Shown here: in pieces, positions 1 to 64,000 of the stretch
Position numbering within the stretch: position 1 is the stretch's first letter
How the letters are laid out: each line of letters opens with the position of its first letter
NCBI GenBank assembly: GCA_976551045.1
Contig: CDPCPM010000238.1
Span: forward strand, 2,666,001 to 2,730,000
Source: Glaucostegus cemiculus
Lineage: Eukaryota
Length of the DNA stretch: 64,000 nucleotides
Direction of reading: 5' to 3'
Translations under genes and position numbers: made by a program
The notes under the pieces: model-generated
Told to the model about the DNA's origin: nothing
Databases searched by the model: none
What the model saw: the letters and a program-made list of their open reading frames with translations, nothing else

Positions 1-94
1 CACCACAACAAAACTACATTATATCTCATGGTTCACTAGTTAATGTAGGTATCTCTCCGCTCCAGTAACAACTTAGTCCTAACTCCTGCGGCTA

Positions 95-300
95 CTGTTG
101 TGGAGTTTGCATATTCTTCATCTGCCTGTGTGGGTTTTCCCCAGGTTCTTCAGTTCCCTCCCACTTTAAAACACGCTGGTTGGTTGCCTGCTGTAAATTG
201 TCCCTGGTGTACTTGGGTAGCAGGAGTTAAGGGACATGGGAGAGAGAATCGGTTGCAGAGAAATGATGAATGGGACTTCCGAGAGCTGGCACAGATATGA
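95..300 (+). mobile_element. Degenerate V-SINE/HE1-like SINE fragment (one per unit)
   Basis: gtggagtttgcatattc...gtgggttttccccagg...cctcccac resembles the V-SINE core domain. Confidence 0.65.
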
Positions 301-446
301 TAAGCCAAATGGCCTAATCATAATCAAGTATGATGTAGTACCAGCAGACCTGTACTAATTTACTTGCATGAGTGCATTTCTACCTGCTTCCAGCGGTCTG
401 CAAATGCTGGCCAGACTTCACAGTTGTTCTTATGCGCAGCAGTTAC

Positions 447-452
447 TTTATT
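447..452 (-). promoter_or_regulatory. Candidate polyadenylation signal AATAAA of copy 1 (also 15743-15748, 31107-31112, 46416-46421)
   Basis: Minus-strand AATAAA ~670 nt downstream of the stop codon, present in all four copies. Confidence 0.55.
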
Positions 453-1123
453 GAAAGGCTGGTCTCCAATCCCAAATATTCTAGGTGATTATGGAGCCTG
501 CAATTTGAATCTACTTTAAAATCTACCTATACATGTCGAAGTTTTTCTGTACATATGTTTGAACCTGGAGAAAATGAAAACATTTCTATAGTGGGACTAG
601 ACTGCAACTTCTAGTTGTTCCGCCCGCTTCAGTTCAGCCCATGGTAATTGTTTAGGGAAGGGTGCATTTCTCTCGTGGTTCAGTGGTTGTAAATTCCTTC
701 TCTGTTTTGTATGCAGGCAGGTGCCAATCACAGCAACTAACAGACATGAAGCCTCGGGTGGATTTGAAAACAAAAGTAGTTTTAATACGTTGAAAATAAC
801 ATTATTTTTAAGAAGTTGAATAAATGGGTATTTGCTTACAGGACGGAAGTTATCATGCGCTGACCCTGCGAAATGTTAATAACATCACACTAAATGCACG
901 GTGCGCTTCCAGAAGACAGCATAAGTGGGCGAGCGCAGGATTTGAATTTGCGCCCTGCGTAAAACTGCCTTGGACGTTAAAAACGCAGGTAGCTGACGGG
1001 CCGGTTTCCAACTCCGCCAGATTATCGGCTGACTGCTGAAGTTGGAAAGACCTCCTCCCTGCTCCCCTGTGATGTGGATCGTCAGTCCTTCGGCCGGCAG
1101 CAACACGCGATTTGGATCCTCCT

Positions 1124-1267
1124 TCATTCACGGTCCCACGTTCTCTTTGAAGTATTTACACCTGCGTACACTGAGTGCTTGTCCTGATGTTTAGGTGCTG
1201 ATGTTTTGTTGGATTTAGGAAGGTTCAGGGCGGCGTAAGTCAGTTTGTCAGCCCCGCCTCCTTTAGT
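1124..1267 (-). CDS. Copy 1 exon 7, terminal exon with ITIMs LTYAAL and SVYAGV
   Basis: TKGGGADKLTYAALNLPKSNKTSAPKHQDKHSVYAGVNTSKRTWDRE-stop; acceptor ctttcacAG; absent from the ORF track. Confidence 0.88.
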   Translation of the reverse strand, partial: TKGGGADKLTYAALNLPKSNKTSAPKHQDKHSVYAGVNTSKRTWDRE

Positions 1268-4200
1268 CTGTGAAAGTAATTCAATATCGTTTGTTATTGA
1301 ATACGGGAAGCAATCGATTTTTTAAACATCTTTGATCAGTATCAGATGGTGGCCGATTTATTAAGATCTTTTCTTACTCCGATTTTCTTATCTGATTATA
1401 CTGAGCCTTAATTCTAGGAGCCATTCCAGGCTCCACAGAGCAACGTTTACTTCCGTATTTACTATTGATATGTTAGGATGTTGACAGTGTAATCTATCTG
1501 AAGAAACAGGTAAACACTTAAAGTAGCATTTATATAACTAAATTCTTAGAATGCTAAGACATTGATGCATATTTTAGCTTTCGGCATCTGTTCCCAGAAA
1601 ACTGCTCATATAGTGGGAGAGCGGTGTTACTGACGGGGCTGCTGTGCTGGGGACCAAGTTAAGGAAAGACACTTCGCTGGCGCTCCGATCTCAATTAAAG
1701 AAGTCAGCGATCCAGTCGCCGCGTGGTCCGATGTGGAGTTAGCCACCCTAATGTGCAATGGTTATTTGTGAGGGTTGTTATTGGGCAAGATGGGTGGTGC
1801 AGGGGGGCCGAGAGTGGCTGTGATGCAAGGCTCAGTGCTGAATCTTGGGCGGCAAGGTAAGTGCGGACCAATGGTACTGACAAGCTTCAGACCACCCGAA
1901 TCCCACAATCCCTGCCATCGCCTCCGGCTGGGGGTGATGCAAGTTGCTGATTACCCTTTTTCCCAGCCCCGAGATTTCTCTGTGTTCACAAGGGACCACA
2001 CTAAGGTTACTGTATCCGAACCTCAGGGTTTGGAGAAGTGTTCTGCCAAAAAAAGAGAGGCATCGAACAGGAGGTGATGGGCAGACCCTTCTCACGCCAG
2101 TCCAGAGGAATGATGCCTGGACTGAAGGGACTGAGTTGCAAAGAGACTTTGGGAAGACTGGAGACACAGATGCTGGGATATGGAGCAACAACCAAAATGC
2201 TGGAGGAACTCAGTGGGTCAGGAAGCATCTGTGAAGGGAAATGGACAGTCGCCGTTTCTGGTGGAGACCTTTCAAGTCATCTGCACTGATGAAGGGTCAG
2301 GATGAAGGGTCTCAATCTGAAAGATGAACAGTTCATTAACCTCCACAGATACTGCCCGCTCCGCTGAGTACCTCCAGCATTTTGTTTGTTACAATGGGTA
2401 GGTTGGTTCTGACTTCCCTGGAATGAAGGGGGTTGAACGGTGACTTTATAAAGGGCTATAAAATTATAAGGGGGTGTGGATAGGGTAGATAATCAGTCTT
2501 TTTCCCATGGCCGGGGAGTCTAGAAAAAGAGGATAGATGTGGGAGTCAGAAGATTGAAAAGGGATCAGAGGGGCAAGTTTTCCACACAGAGAGTGCTGGG
2601 TATATGGAACGAGCTATCAGAAAATGTGGTAGAGGCAGGTAATATTACAGCATATAAAAGACATTTGGACAGGTACGTGGATAGGAAAGGTTTAGAGGCA
2701 TATGTGCCAAACTCAGGCAAATGGGATTAGCAGAGATAGACATCTAGTTCGGCACTGACGAGTTAGTAGAATGGCCCATTTCCGTGCTGTACGATTCCAT
2801 GAATCCCTCGGGTATACCTGGGAATAAATGACATGTTCCTCCTGGCGTCGACCTTTGGTAAATCCTTTGTCCGCTCTCAAGTTTAGTGTAGCGTAGGCAG
2901 TGGTATGTTTAACTGGTGCTTGTCTAGCCTGTTCCAATAAGACATTTAACACTGTTAGCGGCGAGTCTGATGGAGCGGATAGCTGCCTTAAGCTAGAACG
3001 GAATCTTAATTTGTAAACACACAGATCGATAAAATTGGGGCCCAGTAACATTCTACAATCAATGACAGTGCCCAGTATCTTACACGTGGGAGGATGTAAA
3101 TTTCTAAATGTAAATACTTTGGCTCTCAAGTCAGAATGGCTTTCAAGCTACAGCTTAAAATTTACCCTGTGAATAATATAAACTTCTCAATTCCAGCATC
3201 CCCTCCTTCCCCCTTATCTTTATCTTTCGACTTTCCAAAATATTTTTTTGTTGTTGTTGAATGCAGTGGCATCGGTCCCCTTCTCTTTCTCAGCGAGCAT
3301 GGTCTCTTGAAGTGGTCAAGAGCAGGGTCAGAGACTGACGTTTGCCTTATTCATTTCCCGGTACTTATAACCCTAGGTCTCTAACAGAATGTATGATCTA
3401 ATCACTCCCCCCTTTCCCATTTTCTAATTTAGGGATACCGGGGAGACCTGAAGCACTGTTCCAGACGGACGGACAGTCTTCCGCCTCTTCCTATCTATTT
3501 GGTTCCCTTGCGGAATAATTCCATGAAGGAAGTTAGGGTCTGGTGAGATACTTACGATTGAAACAGGGAAGGGAATTGGATAGACATGCCGCGTTAACTA
3601 CAGATATTTATTTTGGCATGACTAAAGCATGGCGTACAGAAGGAAGAAGTATTCCTATAGGTCACTTACTGGGTCTCAGCTGAAATATTGCACTAAAATC
3701 TGGGCACAACATCCTGAGAAAAAAATGTCTAGATCTGGGGAAAAAAGTTGCGAAGGAAATGTTTTAGTATGACACCAGCGATGAAAGACTAACTTATGCC
3801 AAGGATATCTAAAGCAGTTGTGATCGTTCTGCTTGTATCAGCTAGGATTAAAGACGTAATAAATATTTGAAGGATTTTGAATGAGTACTTACGGAGGAAC
3901 TATTTGCGCTACTAAATGAGTGAGTATACAAATGATATAAGAAATTTGCCAGAAGAATTGAAGAAAGATGTCGGGAATATTTTTATTTTTCTCAGTCATA
4001 GTTTCAGGATTGAGGACGTGTTGCTTCAACTCTGTTTCTGAGTAAGGGAACGGGTTTTTGTGTGAATTCTTTTAATGGAGATGGCTGTTGGACACCAGTC
4101 AACAAACGGTCTTGACAGAGGAGATCTAATTGGCAAGCCATTGTCAAGCAGATTCAAGACGGCTGGAAACAAGATTCTGCTGCACAGCCGTTACTTTGGT

Positions 4201-7200
4201 ACAGGGACCAGAACTGCACAGGAACCGCCCAACAAGGGTTTACCAATGGGATTATCAGCGCCTCAGCAAGAATCGCTACCTTTGCACCCCCCCCCCCCCC
4301 CCACAACTTTGTAATATATTTCAACATATCATTTGTCTTGTTAATTGCTTGGTAAATTTTCAGTCCGATGCGCAACGGCTCTTCTGAATAATAATTATTA
4401 AATTCACATCACTCAGGAAGTAATCCTTTTTTTCTATTCTTGCAACTTCGCACTTTGTCTTCTGCTTAATGTACATGACCTGCGGTGCATTCTTGGAACT
4501 TTTAAATAAGGATTGACAGATATTTGAAAATAAAGAGTTACGATAGACAGAATAGACACTTCTGCACCACAATAGTCTGATATTTTACTCAATGAAATTA
4601 AAAGATTGTCTGCTGAATGTAACATTTTTGAAAAAAAATCTTTGAAATATTAAGGACATTGTCACCCTACCGGTTCTGCGCTTTGACTTGGTTCCATCGA
4701 ACTTGTATTAACATCTACAAAAATAACGTGATTAGCAAAGTTTGTGATAACAATGTCAACATAATGTATTTGAAGCTCATGATATTTATTGCCTGAAGTA
4801 AGGATTCCATTTCGCGCGGATATTTTTGAAAACATTTAGCAATGCTGGTTGTTGCAAGTTTATATTTATATCTTAGCTTCTCATACTCTTTACTGATGTT
4901 GTACCTAATGTAGTGGGGCTTGACATTGAAATAGTAAAATGGTGATAGCATGCCACCAATTTTGATAGTCTCATAATTACAACGAAAATTCAAAGCACGA
5001 GGATTTAGATCAGGTCGCCTGCAAAGAAAATCAAAATCTATATCAAGTTGTTTATGATTCAAGATACTTTCAAAAATGCAATAAATGAACAATTCCAGGT
5101 GGTTGAAAAATTGAGGTGTAGAAGATGAATGATTAATTGGAATGAGAAGATGAATTTTTATTTTAAGTTCCACTTCATTTTGTCAGAATCAGCTATCAGA
5201 CACATGATGCTTTTGTTATGCCAGCTTAATAATTAACAATGTTTTTTATTCTTCTATAGTCGATTAGCATTAACCTGCTGCTCCTGTTTGTTAAAAATAC
5301 AATTAAGATGTTAACGCATTTCGTTTAATAAATGAAGGTCTTACCACATGACGCCTTTAATCTCCGTATTGTCAGAATTATAATTAGAACTAAAATTGCC
5401 AACCCGCCCGCTGCACACCCGAGAATCAGGACAATATGAGGCTCTACAGGAGAAACAGACAAATTAGAAGATGTAAAACCTATGCACATAGAGGTACACC
5501 GAGGAAATTGCGAAGCAGCAAAATAGAGCATTTCACGGTTGTTTTACAATTTCCATATACCGAATGGAACCATTGCAATTTAGTGATGAAATGTAAGAAA
5601 ATCAAACAAACCCTCTTACTTAATGAGCAGGGTGCCTCTGTTTACAAATCAGGTGACTTACTAAGAGTAAAACGAGTCTTGCTTTTCTCTTTGAGTGCGA
5701 CACTAAACAGTGGGCACAAGCTTTAAAAGTTACAAAGCCTTCCATATACCAGGACTGGCACCCAACACCTGTTTCTACAGCTTTTGAGGTGTAAGAAGAG
5801 TAAGTTGCATTTACTTTTGCATTTATAACCCTCCTGGCATGTAGAAATAGTGTATACTCACAACATTTGACGGCGAATCGCAGACTAACAGATATCAGGA
5901 GAGTTGACCTGATACTGCATGTAAAGGGCATGTAAACGTAAAGAACCCGCCTTTCATCCTAAAGAACACGTGTCTTGTTCCAGTCTTCTTCTTCTATGCC
6001 CCATCGTGTCTTTTTGCAGCTCAGAGCTGATTTATTTTGCTTAGGAACGCATCTGTTAAGTACCTTGAAGCTGTGCTCTGTCACAGGCACTATCTACATT
6101 CAACTTATCAATTCATCTTACGCGGATACAGTACAGAAAACAAAATCAGCGCGGAATAATGCATTAGCTTGTTTGTAAATTGCTTTTCCATTGTGAATAA
6201 ATGCGGTTCACATTTCCTCCTCATCCCATGTTTATACAGATGTCCAGCTACATTTCCAAAACGGGTTATAGCCCTCTCTCTGTTTCCAGTCTTACCTCGC
6301 TCCACGGTGTAGTCGACTCTGGCGGGCACCGTAAGGGATTCATGCGAAACCAGGCAACTGTAAACGTCGTTGCTCCAGGCAGGCGAAGTTATTTCGAGAA
6401 AACTGGAAGCCTCATACAACCCCTCCATGCTGCGGGTTTTCACGTTTTCTATCCCGGTCAGAATCGTTACACCATTTCTAAGCCAGGAGAACAAACATTC
6501 CCCCGGATAAAAAGCAGCCGTTTTACACATGAGTTTTCGCGAATTCGGTGAAGCCTCTTCAACCAGAAACATTTTGAGGGGAGTTGGCCGAGCTGCAACA
6601 GAAAAATAGGTATGTTGAATGTTTTCTTGGCATGTCAATAAATACACTCTGGTTAGCCTTATCACCTCGCGATCCCGCAGTCCCACCTGCGATCGCTTCT
6701 AAACCTGTAGGTTTGGCTTTATCGTCAAATATATTCAAGCAATGCATGAGGAATGTGAAACTACTTGTAGGTACTGTGACGGGAATGCGCCGCTGTTCTG
6801 AATGGAAGTGCCGGATTTTCCACGCGGTAGCAGCTAGTAACAAACTTCAGTGTTTACTTCAAAACTAGCTATTTTTAGACGTTTATTGCAAGGAATGAGA
6901 TATGTATAATGGAGTGTCGTAGCGACAGACAGCACAGAAATCAGTATGAACCCCCCCCCCCCCCCGGGTTCACACTAACCATTAAGCATTCATCTCCACT
7001 TATCCCATTTTCATCCAGCATCCCGATAAACTAGCCCCATCCTTGCCCTTCAGTAGGTACTTATCCCGCCAGCCAGCATCCTTTGGCATTTGGAAGAGAC
7101 CGGATCTCCGGAGGAAAATCCACGTGTGCACAGGGAGAATGTGAAATTGCAGGCAGAGAGCTCCCAAGGACATGATCGAACCTGCCGGCTGAAGCTGCGG

Positions 7201-9644
7201 ACAGCTGTGCTAACCAATGCGGAGCTGCATATATCGCACAGTCTGTAGCCGAGAGACAGGATTTGGTTACATGGATGGATTAGAGTTTGAGCTTTACTAT
7301 AGTTTCGGCAGCTGTTCGGTGCCCTGGATGGAGATGTCAGTGACCTCAATGTTCACTGGGAGGGTTTTCCCCAGAACGCGATCTGACCGTTGTTGTATCT
7401 CCCAAGGCACGACAGAGTTATACTGATAATTAGTTATTGCTGTGCCAGTCGTAGAACCGATAATGATGAAGGGACGTGGATCAGGAATCCAAACTCACAG
7501 CGCATTTGTCCTGCACTGTTGCCCTTTCTAATACGTACAGTGTTGAGTTGAACACATTTAGTCTGAATAGCTTCTACTGATATCAGCTCTATATTTGTCA
7601 TTTGCGAACATTGGTCTGCGTCAGTAAGATCTACAATCGGTGCTTAACTGGGATGAGAAACTATTTTTGAGGTGGTTTCAGAGTTTCTCACAAGCAATCT
7701 GTTTATTGTCTTAGTTTTTAACCTTCTTTAAGTTGTCTTCGTAACAACTCATTTATCAGCATTATTCTGAACTTCGGAAGAAACTGCAGTCTTTATTTCT
7801 CGGCCTCACTCAGTGCTCTGCCAGTTGAAGCTCAGAAGTTCTCCACGACATGACACGGACCTATTCTCTCTCAAACAAATATTTGGTGAGAGGTTTAGCG
7901 GAAAGCGCCGTTCTCTTCTCTCTCCAGAACTTCAGCCTCGGGTTTGAGTCGTGTAAAGAGAAATCACGAGGTGCAAGGACAGGAGCGCAGGCGCTTCCCC
8001 GAGAAACTGCTGCATCCTGCCGGTGTGTTGCAGAGGTTGAGTGTACAAAGGAAATCCTCTTGGAGTGAGACAGATGGAAATACGGGGATATTCGGTTCTG
8101 GGACTCAGGACTTGGATACCCCGACGACAAGCATCAAACCGCACCTCTCAACAGGTTATAAGATTCCTTTGTAAAATAACCATGGTGGTATGAAACGGGT
8201 TTCAGCTTCGGTTACAGACCGAGGACAAAGAGTAGATCATCCGAACCTGGAGGCCGCTCCGGTGTTCAGACAGTTCGCAGATGATTTGCGTGTCAGCCCC
8301 AATAACTGCATACCCTGCGACACCAAATCCGAACAAAACAGCTACACCTTAATCCTGAGAGGTCCATATGTTCATCTGTTTCCAGGGTGTAAGGGAAAAT
8401 AGTCCCAGATTTCCGAGAATTCGGCGTAAGAGCTACTGGATTTTCGATTGAAGCCCTGGCGCCAAAAACAGAACTCGTTTGTGAATTAACACAGACCGTG
8501 GGTGTACACTGTTCTTCTTAGAATGTTACTACTATGGTCTGGGGTGGAATGGTTGGTTTTTAATATTGCTTAAATTAACCGAATCAGGCTGAAGATGTTA
8601 ATATTATTGCCTTGTGTTGTGAAGAGAAATCTGTACTTCCAGTCAGAGCCACCATTCCCACATCCATACCGCTTCAAAACCTTCCTTGAAAAACGATTCT
8701 AACAAAATTCTAATGTGAGTCATTGGATTAAAAACACTCTAGCATTTCATGGGAATAATACAGTTTGAATCTGAATCCTGGGTAATAGAGTAAAATCGGT
8801 ATCGCGAATCAACCGGATGTTAATGGAAAAGACCCTCTATGGAAACACGGAATGAGAAACAGCACAAGTTTTCTCGTTCCACAGTTGCTGCCTGAGGTGG
8901 TGATTATTTCCAGAGAATTCAGATTTTCGGTCCGTTGCTCAGTTTGCTTTTGTAGTTTAAACCTGGATCAGTTATTATCGGGTTTCCCCCGAGTGACAAA
9001 CGTTCATAATACGCTCATCAGCGACCTTATTTTATATCGCAGGGAGCTCGAGTTCCCCCACTTACAGGACACTTACCGTACACAGTGAGGTTGGAGCCTG
9101 CTCCATCTCCGATAGACTGTTGCTGAGTTTTCACTTTGCAGTAATAGATCCCGGAGTCTGTAGCTCTGGCATTCAGGATAACGAAAGAGGCGCTGCCCCT
9201 ACTAACAGTAAATTGTTTTCTGCTGTCTGGTTCGACAGGTCTCTTCTCGCACCATTTCCACCAAGAAACGTTAGGAACAGTTTGTTGAATGGAGAATAAG
9301 CAGGACATAGAAACATTGTCTCCGCCGTGGACGGTCAGGTTTGCAGGGAATTGGTTCACTTTGCTCGATGTTACGTCGACGGCTGCCAGAAAATAAGCGA
9401 GAACATTGAAAACCGTTGCGCAAAGCGGAGAAGGAAAAAAAATATAACCACGAGGTGCAAAACAGAAAGATAATTTAGAAGCAACAAGCGACTGGAGAAG
9501 CACTGTAAGTAAATTCGCGGTGGGTAACCAATGTGGAATATTCTAAACAGTGTTTGATACACGGAAACAGCACAAATAACCGAATGTACCCTGCCAAACT
9601 GTAGCCAGAAGAGTCATGTACCGAACTGATGCTTTAACCAACAT
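1124..9644 (-). CDS. IgSF inhibitory receptor, SIRP-like VJ-C1-TM-ITIM, copy 1 (7 exons, 351 aa)
   Basis: Exons 9590-9644, 9077-9382, 6296-6592, 5345-5443, 4671-4714, 2818-2928, 1124-1267. All introns GT-AG, phases 1,1,1,1,0,0; the joined 1056 nt is open to TGA. Confidence 0.9.
2160..2390. mobile_element. Fold-back repeat, probably Penelope-terminal-repeat derived, nested in a CR1 fragment (also ~17460, ~32820, ~48130)
   Basis: Inverted arms caaaatgctggaggaactcag (2193) and ctgagtacctccagcattttg (ends 2384), with central ctgatgaagggtc. Confidence 0.7.
2391..2800 (+). mobile_element. CR1 LINE 3' end fragment (also ~17690-18100, ~33050-33460, ~48355-48770)
   Basis: FSTQRVLGIWNELSENVVEAGNITAYKRHLDRY matches the CR1 ORF2 C-terminus. 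Confidence 0.85.
2818..2928 (-). CDS. Copy 1 exon 6, cytoplasmic tyrosine motifs TAYATL and VIYSQ
   Basis: ARQAPVKHTTAYATLNLRADKGFTKGRRQEEHVIYSQ; acceptor gaacAG, donor GTATAC. Confidence 0.85.
3620..4030 (+). mobile_element. Highly decayed CR1-like fragment
   Basis: cagctgaaatattgcactaaaatctgggcac resembles the CR1 LEYCVQFWAP region; boundaries approximate. Confidence 0.5.
4671..4714 (-). CDS. Copy 1 exon 5, short cytoplasmic exon DVNTSSMEPSQSAEP
   Basis: tttttgtAG acceptor, GTAGGG donor; 44 nt converts phase 1 to the phase 0 required by the next exon. Confidence 0.8.
5345..5443 (-). CDS. Copy 1 exon 4, transmembrane segment
   Basis: EPHIVLILGCAAGGLAILVLIIILTIRRLKASC: hydrophobic run then basic stop-transfer residues; AG/GT flanked, 99 nt. 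Confidence 0.92.
6296..6592 (-). CDS. Copy 1 exon 3, Ig C1-set domain
   Basis: LMCKTAAFYP...SWLRNG...YSCLVSHESL are C1-set hallmarks; acceptor ttgcAG, donor GTAAGA. Confidence 0.95.
6925..7222 (-). mobile_element. V-SINE/HE1-like SINE, antisense, in the V-C1 intron (also ~22220-22515, ~37585-37880, ~53400-53715)
   Basis: ccggaggaaaatccacg...cacagggagaatgtgaaa...gatcgaacc...gtgctaacca is the reverse complement of the tRNA head plus V core. Confidence 0.75.
9077..9382 (-). CDS. Copy 1 exon 2, VJ-type Ig V domain
   Basis: B-strand Cys (VSMSC), C-strand WW, DSGIYYC, J-like GDGAGSNLTV; acceptor ttttctggcAG, donor GTAAGT. Confidence 0.95.
9590..9644 (-). CDS. Copy 1 exon 1, leader peptide MLVKASVRYMTLLATVWQ
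   Basis: ATG, 55 nt, phase-1 donor GTACAT; exon conserved in divergent copy 4. Confidence 0.8.
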
Positions 9645-9770
9645 ATTGCAAAACATTGATTTGGCCCCTTGCTGCGAATGAGGGAAGTGACCTCAACGGT
9701 CCGTGTAAGAACCTGTATTCATGAGCAACTATTTGACGCTTGAGATAGTGACATAGAATATCACATGACT
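9645..9770 (-). promoter_or_regulatory. Putative proximal promoter/5' UTR with ETS-like (GAGGGAAGTG) and C/EBP-like (ATTGCAAAA) motifs
   Basis: Motifs lie within ~50 nt of the ATG in copies 1-3; the ETS core is altered in copy 4. Motif match only. Confidence 0.35.
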
Positions 9771-10037
9771 GTTAGCACAATGCTTTACAGCACCAGCGAC
9801 CCGGGTTCAAATCTAGCCACTGTCTGTAAGAAGTTTTATACCTTCTCCCCATGTCTGCATGGGTTTCCTCCGGGTGCTCCGGTTTCCTCTAACATTCCAA
9901 AGACGTACGGGTTAGGAAGTTATGGGCGTACTATGTTGGCGCCGGAAGTAGGGCAACACTTGCGGGCTGCCCCCCAAAATCAATACGCAAAAGATGTATT
10001 TCACTGTGTTTCGACGTACACTTGACTAATAAAGATC
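9770..10037 (+). mobile_element. tRNA-derived HE1/V-SINE upstream of copy 1
   Basis: gttagcac...gacccgggttcaaatc (B box)...tgggtttcctccgggtgctccggtttcctc (V domain). Confidence 0.88.
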
Positions 10038-10279
10038 TCCCTGGTGAAAATGTTCTATCTGAGTTACAACCCTCTCCCAGACTTTAACGTGGCACCGTGA
10101 GTACACGACAGAGGCACTCACAATATATGGCAATAGAGGATCCTGGGACCAGAAGCAATCTCTAAATGAACAAAATGCCGTTCATTCACGTATTGTATTA
10201 GTTATCTCCTTTCAAGTATATTTTCTGATACGCTGTTTCTGATATCTGTTTCAGCTGAAGATAGTGGACAATATTTCCA

Positions 10280-11245
10280 ATTGATCTTCATCCCTGTTGT
10301 TTGTGATATATATACTGCATATAAAAGACTGTATGATGTAGGGTATATTGAAGACTATAGTTAGTTTGTGAATGACACAAAAATTCGTGGTGGAATGGAT
10401 GGTGGATTTGTTATCTAAGGCTACAGAAGGACATGGAAGAGACGAAATGTTGGACAGAGCTTTGGCAGCTGAAATTTAATCTAGGCAAGATGCGTCTGGG
10501 GAAGGTAAGCAGAGATAGGACACACACAGAAAATAGTAGTGCACTAAGGAATGCTGGTGGACAGAAGAACTATCGATCCCTGAAAGTGGCAACAGGGTAG
10601 ATAAGGAGGTAAAGAAGGCATATGACGTATTTGGTTTCATCGGCTGGGATAAAGAAAATAAAAGATGGGATCTTATGTTCCAAATTTACAAAACACCCGT
10701 TTGTCCGCATTTGGAGTATTGTGTGCGGTTCTGGTCGTCACCTTTTACGAAGGATGTGGTTGGGCTGGAGAGGGTGAAGAGGGCATTCACCAGGATGTCG
10801 TATTGATTGGAGGACTTTAGTTACGGTGGGTGATTGGATAGCTGGGCTTGTTTTTATTGGAGCATAGGAGGATGAGGGGCAAACCTGCAGAGGTATATAA
10901 TATGACAAGAGGCATAGAAAGGGTAGATAGTCAGAATCGATACCCCATTGTAGGAGTATGAAAAAGGAGGTCATGGGTTAATTTGAAAGAGAAGAGTTTG
11001 CCAAAAGATTTGAGGGGAAATGTTTGTTTTTACACGAAGAGTAGTTGATATTTGGAACTCGTTTCCTGTTGCAATCTTATATGGTCTCTATATTTCAGAT
11101 ACATTTAGAGCGGCACTTTAACAGGCAAATCATAGAAGCAAAAGGAGTTTATCTAGGCAAGCGGGAATAGTTTAGGTGGGCAAATAGGTTAGCAGTTATG
11201 TACAGGATTGAAGGACCCGTTATACACTGTCTAGTTCTTTGACTC
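10280..11245 (+). mobile_element. 5'-truncated CR1 LINE (also ~25600-26600, ~40970-41935)
   Basis: Decayed DDTKI...LQKD...WQLKFN...PHLEYCVRFWS motifs of CR1 ORF2 with stops and frameshifts. Confidence 0.85.
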
Positions 11246-11269
11246 TGTCGCCGTCACCACATCCAGGGA

Positions 11270-11935
11270 TCTGAGCACACTTCCAGTTGAGCAGAGATTT
11301 TCCTCCATCCTGGTTTATCTCATCGTTGCTGGCGATGGGGCCTCCTTTACGTTGGTGAAACCAAGCGTAGACTTGTTGAACATTTTGCAGAGTACCTGCC
11401 GTCTGTCAGAAATAGCCATCTTGAGTTTCCCGCTGCATGTAATTTCAACTCTCCCTCCCGTCCCCATACCAACCTATCTGTCTTTGGCCTTCTTCACTGC
11501 CGCAGTGAGTCCAGCGCAAACTAAAAGTACAGCACTTCAAATTCGACTCAGATGGCATGAAGATGGAATTTTCTATTTTTGGGTAACCCACTCAGCCCTT
11601 GCTCCTTTCTCACTCCAAGGTTCTCTCTCCCTTTGTTTACTTCTACCATCCCCCCCCCCCGTTATTTAGACATCACCCTCCCAAACCTGGTTCCTCCCAT
11701 CTGTCCATCATCCCTCACTTATCTGGTTCCACTTAGTACTTACCACCCCCTATCTCACCCCTCCCTCTCACTTCTATATACTACCTTCCATCTACACTCT
11801 CAGCCCTGATGCAGGGTCTTGACTCCATATCTCAGCCATCCGATTGTCTCCACAGACTCTGCTCGACCTGCTGAGTTCCTCCACTAGTTCAATTTATTAT
11901 GCCAGATTCCAATATCTGCAGTCTCTCTTGTTTAC
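11270..11935 (+). mobile_element. Penelope-like element 3' remnant with GIY-YIG endonuclease fragment (also ~26630-27295, ~41960-42620)
   Basis: One frame reads GLLYVGETKRRLVEHFAEYL, followed by a pyrimidine-rich tract and the gacctgctgagttcctcca terminal motif. Confidence 0.8.
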
Positions 11936-14809
11936 AAAATCTACATCTCGATCAGTTGTTCAAAAATGTTTTCTTGCCGAAATCATTTTGTAAATGAAAT
12001 GCAGAAATTATAATAATTAAAAGTTTTCAATGCAGTTTATCGGCCTGATAGGGTTGACGACCCTTAATCAGCAATTGCCAGTTCTGATAAAACCTGAAAC
12101 TTAAAGTGGTTTCTTTGTCCACTGACGCGGCTTGACTAACTACGTTCTTCCATCATTTCTGTTTACGTTTCAGATTCCGGCATCTGCAATTTTATTTGTT
12201 CTCCACACGGTGTTCTCTTGTTGGAACCGCATGTAGTTCCGTTTCCTACCACTGGGAGGGTTTTATCACATCACTGAGATTCCCCGTTGCTCAGTGGCGC
12301 AGCTCCGATCAGCTGTGAGGGCACTAACATGAGAGGCGCAGTCTGAGTGACTGCAGCGGTTGTCCGAATTTCAGAAGCGGCGCTGTTCCCAGAGTCACCG
12401 ACACTAACGTACAGTGGGCGCTGCTGGGCGATGGAGTTCCCTTGTGGAATAAAGTGTACAGGTGACAGTGGGGTTGGAATAAATTACCTGGGATGGCATG
12501 TGCTCTAAAGGGTCGAGGATGGAGCCGGAAGGTCGGGGCGGAAGGAAGAGGCAGCCGAAGCGGGAGGTTACGGAAATTAACCCTTTGTTGCTGGAAGCGA
12601 AGGAGAAAGTGAGCGAGGCCTGGAGCCAGGTGCTCGAGTACTCGCAACGTGAGGGAAGTGCAGAGGGCCCTGGAATACGGGGCTGCAATGAGAGATAGGA
12701 GGTTCCGTGGGTGGACCAGCGGGAACATCGTGGCCGGAGTTCATGTATCAGCACGGCTCACTCTTGTACGAGTCAGACAATCATGCATTCGGGTCTATTC
12801 GAAGATTGGGGCGCCTAATCTGGGCTGAGACTTTAGTGAAAGAGAATATAAAAGCACAAGAAATAAACAAACAAATACAGTTCTCAAATCATTGTCACAC
12901 TAAAGCAAGACTTTATTACTTCAGTGCTTCAACTCTCACTGTGGCACTTGCCTCCAAATTTCTCGCTGTACTTGAGTGTTTTATTTCTGTTTCTAATGAA
13001 CCAGCGTCGAATGATTGTGTTCGCCTCCGTACTACAACGTCAACACTGACGAGTTTTGCACTGTTTAACAAATATTTCATGTTTCTGCTCTTCTTACCAA
13101 ACTGGTAAACCCAATACTTCCCCACATTATATCCCACTTGCCATCGATTTGCCTGCTCAGTCTTACTGTGTTGTGGATCCGCATTGCCCTCACAGCTCCG
13201 CGTTCACGGAGCTTTGTATAGTCAGTAAAGTTGGATACACTACACCAATTGGTAAATTCACCAATTTACATTGTAAGTAGCTGAGGCCCATATATGGGCT
13301 CCGTGTCAGATTATGACGAGTAGGGAGCCAATCTGAAAAGGTAACAACCTTAGTTTAATAGTAGTGTACCCGAGTAATCTTCCAGCAATCAGTATTTTCT
13401 CCTATTTCAGATACTATTTGTCTCCTATTGTTTAAACCTCCAACACATTTCACCACTATACCACTCTCTCGATCTTTCCTGGTGTCTGACTTATCACAAT
13501 TTCTTTTGTTCTTTCTCCACCTCCCCTCTTTCTGCATATTGTTATATTTCAACATTTTCCCAGTTCTGCTGGATGTTAATCAAACTGCAATATTAACCCG
13601 TTGTCTCTTTCCTCTTGCCTGACTTGCTGAATATTTTCAGCATTTTCTGTCCCTTTAATGGTTTTACTTTTCTGTCTGTTCCAAGTACATTTTTCGGAAC
13701 CGGCCCCGCCTACGTGCTTTATTTGAGGGCTGCACTAAAGCATGCTGAGGAAGAATTGCTGATCAGATACTAGGGTTGTTTTCTCCACTATTGTCCACTA
13801 AGATCAGACAGCGGGTGTCTTCTTCAATGTCACACAACAGCAGTGCTGCACCAAAGTGTTTGTCAGTCTAGGTGACATTTCAGTCTTATAACATGATTCA
13901 GAGGTGACAGGACTGCTACTTTCTCCAAGCACACATCTGTAGACTTCTTCCAGCCATTGAGGGGTGCTGCCTGCACCACGATGGCATGCCAGTAATTTCT
14001 CAAGGCGGGAAATGTACTCTCAGGTTCTCTGATAGGGACCTTGAGAAATTTGTGCACCACATCATCCACAGGACGAACGTCCACTGTTCAAGAGGATCAG
14101 GGGGCGCAGGCACGAGGGGTGTAGCTATTGTGATTGAAAACTTAGGGAGCGTTTTGTCAGGCCCATGCTCCCGTCCTCCTCCCCATGTAGTTGTTGACAA
14201 AAATAAATAGCAACTTTCACTCACGTTTGCCGGGGTCATTTCTTGGAGCCGTTTGCAATTCTCAATCTTATATTGGGATAAAAAAAACCATTTTAGCGGA
14301 ACATAGATTTGATACAGGAGCAGAAGGTTTTACACTGGGTTAAAAAACAGGCATCCTTTCTAATATGGCACATCTGGCAAATCTAACAGCAACCTTTCAG
14401 GACTATTGCCAGATTGAAGCCTTATTTGACATCTTCCCGACGACGTGAGGGATCTGCAATGCAGAGTGAACATGTGACTGATTAATCTGATCCTCTGGGC
14501 TGATATACAAGTAGAGGAAGTGCGGTAGTGTGATGTAAAGAGGGTTAATGTCCTTCACAACCCCAATCTGGGGGTATCAGAAACCTATGAGGTGTAGCAT
14601 ATATCTGCAAAGGCACACTGGAAGGATCATGAGTTTGGGAAGTTAAGTGGTAGACTTTGTCTTCCACCGTGAGAGCAGGCCAGACACATACGTCATTGGT
14701 TATAGAGCAGTAAAAACAAGCCATTCAGTCCTCTGAGCCTGCATTAACCGTAAACGTCCATTAACCCTAATTCTACTAATTCTATATTAATCTAATTTTT
14801 GCTCTCCCA

Positions 14810-14890
14810 ACATATATATATTGATATATAAATATAATGTATTATATAAATAGAATATAATATACTTATATAAATATATAATAGATAATC
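14810..14890. repeat. AT-rich low-complexity tract (also ~30175-30250, ~45485-45560)
   Basis: Almost exclusively A/T, degenerate (TA)n. Confidence 0.8.
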
Positions 14891-14894
14891 CATC

Positions 14895-15085
14895 TCGGCC
14901 ACTTCTCGAAGTTCACACCATCACAGAAGCCAGTCGTCAGCAAATTTGATCCACACCGCGTGATATTCAGGAAAGTATGAACCCACTAGATACATTAAAG
15001 GAAATGGCAGCAGCCAACATTCCAGCTGGAGTTCTGAAGACCTGTGCTCAAGGACTAGCCAAGCCTTTTCAGTGCAGATCTGGGT
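14895..15085 (+). mobile_element. LINE ORF2 fragment (pre-RT region)
   Basis: Decayed TPRDI...LDT...NIPAGVLKTCAQ resembles the KAMGPDNIPA-VLKTCA stretch of CR1/L2-clade LINEs. Confidence 0.6.
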
Positions 15086-16419
15086 GAAAGCGATGTTCAG
15101 GTGAAGTTATTGCAAAGGCATTGCTCTGCACTTTAGATTATTCCTTTTGTTCGGGAGAGATGACAAACTGCTGCTTGTTTGTCATTAATGGTTGACTAAA
15201 AGCTCCTACTGTTGCTCTTTGAAATGGTAGTTCTGTAGGTTAGGCAGTGAGTTTCCTTTTTACCCCAGTTATTGCCCTTGACAACCTACCATTGTACACC
15301 ACAACAAAACTACATTATATCTCATGGTTCACTAGTTAATGTAGGTATCTCTCCGCTCCAGTAACAACTTAGTCCTAACTCCTGCGGCTACTGTTGTGGA
15401 GTTTGCATATTCTTCATCTGCCTGTGTGGGTTTTCCCCAGGTTCTTCAGTTCCCTCCCACTTTAAAACACGCTGGTTGGTTGCCTGCTGTAAATTGTCCC
15501 TGGTGTACGTGGGTAGCAGGAGTTAAGGGACATGGGAGAGAGAATCGGTTGCAGAGAAATGATGAATGGGACTTCCGAGAGCTGGCACAGATATGATAAG
15601 CCAAATGGCCTAATCATAATCAAGTATGATGTAGTACCAGCAGACCTGTACTAATTTACTTGCATGAGTGCATTTCTACCTGCTTCCAGCGGTCTGCAAA
15701 TGCTGGCCAGACTTCACAGTTGTTCTTATGCGCAGCAGTTACTTTATTGAAAGGCTGGTCTCCAATCCCAAATATTCTAGGTGATTATGGAGCCTGCAAT
15801 TTGAATCTACTTTAAAATCTACCTATACATGTCGAAGTCTTTCTGTACATATGTTTGAACCTGGAGAAAATGAAAACATTTCTATAGTGGGACTAGACTG
15901 CAACTTCTAGTTGTTCCGCCCGCTTCAGTTCAGCCCATGGTAATTGTTTAGGGAAGGGTGCATTTCTCTCGTGGTTCAGTGGTTGTAAATTCCTTCTCTG
16001 TTTTGTATGCAGGCAGGTGCCAATCACAGCAACTAACAGACATGAAGCCTCGGGTGGATTTGAAAACAAAAGTAGTTTTAATACGTTGAAAATAACATTA
16101 TTTTTAAGAAGTTGAATAAATGGGTATTTGCTTACAGGACGGAAGTTATCATGCGCTGACCCTGCGAAATGTTAATAACATCACACTAAATGCACGGTGC
16201 ACTTCCAGAAGACAACATAAGTGGGCGAGCGCAGGATTTGAATTTGCGCCCTGCGTAAAACTGCCTTGGACGTTAAAAACGCAGGTAGCTGACGGGCCGG
16301 TTTCCAACTCCGCCAGCTTATCGGCTGACTGCTGAAGTTGGAAAGACCTCCTCCCTGCTCCCCTGTGATGTGGATCGTCAGTCCTTCGGCCGGCAGCAAC
16401 ACGCGATTTGGATCCTCCT

Positions 16420-16563
16420 TCATTCACGGTCCCACGTTCTCTTTGAAGTATTTACACCTGCGTACACTGAGTGCTTGTCCTGATGTTTAGGTGCTGATGT
16501 TTTGTTGGATTTAGGAAGGTTCAGGGCGGCGTAAGTCAGTTTGTCAGCCCCGCCTCCTTTAGT
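16420..16563 (-). CDS. Copy 2 terminal ITIM exon
   Basis: Same as copy 1. Confidence 0.88.
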   Translation of the reverse strand, partial: TKGGGADKLTYAALNLPKSNKTSAPKHQDKHSVYAGVNTSKRTWDRE

Positions 16564-19500
16564 CTGTGAAAGTAATTCAATATCGTTTGTTATTGAATAC
16601 GGGAAGCAATCGATTTTTTAAACATCTTTGATCAGTATCAGACGGTGGCCGATTTATTAAGATCTTTTCTTACTCCGATTTTCTTATCTGATTATACTGA
16701 GCCTTAATTCTAGGAGCCATTCCAGGCTCCACAGAGCAACGTTTACTTCCGTATTTACTATTGATATGTTAGGTTGTTGACAGTGTAATCTATCTGAAGA
16801 AACAGGTAAACACTTAAAGTAGCATTTATATAACTAAATTCTTAGAATGCTAAGACATTGATGCATATTTTAGCTTTCGGCGTCTGTTCCCAGAAAACTG
16901 CTCATATAGTGGGAGAGCGGTGTTACTGACGGGGCTGCTGTGCTGGGGACCAAGTTAAGGAAAGACACTTCGCTGGCGCTCCGATCTCAATTAAAGAAGT
17001 CAGCGATCCAGTCGCCGCGTGGTCCGATGTGGAGTTAGCCACCCTAATATGCAATGGTTATTTGTGAGGGTTGCTATTGGGCAAGATGGGTGGTGCAGGG
17101 GGGCCTAGAGTGGCTGTGATGCATGGCTCAGTGCTGAATCTTGGGCGGCAAGGTAAGTGCGGACCAATGGTACTGACAAGCTTCAGACCACCCGAATCCC
17201 ACAATCCCTGCCATCGCCTCCGGCTGGGGGTGATGCAAGTTGCTGATTACCCTTTTTCCCAGCCCCGAGATTTCTCTGTGTTCACAAGGGACCACACTAA
17301 GGTTACTGTATCCAAACCTCAGGGTTTGGAGAGGTGTTCTGCCAAAAAAAAAAGAGAGGCATCGAACAGGAGGTGATGGGCAGACCCTTCTCACGCCAAT
17401 CCAGAGGAATGATGCCTGGACTGAAGGGACTGAGTTGCAAAGAGACTTTGGGAAGACTGGAGACACAGATGCTGGGATATGGAGCAACAACCAAAATGCT
17501 GGAGGAACTCAGTGGGTCAGGAAGCATCTGTGAAGGGAAATGGACAGTCGCCGTTTCTGGTGGAGACCTTTCAAGTCATCTGCACTGATGAAGGGTCAGG
17601 ATGAAGGGTCTCAATCTGAAAGATCAACAGTTCATTAACCTCCACAGATACTGCCTGCTCCGCTGAGTACCTCCAGCATTTTGTTTGTTACAATGGGTAG
17701 GTTGGTACTGACTTCCCTGGAATGAAGGGGGTTGAACGGTGACTTTATAAAGGGTTATAAAATTATAAGGGGGTGTGGATAGGGTAGATAATCAGTCTTT
17801 TTCCCATGGCCGGGGAGTCTAGAAAAAGAGGATAGATGTGGGAGTCAGAAGATTGAAAAGGGATCAGAGGGGCAAGTTTTCCACACAGAGAGTGCTGGGT
17901 ATATGGAACAAGCTATCAGAAAATGTGGTAGAGGCAGGTAATATTACAGCATATAAAAGACATTTGGACAGGTACGTGGATAGGAAAGGTTTAGAGGCAT
18001 ATGTGCCAAACGCAGGCAAATGGGATTAGCAGAGATAGACATCTAGTTCGGCACTGACGAGTTAGTAGAATGGCCCATTTCCGTGCTGTACGATTCCATG
18101 AATCCCTCGGGTATACCTGGGAATAAATGACATGTTCCTCCTGGCGTCGACCTTTGGTAAATCCTTTGTCCGCTCTCAAGTTTAGTGTAGCGTAGGCAGT
18201 GGTATGTTTAACTGGTGCTTGTCTAGCCTGTTCCAATAAGACATTTAACACTGTTAGCGGCGAGTCTGATGGAGCGGATAGCTGCCTTAAGCTAGAACGG
18301 AATCTTAATTTGTAAACACACAGATCGATAAAATTGGGGCCCAGTAACATTCTACAATCAATGACAGTGCCCAGTATCTTACACGTGGGAGGATGTAAAT
18401 TTCTAAATGTAAATACTTTGGCTCTCAAGTCAGAATGGCTTTCAAGCTACAGCTTAAAATTTACCCTGTGAATAATATAAACTTCTCAATTCCAGCATCC
18501 CCTCCTTCCCCCTTATCTTTATCTTTCGACTTTCCAAAATATTTTTTTGTTGTTGTTGAATGCAGTGGCATCGGTCCCCTTCTCTTTCTCAGCGAGCATG
18601 GTCTCTTGAAGTGGTCAAGAGCAGGGTCAGAGACTGACGTTTGCCTTATTCATTTCCCGGTACTTATAACCCTAGGTCTCTAACAGAATGTATGATCTAA
18701 TCACTCCCCCCTTTCCCATTTTCTAATTTAGGGATACCGGGGAGACCTGAAGCACTGTTCCAGACAGACGGACAGTCTTCCGCCTCTTCCTATCTATTTG
18801 GTTCCCTTGCGGAATAATTCCATGAAGGAAGTTAGGGTCTGGTGAGATACTTACGATTGAAACAGGGAAGGGAATTGGATAGACATGCCGCGTTAACTAC
18901 AGATATTTATTTTGGCATGACTAAAGCATGGCGTACAGAAGGAAGAAGTATTCCTATAGGTCACTTACTGGGTCTCAGCTGAAATATTGCACTAAAATCT
19001 GGGCACAACATCCTGAGAAAAACCTGTCTAGATCTGGGGAAAAAAGTTGCGAAGGAAATGTTTTAGTATGACACCAGCGATGAAAGACTAACTTATGCCA
19101 AGGATATCTAAAGCAGTTGTGATCGTTCTGCTTGTATCAGCTAGGATTAAAGATGTAATAAATATTTGAAGGATTTTGAATGAGTAATTACGGAGGAACT
19201 ATTTGCACTACTAAATGAGTGATATAGAAAATGATATAAGAAATTTGCCAGAAGAATTGAAGAAAGATGTCGGGAATATTTTTATTTTTCTCAGTCATAG
19301 TTTCAGGATTGAGGACGTGTTGCTTCAACTCTGTTTCTGAGTAAGGGAACGGGTTTTTGTGTGAATTCTTTTAATGGAGATGGCTGTTGGACACCAGTCA
19401 ACAAACGGTCTTGACAGAGGAGATCTAATTGGCAAGCCATTGTCAAGCAGATTCAAGACGGCTGGAAACAAGATTCTGCTGCACAGCCGTTACTTTGGTA

Positions 19501-22500
19501 CAGGGACCAGAACTGCACAGGAACCGCCCAACAAGGGTTAACCAATGGGATTATCAGCGCCTCAGCAAGAATCGCTACCTTTGCACCCCCCCCCCCCACA
19601 ACTTTGTAATATATTTCAACATATCATTTGTCTTGTTAATTGCTTGGTAAATTTTCAGTCCGATGCGCAACGGCTCTTCTGAATAATAATTATTAAATTC
19701 ACATCACTCAGGAAGTAATCCTTTTTTTCTATTCTTGCAACTTCGCACTTTGTCTTCTGCTTAATGTACATGACCTGCGGTGCATTCTTGGAACTTTTAA
19801 ATAAGGATTGACAGATATTTGAAAATAAAGAGTTACGATAGACAGAATAGACACTTCTGCACCACAATAGTCTGATATTTTACTCAATGAAATTAAAAGT
19901 TTGTCTGCTGAATGTAACATTTTTGAAAAAAAATCTTTGAAATATTAAGGACATTGTCACCCTACCGGTTCTGCGCTTTGACTTGGTTCCATCGAACTTG
20001 TATTAACATCTACAAAAATAACGTGATTAGCAAAGTTTGTGATAACAATGTCAACATAATGTATTTGAAGCTCATGATATTTATTGCCTGAAGTAAGGAT
20101 TCCATTTCGCGCGGATATTTTTGAAAACATTTAGCAATGCTGGTTGTTGCAAGTTTATATTTATATCTTAGCTTCTCATACTCTTTACTGATGTTGTACC
20201 TAATGTAGTGGGGCTTGACATTGAAATAGTAAAATGGTGATAGCATGCCACCAATTTTGATAGTCTCATAATTACAACGAAAATTCAAAGCACGAGGATT
20301 TAGATCAGGTCGCCTGCAAAGAAAATCAAAATCTATATCAAGTTGTTTATGATTCAAGATACTTTCAAAAATGCAATAAATGAACAATTCCAGGTGGTTG
20401 AAAAATTGAGGTGTAGAAGATGAATGATTAATTGGAATGAGAAGATGAATTTTTATTTTAAGATCCACTTCATTTTGTCAGAATCAGCTATCAGACACAT
20501 GATGCTTTTGTTATGCCAGCTTAATAATTAACAATGTTCTTTATTCTTCTATAGTCGATTAGCATTAACCTGCTGCTCCTGTTTGTTAAAAATACAATTA
20601 AGATGTTAACGCATTTCGTTTAATAAATGAAGGTCTTACCACATGACGCCTTTAATCTCCGTATTGTCAGAATTATAATTAGAACTAAAATTGCCAACCC
20701 GCCCGCTGCACACCCGAGAATCAGGACAATATGAGGCTCTACAGGAGAAACAGACAAATTAGAAGATGTAAAACCTATGCACATAGAGGTACACCGAGGA
20801 AATTGCGAAGCAGCAAAATAGAGCATTTCACGGTTGTTTTACAATTTCCATATACCGAATGGAACCATTGCAATTTAGTGATGAAATGTAAGAAAAATCA
20901 AACAAACCCTCTTACTTAATGAGCAGGGTGCCTCTGTTTACAAATCAGGTGACTTACTAAGAGTAAAACGAGTCTTGCTTTTCTCTTTGAGTGCGACACT
21001 AAACAGTGGGCACAAGCTTTAAAAGTTACAAAGCCTTCCATATACCAGGACTGGCACCCAACACCTGTTTCTACAGCTTTTGAGGTGTAAGAAGAGTAAG
21101 TTGCATTTACTTTTGCATTTATAACCCTCCTGGCATGTAGAAATAGTGTATACTCACAACATTTGACGGCGAATCGCAGACTAACAGATATCAGGAGAGT
21201 TGACCTGATCCTGCATGTAAAGGGCATGTAAACGTAAAGAACCCGCCTTTCATCCTAAAGAACACGTGTCTTGTTCCAGTCTTCTTCTTCTATGCCCCAT
21301 CGTGTCTTTTTGCAGCTCAGAGCTGATTTATTTTGCTTAGGAACGCATCTGTTAAGTACCTTGAAGCTGTGCTCTGTCACAGGCACTATCTACATTCAAC
21401 TTATCAATTCATCTTACGCGGATACAGTACAGAAAACAAAATCAGCGCGGAATAATGCATTAGCTTGTTTGTAAATTGCTTTTCCATTGTGAATAAATGC
21501 GGTTCACATTTCCTCCTCATCCCATGTTTATACAGATGTCCAGCTACATTTCCAAAACGGGTTATAGCCCTCTCTCTGTTTCCAGTCTTACCTCGCTCCA
21601 CGGTGTAGTCGACTCTGGCGGGCACCGTAAGGGATTCATGCGAAACCAGGCAACTGTAAACGTCGTTGCTCCAGGCAGGCGAAGTTATTTCGAGAAAACT
21701 GGAAGCCTCATACAACCCCTCCATGCTGCGGGTTTTCACGTTTTCTATCCCGGTCAGAATCGTTACACCATTTCTAAGCCAGGAGAACAAACATTCCCCC
21801 GGATAAAAAGCAGCCGTTTTACACATGAGTTTTCGCGAATTCGGTGAAGCCTCTTCAACCAGAAACATTTTGAGGGGAGTTGGCCGAGCTGCAACAGAAA
21901 AATAGGTATGTTGAATGTTTTCTTGGCATGTCAATAAATACACTCTGGTTAGCCTTATCACCTCGCGATCCCGCAGTCCCACCTGCGATCGCTTCTAAAC
22001 CTGTAGGTTTGGCTTTATCGTCAAATATATTCAAGCAATGCATGAGGAATGTGAAACTACTTGTAGGTACTGTGACGGGAATGCGCCGCTGTTCTGAATG
22101 GAAGTGCCGGATTTTCCACGCGGTAGCAGCTAGTAACAAACTTCAGTGTTTACTTCAAAACTAGCTATTTTTAGACGTTTATTGCAAGGAATGAGATATG
22201 TATAATGGAGCGTCGTAGCGACAGACAGCACAGAAATCAGTATGAACCCCCCCCCCCCGGGTTCACACTAACCATTAAGCATTCATCTCCACTTATCCCA
22301 TTTTCATCCAGCATCCCGATAAACTAGCCCCATCCTTGCCCTTCAGTAGGTACTTATCCCGCCAGCCAGCATCCTTTGGCATTTGGAAGAGACCGGATCT
22401 CCGGAGGAAAATCCACGTGTGCACAGGGAGAATGTGAAATTGCAGGCAGAGAGCTCCCAAGGACATGATCGAACCTGCCGGCTGAAGCTGCGGACAGCTG

Positions 22501-24931
22501 TGCTAACCAATGCGGAGCTGCATATATCGCACAGTCTGTAGCCGAGAGACAGGATTTGGTTACATGGATGGATTAGAGTTTGAGCTTTACTATAGTTTCG
22601 GCAGCTGTTCGGTGCCCTGGATGGAGATGTCAGTGACCTCAATGTTCACTGGGAGGGTTTTCCCCAGAACGCGATCTGACCGTTGTTGTATCTCCCAAGG
22701 CACGACAGAGTTATACTGATAATTAGTTATTGCTGTGCCAGTCGTAGAACCGATAATGATGAAGGGACGTGGATCAGGAATCCAAACTCACAGCGCATTT
22801 GTCCTGCACTGTTGCCCTTTCTAATACGTACAGTGTTGAGTTGAACACATTTAGTCTGAATAGCTTCTACTGATATCAGCTCTATATTTGTCATTTGCGA
22901 ACATTGGTCTGCGTCAGTAAGATCTACAATCGGTGCTTAACTGGGATGAGAAACTATTTTTGAGGTGGTTTCAGAGTTTCTCACAAGCAATCTGTTTATT
23001 GTCTTAGTTTTTAACCTTCTTTAAGTTGTCTTCGTAACAACTCATTTATCAGCATTATTCTGAACTTCGGAAGAAACTGCAGTCTTTATTTCTCGGCCTC
23101 ACTCAGTGCTCTGCCAGTTGAAGCTCAGAAGTTCTCCACGACATGACACGGACCTATTCTCTCTCAAACAAATATTTGGTGAGAGGTTTAGCGGAAAGCG
23201 CCGTTCTCTTCTCTCTCCAGAACTTCAGCCTCGGGTTTGAGTCGTGTAAAGAGAAATCACGAGGTGCAAGGACAGGAGCGCAGGCGCTTCCCCGAGAAAC
23301 TGCTGCATCCTGCTGGTGTGTTGCAGAGGTTGAGTGTACAAAGGAAATCCTCTTGGAGTGAGACAGATGGAAATACGGGGATATTCGGTTCTGGGACTCA
23401 GGACTTGGATACCCCGACGACAAGCATCAAACCGCACCTCTCAACAGGTTATAAGATTCCTTTGTAAAATAACCATGGTGGTATGAAACGGGTTTCAGCT
23501 TCGGTTACAGACCGAGGACAAAGAGTAGATCATCCGAACCTGGAGGCCGCTCCGGTGTTCAGACAGTTCGCAGATGATTTGCGTGTCAGCCCCAATAACT
23601 GCATACCCTGCGACACCAAATCCGAACAAAACAGCTACACCTTAATCCTGAGAGGTCCATATGTTCATCTGTTTCCAGGGTGTAAGGGAAAATAGTCCCA
23701 GATTTCCGAGAATTCGGCGTAAGAGCTACTGGATTTTCGATTGAAGCCCTGGCGCCAAAAACAGAACTCGTTTGTGAATTAACACAGACCGTGGGTGTAC
23801 ACTGTTCTTCTTAGAATGTTACTACTATGGTCTGGGGTGGAATGGTTGGTTTTTAATATTGCTTAAATTAACCGAATCAGGCTGAAGATGTTAATATTAT
23901 TGCCTTGTGTTGTGAAGAGAAATCTGTACTTCCAGTCACAACCACCATTCCCACATCCATACCGCTTCAAATCCTTCCTTGAAAAACGATTCTAACAAAA
24001 TTCTAGTCTGAGTCATTAGATTAAAAACTCTCTGCACTTCATAGGAATAACACAGGTTGAATCTGAATCTTGGGTAATAGAGTAAAATTGTTTGCGTGAA
24101 TCAATCGGATGTTAATGGAAAAGACCCTCTGTGGAAACACGGAATGAGGAACAGCACAACTTTCCTCGCTCCACAGATGCCGCTTGAGGTGGTGATTATT
24201 TCCAGAGATTTCAGATTTTCGGTCCGTTGCTCAGTTTGCTTTTGGAGTTTAAACCGGGATCTGTTATCATCGGGTTTTTTCCGAGTGATAAACATTCATA
24301 ATACGCCCATCAGCGATCTTATTTTATATCGCAGGGACGTTAAGTTCCCCCACTTACGGGACACTTACCGTACACAGTGAGGTTGGAGCCTGCTCCATCT
24401 CCGATAGACTGTTGCTGAGTTTTCACCTTGCAGTAATAGTTCCCGGAGTCTGTAGCTCTGGCATTCAGGATAACGAAAGAGGCGCCGCCCTTTTTAACAG
24501 TAAATTGTTTTCTGCTGTCTGGTTCCACAGGTCTCTCCTCGCCCTGTCTCCACCAAGAAACGTGAGGAGCAGTTTGTGGCATGGAGAATGAGCAGAACAT
24601 AGAAACATTGCCTCCGCCGTGGACGGTCAGGTTTGCAGGGAATTGGTTCACTTTGCTCGATGTTACGTCGACGGCTGCCAGAAAATAAGCGAGAACATTG
24701 AAAACAGATGCGCCAAGTGGAGAAGGAAAAAGAACCAAGAGATGCAAAACATGAAGATAATTTAGAAACAACAAGCGACTGGAGAAGCACTGTAAGTAAA
24801 TTCGCGGTGGGTAACCAATGTGGAATATTCTAAACGGTGTTTGATACACGGAAACAGCACAAATAACCGAACGTACCCTGCCAAACTGTAGCCAGAAGAG
24901 TCATGTACCGAAGTGATGCTTTAACCGACAT
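16420..24931 (-). CDS. IgSF inhibitory receptor, SIRP-like VJ-C1-TM-ITIM, copy 2 (351 aa)
   Basis: Exons 24877-24931, 24369-24674, 21592-21888, 20640-20738, 19966-20009, 18117-18227, 16420-16563; splice sites intact, frame open. Confidence 0.9.
18117..18227 (-). CDS. Copy 2 cytoplasmic exon 6 (two Tyr motifs)
   Basis: Same as copy 1. Confidence 0.85.
19966..20009 (-). CDS. Copy 2 cytoplasmic exon 5
   Basis: Same as copy 1. Confidence 0.8.
20640..20738 (-). CDS. Copy 2 TM exon
   Basis: Same translation as copy 1. Confidence 0.92.
21592..21888 (-). CDS. Copy 2 C1 exon
   Basis: Same translation as copy 1. Confidence 0.95.
24369..24674 (-). CDS. Copy 2 VJ-type V exon
   Basis: VSMFC...VSWW...DSGNYYC...GDGAGSNLTV. 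Confidence 0.95.
24877..24931 (-). CDS. Copy 2 leader exon MSVKASLRYMTLLATVWQ
   Basis: ATG, phase-1 donor GTACGT. Confidence 0.8.
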
Positions 24932-25092
24932 ATTGCAAAACATTGATTTGGCCCCTTGCTGCGAATGAGGGAAGTGACCTCAACGGTCCGTGTAAGAACC
25001 TGTATTTATGAGCAACTACTTGACGCTTGAGATTGTGACATAGAATATCAGATGACAGTGAAGCGGCTTCTGTTTTAACGGAGACCCCTCCT

Positions 25093-25360
25093 GGTTAGCA
25101 CAATGCTTTACAGGGCCAGCGACCCGGGTTCAAATCTAGCCACTGTCTGTAAGAAGTTTTATACCTTCTCCCCATGTCTGCATGGGTTTCCTCCGGGTGC
25201 TCCGGTTTCCTCTGACATTCCAAAGACGTACGGGTTAGGAAGTTATGTGCGTACTAAGTTGGCGCCGGAAGTAGGGCAACACTTGCGGGCTGCCCCCCAA
25301 AATCAATACGCAAAAGATGTATTTCACTGTGTTTCGACGTACACTTGACTAATAAAGATC
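25093..25360 (+). mobile_element. HE1/V-SINE upstream of copy 2
   Basis: Paralog of 9770-10037. Confidence 0.88.
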
Positions 25361-25625
25361 TCCCTGGTGAAAATGTTCTATCTGAGTTACAACCCTCTCC
25401 CAGACTTTAACGTGGCACCGTGAGTACACGACAGAGGCACTCACAATATATGGCAATAGAGGATCCTGGGACCAGAAGCAATCTCTAAATGAACAAAATG
25501 CCGTTCATTCACGTATTGTATTAGTTATCTCCTTTCAAGTATATTTTCTGATACGCTGTTTCTGATATCTGTTTCAGCTGAAGATAGCAGACAATATTTC
25601 CAATTGATCCTCACCCCTGGTGTTT

Positions 25626-25628
<3 letters not shown>

Positions 25629-25670
<42 letters not shown>
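25629..25670. repeat. (AT)21 microsatellite, expanded only in unit 2
   Basis: Only ~4-5 repeats at the homologous sites near 10306 and 40994. Confidence 0.95.
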
Positions 25671-25672
<2 letters not shown>

Positions 25673-28600
25673 TGCATATAAAAGACTGTATGATGCAGGG
25701 TATATTGAAGACTATAGTTAGTTTGTGAATGACAGAAAAATTCGTGGTGGAATGGATGGTGGATTGTTGTCTAAGGCTACAGAAGGACATGGAAGAGACG
25801 AAATGTTGGACAGAGCTTTGGCAGCTGAAATTTAATCTAGGCAAGATGCGTCTGGGGAAGGTAAGCAGAGATAGGACACACACAGAAAATAGTAGTGGAC
25901 TAAGGAATACTGGTGAACAGAAGAACTATCGATCCCTGAAAGTGGCAACAGGGTAGATAAGGAGGCAAAGAAGGCATATGACGTATTTGGTTTCATCGGC
26001 TGGGATAAAGAAAATAAAAGATGGGATCTTATGTTCCAAATTTACAAAACACCCGTTTGTCCGCATTTGGAGTATTGTGTGCGGTTCTGGTCGTCACCTT
26101 TTACGAAGGATGTGGTTGGGCTGGAGAGAGTGAAGAGGGCATTCACCAGGATGTCGTATTGATTGGAGGACTTTAGTTACGGTGGGTGATTGGATAGCTG
26201 GGCTTGTTTTTATTGGAGCATAGGAGGATGAGGGGCAAACCTGCAGAGGTATATAATATGACAAGAGGCATAGAAAGGGTAGATAGTCAGAATCGATACC
26301 CCATTGTAGGAGTATGAAAAAGGAGGTCATGGGTTAATTTGAAAGAGAAGAGTTTGCCAAAAGATTTGAGGGGAAATGTTTGTTTTTACACGAAGAGTAG
26401 TTGATATTTGGAACTCGTTTCCTGTTGCAATCTTATATGGTCTCTATATTTCAGATACATTTAGAGCGGCACTTTAACAGGCAAATGATAGAAGCAAAAG
26501 GAGTTTATCTAGGCAAGCGGGAATAGTTTAGGTGGGCAAATAGGTTAGCAGTTATGTACAGGGTTGAAGGACCCGTTATACACTGTCTAGTTCTTTGACT
26601 CTGTCGCCGTCACCACATCCAGGGATCTGAGCACACTTCCAGTTGAGCAGAGATTTTCCTCCATCCTGGTTTATCTCATCGTTGCTGGCGATGGGGCCTC
26701 CTTTACGTTGGTGAAACCAAGCGTAGACTTGTTGAACATTTTGCAGAGTACCTGCCGTCTGTCAGAAATAGCCATCTTGAGTTTCCCGCTGCATGTAATT
26801 TCAACTCTCCCTCCCGTCCCCATACCAACCTATCTGTCTTTGGCCTTCTTCACTGCCGCAGTGAGTCCAGCGCAAACTAAAAGTACAGCACTTCAAATTC
26901 GACTCAGATGGCATGAAGATGGAATTTTCTATTTTTGGGTAACCCACTCAGCCCTTGCTCCTTTCTCACTCCAAGGTTCTCTCTCCCTTTGTTTACTTCT
27001 ACCATCCCCCCCCCCCCCCCCCCGTTATTTAGACATCACCCTCCCAAACCTGGTTCCTCCCATCTGTCCATCATCCCTCCCTTATCTGGTTCCACTTAGT
27101 ACTTACCACCCCCTATCTCACCCCTCCCTCTCACTTCTATATACTACCTTCCATCTACACTCTCAGCCCTGATGCAGGGTGTTGACTCCATATCTCAGCC
27201 ATCCGATTGTCTCCACAGACTCTGCTCGACCTGCTGAGTTCCTCCACTAGTTCAATTTATTATGCCAGATTCCAATATCTGCAGTCTCTCTTGTTTACAA
27301 AATCAACATCTCAATCAGTTGTTCAAAAATGTTTTCTTGCCGAAATCATTTTGTAAATGAAATGCAGAAATTATAATAATTAAAAGTTTTCAATGCAGTT
27401 TATCGGCCTGATAGGGTTGACGACCCTTAATCAGCAATTGCCAGTTCTGATAAAACCTGAAACTTAAAGTGGTTTCTTTGTCCACTGACGCGGCTTGACT
27501 AACTACGTTCTTCCATCATTTCTGTTTACGTTTCAGATTCCGGCATCTGCAATTTTATTTGTTCTCCACACGGTGTTCTCTTGTTGGAACCGCATGTAGT
27601 TCCGTTTCCTACCACTGGGAGGGTTTTATCACATCACTGAGATTCCCCGTTGCTCAGTGGCGCAGCTCCGATCAGCTGTGAGGGCACTAACATGAGAGGC
27701 GCAGTCTGAGTGACTGCAGCGGTTGTCCGAATTTCAGAAGCGGCGCTGTTCCCAGTGTCACCGACACTAACGTACAGTGGGCGCTGCTGGGCGATGGAGT
27801 TCCCTTGTGGAATAAAGTGTACAGGTGACAGTGGGGTTGGAATAAATTACCTGGGATGGCATGTGCTCTAAAGGGTCGAGGATGGAGCCGGAAGGTCGGG
27901 GCGGAAGGAAGAGGCAGCCGAAGCGGGAGGTTACGGAAATTAACCCTTTGTTGCTGGAAGCGAAGGAGAAAGTGAGCGAGGCCTGGAGCCAGGTGCTCGA
28001 GTACTCGCAACGTGAGGGAAGTGCAGAGGGCCCTGGAATACGGGGCTGCAATGAGAGATAGGAGGTTCCGTGGGTGGACCAGCGGGAACATCGTGGCCGG
28101 AGTTCATGTATCAGCACGGCTCACTCTTGTACGAGTCAGACAATCATGCATTCGGGTCTATTCGAAGATTGGGGCGCCTAATCTGGGCTGAGACTTTAGT
28201 GAAAGAGAATATAAAAGCACAAGAAATAAACAAACAAATACAGTTCTCAAATCATTGTCACGCTAAAGCAAGACTTTATTACTTCAGTGCTTCAACTCTC
28301 ACTGTGGCACTTGCCTCCAAATTTCTCGCTGTACTTGAGTGTTTTATTTCTGTTTCTAATGAACCAGCGTCGAATGATTGTGTTCGCCTCCGTACTACAA
28401 CGTCAACACTGACGAGTTTTGCACTGTTTAACAAATATTTCATGTTTCTGCTCTTCTTACCAAACTGGTAAACCCAATACTTCCCCACATTATATCCCAC
28501 TTGCCATCGATTTGCCTGCTCAGTCTTACTGTGTTGTGGATCCGCATTGCCCTCACAGCTCCGCGTTCACGGAGCTTTGTATAGTCAGTAAAGTTGGATA

Positions 28601-31600
28601 CACTACACCAATTGGTAAATTCACCAATTTACATTGTAAGTAGCTGAGGCCCATATATGGGCTCCGTGTCAGATTATGACGAGTAGGGAGCCAATCTGAA
28701 AAGGTAACAACCTTAGTTTAATAGTAGTGTACCCGAGTAATCTTCCAGCAATCAGTATTTTCTCCTATTTCAGATACTATTTGTCTCCTATTGTTTAAAC
28801 CTCCAACACATTTCACCACTATACCACTCTCTCGATCTTTCCTGGTGTCTGACTTATCACAATTTCTTTTGTTCTTTCTCCACCTCCCCTCTTTCTGCAT
28901 ATTGTTATATTTCAACATTTTCCCAGTTCTGCTGGATGTTAATCAAACTGCAATATTAACCCGTTGTCTCTTTCCTCTTGCCTGACTTGCTGAATATTTT
29001 CAGCATTTTCTGTCCCTTTAATGGTTTTACTTTTCTGTCTGTTCCAAGTACATTTTTCGGAACCGGCCCCGCCTACGTGCTTTATTTGAGGGCTGCACTA
29101 AAGCATGCTGAGGAAGAATTGCTGATCAGATACTAGGGTTGTTTTCTCCACTATTGTCCACTAAGATCAGACAGCGGGTGTCTTCTTCAATGTCACACAA
29201 CAGCAGTGCTGCACCAAAGTGTTTGTCAGTCTAGGTGACATTTCAGTCTTATAACATGATTCAGAGGTGACAGGACTGCTACTTTCTCAAAGCACACATC
29301 TGTAGACTTCTTCCAGCCATTGAGGGGTGCTGCCTGCACCACGATGGCATGCCAGTAATTTCTGAAGGCGGGAAATGTACTCTCAGGTTCTCTGATAGGG
29401 ACCTTGAGAAATTTGTGCACCACATCATCCACAGGACGAACGTCCACTGTTCAAGAGGATCAGGGGGCGCAGGCACGAGGGGTGTAGCTATTGTGATTGA
29501 AAACTTAGGGAGCGTTTTGTCAGGCCCATGCTCCCGTCCTCCTCCCCATGTAGTTGTTGACAAAAATAAATAGCAACTTTCACTCACGTTTGCCGGGGTC
29601 ATTTCTTGGAGCCGTTTGCAATTCTCAATCTTATATTGGGATTAAAAAAAACCATTTTAGCGGAACATAGATTTGATACAGGAGCAGAAGGTTTTACACT
29701 GGGTTAAAAAACAGGCATCCTTTCTAATATGGCACATCTGGCAAATCTAACAGCAACCTTTCAGGACTATTGCCAGATTGAAGCCTTATTTGACATCTTC
29801 CCGACGACGTGAGGGATCTGCAATGCAGAGTGAACATGTGACTGATTAATCTGATCCTCTGGGCTGATATACAAGTAGAGGAAGTGCGGTAGTGTGATGT
29901 AAAGAGGGTTAATGTCCTTCACAACCCCAATCTGGGGGTATCAGAAACCTATGAGGTGTAGCATATATCTGCAAAGGCACACTGGAAGGATCATGAGTTT
30001 GGGAAGTTAAGTGGTAGACTTTGTCTTCCACCGTGAGAGCAGGCCAGACACATACGTCATTGGTTATAGAGCAGTAAAAACAAGCCATTCAGTCCTCTGA
30101 GCCTGCATTAACCGTAAACGTCCATTAACCCTAATTCTACTAATTCTATATTAATCTAATTTTTGCTCTCCCAACATATATATATTGATATATAAATATA
30201 ATGTATTATATAAATAGAATATAATATACTTATATAAATATATAATAGATAATCCATCTCGGCCACTTCTCGAAATTCACACCATCACAGAAGCCAGTCG
30301 TCAGCAAATTTGATCCACACCGCGTGATATTCAGGAAAGTATGAACCCACTAGATACATTAAAGGAAATGGCAGCAGCCAACATTCCAGCTGGAGTTCTG
30401 AAGACCTGTGCTCAAGGACTAGCCAAGCCTTTTCAGTGCAGATCTGGGTGAAAGCGATGTTCAGGTGAAGTTATTGCAAAGGCATTGCTCTGCACTTTAG
30501 ATTATTCCTTTTGTTCGGGAGAGATGACAAACTGCTGCTTGTTTGTCATTAATGGTTGACTAAAAGCTCCTACTGTTGCTCTTTGAAATGGTAGTTCTGT
30601 AGGTTAGGCAGTGAGTTTCCTTTTTACCCCAGTTATTGCCCTTGACAACCTACCATTGTACACCACAACAAAACTACATTATATCTCATGGTTCACTAGT
30701 TAATGTAGGTATCTCTCCGCTCCAGTAACAACTTAGTCCTAACTCCTGCGGCTACTGTTGTGGAGCTTGCATATTCTTCATCTGCCTGTGTGGGTTTTCC
30801 CCAGGTTCTTCAGTTCCCTCCCACTTTAAAACACGCTGGTTGGTTGCCTGCTGTAAATTGTCCCTGGTGTACGTGGGTAGCAGGAGTTAAGGGACATGGG
30901 AGAGAGAATCGGTTGCAGAGAAATGATGAATGGGACTTCCGAGAGCTGGCACAGATATGATAAGCCAAATGGCCTAATCATAATCAAGTATGATGTAGTA
31001 CCAGCAGACCTGTACTAATTTACTTGCATGAGTGCATTTCTACCTGCTTCCAGCGGTCTGCAAATGCTGGCCAGACTTCACAGTTGTTCTTATGCGCAGC
31101 AGTTACTTTATTGAAAGGCTGGTCTCCAATCCCAAATATTCTAGGTGATTATGGAGCCTGCAATTTGAATCTACTTTAAAATCTACCTATACATGTCGAA
31201 GTCTTTCTGTACATATGTTTGAACCTGGAGAAAATGAAAACATTTCTATAGTGGGACTAGACTGCAACTTCTAGTTGTTCCGCCCGCTTCAGTTCAGCCC
31301 ATGGTAATTGTTTAGGGAAGGGTGCATTTCTCTCGTGGTTCAGTGGTTGTAAATTCCTTCTCTGTTTTGTATGCAGGCAGGTGCCAATCACAGCAACTAA
31401 CAGACATGAAGCCTCGGGTGGATTTGAAAACAAAAGTAGTTTTAATACGTTGAAAATAACATTATTTTTAAGAAGTTGAATAAATGGGTATTTGCTTACA
31501 GGACGGAAGTTATCATGCGCTGACCCTGCGAAATGTTAATAACATCACACTAAATGCACGGTGCGCTTCCAGAAGACAGCATAAGTGGGCGAGCGCAGGA

Positions 31601-31783
31601 TTTGAATTTGCGCCCTGCGTAAAACTGCCTTGGACGTTAAAAACGCAGGTAGCTGACGGGCCGGTTTCCAACTCCGCCAGATTATCGGCTGACTGCTGAA
31701 GTTGGAAAGACCTCCTCCCTGCTCCCCTGTGATGTGGATCGTCAGTCCTTCGGCCGGCAGCAACACGCGATTTGGATCCTCCT

Positions 31784-31927
31784 TCATTCACGGTCCCACG
31801 TTCTCTTTGAAGTATTTACACCTGCGTACACTGAGTGCTTGTCCTGATGTTTAGGTGCTGATGTTTTGTTGGATTTAGGAAGGTTCAGGGCGGCGTAAGT
31901 CAGTTTGTCAGCCCCGCCTCCTTTAGT
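31784..31927 (-). CDS. Copy 3 terminal ITIM exon
   Basis: Same as copy 1. Confidence 0.88.
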   Translation of the reverse strand, partial: TKGGGADKLTYAALNLPKSNKTSAPKHQDKHSVYAGVNTSKRTWDRE

Positions 31928-34900
31928 CTGTGAAAGTAATTCAATATCGTTTGTTATTGAATACGGGAAGCAATCGATTTTTTAAACATCTTTGATCAGT
32001 ATCAGACGGTGGCCGATTTATTAAGATCTTTTCTTACTCCGATTTTCTTATCTGATTATACTGAGCCTTAATTCTAGGAGCCATTCCAGGCTCCACAGAG
32101 CAACGTTTACTTCCGTATTTACTATTGATATGTTAGGTTGTTGACAGTGTAATCTATCTGAAGAAACAGGTAAACACTTAAAGTAGCATTTATATAACTA
32201 AATTCTTAGAATGCTAAGACATTGATGCATATTTTAGCTTTCGGCGTCTGTTCCCAGAAAACTGCTCATATAGTGGGAGAGCGGTGTTACTGACGGGGCT
32301 GCTGTGCTGGGGACCAAGTTAAGGAAAGACACTTCGCTGGCGCTCCGATCTCAATTAAAGAAGTCAGCGATCCAGTCGCCGCGTGGTCCGATGTGGAGTT
32401 AGCCACCCTAATATGCAATGGTTATTTGTGAGGGTTGCTATTGGGCAAGATGGGTGGTGCAGGGGGGCCTAGAGTGGCTGTGATGCATGGCTCAGTGCTG
32501 AATCTTGGGCGGCAAGGTAAGTGCGGACCAATGGTACTGACAAGCTTCAGACCACCCGAATCCCACAATCCCTGCCATCGCCTCCGGCTGGGGGTGATGC
32601 AAGTTGCTGATTACCCTTTTTCCCAGCCCCGAGATTTCTCTGTGTTCACAAGGGACCACACTAAGGTTACTGTATCCAAACCTCAGGGTTTGGAGAGGTG
32701 TTCTGCCAAAAAAAAGAGAGGCATCGAACAGGAGGTGATGGGCAGACCCTTCTCACGCCAATCCAGAGGAATGATGCCTGGACTGAAGGGACTGAGTTGC
32801 AAAGAGACTTTGGGAAGACTGGAGACACAGATGCTGGGATATGGAGCAACAACCAAAATGCTGGAGGAACTCAGTGGGTCAGGAAGCATCTGTGAAGGGA
32901 AATGGACAGTCGCCGTTTCTGGTGGAGACCTTTCAAGTCATCTGCACTGATGAAGGGTCAGGATGAAGGGTCTCAATCTGAAAGATCAACAGTTCATTAA
33001 CCTCCACAGATACTGCCTGCTCCGCTGAGTACCTCCAGCATTTTGTTTGTTACAATGGGTAGGTTGGTACTGACTTCCCTGGAATGAAGGGGGTTGAACG
33101 GTGACTTTATAAAGGGTTATAAAATTATAAGGGGGTGTGGATAGGGTAGATAATCAGTCTTTTTCCCATGGCCGGGGAGTCTAGAAAAAGAGGATAGATG
33201 TGGGTGTCAGAAGATTGAAAAGGGATCAGAGGGGCAAGTTTTCCACACAGAGAGTGCTGGGTATATGGAACAAGCTATCAGAAAATGTGGTAGAGGCAGG
33301 TAATATTACAGCATATAAAAGACATTTGGACAGGTACGTGGATAGGAAAGGTTTAGAGGCATATGTGCCAAACGCAGGCAAATGGGATTAGCAGAGATAG
33401 ACATCTAGTTCGGCACTGACGAGTTAGTAGAATGGCCCATTTCCGTGCTGTACGATTCCATGAATCCCTCGGGTATACCTGGGAATAAATGACATGTTCC
33501 TCCTGGCGTCGACCTTTGGTAAATCCTTTGTCCGCTCTCAAGTTTAGTGTAGCGTAGGCAGTGGTATGTTTAACTGGTGCTTGTCTAGCCTGTTCCAATA
33601 AGACATTTAACACTGTTAGCGGCGAGTCTGATGGAGCGGATAGCTGCCTTAAGCTAGAACGGAATCTTAATTTGTAAACACACAGATCGATAAAATTGGG
33701 GCCCAGTAACATTCTACAATCAATGACAGTGCCCAGTATCTTACACGTGGGAGGATGTAAATTTCTAAATGTAAATACTTTGGCTCTCAAGTCAGAATGG
33801 CTTTCAAGCTACAGCTTAAAATTTACCCTGTGAATAATATAAACTTCTCAATTCCAGCATCCCCTCCTTCCCCCTTATCTTTATCTTTCGACTTTCCAAA
33901 ATATTTTTTTGTTGTTGTTGAATGCAGTGGCATCGGTCCCCTTCTCTTTCTCAGCGAGCATGGTCTCTTGAAGTGGTCAAGAGCAGGGTCAGAGACTGAC
34001 GTTTGCCTTATTCATTTCCCGGTACTTATAACCCTAGGTCTCTAACAGAATGTATGATCTAATCACTCCCCCCTTTCCCATTTTCTAATTTAGGGATACC
34101 GGGGAGACCTGAAGCACTGTTCCAGACAGACGGACAGTCTTCCGCCTCTTCCTATCTATTTGGTTCCCTTGCGGAATAATTCCATGAAGGAAGTTAGGGT
34201 CTGGTGAGATACTTACGATTGAAACAGGGAAGGGAATTGGATAGACATGCCGCGTTAACTACAGATATTTATTTTGGCATGACTAAAGCATGGCGTACAG
34301 AAGGAAGAAGTATTCCTATAGGTCACTTACTGGGTCTCAGCTGAAATATTGCACTAAAATCTGGGCACAACATCCTGAGAAAAACCTGTCTAGATCTGGG
34401 GAAAAAAGTTGCGAAGGAAATGTTTTAGTATGACACCAGCGATGAAAGACTAACTTATGCCAAGGATATCTAAAGCAGTTGTGATCGTTCTGCTTGTATC
34501 AGCTAGGATTAAAGATGTAATAAATATTTGAAGGATTTTGAATGAGTAATTACGGAGGAACTATTTGCACTACTAAATGAGTGATATAGAAAATGATATA
34601 AGAAATTTGCCAGAAGAATTGAAGAAAGATGTCGGGAATATTTTTATTTTTCTCAGTCATAGTTTCAGGATTGAGGACGTGTTGCTTCAACTCTGTTTCT
34701 GAGTAAGGGAACGGGTTTTTGTGTGAATTCTTTTAATGGAGATGGCTGTTGGACACCAGTCAACAAACGGTCTTGACAGAGGAGATCTAATTGGCAAGCC
34801 ATTGTCAAGCAGATTCAAGACGGCTGGAAACAAGATTCTGCTGCACAGCCGTTACTTTGGTACAGGGACCAGAACTGCACAGGAACCGCCCAACAAGGGT

Positions 34901-37900
34901 TTACCAATGGGATTATCAGCGCCTCAGCAAGAATCGCTACCTTTGCACCCCCCCCCCCCCCCACAACTTTGTAATATATTTCAACATATCATTTGTCTTG
35001 TTAATTGCTTGGTAAATTTTCAGTCCGATGCGCAACGGCTCTTCTGAATAATAATTATTAAATTCACATCACTCAGGAAGTAATCCTTTTTTTCTATTCT
35101 TGCAACTTCGCACTTTGTCTTCTGCTTAATGTACATGACCTGCGGTGTATTCTTGGAACTTTTAAATAAGGATTGACAGATATTTGAAAATAAAGAGTTA
35201 CGATAGACAGAATAGACACTTCTGCACCACAATAGTCTGATATTTTACTCAATGAAATTAAAAGTTTGTCTGCTGAATGTAACATTTTTGAAAAAAAATC
35301 TTTGAAATATTAAGGACATTGTCACCCTACCGGTTCTGCGCTTTGACTTGGTTCCATCGAACTTGTATTAACATCTACAAAAATAACGTGATTAGCAAAG
35401 TTTGTGATAACAATGTCAACATAATGTATTTGAAGCTCATGATATTTATTGCCTGAAGTAAGGATTCCATTTCGCGCGGATATTTTTGAAAACATTTAGC
35501 AATGCTGGTTGTTGCAAGTTTATATTTATATCTTAGCTTCTCATACTCTTTACTGATGTTGTACCTAATGTAGTGGGGCTTGACATTGAAATAGTAAAAT
35601 GGTGATAGCATGCCACCAATTTTGATAGTCTCATAATTACAACGAAAATTCAAAGCACGAGGATTTAGATCAGGTCGCCTGCAAAGAAAATCAAAATCTA
35701 TATCAAGTTGTTTATGATTCAAGATACTTTCAAAAATGCAATAAATGAACAATTCCAGGTGGTTGAAAAATTGAGGTGTAGAAGATGAATGATTAATTGG
35801 AATGAGAAGATGAATTTTTATTTTAAGTTCCACTTCATTTTGTCAGAATCAGCTATCAGACACATGATGCTTTTGTTATGCCAGCTTAATAATTAACAAT
35901 GTTTTTTATTCTTCTATAGTCGATTAGCATTAACCTGCTGCTCCTGTTTGTTAAAAATACAATTAAGATGTTAACGCATTTCGTTTAATAAATGAAGGTC
36001 TTACCACATGACGCCTTTAATCTCCGTATTGTCAGAATTATAATTAGAACTAAAATTGCCAACCCGCCCGCTGCACACCCGAGAATCAGGACAATATGAG
36101 GCTCTACAGGAGAAACAGACAAATTAGAAGATGTAAAACCTATGCACATAGAGGTACACCGAGGAAATTGCGAAGCAGCAAAATAGAGCATTTCACGGTT
36201 GTTTTACAATTTCCATATACCGAATGGAACCACTGCAATTTAGTGATGAAATGTAAGAAAATCAAACAAACCCTCTTACTTAATGAGCAGGGTGCCTCTG
36301 TTTACAAATCAGGTGACTTACTAAGAGTAAAACGAGTCTTGCTTTTCTCTTTGAGTGCGACACTAAACAGTGGGCACAAGCTTTAAAAGTTACAAAGCCT
36401 TCCATATACCAGGACTGGCACCCAACACCTGTTTCTACAGCTTTTGAGGTGTAAGAAGAGTAAGTTGCATTTACTTTTGCATTTATAACCCTCCTGGCAT
36501 GTAGAAATAGTGTATACTCACAACATTTGACGGCGAATCGCAGACTAACAGATATCAGGAGAGTTGACCTGATCCTGCATGTAAAGGGCATGTAAACGTA
36601 AAGAACCCGCCTTTCATCCTAAAGAACACGTGTCTTGTTCCAGTCTTCTTCTTCTATGCCCCATCGTGTCTTTTTGCAGCTCAGAGCTGATTTATTTTGC
36701 TTAGGAACGCATCTGTTAAGTACCTTGAAGCTGTGCTCTGTCACAGGCACTATCTACATTCAACTTATCAATTCATCTTACGCGGATACAGTACAGAAAA
36801 CAAAATCAGCGCGGAATAATGCATTAGCTTGTTTGTAAATTGCTTTTCCATTGTGAATAAATGCGGTTCACATTTCCTCCTCATCCCATGTTTATACAGA
36901 TGTCCAGCTACATTTCCAAAACGGGTTATAGCCCTCTCTCTGTTTCCAGTCTTACCTCGCTCCACGGTGTAGTCGACTCTGGCGGGCACCGTAAGGGATT
37001 CATGCGAAACCAGGCAACTGTAAACGTCGTTGCTCCAGGCAGGCGAAGTTATTTCGAGAAAACTGGAAGCCTCATACAACCCCTCCATGCTGCGGGTTTT
37101 CACGTTTTCTATCCCGGTCAGAATCGTTACACCATTTCTAAGCCAGGAGAACAAACATTCCCCTGGATAAAAAGCAGCCGTTTTACACATGAGTTTTCGC
37201 GAATTCGGTGAAGCCTCTTCAACCAGAAACATTTTGAGGGGAGTTGGCCGAGCTGCAACAGAAAAATAGGTATGTTGAATGTTTTCTTGGCATGTCAATA
37301 AATACACTCTGGTTAGCCTTATCACCTCGCGATCCCGCAGTCCCACCTGCGATCGCTTCTAAACCTGTAGGTTTGGCTTTATCGTCAAATATATTCAAGC
37401 AATGCATGAGGAATGTGAAACTACTTGTAGGTACTGTGACGGGAATGCGCCGCTGTTCTGAATGGAAGTGCCGGATTTTCCACGCGGTAGCAGCTAGTAA
37501 CAAACTTCAGTGTTTACTTCAAAACTAGCTATTTTTAGACGTTTATTGCAAGGAATGAGATATGTATAATGGAGCGTCGTAGCGACAGACAGCACAGAAA
37601 TCAGTATGAACCCCCCCCCCCCCGGGGTTCACACTAACCATTAAGCATTCATCTCCACTTATCCCATTTTCATCCAGCATCCCGATAAACTAGCCCCATC
37701 CTTGCCCTTCAGTAGGTACTTATCCCGCCAGCCAGCATCCTTTGGCATTTGGAAGAGACCGGATCTCCGGAGGAAAATCCACGTGTGCACAGGGAGAATG
37801 TGAAATTGCAGGCAGAGAGCTCCCAAGGACATGATCGAACCTGCCGGCTGAAGCTGCGGACAGCTGTGCTAACCAGTGCGGAGCTGCATATATCGCACAG

Positions 37901-40297
37901 TCTGTAGCCGAGAGACAGGATTTGGTTACATGGATGGATTAGAGTTTGAGCTTTACTATAGTTTCGGCAGCTGTTCGGTGCCCTGGATGGAGATGTCAGT
38001 GACCTCAATGTTCACTGGGAGGGTTTTCCCCAGAACGCGATCTGACCGTTGTTGTATCTCCCAAGGCACGACAGAGTTATACTGATAATTAGTTATTGCT
38101 GTGCCAGTCGTAGAACCGATAATGATGAAGGGACGTGGATCAGGAATCCAAACTCACAGCGCATTTGTCCTGCACTGTTGCCCTTTCTAATACGTACAGT
38201 GTTGAGCTGAACACATTTAGTCTGAATAGCTTCTACTGATATCAGCTCTATATTTGTCATTTGCGAACATTGGTCTGCGTCAGTAAGATCTACAATCGGT
38301 GCTTAACTGGGATGAGAAACTATTTTTGAGGTGGTTTCAGAGTTTCTCACAAGCAATCTGTTTATTGTCTTCGTTTTTAACCTTCTTTAAGTTGTCTTCG
38401 TAACAACTTATTTATCAGCATTATTCTGAACTTCGGAAGAAACTGCAGTCTTTATTTCTCGGCCTCACTCAGTGCTCTGCCAGTTGAAGCTCAGAAGTTC
38501 TCCACGACATGACACGGACCTATTCTCTCTCAAACAAATACTTGGTGAGAGGTTTAGCGGAAAGCGCCGTTCTCTTCTCTCTCCAGAACTTCAGCCTCGG
38601 GTTTGAGTCGTGTAAAGAGAAATCACGAGGTGCAAGGACAGGAGCGCAGGCGCTTCCCCGAGAAACTGCTGCATCCTGCTGGTGTGTTGCAGAGGTTGAG
38701 TGTACAAAGGAAATCCTCTTGGAGTGAGACAGATGGAAATACGGGGATATTCGGTTCTGGGACTCAGGACTTGGATACCCCGACGACAAGCATCAAACCG
38801 CACCTCTCAACAGGTTATAAGATTCCTTTGTAAAATAACCATGGTGGTATGAAACGGGTTTCAGCTTCGGTTACAGACCGAGGACAAAGAGTAGATCATC
38901 CGAACCTGGAGGCCGCTCCGGTGTTCAGACAGTTCGCAGATGATTTGCGTGTCAGCCCCAATAACTGCATACCCTGCGACACCAAATCCGAACAAAACAG
39001 CTACACCTTAATCCTGAGAGGTCCATATGTTCATCTGTTTCCAGGGTGTAAGGGAAAATAGTCCCAGATTTCCGAGAATTCGGCGTAAGAGCTACTGGAT
39101 TTTCGATTGAAGCCCTGGCGCCAAAAACAGAACTCGTTTGTGAATTAACACAGACCGTGGGTGTACACTGTTCTTCTTAGAATGTTACTACTATGGTCTG
39201 GGGTGGAATGGTTGGTTTTTAATATTGCTTAAATTAACCGAATCAGGCTGAAGATGTTAATATTATTGCCTTGTGTTGTGAAGAGAAATCTGTACTTCCA
39301 GTCAGAGCCACCATTCCCACATCCATACCGCTTCAAAACCTTCCTTGAAAAACGATTCTAACAAAATTCTAGTCTGAGTCATTAGATTAAAAACTCTCTG
39401 CACTTCATAGGAATAACACAGGTTGAATCTGAATCTTGGGTAATAGAGTAAAATTGCTTGCGTGAATCAATCGGATGTTAATGGAAAAGACCCTCTGTGG
39501 AAAGACGGAATGAGGAACAGCACAAGTTTCCTCGCTCCACAGATGCCGCCTGAGGTGGTGATTATTTCCAGAGATTTCAGATTTTCGGTCCGTTGCTCAG
39601 TTTGCTTTTGGAGTTTAAACCGGGATCTGTTATCATCGGGTTTTTTCCGAGTGATAAACATTCATAATACGCCCATCAGCGATCTTATTTTATATCGCAG
39701 GGACGTTAAGTTCCCCCACTTACGGGACACTTACCGTACACAGTGAGGTTGGAGCCTGCTCCATCTCCGATAGACTGTTGCTGAGTTTTCACTTTGCAGT
39801 AATAGTTCCCGGAGTCTGTAGCTCTGGCATTCAGGATAACGAAAGAGGCGCCGCCCTTTTTAACAGTAAATTGTTTTCTGCTGTCTGGTTCCACAGGTCT
39901 CTCCTCGCCCTGTCTCCACCAAGAAACGTTAGGAGCAGTTTGTGGCATGGAGAATGAGCAGAACATAGAAACATTGCCTCCGCCGTGGACGGTCAGGTTT
40001 GCAGGGAATTGGTTCACTTTGCTCGATGTTACGTCGACGGCTGCCAGAAAATAAGCGAGAACATTGAAAACAGATGCGCCAAGTGGAGAAGGAAAAAGAA
40101 CCAAGAGATGCAAAACATGAAGATAACTTAGAAACAACAAGCGACTGGAGAAGCACTGTAAGTAAATTCGCGGTGGGTAACCAATGTGGAATATTCTAAA
40201 CAGTGTTTGATACACGGAAACAGCACAAATAACCGAACGTACCCTGCCAAACTGTAGCCAGAAGAGTCATGTACCGAAGTGATGCTTTAACCGACAT
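31784..40297 (-). CDS. IgSF inhibitory receptor, SIRP-like VJ-C1-TM-ITIM, copy 3 (351 aa)
   Basis: Exons 40243-40297, 39735-40040, 36956-37252, 36005-36103, 35331-35374, 33479-33589, 31784-31927; splice sites intact, frame open. Confidence 0.9.
33479..33589 (-). CDS. Copy 3 cytoplasmic exon 6 (two Tyr motifs)
   Basis: Same as copy 1. Confidence 0.85.
35331..35374 (-). CDS. Copy 3 cytoplasmic exon 5
   Basis: Same as copy 1. Confidence 0.8.
36005..36103 (-). CDS. Copy 3 TM exon
   Basis: Same translation as copy 1. Confidence 0.92.
36956..37252 (-). CDS. Copy 3 C1 exon
   Basis: Same translation as copy 1 (one synonymous change seen). Confidence 0.95.
39735..40040 (-). CDS. Copy 3 VJ-type V exon
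   Basis: One amino acid different from copy 2 (PNVSWW vs PHVSWW). Confidence 0.95.
40243..40297 (-). CDS. Copy 3 leader exon
   Basis: MSVKASLRYMTLLATVWQ, donor GTACGT. Confidence 0.8.
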
Positions 40298-40458
40298 ATT
40301 GCAAAACATTGATTTGGCCCCTTGCTGCGAATGAGGGAAGTGACCTCAACGGTCCGTGTAAGAACCTGTATTCATGAGCAACTATTTGACGCTTGAGATT
40401 GTGACATAGAATATCACATGACAGTGAAGCGGCTTCTGTTTTAACGGAGACCCCTCCT

Positions 40459-40725
40459 GGTGAGCACAATGCTTTACAACACAAGCGACCCGGGTTCAAA
40501 TCTAGCCACTGTCTGTAAGAAGTTTTTACCTTCTCCCCATGTCTGCATGGGTTTCCTCCGGGTGCTCCGGTTTCCTCTGACATTCCAAAGACGTACGGGT
40601 TAGGATGTTATGGGCGTACTATGTTGGCACCGGAAGTAGGGCAACACTTGCGGGCTGCCCCCCAAAATCAATACGCAAAAGATGTATTTCACTGTGTTTC
40701 GACGTACACTTGACTAATAAAGATC
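40459..40725 (+). mobile_element. HE1/V-SINE upstream of copy 3
   Basis: Paralog of 9770-10037; cctggtga occurs on both sides (possible target-site duplication). Confidence 0.88.
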
Positions 40726-43700
40726 TCCCTGGTGAAAATGTTCTATCTGAGTTACAATCCTCTCCCAGACTTTAACGTGGCACCGTGAGTACACGACAGA
40801 GGCACTCACAATATATGGCAATAGAGGATCCTGGGACCAGAAGCAATCTCTAAATGAACAAAATGCCGTTCATTCACGTATTGTATTAGTTATCTCCTTT
40901 CAAGTATATTTTCTGATACGCTGTTTCTGATATCTGTTTCAGCTGAAGATAGTGGACAATATTTCCAATTGATCCTCATCCCTGTTGTTTGTGATATATA
41001 TACTGCATATAAAAGACTGTACGATGTAGGGTATATTGAAGACTATAGTTAGTGTGTGAATGACACAAAAATTCGTGGTGGAATGGATGGTGGATTTGTT
41101 ATCTAAGGCTACAGAAGGACATGGAAGAGACGAAATGTTGGACAGAGCTTTGGCAGCTGAAATTTAATCCAGGCAAGATGCGTCTGGGGAAGGTAAGCAG
41201 AGATAGGACACACACAGAAAATAGTAGTGCACTAAGGAATGCTGGTGAACAGAAGAACTATCGATCCCTGAAAGTGGCAACAGGGTAGATAAGGAGGTAA
41301 AGAAGGCATATGACGTATTTGGTTTCATCGGCTGGGATAAAGAAAATAAAAGATGGGATCTTATGTTCCAAATTTACAAAACACCCGTTTGTCCGCATTT
41401 GGAGTGTTGTGTGCGGTTCTGGTCGTCACCTTTTACGAAGGATGTGGTTGGGCTGGAGAGAGTGAAGAGGGCATTCACCAGGATGTCGTATTGATTGGAG
41501 GACTTTAGTTACGGTGGGTGATTTGATAGCTGGGCTTGTTTTTATTGGAGCATAGGAGGATGAGGGGCAAACCTGCAGAGGCATATAATATGACAAGAGG
41601 CATAGAAAGGGTAGATAGTCAGAATCGATACCCCATTGTAGGAGTATGAAATAGGAGGTCATGGGTTAATTTGAAAGAGAAGAGTTTGCCAAAAGATTTG
41701 AGGGGAAATGTTTGTTTTTACACGAAGAGTAGTTGATATTTGGAACTCGTTTCCTGTTGCAATCTTATATGGTCTCTATATTTCAGATACATTTAGAGCG
41801 GCACTTTAACAGGCAAATCATAGAAGCAAAAGGAGTTTATCTAGGCAAGCGGGAATAGTTTAGGTGGGCAAATAGGTTAGCAGTTATGTACAGGGTTGAA
41901 GGACCCGTTATACACTGTCTAGTTCTTTGACTCTGTCGCCGTCACCACATCCAGGGATCTGAGCACACTTCCAGTTGAGCAGAGATTTTCCTCCATCCTG
42001 GTTTATCTCATCGTTGCTGGCGATGGGGCCTCCTTTACGTTGGTGAAACCAAGCGTAGACTTGTTGAACATTTTGCAGAGTACCTGCCGTCTGTCAGAAA
42101 TAGCCATCTTGAGTTTCCCGCTGCATGTAATTTCAACTCTCCCTCCCGTCCCCATACCAACCTATCTGTCTTTGGCCTTCTTCACTGCCGCAGTGAGTCC
42201 AGCGCAAACTAAAAGTACAGCACTTCAAATTCGACTCAGATGGCATGAAGATGGAATTTTCTATTTTTGGGTAACCCACTCAGCCCTTGCTCCTTTCTCG
42301 CTCCAAGGTTCTCTCTCCCTTTGTTTACTTCTACCATCCCCCCCCCCCGTTATTTAGACATCACCCTCCCAAACCTGGTTCCTCCCATCTGTCCATCATC
42401 CCTCACTTATCTGGTTCCACTTAGTACTTACCACCCCCTATCTCACCCCTCCCTCTCACTTCTATATACTACCTTCCATCTACACTCTCAGCCCTGATGC
42501 AGGGTCTTGACTCCATATCTCAGCCATCCGATTGTCTCCACAGACTCTGCTCGACCTGCTGAGTTCCTCCACTAGTTCAATTTATTATGCCAGATTCCAA
42601 TATCTGCAGTCTCTCTTGTTTACAAAATCTACATCTCGATCAGTTGTTCAAAAATGTTTTCTTGCCGATATCATTTTGTAAATGAAATACAGAAATTATA
42701 ATAATTAAAAGTTTTCAATGCAGTTTATCGGCATGATAGGGTTGAAGACCCTTAATCAGCAATTGCCAGTTCTGATAAAACCTGAAACTTAAAGTGGTTT
42801 CTTAGTCCACTGACGCGGCTTGACTAACTACGTTCTTCCATCATTTCTGTTTACGTTTCAGATTCCGGCATCTGCAATTTTATTTGTTCTCAACACGGTG
42901 TTCACTTGTTGGAACCGCATGTAGTTCCGTTTCCTACCACTGGGTGGGTTTTATCACATCACTGAGATTCCCCGTTGCTCAGTGGCGCAGCTCCGATCAG
43001 CTGTGAGGGCACGAACACGAGAGGCGCAGTCTGAGTGACTGCAGCGGTTGTCCGAATTTCAGAGGCGGCGCTGTTCCCAGAGTCAACGACACTAACGTAC
43101 AGTGGGCGCTGCTGGGCGATGGAGTTCCCTTGTGGAATAAAGTGTACAGGTGACAGTGGGGGTTGGATGGCATGTGCTCTAAAGGGTCGAGGATGGAGCC
43201 GGATGGTCGGGGCAGAAGGAAGAGGCAGCCGAAGCGGGAGGTTACGGAAATTAACCCTTTGTTGCTGGAAGCGAAGGAGAAAGTGATCGAGGCCTGGAGC
43301 CAGGTGCTCGAGTACTCGCAACGTGAGGGAAGTGCAGAGGGCCCTGGAATACGGGGCTGCAATGAGAGATAGGAGGTTCCGTGGGTGGACCAGCGGGAAC
43401 ATCGTGGCCGGAGTTCATGTATCAGCACGGCTCACTCTTGTTCGAGTCAGACAATCATGCATTCGGGTCTATTCGAAGATTGGGGCGCCTAATCTGGGCT
43501 GAGACTTTAGTGAAAGAGAATGTAAAAGCACAAGAAATAAGCAAACAAATACAGTTCTCAAATCATTGTCACGCTAAAGCAAGACTTTATTACTTCAGTG
43601 CTTCAACTCTCACTGTGGCACTTGCCTCCAAATTTCTCGCTGTACTTGAGTGTTTTATTTCTGTTTCTAATGAACCAGCGTCGAATGATTGTGTTCGCCC

Positions 43701-46700
43701 CCGTCCTACAACATCAACACTGACGAGTTTTGCACTGTTGAACAAATATTTCATGTTTCTGCTCTTCTTACCAAACTGGTAAACCCAATACTTCCCCACA
43801 TTATATCCCACCTGCCATCGATTCGCCTGCTCAGTCTTACTGTGTTGTAGATCCGCATTGCCCTCACAGCTCCGCGTTCACGGAGCTTTGTATAGTCAGT
43901 AAAGTTGGATACACTACACCAATTGGTAAATTCACCAATTTACATTGTAAGTAGCTGAGGCCCATATATGGGCTCCGTGTCAGATTATGACGAGTAGGGA
44001 GCCAATCTGAAAAGGTAACAACCTTAGTTTTATAGTAGTGTACCCGAGTAATCTTCCAGCAATCAGTATTTTCTCCTATTTCAGATACTATTTGTCTCCT
44101 ATTGTTTAAACCTCCAACACATTTCACCACTATACCACTCTCTCGATCTTTCCTGGTGTCTGACTTATCACAATTTCTTTTGTTCTTTCTCCACCTCCCC
44201 TCTTTCTGCATATTGTTATATTTCAACATTTTCCCAGTTCTGCTGAATGTTAATCAAACTGGAATATTAACCCGATGTCTCTTTCCTCTTGCCTGACTTG
44301 CTGAATATTCTCAGCATTTTCTGTCCCTTTAATGGTTTTACTTTTCTGTCTGTTCCAAGTACATTTTTTCGGAACCAGCCCCGCCTACGTGTTTTATTTT
44401 AGGGCTGCACTAAAGCATGCTGAGGAAGAATTGCTGATCAGATACCAGGGCTGTTTTCTCCACTATTGTCCACTAAGAGCAGACAGCGGGTGTATTCTTC
44501 AATGTCACACAACAGCAGTGCTGCACCAAAGTGTTTGTCAGTCTAGGTGACATTTCAGTCTTATAACATGATTCAGAGGTGACAGGACTGCTACTTTCTC
44601 CAAGCACACATTTGTAGACTTCTTCCAGCCACTGAGGGGTGCTGCCTGCACCACGATGGCATGCCAGTAATTTCTGAAGGCGGGAAATGTACTCTCAGGT
44701 TCTCTGATAAGGACCTTGAGAAACTTGTGCACCACATCATCCACAGGACGAACGTCCACTGTTCAAGAGGGTCAGGGGGCGCAGGCACGAGGGGTGTAGC
44801 TATTGTGATTGAAAACTTAGGGAGCGTTTTGTCAGGCCCATGCTCCCGTCCTCCTCCCCATGTAGTTGTTGACAAAAATAAGAAGCAACTTTCACTCACG
44901 TTTGCCGGGGTCATTTCTTGGAGCCGTTTGCAATTCTCAATCTTATATTGGGATAAAAAAAACATCTTAGCGGAACATAGATTTGATACAGGAGCAGAAG
45001 GTTTTACACTGGATAAAAAAACAGGCATCCTTTCTAATATGGCACATCTGGCAACTCTAACAGCAACCTTTCAGGACTATTGCCATATTGGAGCCCTACC
45101 TGACATCTTCCCGACGACGTGAGGGATCTGTAATGCAGAGTGAACATGTGACTGACTTATCTGATCCTCTGGGCTGATATACAAGTAGAGGAAGTGCGGT
45201 AGTGTGATGTAGAGAGGGTTAATGTCCTTCACAACCCCAATCTGGGAGTATTAGAAACCTATGAGGTGTAGCATATATCTGCAAAGGCACACTGGAAGGA
45301 TCATGAGTTTGGGAAGTTAAGTGGTAGACTTTGTCTTTCACCGTGAGAGCAGGCCAGACACATACGTCATTGGTTATAGAACAGTAAAAACAAGCCATTC
45401 AGTCCTCTGAGCCTGCATTAACCGTAAACGCCCATTAACCCTAATTCTACTAATTCTATATTAATCTAATTTTTGCTCTCCTAACATATATATATTGATA
45501 TAAAATATAATGTATTATATAAATAGAATATAATATACATATATAAATATATAATAGATAATCCATCCCGGCCACTTCTCGAAATTCACACCATCACAGA
45601 AGCCAGTCGTCAGCAAATTTGATCCACACCGCGTGATATTCAGGAAAGTATGAACCCACTAGATACATTAAAGGAAATGGCACCAGCCAACATTCCAGCT
45701 GGAGTTCTGAAGACCTGTGCTCAAGGACTAGCCAAGCCTTTTCAGTGCAGATCTGGGTGAAAGCGATGTTCAGGTGAAGTTATTGCAAAGGCATTGCTCT
45801 GCACTTTAGATTATTCCTTTTGTTCGGGAGAGATGACAAACTGCTGCTTGTTTGTCATTAATGGTTGACTAAAAGCTCCTACTGTTGCTCTTTGAAATGG
45901 TAGTTCTGTAGGTTAGGCAGTGAGTTTCCTTTTTACCCCAGTTATTGCCCTTGACAACCTACCATTGTACACCACAACAAAACTACATTATATCTCATGG
46001 TTCACTAGTTAATGTAGGTATCTCTCCGCTCCAGTAACAACTTAGTCCTAACTCCTGCGGCTACTGTTGTGGAGTTTGCATATTCTTCATCTGCCTGTGT
46101 GGGTTTTCCCCAGGTTCTTCAGTTCCCTCCCACTTTAAAACACGCTGGTTGGTTGCCTGCTGTAAATTGTCCCTGGTGTACGTGGGTAGCAGGAGTTAAG
46201 GGACATGGGAGAGAGAATCGGTTGCAGAGAAATGATGAATGGGACTTCCGAGAGCTGGCACAGATATGATAAGCCAAATGGCCTAATCATAATCAAGTAT
46301 GAAGTAGTACCAGCAGACCTGTACTAATTTACTTGCATGAGTGCATTTCTACCTGCTTCCAGCGGTCTGCAAATGCTGGCCAGACTTCACAGTTGTTCTT
46401 ATGCGCAGCAGTTACTTTATTGAAAGGCTGGTCTCCAATCCCAAATATTCTAGGTGATTATGGAGCCTGCAATTTGAATCTACTTTAAAATCTACCTATA
46501 CATGTCGAAGTCTTTCTGTACATATGTTTGAACCTGGAGAAAATGAAAACATTTCTATAGTGGGACTAGACTGCAACTTCTAGTTGTTCCGCCCGCTTCA
46601 GTTCAGCCCATGGTAATTGTTTAGGGAAGGGTGCATTTCTCTCGTGGTTCAGTGGTTGTAAATTCCTTCTCTGTTTTGTATGCAGGCAGGTGCCAATCAC

Positions 46701-47092
46701 AGCAACTAACAGACATGAAGCCTCGGGTGGATTTGAAAACAAAAGTAGTTTTAATACGTTGAAAATAACATTATTTTTAAGAAGTTGAATAAATGGGTAT
46801 TTGCTTACAGGACGGAAGTTATCATGCGCTGACCCTGCGAAATGTTAATAACATCACACTAAATGCACGGTGCACTTCCAGAAGACAACATAAGTGGGCG
46901 AGCGCAGGATTTGAATTTGCGCCCTGCGTAAAACTGCCTTGGACGTTAAAAACGCAGGTAGCTGACGGGCCGGTTTCCAACTCCGCCAGCTTATCGGCTG
47001 ACTGCTGAAGTTGGAAAGACCTCCTCCCTGCTCCCCTGTGATGTGGATCGTCAGTCCTTCGGCCGGCAGCAACACGCGATTTGGATCCTCCT

Positions 47093-47236
47093 TCATTCAC
47101 GGTCCCACGTTCTCTTTGAAGTATTTACACCTGCGTACACTGAGTGCTTGTCCTGATGTTTAGGTGCTGATGTTTTGTTGGATTTAGGAAGGTTCAGGGC
47201 GGCGTAAGTCAGTTTGTCAGCCCCGCCTCCTTTAGT
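47093..47236 (-). CDS. Copy 4 terminal ITIM exon
   Basis: Same translation as copies 1-3. Confidence 0.88.
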   Translation of the reverse strand, partial: TKGGGADKLTYAALNLPKSNKTSAPKHQDKHSVYAGVNTSKRTWDRE

Positions 47237-50200
47237 CTGTGAAAGTAATTCAATATCGTTTGTTATTGAATACGGGAAGCAATCGATTTTTTAAACATCT
47301 TTGATCAGTATCAGACGGTGGCCGATTTATTAAGATCTTTTCTTACTCCGATTTTCTTATCTGATTATACTGAGCCTTAATTCTAGGAGCCATTCCAGGC
47401 TCCACAGAGCAACGTTTACTTCCGTATTTACTATTGATATGTTAGGATGTTGACAGTGTAATCTATCTGAAGAAACAGGTAAACACTTAAAGTAGCATTT
47501 ATATAACTAAATTCTTAGAATGCTAAGACATTGATGCATATTTTAGCTTTCGGCATCTGTTCCCAGAAAACTGCTCATATAGTGGGAGAGCGGTGTTACT
47601 GACGGGGCTGCTGTGCTGGGGACCAAGTTAAGGAAAGACACTTCGCTGGCGCTCCGATCTCAATTAAAGAAGTCAGCGATCCAGTCGCCGCGTGGTCCGA
47701 TGTGGAGTTAGCCACCCTAATATGCAATGGTTATTTGTGAGGGTTGCTATTGGGCAAGATGGGTGGTGCAGGGGGGCCTAGAGTGGCTGTGATGCATGGC
47801 TCAGTGCTGAATCTTGGGCGGCAAGGTAAGTGCGGACCAATGGTACTGACAAGCTTCAGACCACCCGAATCCCACAATCCCTGCCATCGCCTCCGGCTGG
47901 GGGTGATGCAAGTTGCTGATTACCCTTTTTCCCAGCCCCGAGATTTCTCTGTGTTCACAAGGGACCACACTAAGGTTACTGTATCCAAACCTCAGGGTTT
48001 GGAGAGGTGTTCTGCCAAAAAAAAGAGAGGCATCGAACAGGAGGTGATGGGCAGACCCTTCTCACGCCAATCCAGAGGAATGATGCCTGGACTGAAGGGA
48101 CTGATTTGGAAAGAGACTTTGGGAAGACTGGAGACACAGATGCTGGGATATGGAGCAACAACCAAAATGCTGGAGGAACTCAGTGGGTCAGGAAGCATCT
48201 GTGAAGGGAAATGGACAGTCGCCGTTCCTGGTGGAGACCTTTCATCTGCACTGATGAAGGGTCAGGATGAAGTGTCTCAATCTGAAAGATGAACTGTTCA
48301 TTAACCTCCACAGATACTGCCCGCTCCGCTGAGTACCTCCAGCATTTTGTTTGTTACAATGGGTAGGTTGGTTCTGACTTCCCTGGAATGAAGGGGGTTG
48401 AATGGCGACTTTATAAAGGGTTATAAAATTATAAGGGGGTGTGGATAGGGTAGATAATCAGTCTTTTTCCCATGGTCGGGGAGTCTAGAAAAAGAGGATA
48501 GATGTGGGAGGCAGAAGGTTGAAAAGGGATCAGAGGGGCAAGTTTTTTCCACACAGAGAGTGCTGGGTATATGGAACGAGCTATCAGAAAATGTGGTAGA
48601 GGCAGGTAACATTACAGCATATAAAAGACATTTGGACAGGTACGTGGATAGGAAAGATTTAGAGGCATATGTGCCAAACGCAGGCAAATGGGATTAGCAT
48701 AGATAGACATCTAGTTCGGCACTGACGAGTTAGTAGAATGGCCCATTTCCGTGCTGTACGATTCCATGAATCCCTCGGGTATACCTGGGAATAAATAACA
48801 TGTTCCTCGTCGCGTCGACCTTTGTCCGCTCTCAAGTTTAGTGTAGCGTAGGCAGTGGTATGTTCAACTTGTGCTTGTCTAGCCTGTTTCAATATGACAT
48901 TTAACACTATTAGCGGCGAGTCTGATGGAGCGGATAGCTGCCTTAAGCTAGAACGGAATCTTAATTTGTAAACACACAGATCAATAAAATTGGGGCCCAG
49001 TAACATTCTACAATCAATGACAGTGCCCAGTATCTTTCACATGGGAAGATGTAAATTTCTAAATGTAAATACTTTGGCTCTCAAGTCAGAATGGTTTTCA
49101 AGCAACAGCTTAAAAATTACCCTATGAATAATATAAACCTCAATTCCTACATCCCCTTCTTCCTCTCTTATCTTTATCTTTCGACTTCCCAAAACGTTTT
49201 TTGTTGAATGCAGTGGCATCGGTCCCCTCCTCTTCCTCAGCTAGCCTGGTCTCTTGAAGAGGCCAAGAGCAGGGTTAGAGGCTGACGTTTGCCTTATGCA
49301 TTTCCTGGTACATAACCCTAGGTCGCTTACAGAATGTATGATCTAATCACTCCCCCTTTTCCATTTTCTAATTTAGGGATACCGGGGAGTTCTGAAGCAC
49401 TGTTCCAGACGGAAGGACAGTCTTCCTCTTCTTCTCATCTATTTGGTTGCCTTGTGGAATAATTCCATGAAGGTAGTTAGGGTCTGGTGAGATACTTACG
49501 ATTGAAACAGGGAAAGGAATTGGATAGACATGCCGCAGTAACTAAATATACTTATTTTGGCATGACTAAAGCATGGCGTACAAAAGGAAGAAGTATTCCT
49601 ATAGGTCACTTACTGGGTCTCAGCTGAAATATTGCACTAAAATCTGGGCACAACATCCTGAGAAAAAAATGTCTGGATCCAGGGAAAAGTTGCGAAGGAG
49701 ATGTATTAGTATGACACCAGCGATGAAAGACTAACTTATCCCAGGGATATCTAAAGCAGTTATGATCGTTCTGCTTGTATCAGCTAGGATTAAAGATGTA
49801 ATAAATATTTGAAGGATTTTGAATGAATAAGTGCGGAGGAACTATTTGCACTGCTAATGATTTAAGAAATTTGAAAGAAGAACTTGAAGAAAGATGTCGG
49901 GAATATTTTTATTTTTCTCAGTCATTGTCTCAGGATTGAGGACGTGTTGCTTTAACTCCGGTTCTGAGTAAGGGAACGGGTTTTTGTGTGAATTGTTTTA
50001 ATGGAGATGGCCGTTGAACACCAGTCAACAAACGGTTTTGACAGAGGAGATATAATTGCCAATCCATTGTCAAGCAGACTCAAGATGGCTGGAAACAAGG
50101 TTCTGCTGCACAGACGTTATTTTGGTACAGGGTCCAGAACTGCACAGGAACCGCCAAACAAAGGCTTACCAAAGGGTTTATCTGAGCCTCAGCAAGAATC

Positions 50201-53200
50201 GCTACCTTTGCACGCCACCCCTCACCCCCAACCTTGCAATATATTTCAACATATCATTTGTCTTGTTAATTGCTTGGTATATTTTCAATCTGATGCGCAA
50301 CGGCCCTTCTGCATACTAATTATATTAAATTCTCATCATTCAGGAAGTAATCTGTTTTTTCTATTCTTCCAACTTCGCACTCTGTCTGCCGCTTAATGTA
50401 CGTGACCTGCGGTGCATTCTTGGAACTTTTAAATAAGGATTGACAGATACTTGAAAGTAAAGAGTTAAGATAGACAGAATAGACACTTCTGCACCACAAT
50501 AGTCTGACATTTTACTCAATGAAATTAAAAGTTTGTCTGCTGAATGTAACATTTTTGAAAAAAAATCTTTGAAATATAAAGGACATTGTCACCCTACCGG
50601 TTCTGCGCTTTGACTTGGTTCCATCGAATTTGTATTAACATCTACAAAAATAACGTGATTAACAAAGTTTGTGATAACAATGTCAACATAATGTATTTGA
50701 AGCTCATGATATTTATTGCCTGAAGTAAGGATTCCAGTTAGCGCGGATATATTTGAAAACATTTAGCAATGCTGGTTGTTGCAATTTTGTATTTGTACAT
50801 TAGCGTCTCATACTCTTTACTGATGCTGTACCTAATGTAGTGGGACTTGACTTTGAAATACTAAAATCGTGATAGCATGTCACCAATTTTGTTACGTCTC
50901 ATAATTACAAAGAAAATTCAAAGCACGAGGATTTAGATCAGGTCGCCTGCAAAGAAAGTCAAAATCTATATCAAGTTGCTTATGATTCAAGATACTTACA
51001 AAAATGCAATAAATGAACAATTCCAAGTGGTTGAAAATGTGGTTAGAAGATGAATGATTAATTGGAATGAGAAGATGAATTTTTATTTTAAGATCCACTT
51101 CATTTTGTCAGAATCAACTATCAGACACATGATGCTTTTGTTATGTCAGTTTATTGATTAACAATGTTCTTTATAATTCTATAGTCGATTAGCATTAACC
51201 TGCTGCTCTTGTTTGTTAAAAATACAATTAGGATGTTAACGCATTTCGTTCAATAAATAAAGGTCTTACCACGTGACGCCTTTAATCTGCGTATTGTCAG
51301 AATTATAATCAAAACTATAATTGCCAACCCGCCCGCTGCACACCCGAGAATCAGGGCAATATGAGACTCTACAGGAGAAACAGACAAATTAGATGATGCA
51401 AAACCAATGCACATAGAGGTACACCGAGGAAATTGGGAAGCAGGAAGATAGAGCATTTCACGGATGTTTTACAATTCCGGTTGCACGCGGATTGCAATAT
51501 ATACCGAATGGAACCATTGCAAGTTAGTAATGAAATGTAAGAAAAATCAAACAACTCTATTACTTAATGAGCATGGAGCCTTTGTTTACACATCAGGTGA
51601 CTTACTAAGAGCAAAACGAGTCTTGCTTTTCTCTTAGTGTGCGACACTAAACAGTGGGCACAAGCTTTATAAGATACAAAGCCTTCCATATACAAGGACT
51701 GGCACCTAACACCTGTTTCTCCAGCTTTTGAGTTGTAAGAAGAATAAGTTTCATTTTCTTTTGCCTTTATAACCCCCCGGCATATAGAAATAGTGTATAC
51801 TCACAACATTTGACGGCGAATCGCAGAGTAGCAGGTATCAGGAGAGTTGACCTGATACTGCATGTAAAGGGCAGGGTTAAAGTTACATTTTAAGGAGAGG
51901 CCAGGACACTGAACGGTATAGGGAAGGAATTCCAGTGTCGAGGACATGGGTAGTTGAATTCAGAATGAGCAGGAAAAGGATGGAATTAATGACATTTAAA
52001 TACACAAGACTTTAAAACTGGATGACACTTTATAGCGGGTAAGAACATAAGGACTAGGAAATAAGGTCATGGGATATCTCGAGCTTTCTTAAATTGTTGT
52101 GGTTATTCCTATATTATAATCCACTTTCCTGCCTGATATTCATATTCCGTGATCCTCTGATTTTTCAAAAGAAAGGAATCCGGTCAATACCGACTTATTC
52201 CCAATTTCCACTCGCCCTTGGTAACGCAGCAGTGAGCTGCCTTCGCGGATCACTACAGTGGTCCGGGTGAAGAGAACCCAATAATGCTATTGAGCGGGTA
52301 GTTCTAGGGTTTGCTAGTATCTGCCATGCTACGAGGCAGGGAATTGCAAAGATTCACATCTTTCTGTGTGCTGAAATTTCTTCTCAATTCAAATGCAAAA
52401 TTCGCCATCTCTTAAAGTACGTGTGTAATAGTTCAGACAGTGTCTTTGCCCGTTTGCCCTATAATGTTCTTTTACAGCTCAGATGATCCTCTGCCCGCTA
52501 ATACATCTTGAAAGTGCCTTGAAGTTTGTGCTGTGTCACATGCACTATAAACAATCAATGTATTAATTCACCTGACATGGACGTAATTAAGCAAAATAGT
52601 GCGGAATGATGCAATGCCGCGGAAAGCTGTTTGTGCATTGGCCTGCTATTATGAATATTTCCCCCTTCTCCCCGTGTTTGGATAGATATCCAGCTACATT
52701 TCTAAACCGGGTTCGACTTCCCCTGTTTCCAATCTCACCTGGCTCGACGGTGTAGTTAACTCTGGCGGGCGACTGAAGTGATTCATGTGACACCAGGCAG
52801 GTGTAAACATCTTTGCCCCAGTTCGGCGGCGTAATTTCCAGAAAACTGGAAGCCTCATACAATTCCTCCACGCTTTTGTTTCTCACCTCTTTTACTCCGG
52901 TCAGAACTGTTACACCATTTCTAAGCCAGGATATTTCTAATTTCTCCGGATAAAAGGCAGCCGTTTTACACACGAGTTTTCGAGCCGGTGAAGTCTCTTC
53001 AACTGTATCAATTTTCAGGGGAGTTGGTAGAGCTGCAACAACAAAAAAAGTTATTTTGCATGCTTTCTTTCCATAGCAATGAATGCGTCCTCGTCTGCCC
53101 CATCACTTCGCGATATTGCAGTCCCACTAGCACAACGGTTACCCGAGCTCTCGCTTAAACTTCTGGGCTTTTGAAGTTGTTTTATATTTCGTTTTACGGT

Positions 53201-56034
53201 GGACGGTAAAATGTATTCAAGCACTCCAAGAAAGCGCGAAGCTGGATGTCGGTAAGGTCGGGGAAATGAGCCGCTGTTCTGCAGTGCCAGGTGGAGCGCG
53301 CAGTACGAGCGAGAAGCAGCCTGTTGTGCTTATTTCAAAACTAACTATTATTTTAAGATAATCTTTGCAAAGACTGAGATATGTATAATAGACTGTCATA
53401 GAGACACACCGCACGGAAACTGGCACTACACCAGACTGCGTTCACACCGATCACTAAGGACCATTTCCACTGTTTTTCTCCAGCATCCCCATCAACCAGC
53501 CTCATCCCCCCACACCACAACACACCTACCAGGAGCAATTTACAGCAGCACATTATCCGACCAACCAGCACATATTTGGCATGTGGAAGAAACCGGAGCA
53601 CTGGAGTTCACCAGTTCACAGGGAGAATGCGCAACTACACACGGACTGTACCCGAGGTCAGGATCGAACCTGCCCATGAAGCTGTGAGGGAGCTGTGCTC
53701 ACCGATATTGCACTGTATATATCCAGATGTCACCAATGTCTTAAGTCTAGAGGCAAGGTGTAGTTACAAATATAGATTAGAGATTTGTCCTCACAGTTGT
53801 TAAGGCAGCCGTGCCGTGTCCGGGATGAAGATTTCAGATGACGCAACTTTTAACTAAGAGAGTTTTCTCCATAAGCGGACTGTGGGCTAGAAGACTTACT
53901 ATATAACTCGTAGCATCAATAAAGACGAAGGAAAGCGAATGGGAAATCCAAACTCACAGCAGATATCTTCTGCACCTTTAACTTTTCTTAAAAACACTCT
54001 GTTCGTTGAACACATTTAGTCTGGATAAGATCCGACTGATCTGTATTAGTCACGAGCGAACGCTGATTTGCGTGCGTTGGATCTACAGTCAGTGCTTGGC
54101 TGAATGGAGAGTTAATTGCTAAGCTAAAATGAGAGTTTATTACGAGAAATCTGTTTAACATCCCAGTTGTACATCTAGTTATTTTACGTTTTTGTGATAA
54201 CACATTATTGACTCGGGATCCTCATTAATTTTGGAAGAGATATCCGTCTTTCTTCTCAGCCTCAGGGAGTGCACTGCCAAACAAATTCGGAATTTCTCCA
54301 CCACTTGACCACGGATCTATTTTATGTAGAACAAATATTTTGGGGGAACTTCCGTTGAGAACACGGGTGTTGGGTCTGTAAAGGGAAATCGTGAATTACA
54401 AGGACTGGAGCCCAGGCGTTTTCCCAGGATGCCGTTAAATGTTGTTCATGTTTTACAGATGATGAGTGTATAAAGAAAATCTACTTGGAGTGAGATAGAC
54501 ACGAACACGGGGATGTTCAGTTCGCAGACTCGGATACCTCGAGGGGAAGAGTCACGCCTCTCAATGGACTGTAAGATTCCCTTGTAACATAACAATGGTA
54601 GTCTGAAACGGATTTTAGCTTCGGTTACAAACCGAGGAACAGATGCAGAGCATTTATCCCACGAAGCTTGTCCGGTGTTCAAGGAAATCTTTGAACTGTA
54701 TCTGTCCACACTGCAGACCGCGTGACACCGAACCCTAACAAAAACTTTACATCCCACTTCCAAGAGGCCGTTTTCGCTTTCCGTTTCCAGACTTTAAGGG
54801 GAAAATGTTGCAAATTTCGGAGACTTCGGCACAACAAATCCCGGATTGACAACTTGAAACAGTGGCGATAAACAGAAGACATCTGGTGTGTGGATGACAC
54901 GGATTGCGAGTGGAAACTTCGGATATTGTAACGAGGGTTGGCATGAAATTGTTGCGTCGTTATTTTTGCTTAGAGGAACCGCATTAGGCTGCAGGTGTTA
55001 ACATTCTTGCCTTGTCTCCGGTGAGGCGAAATCTGTCCCTCTCACACCAAGATTTAAATATTCATACTGCTTCAACATCTTCCCTGCAAAACGATTCGAA
55101 CACAACTTCCAATCTAAGTAATTTAATTAAAAAACTCCGGTACACAAGGGAGATAATAAAACGTGAACCGAGGTAATTGCTTACAAAATGGTAGCGTGAA
55201 TCTGCCGGATGTCAATGGAACAGGCCCTCTGGAGAACCACGAAGTGAGGAATAGCACAACATTCCTCACCCCACAGATGCTGCTCCACGTGCTGATTATT
55301 TCCAGAGATTTCCGGTTTCCAGTCCGTGCAGCGGTTTGCTTTTACAATATAAAACGGAATTAGATATTTATTGAGTTTTCGCTGAGTGATAAAAATTCAC
55401 ATTATTCCCATCACCGAGCTTTACTTATATCGCAGGAAGTCAAAATTTCCCCACTTACGGGACACTTACCGAACACAGTGAGTCTGGAGCCAGGTCCGTC
55501 TCCGATATACTGTTGCTGATCATGCACTTTGCAGTAATACATCCCGGAGTCTGCGACACTCGCATTCAGGAGAGTGAAAGTCGCTCTGCCCTTGCTAACA
55601 TTAAATTGTTTTCTGCTGTCTGGTTGTAGAGAATTCTCGCCCCATCTCCACCAAGAAACATCAGGAGTAGCTTGTGACATGGGGAATGTGCAGTACATAG
55701 AAACATTGTCTCCTCTGTGAACGTTCTTATCTTTGGGGATTTGGTCCACTCTGCTCGAAGTTACTTCTGCGGCTGCCAGAAAATAAGCGAGACCATTGAA
55801 AACAGTTGCACAAAGTGGACAAGGAAAAAGAACCAAGAGACGAAAAGGATAAACATAATTTAGAAACAGCGACAAGCGGATTGGGGAAGCACTGTCAGTA
55901 AATTCGCGGTAGTTAATCAACATGGCATTTTCTTAAACAGGACTGGGTGTTCGGAAACAGCACAAGTCACTGAACGTACCCCACCAAACTGTAGCCAGAA
56001 GAGTCAAGCACCGAACTGATGCTTTAACCGACAT
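47093..56034 (-). CDS. IgSF inhibitory receptor, SIRP-like VJ-C1-TM-ITIM, copy 4, divergent ectodomain (345 aa)
   Basis: Exons 55980-56034, 55470-55772, 52739-53032, 51270-51368, 50598-50641, 48785-48883, 47093-47236; all coding indels versus copies 1-3 are multiples of 3. Confidence 0.9.
48785..48883 (-). CDS. Copy 4 cytoplasmic exon 6 (12 nt shorter, in frame)
   Basis: ARQAQVEHTTAYATLNLRADKGRRDEEHVIYSQ. Confidence 0.85.
50598..50641 (-). CDS. Copy 4 cytoplasmic exon 5
   Basis: DVNTNSMEPSQSAEP, splice sites conserved. Confidence 0.8.
51270..51368 (-). CDS. Copy 4 TM exon
   Basis: ESHIALILGCAAGGLAIIVLIIILTIRRLKASR. Confidence 0.92.
52739..53032 (-). CDS. Copy 4 C1 exon (divergent)
   Basis: LVCKTAAFYPEKLEISWLRNG...YTCLVSHESL; donor GTGAGA. 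Confidence 0.95.
55470..55772 (-). CDS. Copy 4 VJ-type V exon (divergent)
   Basis: VSMYC...VSWWRW...DSGMYYC...GDGPGSRLTVF; one codon shorter than copies 1-3. Confidence 0.95.
55980..56034 (-). CDS. Copy 4 leader exon MSVKASVRCLTLLATVWW
   Basis: ATG, 55 nt, donor GTACGT; better conserved than its flanks. Confidence 0.82.
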
Positions 56035-57539
56035 CTTGCAAATGATGTGTTGACTGCTTGCTGCCAATGAGCGGAGTGTCCTCAAAGGTTGTGTAAGAAT
56101 CAGTACTTCATGAATAAATATCTGATGATTGTGATCATGACATAGGATATCACGTGAGAGTGGCGTGGGTTTCGCGTTTAGTTGTTTTGGCGGAGTCCTC
56201 TCCCATCTTTGTATCTAAGGTACAACTCTCTCCCAGACTTACCTAAGACATTGTGCTTAGATAATCCACCGTGGCAATCTTTATCAATCCGTGGCCCTCT
56301 TCTCCATACAAGGAAAGGCGATTCAGTCCAGAGCCGCGGACCTTCCTCCAACATCTCATCCAAGGCACTTCTGCATACAATTGCTCGAGCAATGAGTGCA
56401 GCCAAGTATTCCGGCTCCGGTACTTAGGTCTTAATGTTCTTTTTTATATCGCTCACCTTCCATATACGTACTAAGCCTTGGGAACAACAATGAGGATTAA
56501 TAAACCCGCTTTTCTGCTCTCCCGGCTTAGAGCTGTTGAAGCCATTTGTAATGTAAACATCAGTATTGAGACCAGTACGTTTAAGTGTTACAGATATTTA
56601 CTCAATTGGCTTGAAACGTGTATTAATAACTGCAAACGAAACTGCAAGGAGAAACTAACCCGAACGACGGACACTATACTGCAAGGGAAAGAAGAGATGT
56701 CAATGAAAGTGAGGCCGTTCGTTCACATCCACACAGTTTGCCACAGGTTTCGGTCTCCAACCCTCCGCAATGCCAGATGAATTGACCAGAATTAGGAGGA
56801 CATAATCTTTCATGGAGCAGCTCCCAAGTGCCACTCAGATGACCTGCATTATCGGTTGGTAACAGCAGGGCCAGGATAGACTGTAAGTAACTTCCGAATG
56901 TTAGACTGGAGAATCTGGCATTCAAAATTATGAACAAATATGTTTGAAGAAATAAGAAAATGTTTCCAGGGACAGAATGGTTGGTAACCATTGATGCAAA
57001 CTCGTTAGCAAAGCGGCCAGATTCTCCAGTCTCTCTAATTATCTCTCTAACCTCTTTCCTGTATATCTTTTCATTTCACTCTTTACACTTCCTAAAGTTT
57101 GATGGGCAGATTAGAACACCTTACCCCAGCTGAGGGTTAGCCTGTGATTCTTATAAAGCTTTAAAAGAACGTAATAACCTTTCGGCTCTGTAATCCCCTG
57201 TGAAGTTAAGGATCCATTATGATTTCCAACAGCCATTTGGTTTGTTCTGCGACCTTTCAGGATTTGCGATTCTACATCCAAACATACGAACATACTCTTT
57301 ATTTTTTATTCAGTCACATGCCGCACTTTCACTGAAATGTCCTTTCACGCTGATCAGTAACATGTGGGTCATTCAAATTTATTTATATTTACCGTTCCCT
57401 GTTCTGGCAGAGTGGCCGGTAGAGCAGCACGCATAACATAACAGTAGATGAACTAACATGCTGGAATGTGGAGGCCGAGGACCGACATACATGTGATGGA
57501 GTCTCCAGTTGTTGCCTCCTTCACTTCAAGGGGAGGTCC

Positions 57540-58010
57540 AAGGGGAAATTGGAGGAACTTCACCTCATTTTCCATCTTGGAACCTTGCACCCCAACGGCA
57601 CGAATATTGAATTGTCCCACTTTTAGTAATTATCTCAACCCTCCACCCCACACACCCCAACCAATCCTCTTCTTTTCTTCCCTTTTCCAGCCTATTTCTC
57701 TTTTTTTCTTCTGTTTTTTTTTACTCTCTGCACCTTTGACCCATCCCCCGATGGATATGCTTTCCCCTCCTACCCCGCACCTGCCTATCACTATCTCTTA
57801 GTTGCATCTACCTATCACCGCCTTGTACCCACCCTGCCTCCCTTCTTTTGTCCACCTATCACTGCTTTGCTTCTCCCTGCTATATATTGCGCTTCTCCTT
57901 TTCTCATCTTCTGTCCTCAAAAGGGTCCTGCCCCGAAATGTTGACTGTCTGCTTTTCTCCACGGATGCGACCTGGCCTGCTGAGTTCCTCCAGTATGGCC
58001 GTGTTTTTCA
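57540..58010 (+). mobile_element. Penelope-like terminal remnant
   Basis: aaattggaggaac...cacctcatttt, pyrimidine tract, gggtcctgccccgaaatgttgac...gacctggcctgctgagttcctccag. Confidence 0.7.
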
Positions 58011-59639
58011 TGCAGCTATCCACAGACCTTTGTTTCACTGTTTCTCGCTGCTGCCTGGGTAACCTGACTGTGCACCTGTTTTCCACATGGGAATTATGTG
58101 GCTTGTTCAAAAACAATCTCATTGGCGGTAAATAACTGGAATTACAGAAGTGACCAGAAATGTTTGTTGATTGTGCTGCCTTAGCTGATGTTAACTCAAT
58201 ACTTAACTATACTTCCATGCGTCCTTTCATTTGATTGATTTACACGTATAGCAAAAAGCGTTGGTGCAAGACCAAACTCCCGAGGAACACCTTTCAGTAC
58301 ATTTTCCTTATTCTCTACTTTCAACACATAACGCCTCACTACCCTACTTTTGCTGATATGCTCTTCAGTGCAATTTTCCAGATGATTTCTGGAAACCACA
58401 TCCGTGAAATTCACAGGTCCAGGAATGCAATGATATCTTTTAAACATATTTTCCAACTTGTCTTAGCCCTCGGACGAGGTAGGCTGGATTTCTTTTCATT
58501 TACTTTTCCTTTCCAGGTCTCGATTCGAATGTCTGCGAAATTACTAACTCAACCTTCTTTTGTGTACAGGAGCGACAGCACATTTGAGGCACTTAAATGA
58601 CAACGAAGTTCTCTGGGACCAGAATCACTCGCTAACTGAACTATAGAAACAAAAGTCCGTTTATCCGCGTATTGTACAGTTTGTTTTCATTCATAAAAAG
58701 GCCACTTCTCCTTCGTAGTTCATTATCTGCTGCGCTGTTTCTGAAATATGTTTCAGCTGACAATAATTGACTGTGTTTTCAAATGCCCCTTGACTTGCCG
58801 CATCCGATCACATTGAGACGGCGGAATAAAGCGGGATGTTTCTGCTGATATTGGTTTTATTATGCCATTGAAAATATCAAGATGTCATCACTGGACGCTA
58901 ACAGAGAATGGCTGACACATTTAAAACTGATATTTAGCTCATATTAAGAGCAGTTCTTTCCAGAATGAACACGCCACGGGATCACTAAATGTAAACCTTG
59001 CATTGCAAATATTTAGATGTATTTAGCAGGATTGCAAAGAAATGATCGAAATTGTACTTGTTCCACTCGAGCGACAAATGTGATAATGCGAGCGGTCTGC
59101 AACTTCCGTGTTTCAGACAAACACAACCTTGAAGCACAGACAGTTTCCATCATGTCATCAGTAGATTCGCTGGTGCACATTTATTCTTCCGGTGCGCTAC
59201 TTCTTCTTAGCTTGAGCTACGAATGCGTTTGTGGTGAGTAATTAGCCTTAAAAGAAATCAGCTCGGACCTATCTTTTTATAGAAAAATTGCAAATGTTGG
59301 TGCTCAAGCAACAGAAGCCACAAACGCAAGCAGAAAGCTAAAATAGTTGTCTCCTTCAAGAGGACGTGCTCCTCTCCATCGCAATGGAAAAACATAAGAA
59401 GGCATTTAGAAAGCCACAGAATAAATGGAAAAAGAAGGCCCGCAAACACGCGCGCGCACACGAACACACATTTTAACGTCGACGTACCATGCAATACGTT
59501 GCTCACAGATACATAAAGAATCAACTTTCATTTACACAGCGTCTTCAAATTATGAAAAGAGGAAAAAATCGAGAATGCTTTCGAGAGATATTGAGGTTCT
59601 GCAAACTGTTTTGGGAGTTAGAAGTTAAAAAGCAGGACC

Positions 59640-62600
59640 TTTAACACGGACTAGCAAGGGTAGAGAAGCGAAATAGGATAGGTGAACGAGTGGCCAAAGA
59701 GCTGGTACAGGAGGGAGGGCTTCACGTACTTGGAACAATGGGATCTGTTCTGGGGCAGGTGGGACAGGTAAAACGAAGTCGGGTTACACCTAATATGGAA
59801 GGATTGCAAGATCCGTGCAGCGAGGTTTTTTTCACGCTAATCGGGAGTTTTAATTTAACTTGGAAGGGGTGGGAATAATGGAAGCAGTATAGCTGCTGGG
59901 GAGAAAAATATAGAGAGTAAACCAAACAAGTCCAATGGGCAGAGCAAAGTGTGGCAGGTTTGGGAGCACGGGAGGTCTGGCTGGCTCAGCTGCATTGACC
60001 GACTGCAAGGCACTTCACAGGTAAATCAGATGAGAATGTAGTGATCAGCACTTGCATTTATGATATTATTGCAAATGCAGAAACATGGTTGAGGTAAGGG
60101 CTGGAATGGCAGCGTGATGTTGCAGGGTATAGAAGTTTCAAAGTGACAGTGAGAAAGCAAAAGAGGAGGGGGCGGGTTGCCCTAATGATTAGAGCGAAAG
60201 TAATTGCAGAAATCGGTGTTACTTTGGAGGGATCATCCAATGAGGCCATATGGGTAGAAGAACTTATACCTATTTAAGAAAGGGAGACCCTTTGCTGGGG
60301 TTATATTATAGCACTCCGAAGAGTAAGCAGGAATTAGTGGAACAGATATGTAAGCAAATCACAGAAAGGTGTTAGAACAATAGACTTATAGTCGTAGAGG
60401 ACTTTAACCTCAGTATTGATTTGGATTGCCTTAGTGAAAGGGGTGTAGGCTGGGCCGAATTTGTTAAGTGTTTGCACGCAAGTTTTATGAGGAAATATAT
60501 AGACAGTCCTGGCCAGAGATGGCGCAGTGCTCAATCTTATCCTAGGGAATGAAACTAGACAGGTGTTGGAAGTGTCGGTGGGGGAACAGTTTGGGAACAG
60601 TGACCATAATTCTCTCAGTTTCAAAGTATTTATGAACAGTGAAAATGTTTATCGTCAATTTTAAGTCTTGAATCGGGGAAAAGCTGATTTCAATAGCATA
60701 AAGAGGACCCCTCGAAAGTAGATTGGGAGCAGATGACTGAGGGTAAAACAATAGCTGACAAGTGGGAGCCTCTTTAAAATTATGAGTTCCTATCCAGCAT
60801 GTTCTGGTTAGGGCGAAATGTAAAGATGACAATCTTGGGGAACATTGGATGGCAAATAAGACTGACGATTTTATTTTGAATTAAAAGGAAGCATATGGCA
60901 GGTATAGGCAACTGGAATCCAATGGGACGTGGTGGAATATAGAGCATGGAGGAGAGAACTTAAGAATTAAATTAGGAGGTTAAAATGTTGCAATGAAATA
61001 TCCCTGGCAAGTAAAATTAAGGAGAATCCCAATTCATTCTGTAAGCTTATCAGGAGAAAGAAGGTAACCCGGGAAAGATTGGGTCTATTTAAGGACCAAA
61101 GGTGCAATCCATGTGTGTGGCCATGTGGTGTGGCCAAAGATATAAATGAATATAACTCATGTGCAGTTACTGAGGAGAGGGCGTGGAATATAGTGAGTTC
61201 AGGGAGGGGTACACAGATAACCAGGACCTTGTCAGTATTAAGAAGGAAGAGGTATCAGATGTCATGGGACACCTACGTGTTGATAAATCCCCAGGGCCAC
61301 GTAATGTCTCAGCTTGCTGAGGGAAGCAAAGATGGAGGGATATAGCTGGGTCCCGACAGACGTTTTTGCATCTTCGTTCACCACAGGTGAGGTGCTAGAA
61401 GACTGTAAGTTAGCAAATATTCCTTCAATTAAAAAATGCAGCAGGGATTAGCCAGGTAGCTGCAGGCTGGCGAGCCTAACGTGAGTGATGGGAAATTATT
61501 GAAGAAAATCTGGAGGGAATGGGTTTATGTATGTATATTTGGAAAGGCAGAGACTGATCAGGGATAGTCATCATGGCTCTGTGCAGAGGGAACCCCTCCT
61601 CATTCATTTGATTATTTTTTGAGGGGGAAACTAAGACGATTGATGATGGCAGGATGGTAGAAATTGCTAATATGGACATTAGTAAGGCATTTGACAAAGT
61701 GCCCTGTGGGAAACTGGTCCAGAAGTTTACGGAACATGGGACCCACGCTGAGCTGGCTAATTGGATCCAAAACTGGCCTGGTGAAAAGAGGCAGCGGGAA
61801 GTGATAGAAGGACGCTTTTCATTGGAGGTCTGTGACCGACGATGTATCATAGGAACAAGTGCTCGGCCCATTGTTGTTTGTTACCTATTTTAACGACTTG
61901 GATGTGAATGTAAGAGGTGGGCTTCGTATGAGTGTGATGATACGAATATTGGTGGTGTTGTGGATAGTGACGAAGCGTATAGAAGGCGGCAGCAGCATAC
62001 AGAATCATTGAATTGTAGAACACAGAAACTCGTCCTTTTGGCCCACCTTATCCGTACCGATCATGATGCCTGCCCGTGCCAATCCCATTTGTCTGCCTCG
62101 CCCCCGTATCCCTCTCTGCCTTCACTATCCAATCACTTGTCCAAATGCCTTTTGAAGATTGTAACTTCATCCATCTCTTCCACCTCCTCTTCCACTCCTA
62201 GAGAAACACCACCGTCTGTATGAAAATTGTACCCCCAGATCTCCTACAACATTCTCTCTTTACCTTAGACCTATGCCCGCTAATTTTAGACCCTCCCACA
62301 CCAGGGAAAGGAAAACTCTGACCATCTATTTGTTTATATAAATATAAGATGTTCTCCATTGATGTTGCCATTCCAGGTGAGAAGGAATATTCAAGGGGAT
62401 TTGGGGAGAGAGATTTTACACAGAAAGTGATTGAAATCTGCAACGTACTGCTAGTGGAGTTAGTGGAATCAGATGCAATCACTCATTTTAAAATCCACGT
62501 CGACAGGCACTGTGATACGCACGGCATGGCATAATGTGGACCTAATGAGGGAAAATGTGATTCGTGTAGATGGGCGACATGATTGGCATGGACGTGATGG

Positions 62601-62640
62601 GCCGAAGGGCCCTGTTCCGTGCTCTATAACTTTGGAACTC
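59640..62640 (+). mobile_element. Long decayed CR1 LINE (ORF1 end, endonuclease, RT, 3' end) interrupted by an antisense CR1 3' piece at ~61995-62340
   Basis: YDIIA-AETW, VVEDFN, VLNLILGNE, GNSDHN (endonuclease); MDISKAFDKVP...WIQNW (RT); FTQKVIEICN (C-terminus); many stops and frameshifts. Confidence 0.9.
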
Positions 62641-63189
62641 TGATATCTTCAAACAGGTTTTGATTCTCAGACACGATAGATAGCATTAGGTTATGTTGCT
62701 GATCAATGCTCAAAGCTGCATTGGGAGAAGTAATTTCTTGCCGATATCATTTTGTGGATGACATGTAAAAAATATAATAAATTTTTATCCAGCACGAAAT
62801 TAGATCAGTAGGTCACCACGGCCAATGCCAATCATGCTGCCAACCTGCACTGATCCTATTTGCTCGTATTGCATTCATTTGGACGTTTAATTTTCAAAGC
62901 ACAGCCCTTTCTTCCAAAATTCGTATATACGTTATTTTTCTGCGCTGGTGGTTTATTTCACGGCAGTTTTGAAGTTTACATCACATTTGAATTGCTATAT
63001 CTTCGAGTACCTTTATATCAGATCTAATTTAGGATACTTCCTCTAAATCTATTGAAAACTGATCTCTGTAAGAAAAGTACCGTCCCAGAACACATTCTGG
63101 GCAACCGAATATTATTAGATATTTTCCGCCACTTTATTTGAAAGCAGCACGGTGCCAGAATTTGAATCTTGCGGGCGGGTTACAGACGT

Positions 63190-63680
63190 CGGAAGTATGG
63201 TGCTTTAACTTTTCAATCATAAACCTAAGACACTTTGGAGTGCTGATAGAGACCAACAATAAGGTGTTGGATTTGCGGCCGAGGTGGAAGGAGGTCGTGA
63301 TGCCGGGGTGTAAGTCTGCAACACTTCAGCGAAGCCACAAGGTGGAGCCTTGTGCGCAGGAAAAGGAGGCTCTCCATGACACATGAGGAGAAACGATTTT
63401 TTCTGATGAAGGATTCAGAAGGGAGGGACATAAGCTCTGAATTCGCTCGGGCCATTCAACAACAAAGCCAGGAAGACATTTTTCATTCAGAAAGTTGTAG
63501 AATCTAGACCCCTACCCCGAAGAAGGGCGAAAATATTCGGACAAATGGAGATTTTAAGACGAAGGTGATAGACTGCCCTTGGTTCAGAATCTCAGGGGAT
63601 ATTAAGTTAAGATAAGCAAATGGAGCTGAACTACAGAGCATCTGGTTGACGAAGGGCTAAATGGTTTATTGCTGCTACTT
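63190..63680 (+). mobile_element. Decayed CR1-like 3' fragment
   Basis: caggaagacatttttcattcagaaagttgtagaatct...gattttaagac resembles a CR1 3' end; boundaries approximate. Confidence 0.45.
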
Positions 63681-63936
63681 TTGTGAGGCGACAGACTCCA
63701 ACTTTAGATCTATATTCATTTAAACACGGTTTCAAAGCAAAATTCCACTGTTGTTCATCGGGAAAAAATAAAGTTCGCATATAAGTCCAACATACCCCGT
63801 CCTGGTTGACTGGTGGAACATCTGTTGAACTGATGATAGTGCTGCCGATTGTACATTTAATCACTTGACATACAATTTCTCCTGGGATGCTCAGTTCTCA
63901 CTGCAACAGCAAACCCTGGAGTTATGTAGTAATGGG

Positions 63937-64000
63937 TACAGGCCGTCCCCGAGCTACGATGGGGTTATGTTTATAAGTGGGGAAAGTACACCAAGTCAAT
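63937..64000 (+). mobile_element. Possible Tigger/pogo-type DNA transposon terminus
   Basis: TA followed by caggccgtccccgagctacgatggggttatgtt resembles Tigger-like terminal inverted repeats; the partner end is not in the window. Confidence 0.4.

What the first reader, a model, noticed from the sequence alone, without database searches (positions are those of the whole stretch)
1124..56034. Tandem array of four intact, non-rearranging VJ-C1 inhibitory receptor genes (SIRP-like) in a probable cartilaginous fish
Seen: four complete minus-strand genes with a single-exon V domain ending in a J-like GxGSxLTV strand, one C1-set domain, an uncharged TM and four cytoplasmic tyrosines. Known: VJ-type V plus C1 outside Ig/TCR/MHC is rare (SIRPs, tapasin-related V-C1 proteins, the described PRARP and Xenopus VJC1 genes) and is the proposed pre-RAG antigen-receptor architecture. 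LTYAALNLPK closely recalls the ITYADLNLPK motif of mammalian SIRP-alpha, which has V-C1-C1 and four tyrosines. Inference: a recently expanding, germline-encoded inhibitory receptor family with a shorter V-C1 ectodomain, possibly uncharacterised in elasmobranchs. The window starts inside unit sequence, so the array may continue to the left.
Basis: partly seen in the sequence, partly recalled or inferred. Interest (0 to 1): 0.85.

Follow-up and report, generated by a model that had tools for sequence, protein, structure and literature searches.

The report
Ray SIRP-like inhibitory receptor gene array
Four neighbouring genes in a probable ray encode germline "brake" receptors built like a non-rearranging antibody chain with an unusually compact binding domain, and they belong to a paired on/off receptor family found across sharks, rays and chimaeras that seems little studied.

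Summary
The four genes are real: seven exons each, all introns GT-AG, open frames. Each encodes leader, single-exon VJ domain, C1, uncharged TM and a four-tyrosine tail. Genes 1-3 sit in 15.3-kb units about 99% identical. Gene 1 carries a swapped ~1-kb V tract. Gene 4 joins an older V-C1 to the shared tail. The C1 tree places them among rays.

Relatives occur in 16 chondrichthyan genera, under inconsistent automatic names, often SIRPα-like. Eight of 132 have an arginine TM and no long ITIM-type tail, pointing to a paired-receptor family. The V domain is shortened: its model lacks C′/C″ strands and folds nearest shark VNAR, NCAM and CD79b.

Best reading: SIRPα-like inhibitory receptors that recruit SHP-1/2, with a V domain diversified against an unknown ligand. 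SIRP orthology is likely but unproven, since the ectodomain scores as well against Ig light chains. Expression, ligand and synteny are untested. Eight open-access searches found no description; subscription papers were unreachable.

The parts
1124..9644 (-). Gene 1 (351 aa). Exons: leader 9644-9590, VJ 9382-9077, C1 6592-6296, TM 5443-5345, cyt1 4714-4671, cyt2 (Y279, Y302) 2928-2818, cyt3 (Y315, Y338, stop) 1267-1124
   Evidence: GT-AG, open frame; Pfam
16420..24931 (-). Gene 2 (351 aa). Exons: 24931-24877, 24674-24369, 21888-21592, 20738-20640, 20009-19966, 18227-18117, 16563-16420
   Evidence: one residue different from gene 3
31784..40297 (-). Gene 3 (351 aa). Exons: 40297-40243, 40040-39735, 37252-36956, 36103-36005, 35374-35331, 33589-33479, 31927-31784
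47093..56034 (-). Gene 4 (345 aa). Exons: 56034-55980, 55772-55470, 53032-52739, 51368-51270, 50641-50598, 48883-48785, 47236-47093. Divergent V-C1 (61-62% and 70% aa) on a nearly shared TM/tail (94% aa)
1..51873 (.). Tandem array: three ~15.3-kb units (1-15296, 15297-30660, 30661-45969) about 99% identical, plus a partial fourth (45970-51873) that holds gene 4's TM and tail exons
   Evidence: 150, 208 and 134 mismatches in 15,379 columns
8713..9640 (-). Divergent tract over gene 1's V exon and its flanking introns (5-9% against genes 2/3, about 0.5% outside): probable V-cassette conversion from a donor that is not in the window
51874..52503 (.). Break in gene 4's C1-TM intron with ~0.6 kb of unique sequence. 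Identity to unit 1 is 90-100% on the tail side, 65-79% on the V-C1 side
55470..55772 (-). Gene 4 single-exon VJ domain; modelled strands A, A', B, C, D, E, F, G with no C'/C''
42560..45969 (.). Spacer segment of unit 3 (approximate left end) that differs from the matching segments of units 1 and 2 (69 of 76 variable sites are unit-3-specific): second mosaic block

Best explanation
These are germline-encoded type I inhibitory receptors of a chondrichthyan paired-receptor family that works like SIRPα. SHOWN in sequence: leader, VJ, C1, neutral TM, and a tail made of two related exons, each with a YxxL-N-L motif followed about 23 residues later by a second Tyr. INFERRED mechanism: the receptor sits on leukocytes (probably myeloid) as a monomer. 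The loops of its compact V domain bind a cell-surface ligand, either a self marker or a pathogen mimic of one. Src-family kinases phosphorylate the tail, and the paired tyrosines dock the tandem SH2 domains of SHP-1/SHP-2, which damps activation or phagocytosis. Arg-TM family members would be the activating counterparts through an FcRγ/CD3ζ-type adaptor. Unequal crossover and gene conversion keep the signalling half uniform while V cassettes are exchanged, so the array widens the ligand range without RAG. The family is probably (about 0.6) the chondrichthyan branch of the SIRPs.
For: Gene models and motifs. Tyr spacing is 23-13-23 here and 22-23/13-14/20-23 in Mobula and chimaera four-Tyr relatives; the two Tyr exons are related, with 4 of 5000 shuffles reaching the score. 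The SIRPα motifs ITYADL, LTYADL and QTEYASI (PMC5413580, one passage) match LTYAAL here and TEYAEI/TEYAEL in relatives. Atlas nearest clusters for P0022 are SIRPα, 0.97. Best PDB hit of P0022 is SIRPα, 52.5 bits. With the family profile SIRPα ranks 4th and SIRPγ 10th of 2667, and SIRPα d3 alone scores 46.4 bits against 17.8-36.5 for the lone C domains of the other chains shown. Arg...DH TM class in 8 of 132 proteins; catshark P0007 (Arg class) and P0008 (TM exon of the inhibitory type) share 95/102 V and 90/96 C1 residues. V dN/dS is about 1.05-1.1 while C1 is about 0.5 (p 0.03-0.04) against gene 4. None of 85 J motifs has Phe/Trp before GxG and 54 of 85 carry an N-glycan sequon there, which fits an unpaired V.
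Against: No expression, ligand or signalling data. Only 2 of 4 tyrosines fit the ITIM consensus. The V lacks C'/C'', whereas SIRP d1 is a nine-strand V-set domain (PMC2785349). Light chains score as well as or better than SIRPα on V-C1 (71.8 and 66.4 against 64.7; single light chains reach about 90 bits). For P0020, SIRPα is only 23rd, behind antibodies and UrIg2. The profile search returned no bony-vertebrate SIRP among 47 hits from 8000 candidates (word-limited). The excess of non-synonymous change between gene 1 and gene 3 V (16 against 1) is not significant (p 0.13). P0008's own TM has an Arg where others have Cys and its model has no Tyr tail, so that pair is suggestive only. No Arg-TM gene lies in this window.
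Confidence: 0.72

Rival explanations
1. An independent chondrichthyan family derived from a germline-joined antigen-receptor module (IgL-, IgNAR- or UrIg-like V-C1) that gained an ITIM tail separately. It would still be inhibitory, but its likeness to SIRP would be convergent.
For: The V model folds nearest VNAR (8ht3, Z 15.1, rmsd 1.7 over 95 residues; many VNARs in the Foldseek list). The V-C1 stretch scores best on light chains and UrIg2 ranks above SIRPα by whole-chain score. All named strong hits are chondrichthyan.
Against: Identity to VNAR is only 20-26%, and NCAM2 Ig1 ties with it (Z 15.1), so the match may only reflect the missing strands. The tail motifs and the d3-like C1 point to SIRP. 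No Phe/Trp before GxG in 85 of 85 J motifs. UrIg2's rank comes from summing several domains; its best stretch is 58.2 bits.
Confidence: 0.2
2. These are B7-family or tapasin-related V-C1 ligands or chaperones (as some automatic names say: NCR3LG1-like, CD276, PD-L1-like, tapasin-related), not signalling receptors.
For: Automatic names; B7-H6 appears among C1 fold matches (Z 11.8); B7-like clusters among Atlas structure rows.
Against: A conserved four-Tyr tail from chimaera to rays, Arg-TM counterparts and a J-type G strand all fit receptors. The same family also gets IgL, TCRβ and MHC II names, so the labels are best-hit noise. The C1 fold matches are tied across all C1-set proteins.
Confidence: 0.04
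3. Part of the array is an assembly artefact (haplotypes laid in tandem, or a false duplication), so the true number of genes is two or three. This concerns copy number only.
For: Units are about 99% identical and genes 2 and 3 differ by one residue.
Against: Three distinct units are more than two haplotypes can give. Differences are mostly substitutions (134-208, transitions in excess) with only 11-12 indel events, and they fall in mosaic blocks: unit 1 is odd over V (69 of 85 sites) and unit 3 is odd in the spacer (69 of 76). The window has no N.
Confidence: 0.1

Closest known systems
SIRPα / SIRP paired-receptor family (SHPS-1, PTPNS1)
   Same: Non-rearranging VJ followed by C1 (PMC2785349); four-Tyr tail with nearly the same motifs; C1 resembles SIRPα d3; multigene cluster with inhibitory and charged-TM forms.
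   Different: One C1 instead of two; V lacks C'/C''; activating forms carry Arg near the TM start, whereas SIRPβ1 has Lys and uses DAP12 (recalled); CD47 binding unknown; second Tyr is YxQT.
UrIg / UrIg2 (elasmobranch non-rearranging VJ-C1 genes)
   Same: Single-exon VJ with C1 domains, in cartilaginous fish (PMC12227049, PMC10751288).
   Different: UrIg is secreted with three C1 domains and UrIg2 has nine; both are disulfide-linked dimers. These genes have one C1, an ITIM tail, and form a multigene paired family.
IgNAR V domain (VNAR)
   Same: Compact V without CDR2 region; top fold match.
   Different: VNAR rearranges and hypermutates; here the exon is germline-joined with a short fixed CDR3 loop; 20-26% identity; Cys-Cys gap 53-60.
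NKp30 (NCR3), CD79b, PRARP, NITR (other joined-VJ genes)
   Same: Single-exon VJ (listed together in PMC11599192). CD79b is the first Foldseek hit and NKp30 is rank 50 (Z 12.8). An Arg TM as in NKp30 is recalled.
   Different: NKp30 and CD79b have one domain and no ITIM tail; NITRs have V-I (recalled). PRARP and Xenopus VJC1 could not be compared: no sequence or paper was reachable.
MDIR (skate paired receptors)
   Same: Multigene activating/inhibitory family in a batoid (PMC3031540, passages).
   Different: Described as CD300/TREM/pIgR-like; no C1 domain (recalled).

Membership tests
SIRP | Non-rearranging single-exon VJ N-terminal domain with GxG G strand | tested here: met
   the Phe/Trp before GxG is absent
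SIRP | N-terminal domain is a nine-strand V-set domain with C'/C'' | tested here: not met
   Cys-Cys gap 53-54 here and 54-60 in 103 of 103 parsed relatives; the model has no C'/C'' strands (prediction, pLDDT 92)
SIRP | True C1-set domain(s) after V | tested here: met
   Pfam C1-set; FYP, 13-residue gap, CxVxH; C1 fold matches
SIRP | Two C1 domains (mammalian V-C1-C1) | tested here: not met
   One C1 exon per gene and no relic of a second. One-domain and shorter SIRPs exist (recalled), so this is weak.
SIRP | SIRPα-type tail: two ITIM plus second-Tyr pairs | tested here: met
   two of four Tyr are non-canonical
SIRP | Activating paralogues with TM Lys (DAP12; recalled) | tested here: inconclusive
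   Charged-TM paralogues exist but carry Arg, 8 of 132; the scan flagged no Lys TM among 66 named proteins but missed the two Heptranchias Arg cases, so it is insensitive
SIRP | Ectodomain closer to SIRPs than to Ig/TCR (monophyly) | tested here: inconclusive
   favour SIRP; tie with light chains; no tree with SIRP sequences could be built
SIRP | CD47 binding; myeloid expression; SHP-1/2 recruitment | not testable with these tools
   needs bench work and RNA-seq
SIRP | Conserved synteny with tetrapod SIRP loci | not testable with these tools
   no flanking gene found in the window; no vertebrate genome collection available
UrIg/UrIg2 | Three or more C1 domains, Fc-like disulfide dimer, one or few copies | tested here: not met
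   one C1 and an ITIM tail against PMC12227049
Ig/TCR (rearranging or germline-joined light chain) | RSS-flanked V/J, FGxG motif, no ITIM tail | tested here: not met
NKp30/NCR3 | Single VJ domain directly on an Arg TM (recalled) | tested here: not met
   C1 present, TM neutral, ITIM tail
PRARP / Xenopus VJC1 | Orthology and MHC linkage | not testable with these tools
   source paper not held; no sequences in hand

The most novel reading that the evidence does not exclude
The family is not a SIRP branch but a surviving, membrane-bound, signalling sister lineage of the VJ-C1 gene that RAG split. Its C'/C''-less V would be shared with IgNAR by descent, so VNAR's compact scaffold would come from this innate family, and V-cassette conversion would be a pre-RAG way of making a repertoire.
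Probability: 0.08. Interest if true: 0.88.

Novelty: new variant of a known kind. Interest (0 to 1): 0.55.

Why it matters
Non-rearranging VJ-C1 genes are sought as relics of the gene that the RAG transposon split (PMC12227049, introduction). The known shark examples (UrIg, UrIg2) are Ig-like dimers. A chondrichthyan-wide, membrane-bound, paired VJ-C1 family with the minimal V-C1-TM layout adds a missing taxon to that question. If it is SIRP, SIRP-type self-recognition dates to the base of jawed vertebrates and can be tested with shark CD47. The compact V is a second cartilaginous-fish case of losing C'/C'', which bears on the origin of VNAR. The array also shows V-cassette exchange caught in the act. 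Tempering this: SIRP-like paired receptors are a known kind, and database pipelines already label many relatives SIRPα-like.

Tried and rejected
Homodimer prediction of the Pristis relative's V-C1: no verdict, so no evidence either way. Fold searches did not list SIRPα d1 among the 50 rows or the 38 rows; an unlisted family is not excluded. SIRPγ is rank 40 in the C1 search, within about 1.5 Z of the top, which is uninformative. V-only and C1-only PDB searches were swamped by multi-domain chains. The Atlas query with the V alone gave generic V-set clusters. Search for extra or relic Ig, TM or Arg-TM exons in the window: none. Pfam on 15 other ORFs of the 96 listed: no real hit. Rfam: 0 hits. 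RSS scans: nothing above chance. Gene 4 as donor of gene 1's V tract: rejected, since gene 4 sides with gene 1 at 21 and with genes 2/3 at 40 of 83 sites. Read-through at the cyt2 donor would make VIYSQV and drop the last two Tyr, but homologues support the spliced form. The automatic TM classifier was unreliable (one false Arg call, two misses) and was replaced by the pattern. Trees left out 15 of 70 rows for V and 23 of 70 for C1 (pattern not parsed), plus duplicates. Cluster-member look-up could not be made. Two papers were not held. The elephant shark genome supplement held as text (1 file) gave no hit for five terms including ITIM, NKp30 and CD47, so it is probably not the immune note.

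Full report
OBSERVATION. Self-alignment shows a 15.3-kb period over 1-51873 and a diverged block at 52504-56162. Four minus-strand genes of seven exons were built; all 24 introns are GT-AG and the frames are open at 351, 351, 351 and 345 aa. Layout: leader, V, C1, TM, a short cytoplasmic exon and two tyrosine exons. Pfam calls the second domain C1-set and the first I-set slightly above V-set. The C1 hallmarks listed in PMC2785349 (section read) are all present. The six junctions agree with database proteins of other rays. No RSS is near a V exon, and no other Ig exon, Pfam gene (15 of 96 ORFs tested) or Rfam RNA was found.

HOW THE ARRAY IS BUILT. Units 1-3 differ at 134-208 of 15,379 columns, mostly substitutions, with 11-12 indel events. 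The differences are mosaic. Unit 1 is the odd one over a ~1-kb tract (8713-9640) covering the V exon and its introns, at 5-9% divergence. Unit 3 is the odd one in the upstream spacer. Gene 1's V differs from gene 3's at 16 non-synonymous and 1 synonymous sites (p 0.13, not significant), in the BC, CD and DE regions of the model but not the FG loop. C1, TM and tail proteins of genes 1-3 are identical. Gene 4 has 61-62% V and 70% C1 identity to the others, with introns at 65-70%, but identity jumps above 90% past about 51,900 and reaches 99-100% at the last exon. Against gene 4, dN/dS is about 1.05-1.1 in V and 0.5 in C1 (p 0.03-0.04). Inference: unequal crossover and conversion homogenise the signalling half while V cassettes are exchanged or kept diverse.

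THE FAMILY. The gene 4 V found a horn shark protein auto-named SIRPα-like (64%). That protein found 31 relatives among 1647 candidates, all chondrichthyan. A 57-sequence profile found 47 among 8000: 42 with a visible chondrichthyan name, 2 with cut-off names that I took as chimaera, 2 unnamed, and 1 weak teleost hit. Together: 66 named proteins (some are isoforms) in 16 genera, including Callorhinchus. Names are inconsistent (SIRPα-, SIRPβ-, B7-H6-, tapasin-, IgL-, TCRβ-like). In the C1 tree the window's genes form a clade (97/92) inside a ray clade (100/96); the V tree does not resolve this. Of 132 family proteins (66 named, the rest unnamed and filtered), 8 have an Arg near the TM start and a DH after it, without the long ITIM-type tail. 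Catshark P0007 (Arg class) and P0008 share 93-94% of V and C1 but not the TM, and horn shark P0005 joins a different V subfamily (46%) to a 92% identical C1. So domain shuffling is family-wide.

THE V DOMAIN. Cys-Cys spacing is 53-54 here and 54-60 in all 103 parsed relatives. The AlphaFold model (pLDDT 92) has strands A, A', B, C, D, E, F, G and none for C'/C''. Best folds: skate VNAR (Z 15.1, rmsd 1.7, 95 aligned), NCAM2 Ig1 (15.1), CD79b (13.9); NKp30 is at 12.8. Foldseek gives CD79b first, then VNARs. Identities are 17-30%, so this shows shape, not descent. None of 85 J motifs has Phe/Trp before GxG and 54 carry an N-G-S/T sequon there; the window's four have Asp. From general knowledge of VH-VL packing this suggests an unpaired V (inference).

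THE TAIL. Tyrosines 279, 302, 315 and 338 are spaced 23-13-23, and the pattern recurs in Mobula and chimaera proteins. The two Tyr exons are related (4 of 5000 shuffles). Mammalian SIRPα has ITYADL, LTYADL and QTEYASI (PMC5413580, one passage); the family has LTYAAL and, in chimaera and Mustelus, TEYAEI/L. Only two of the window's four Tyr fit the ITIM consensus (recalled).

MECHANISM. Most likely (0.72): an inhibitory leukocyte receptor whose V loops bind a surface ligand and whose phosphorylated Tyr pairs recruit SHP-1/2, as described for SIRPα (PMC2785349, abstract and introduction), with Arg-TM paralogues as activating partners. The anatomy is shown; expression, ligand, phosphatase binding and adaptor are inferred.

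IS IT A SIRP? For: Atlas nearest clusters are SIRPα at 0.97; SIRPα is the top PDB hit of a chimaera member; SIRPα is 4th and SIRPγ 10th of 2667 with the profile; SIRPα d3 scores 46.4 bits alone. Against: light chains score 71.8 and 66.4 on V-C1 against 64.7 for SIRPα; SIRPα is 23rd for another member; no bony-vertebrate SIRP was returned; the V lacks C'/C''; there is one C1; Arg replaces Lys. It works like SIRPα. Because a defining V feature is not met, I do not file it as a SIRP; orthology is about 0.6.

LITERATURE. Eight searches of open-access text for the family, and one more for skate paired receptors, listed no paper describing it; one search was swamped by taxonomy papers. Seen: PMC12227049 (first of 8 parts plus passages; SIRP and ITIM occur 0 times), PMC10751288 (passages; SIRP 0), PMC11599192 (passages), PMC2785349 (abstract, sections 8 and 12), PMC5413580, PMC7916673 and PMC3031540 (passages), PMC3964593 (one supplement file searched). 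Two relevant papers were not held and supplements of the others were not read, so an earlier mention is quite possible.

VERDICT. Real and well supported as genes. A new variant of a known kind: SIRP-like paired receptors with a minimal V-C1 ectodomain and a VNAR-like compact V, spread across cartilaginous fishes. Interest 0.55.

Noticed in passing
window 58707-58785 versus 10205-10283, 25528-25581 and 40893-40971: A ~80-nt non-coding block is 76-81% conserved upstream of all four genes although gene 4's upstream region is otherwise unalignable; possible promoter or enhancer element.
   Followed up: no
C1 exons of genes 1-3 (6592-6296, 21888-21592, 37252-36956) and V exon of gene 1: Extra unpaired Cys: C153 in the C1 of genes 1-3 and C63 in gene 1's V; a TM Cys (GCAxG) is common across the family.
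   Followed up: no
relatives P0078, P0181, P0183, P0187, P0189, P0190, P0193, P0194: A third class with a W-W-I/V-Y TM start, Cys-rich juxtamembrane segment and 0-1 Tyr recurs across seven shark genera and chimaera; it may be a conserved non-signalling or ligand-like member.
   Followed up: no
relatives P0001, P0012 (also P0027): Database isoforms that skip the TM exon but keep the tail; horn shark tails also carry an extra repeat with six Tyr.
   Followed up: no
window 2818, 18117, 33479, 48785 (cyt2 donors): Read-through of this donor would give VIYSQV and a 35-41-residue extension ending in a stop, a possible two-Tyr isoform.
   Followed up: partly
window 59700-62300 and 11200-15000 with its copies: Degenerate stretches that look by eye like LINE or SINE remnants; no Pfam hit in the ORFs tested.
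   Followed up: partly
window 452, 15748, 31112, 46421 (minus strand): AATAAA about 670 nt after each stop codon: likely polyadenylation signals.
   Followed up: partly
window 54707-54746, + strand: RSS look-alike (2 mismatches, 24-nt spacer) in gene 4's V-C1 intron, not found in the other units; at chance level.
   Followed up: yes

Follow-up and report, generated by a model that had tools for sequence, protein, structure and literature searches.

Copy 1 of a tandem receptor array in the ray Glaucostegus cemiculus carries a 607-bp island of divergence (8713–9319), which is 10.7–12.7% diverged in a unit that elsewhere differs by 0.1–1.8%. The reading that we lean towards is that copy 1 is a mosaic made by conversion, with selection acting on V residues 21–63. 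Specifically, its V exon and the adjoining intron would descend from a lineage older than the homogenised flanks; selection would keep residues 21–63 different, and gene conversion would erase the remaining differences. Tandem duplication, ectodomain–tail chimeras, V-exon conversion and the survival of an old V lineage in copy 1 are all seen directly in the sequence.

The tandem array and the divergence island of copy 1

The window, a stretch of 64,000 nucleotides on contig C238 (2666001–2730000) within a 2.85-Gb genome, contains three full 15.3-kb tandem units and a chimeric fourth gene (F). The units are near-identical (99.5%) and each of them is one minus-strand gene. Copy 1 is predicted to be an inhibitory V-C1-TM-ITIM receptor gene, one of five tandem copies (Table 1). 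The full gene model reads through 351 residues as one open frame, and all splice sites are intact; the tail has four tyrosines, two of them within ITIM consensus.

Table 1. Positions in the window of the copy 1 gene, its divergence island and the V exons compared with it
Feature	Positions	Strand	Remarks
Copy 1 leader exon	9590..9644	-	found by alignment; two non-synonymous differences from copies 2 and 3
Copy 1 intron 1	9383..9589	-	between leader and V exons
Copy 1 V exon	9077..9382	-	single exon, 101 codons, J-like G-x-G end; AG/GT ends; AlphaFold pLDDT 90.5
Copy 1 C1-set exon	6296..6592	-	Pfam C1-set, E 1e-11
Copy 1 transmembrane exon	5345..5443	-	hydrophobic run without charged residue
Copy 1 short cytoplasmic exon	4671..4714	-	gene model
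Copy 1 cytoplasmic exon with two tyrosines (TAYATL; VIYSQ at donor)	2818..2928	-	gene model
Copy 1 last coding exon, two ITIM-consensus motifs (LTYAAL, SVYAGV) and stop	1124..1267	-	junction agrees with annotated relatives
Site of 36-bp deletion, copy 1 only	9769..9770	-	about 125 bp upstream of ATG
Island, intron part	8713..9076	-	39/363 sites (10.7%) differ from copy 3; sharp end at 8713
Island, exon part (codons 21–63)	9194..9319	-	15 copy-1-private non-synonymous changes (13 residues) and 1 synonymous change common to H
Copy 2 V exon, majority type	24369..24674	-	sequence comparison
Copy 3 V exon, majority type	39735..40040	-	sequence comparison
Paralog F V exon, chimeric gene	55470..55772	-	5′ half G-like, 3′ half copy-3-like

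A preceding reading of the sequence alone (the sequence-only reading) had counted about 17 nucleotide and 14 residue differences between the V exons of copies 1 and 3, and our comparison gives the same numbers, with 16 non-synonymous changes and one synonymous change. Its count of 15 residues against copy 2 was also reproduced (19 nucleotides). It is important to note that the V exon does not diversify across the copies, as had been supposed; only copy 1 diverges. A genome DNA search with the V exon gave 18 matches, among them six close V exons: those of copies 1–3, of genes A and B, which lie beyond the window start, and of H. The V exons of A, B, copy 2 and copy 3 differ from each other by 0–2 residues. 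Among the six, copy 1 has 15 private non-synonymous V changes (13 residues); its single synonymous change is common to H, and the change at residue 78 is common to A. In two low-depth contig sets of one sample, majority-type and H-like V sequences are present, and copy-1 V bases are in no contig among the matches listed, contigs being prone to drop variants.

Sixteen of the 17 differences from copy 3 fall within codons 21–63, which make up 126 of the 306 nt; uniform placement would give this with P about 1e-5, so the clustering described earlier is real. What had been called the C–C′ region is, in the predicted model, which is without a C′ strand, the loop between strands C and D. The model (pLDDT 90.5, 17-row alignment) has strands at 8–11, 14–17, 23–29, 37–42, 55–60, 63–68, 77–84, 89–92 and 96–100. 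On it the changed residues map to strand B, the BC loop, the C–D loop and the D–E turn, and their surface exposure is inferred from the strand register. None of six invariant V columns is changed in copy 1, and in distant paralogs the changed sites show above-average variability (P 0.039). Conserved sites are altered by F26S and K61R, and G44C replaces a glycine present in all 17 other intact V exons compared, giving an extra cysteine.

The C1, TM and tail exons of copies 1–3 do translate identically, as the sequence-only reading had stated, with no nucleotide difference in C1, TM and the three tail exons save one synonymous change in copy 3 C1. Among these three copies this invariance is uninformative, since the introns there are also about 99.7% identical. 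Over 4300–8712, introns included, copies 1–3 and B show 4–13 differences per about 4410 sites, and the identity of C1 and tail thus reflects recent homogenisation. The one fair internal contrast is that between copy 1 and gene A, with 16 non-synonymous and 1 synonymous difference in V against 0 and 6 in C1 (P 7e-5).

The diverged flank reported earlier at about 8640–9770 exists, but it is narrower and patchier. Copy-1-private changes span 8713–9066, pause over the 3′ third of the exon and restart at 9194–9319. The exon middle differs from copy 3 at 16/126 sites; the 3′ part (9077–9193) differs at 1/117 sites from copy 3 and at none from A, and the 5′ part at 0/63 from copy 3. Intron 1 of copy 1 matches gene A (0/202 differences over 9383–9584) and differs from copies 2/3 at 11/197 sites (5.6%). 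The local resistance to homogenisation suggested from the sequence is therefore borne out by a sharp island across the V exon.

Selection, conversion and alternative explanations

Residues 21–63 of copy 1 are clearly freed from constraint when set against C1 and the family: the amino-acid rate in these codons is at or above neutral, and the family background omega is 0.48–0.57. Positive selection on the same residues is favoured but borderline. For copy 1 against copy 3, Nei–Gojobori estimates over V are dN 0.071 and dS 0.015 (one-sided Fisher P 0.073), and the Fisher P is 0.12 for the middle of the exon (codons 21–63), a region picked after the fact. Under a transition-weighted null, with the bias taken from the intron, at most one synonymous change in 17 has P 0.026 at omega 1 and P 0.0005 at omega 0.48, which is the mean of 118 distant V pairs. 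For the middle part (at most one in 16) the values are 0.05 at omega 1 and 0.002 at the family omega.

Codon models were run with our own GY94 script on 15 rows each of V and C1. IQ-TREE supplied the topology and the relative branch lengths, both kept fixed; the broken exons I and Kp, the distant S and identical rows were left out. The copy 1 branch has no synonymous change (P 0.019 against omega 1, P 0.003 against background), bearing in mind that tree-based tests are unreliable under conversion. M0 omega is 0.57 for V and 0.48 for C1. Across the 15 paralogous V exons no site class with omega above 1 is found (M7/M8 P 0.74, M8a/M8 P 0.5), and under M8a 44% of V sites behave as neutral. For C1 the same tests give P 0.25 and P 0.06. 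Diversifying selection on the V domain had been put forward with the proviso that dN/dS should stay above 1 when more sequences were added, and at the family level it does not. What stands of that proposal is a weak signal in copy 1 against its siblings, and even there dN is not significantly above the intron.

More specifically, whole-exon dN is lower than the difference in the adjacent intron (16/235, 6.8%, against 10.7%; P 0.11), so that the copy 1 V dN of 7% is not above the local neutral rate. In codons 21–63 dN reaches 14.5% against 10.7%, and in this middle part neither non-synonymous (P 0.30) nor synonymous changes (P 0.50) depart from the intron rate. V-exon dS is below the intron rate (1/68 against 39/363, P 0.011). 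The high dN/dS of copy 1 V stems largely from a synonymous deficit, and such a low dS would be as expected of exon-restricted gene conversion.

Conversion limited to the V exon does occur in the cluster, as the identity of H to B shows: V codons 8–101 are 1–3% apart, flanking introns 12–30%, and C1 dS is 0.46. In a second array S3 and S5 have V dN 0.186 and dS 0.244 (dN/dS 0.76) with C1 dS 0.057, and S1 and S3 have identical V with seven non-synonymous and six synonymous differences in C1. A contrast between V and C1 can thus arise from recombination alone. This calls for caution in such arrays, where the contrast and a high dN/dS are both obtainable from recombination together with loss of synonymous differences. 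In manta-ray proteins, two of three pairs pooled with no sequence reused differ at 14/202 residues in V and 4/196 in C1 (P 0.016); the third pair differs at 9 and 5 residues. Seven pairs from the ray's own genome have V/C1 residue differences of 2/0, 14/0, 6/32, 0/0, 4/2, 20/9 and 1/1.

V-centred exchanges are frequent in this cluster (H, A, F/G, S3), and together with the sharp edge at 8713 they make it possible, though distinctly less probable than our preferred reading, that copy 1 received about 600 bp of a diverged allele or paralog in one recent conversion or double crossover, with weakly constrained changes and no selection keeping the island. The missing synonymous changes in codons 21–63 would then be partly chance. 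The match of the middle part to the intron rate and the share of neutral V sites fit such an import; the low probabilities of so few synonymous changes among 16 do not. Moreover, the assembly is without a donor, as the closest of 25 matches to the island's intron part reaches 89%, and the donor V would itself need 13 residue changes in 43 codons.

Copy 1 might also be a redundant duplicate that is losing constraint and becoming a pseudogene, which we hold to be unlikely. G44C at an otherwise invariant glycine, the changes at residues 26 and 61, the two leader changes and the 36-bp deletion upstream of the ATG would suit decay. The 351-codon frame and splice sites are nevertheless intact, 16 changes have accumulated without stop, frameshift or core change, and C1 to tail is unchanged. 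Five of the 16 exon differences match outgroup F, so the siblings have changed too.

The same holds for the intron. Of 38 sites listed, the outgroups F and H agree at 21; copy 1 has the ancestral base at 11 of these and the siblings at 10, an even polarity that identifies two old lineages and not hypermutation or error. An error of assembly or polishing is very improbable; tandem 15.3-kb units of 99.5% identity are hard to assemble, but the island differences are substitutions with a 25:14 transition bias, they keep the frame and about half of them match outgroup bases, all unlike errors. A chimeric join of two real haplotypes may also lie behind the island. The least credible reading is that the assembly caught a lymphocyte clone altered by AID-type somatic hypermutation: the island lies 0.3–0.9 kb behind the ATG and has several adjacent double substitutions, and sharks hypermutate with tandem changes, yet the polarity points to two old lineages instead of one mutated copy, and adjacent pairs are about as frequent as the 11% density predicts (hand estimate).

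Inhibitory and activating-type genes and parallels in other families

The cluster holds two matched inhibitory/activating-type pairs, A with B and copies 2–3, and G with F, their signalling being predicted. Gene A opens the array. Its V is of the majority type and its C1 protein is identical, but its TM exon is a different one, with an arginine, and is followed by a six-codon last exon. Gene G, outside the window, is built like A, with the Arg-TM and the shared six-codon last exon. Genes B–F carry ITIM tails. A and B differ by 2 residues in V and 0 in C1, and their identity ends in the C1–TM intron. F and G have identical V; the 5′ 4.3 kb of F is G-like (96.5%) and its 3′ 5.6 kb is copy-3-like (94.5%). 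A TM arginine recruits an activating adaptor in NKp30/LILRA-type receptors, and the catshark relative P0116 likewise combines Arg-TM with a short tail. No Arg-TM twin of copy 1 was found among the genes examined. An ITIM-bearing look-alike of the last exon, 10 kb behind A, is probably a remnant, given the nearer exon with a stop that A and G have in common. The activating-type twins just outside the window, the V conversion between paralogs and the large part of the synonymous deficit in the high ratio went unmentioned in the sequence-only reading.

It is likely that unequal crossover in the C1–TM intron makes the matched pairs and that conversion re-matches the V exons of pair members. A ligand, probably a pathogen protein exploiting the inhibitory receptor (counterbalance model), would favour an inhibitory copy with an altered outer surface, and copy 1 may be such a surface variant.

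In the ceacam pairs of Xenopus, conversion is confined to the N exon; synonymous changes are missing, and non-synonymous ones accumulate afterwards (PMC5112662). The ray genes resemble them in conversion limited to the ligand-binding exon, near-absent synonymous change and the presence of inhibitory and activating partners. The families are unrelated. The ray partners share one orientation, and swaps of the whole ectodomain in the C1–TM intron are a further way in which they arise. Activation is predicted to go through the TM arginine in the ray genes and through a tail ITAM in Xenopus ceacam, where the changes lie on the CC′C″FG face, unlike the strand B to D–E turn positions of copy 1.

Alleles of SIRP-alpha differ at 13 surface residues with CD47 binding unchanged, and pathogen pressure has been proposed (PMC3974974). 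The ray gene shares with SIRP-alpha/SIRP-beta an ectodomain of V and C1, a multi-tyrosine inhibitory tail and about 13 differing surface residues in the N-terminal domain. It has one C1 domain and not two, its V is shorter and without C′/C″ strands, and the ray variants are paralogs in one haplotype, whereas those of SIRP-alpha are alleles.

Divergence peaks in converting duplicates were treated as marks of selection for red/green opsin exon 5 (PMC3924837), and both this exon and bovine CEACAM32 (PMC7042247) are local divergence islands in homogenised tandem duplicates. Unlike these, the copy 1 island takes in 360 bp of one intron and has a sharp edge. NITR, UrIg and PRARP likewise have a single VJ-type, non-rearranging exon, and for NITRs there are likewise clusters of inhibitory and activating genes; UrIg has MHC linkage and three C1 domains, against one C1 as the second domain in the ray. 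NITRs are reported absent from chondrichthyans (PMC10751288; bioRxiv 10.1101/2021.06.11.448072).

The evolutionary pattern is already known from paired receptors of frog and mammals, and this family with its pairs adds a new case. The selection signal of copy 1 is itself modest and of textbook kind; what makes it valuable is that it leads into a chondrichthyan paired-receptor cluster with two matched pairs and one unmatched inhibitory variant. As a tentative extension, the shark and ray family (about 55 loci here, machine-annotated) may consist of VNAR-like V–C1 paired receptors in which a recombination hot zone in the C1–TM intron gives the inhibitory or the activating form, in both directions, with copy 1 as a pathogen-escape variant at a stage before an activating twin. 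In that case a SIRP-like family would have been engaged in the counterbalance arms race already at the base of the jawed vertebrates, and the array would offer five genes, with 13 surface residues differing, as a natural test set. This opens the question whether the counterbalance of mammals and frogs was already operating in the oldest lineage with adaptive immunity.

Relatives and genomic neighbours

A C1 search of the genome gave at least 59 matches; C238 carries 32 of them and the beginning of contig C53 another 23. The family has about 55 C1 exons or loci in the genome. Pfam assigns V-set/I-set and C1-set domains, with one C1 only. The V model lacks C′ and C″ strands, and Foldseek matches it best to shark VNAR domains; no SIRP chain is among the Foldseek matches listed (41 rows to rank 50). 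Word-indexed protein searches gave no match at E 0.001 (73 and 1 candidates), and HMMER gave 11 single-domain matches of 43–62% identity among the 150 listed. Eight of ten HMMER relatives looked up carry names, all from sharks or rays: SIRP-alpha-like, NCR3LG1-like or uncharacterised. One relative has a SIRP-alpha match with E 2e-13, which is not stronger than its matches to antibody chains, and with a horn-shark homologue as query the nearest Atlas clusters are SIRP-alpha (0.96). The likeness to SIRP-alpha claimed at first is thus supported by the annotation of the nearest relatives. Identity with NITRs was rejected, as these combine V with an I-type second domain and the second domain here is C1-set. 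No description of this V–C1 family in sharks or rays was found in the literature searched, most subscription papers lying outside the search.

Mammalian SIRP genes adjoin NSFL1C/SNPH. The ray cluster on C238 has instead an Ndr-family gene and BBS2 as neighbours; SEP-domain matches are on C7 and C37 and syntaphilin on C7 and C604, with none on C238 (2 SEP loci found; these are contigs, not chromosomes). Gene order would point against direct SIRP orthology, and because of the single C1, the short V and the different neighbours we use the name SIRP-like, not SIRP. At about 2.606 Mb C238 also holds an ORF resembling AMFR exon 1, which carries no weight here because Pfam and PDB gave it no match.

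Genes that combine exons of different origin

Gene A, a paralog in the same cluster, carries the V exon of the majority type (shared by A, B, copy 2 and copy 3) and encodes an identical C1 protein, while its TM contains Arg and its tail is six codons long; A is the array's predicted activating twin. Gene F is chimeric: its V-C1 half comes from gene G, which has an Arg-TM, its TM-tail half is of the copy 1-3 type, and its ITIM-region exon has a 12-bp deletion. Gene H combines a V exon that conversion has turned into the majority type with a distantly related C1 (69% identical), and its ITIM tail ends early by a few codons. In run X1 (low-depth contig sets of one sample), a single contig (depth 6) has an extra base change on the majority-type V at window 9269, which would alter residue 38.

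Spacer and upstream region

The intergenic spacer (window 11600-14900 versus the copies) occurs as two haplotypes about 2% apart, one in A, copy 1 and copy 2 and the other in B and copy 3, which shows patchwork exchange also outside the coding exons. A deletion found only in copy 1 lies between the gene 5' end and a short repeat element. F, H and P retain the missing stretch in partly conserved form; its loss may influence the expression of copy 1.

Extent and turnover of the cluster

Positions of the described features
Feature	Position	Stretch
Gene A	G000:C238:2639700-2645300	L023
Gene F	window 45970-56160	
Gene H	G000:C238:2760138-2769943	L029
36-bp deletion, ~125 bp upstream of ATG	window 9769-9770	
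Broken members	G000:C238:2787684-2787979, 2838176-2838433, 2754964, 2631021	
Second tandem array	G000:C238:3146700-3239400	L055, L069-L077
Ndr-family gene and BBS2	L060:4129-4440, L063:2080-2403	

The second array has five genes spaced about 19-28 kb apart. Four of their V exons are identical and are carried on three C1 types; the remaining V is 70% identical and lies on a near-identical C1. Broken C1 remnants on the opposite strand are found between these genes. At least 23 further family C1 exons near the start of contig C53 (G000:C53:43000-710000) may be a continuation of the C238 cluster. The cluster is flanked, at a distance of 130-165 kb, by the Ndr-family gene and BBS2, a human 16q-type neighbourhood. 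The broken members on C238 are signs of birth and death: one V is frameshifted and another contains stops, and there are two orphan exons, an Arg-TM exon interrupted by a stop and a last exon of the ITIM type.
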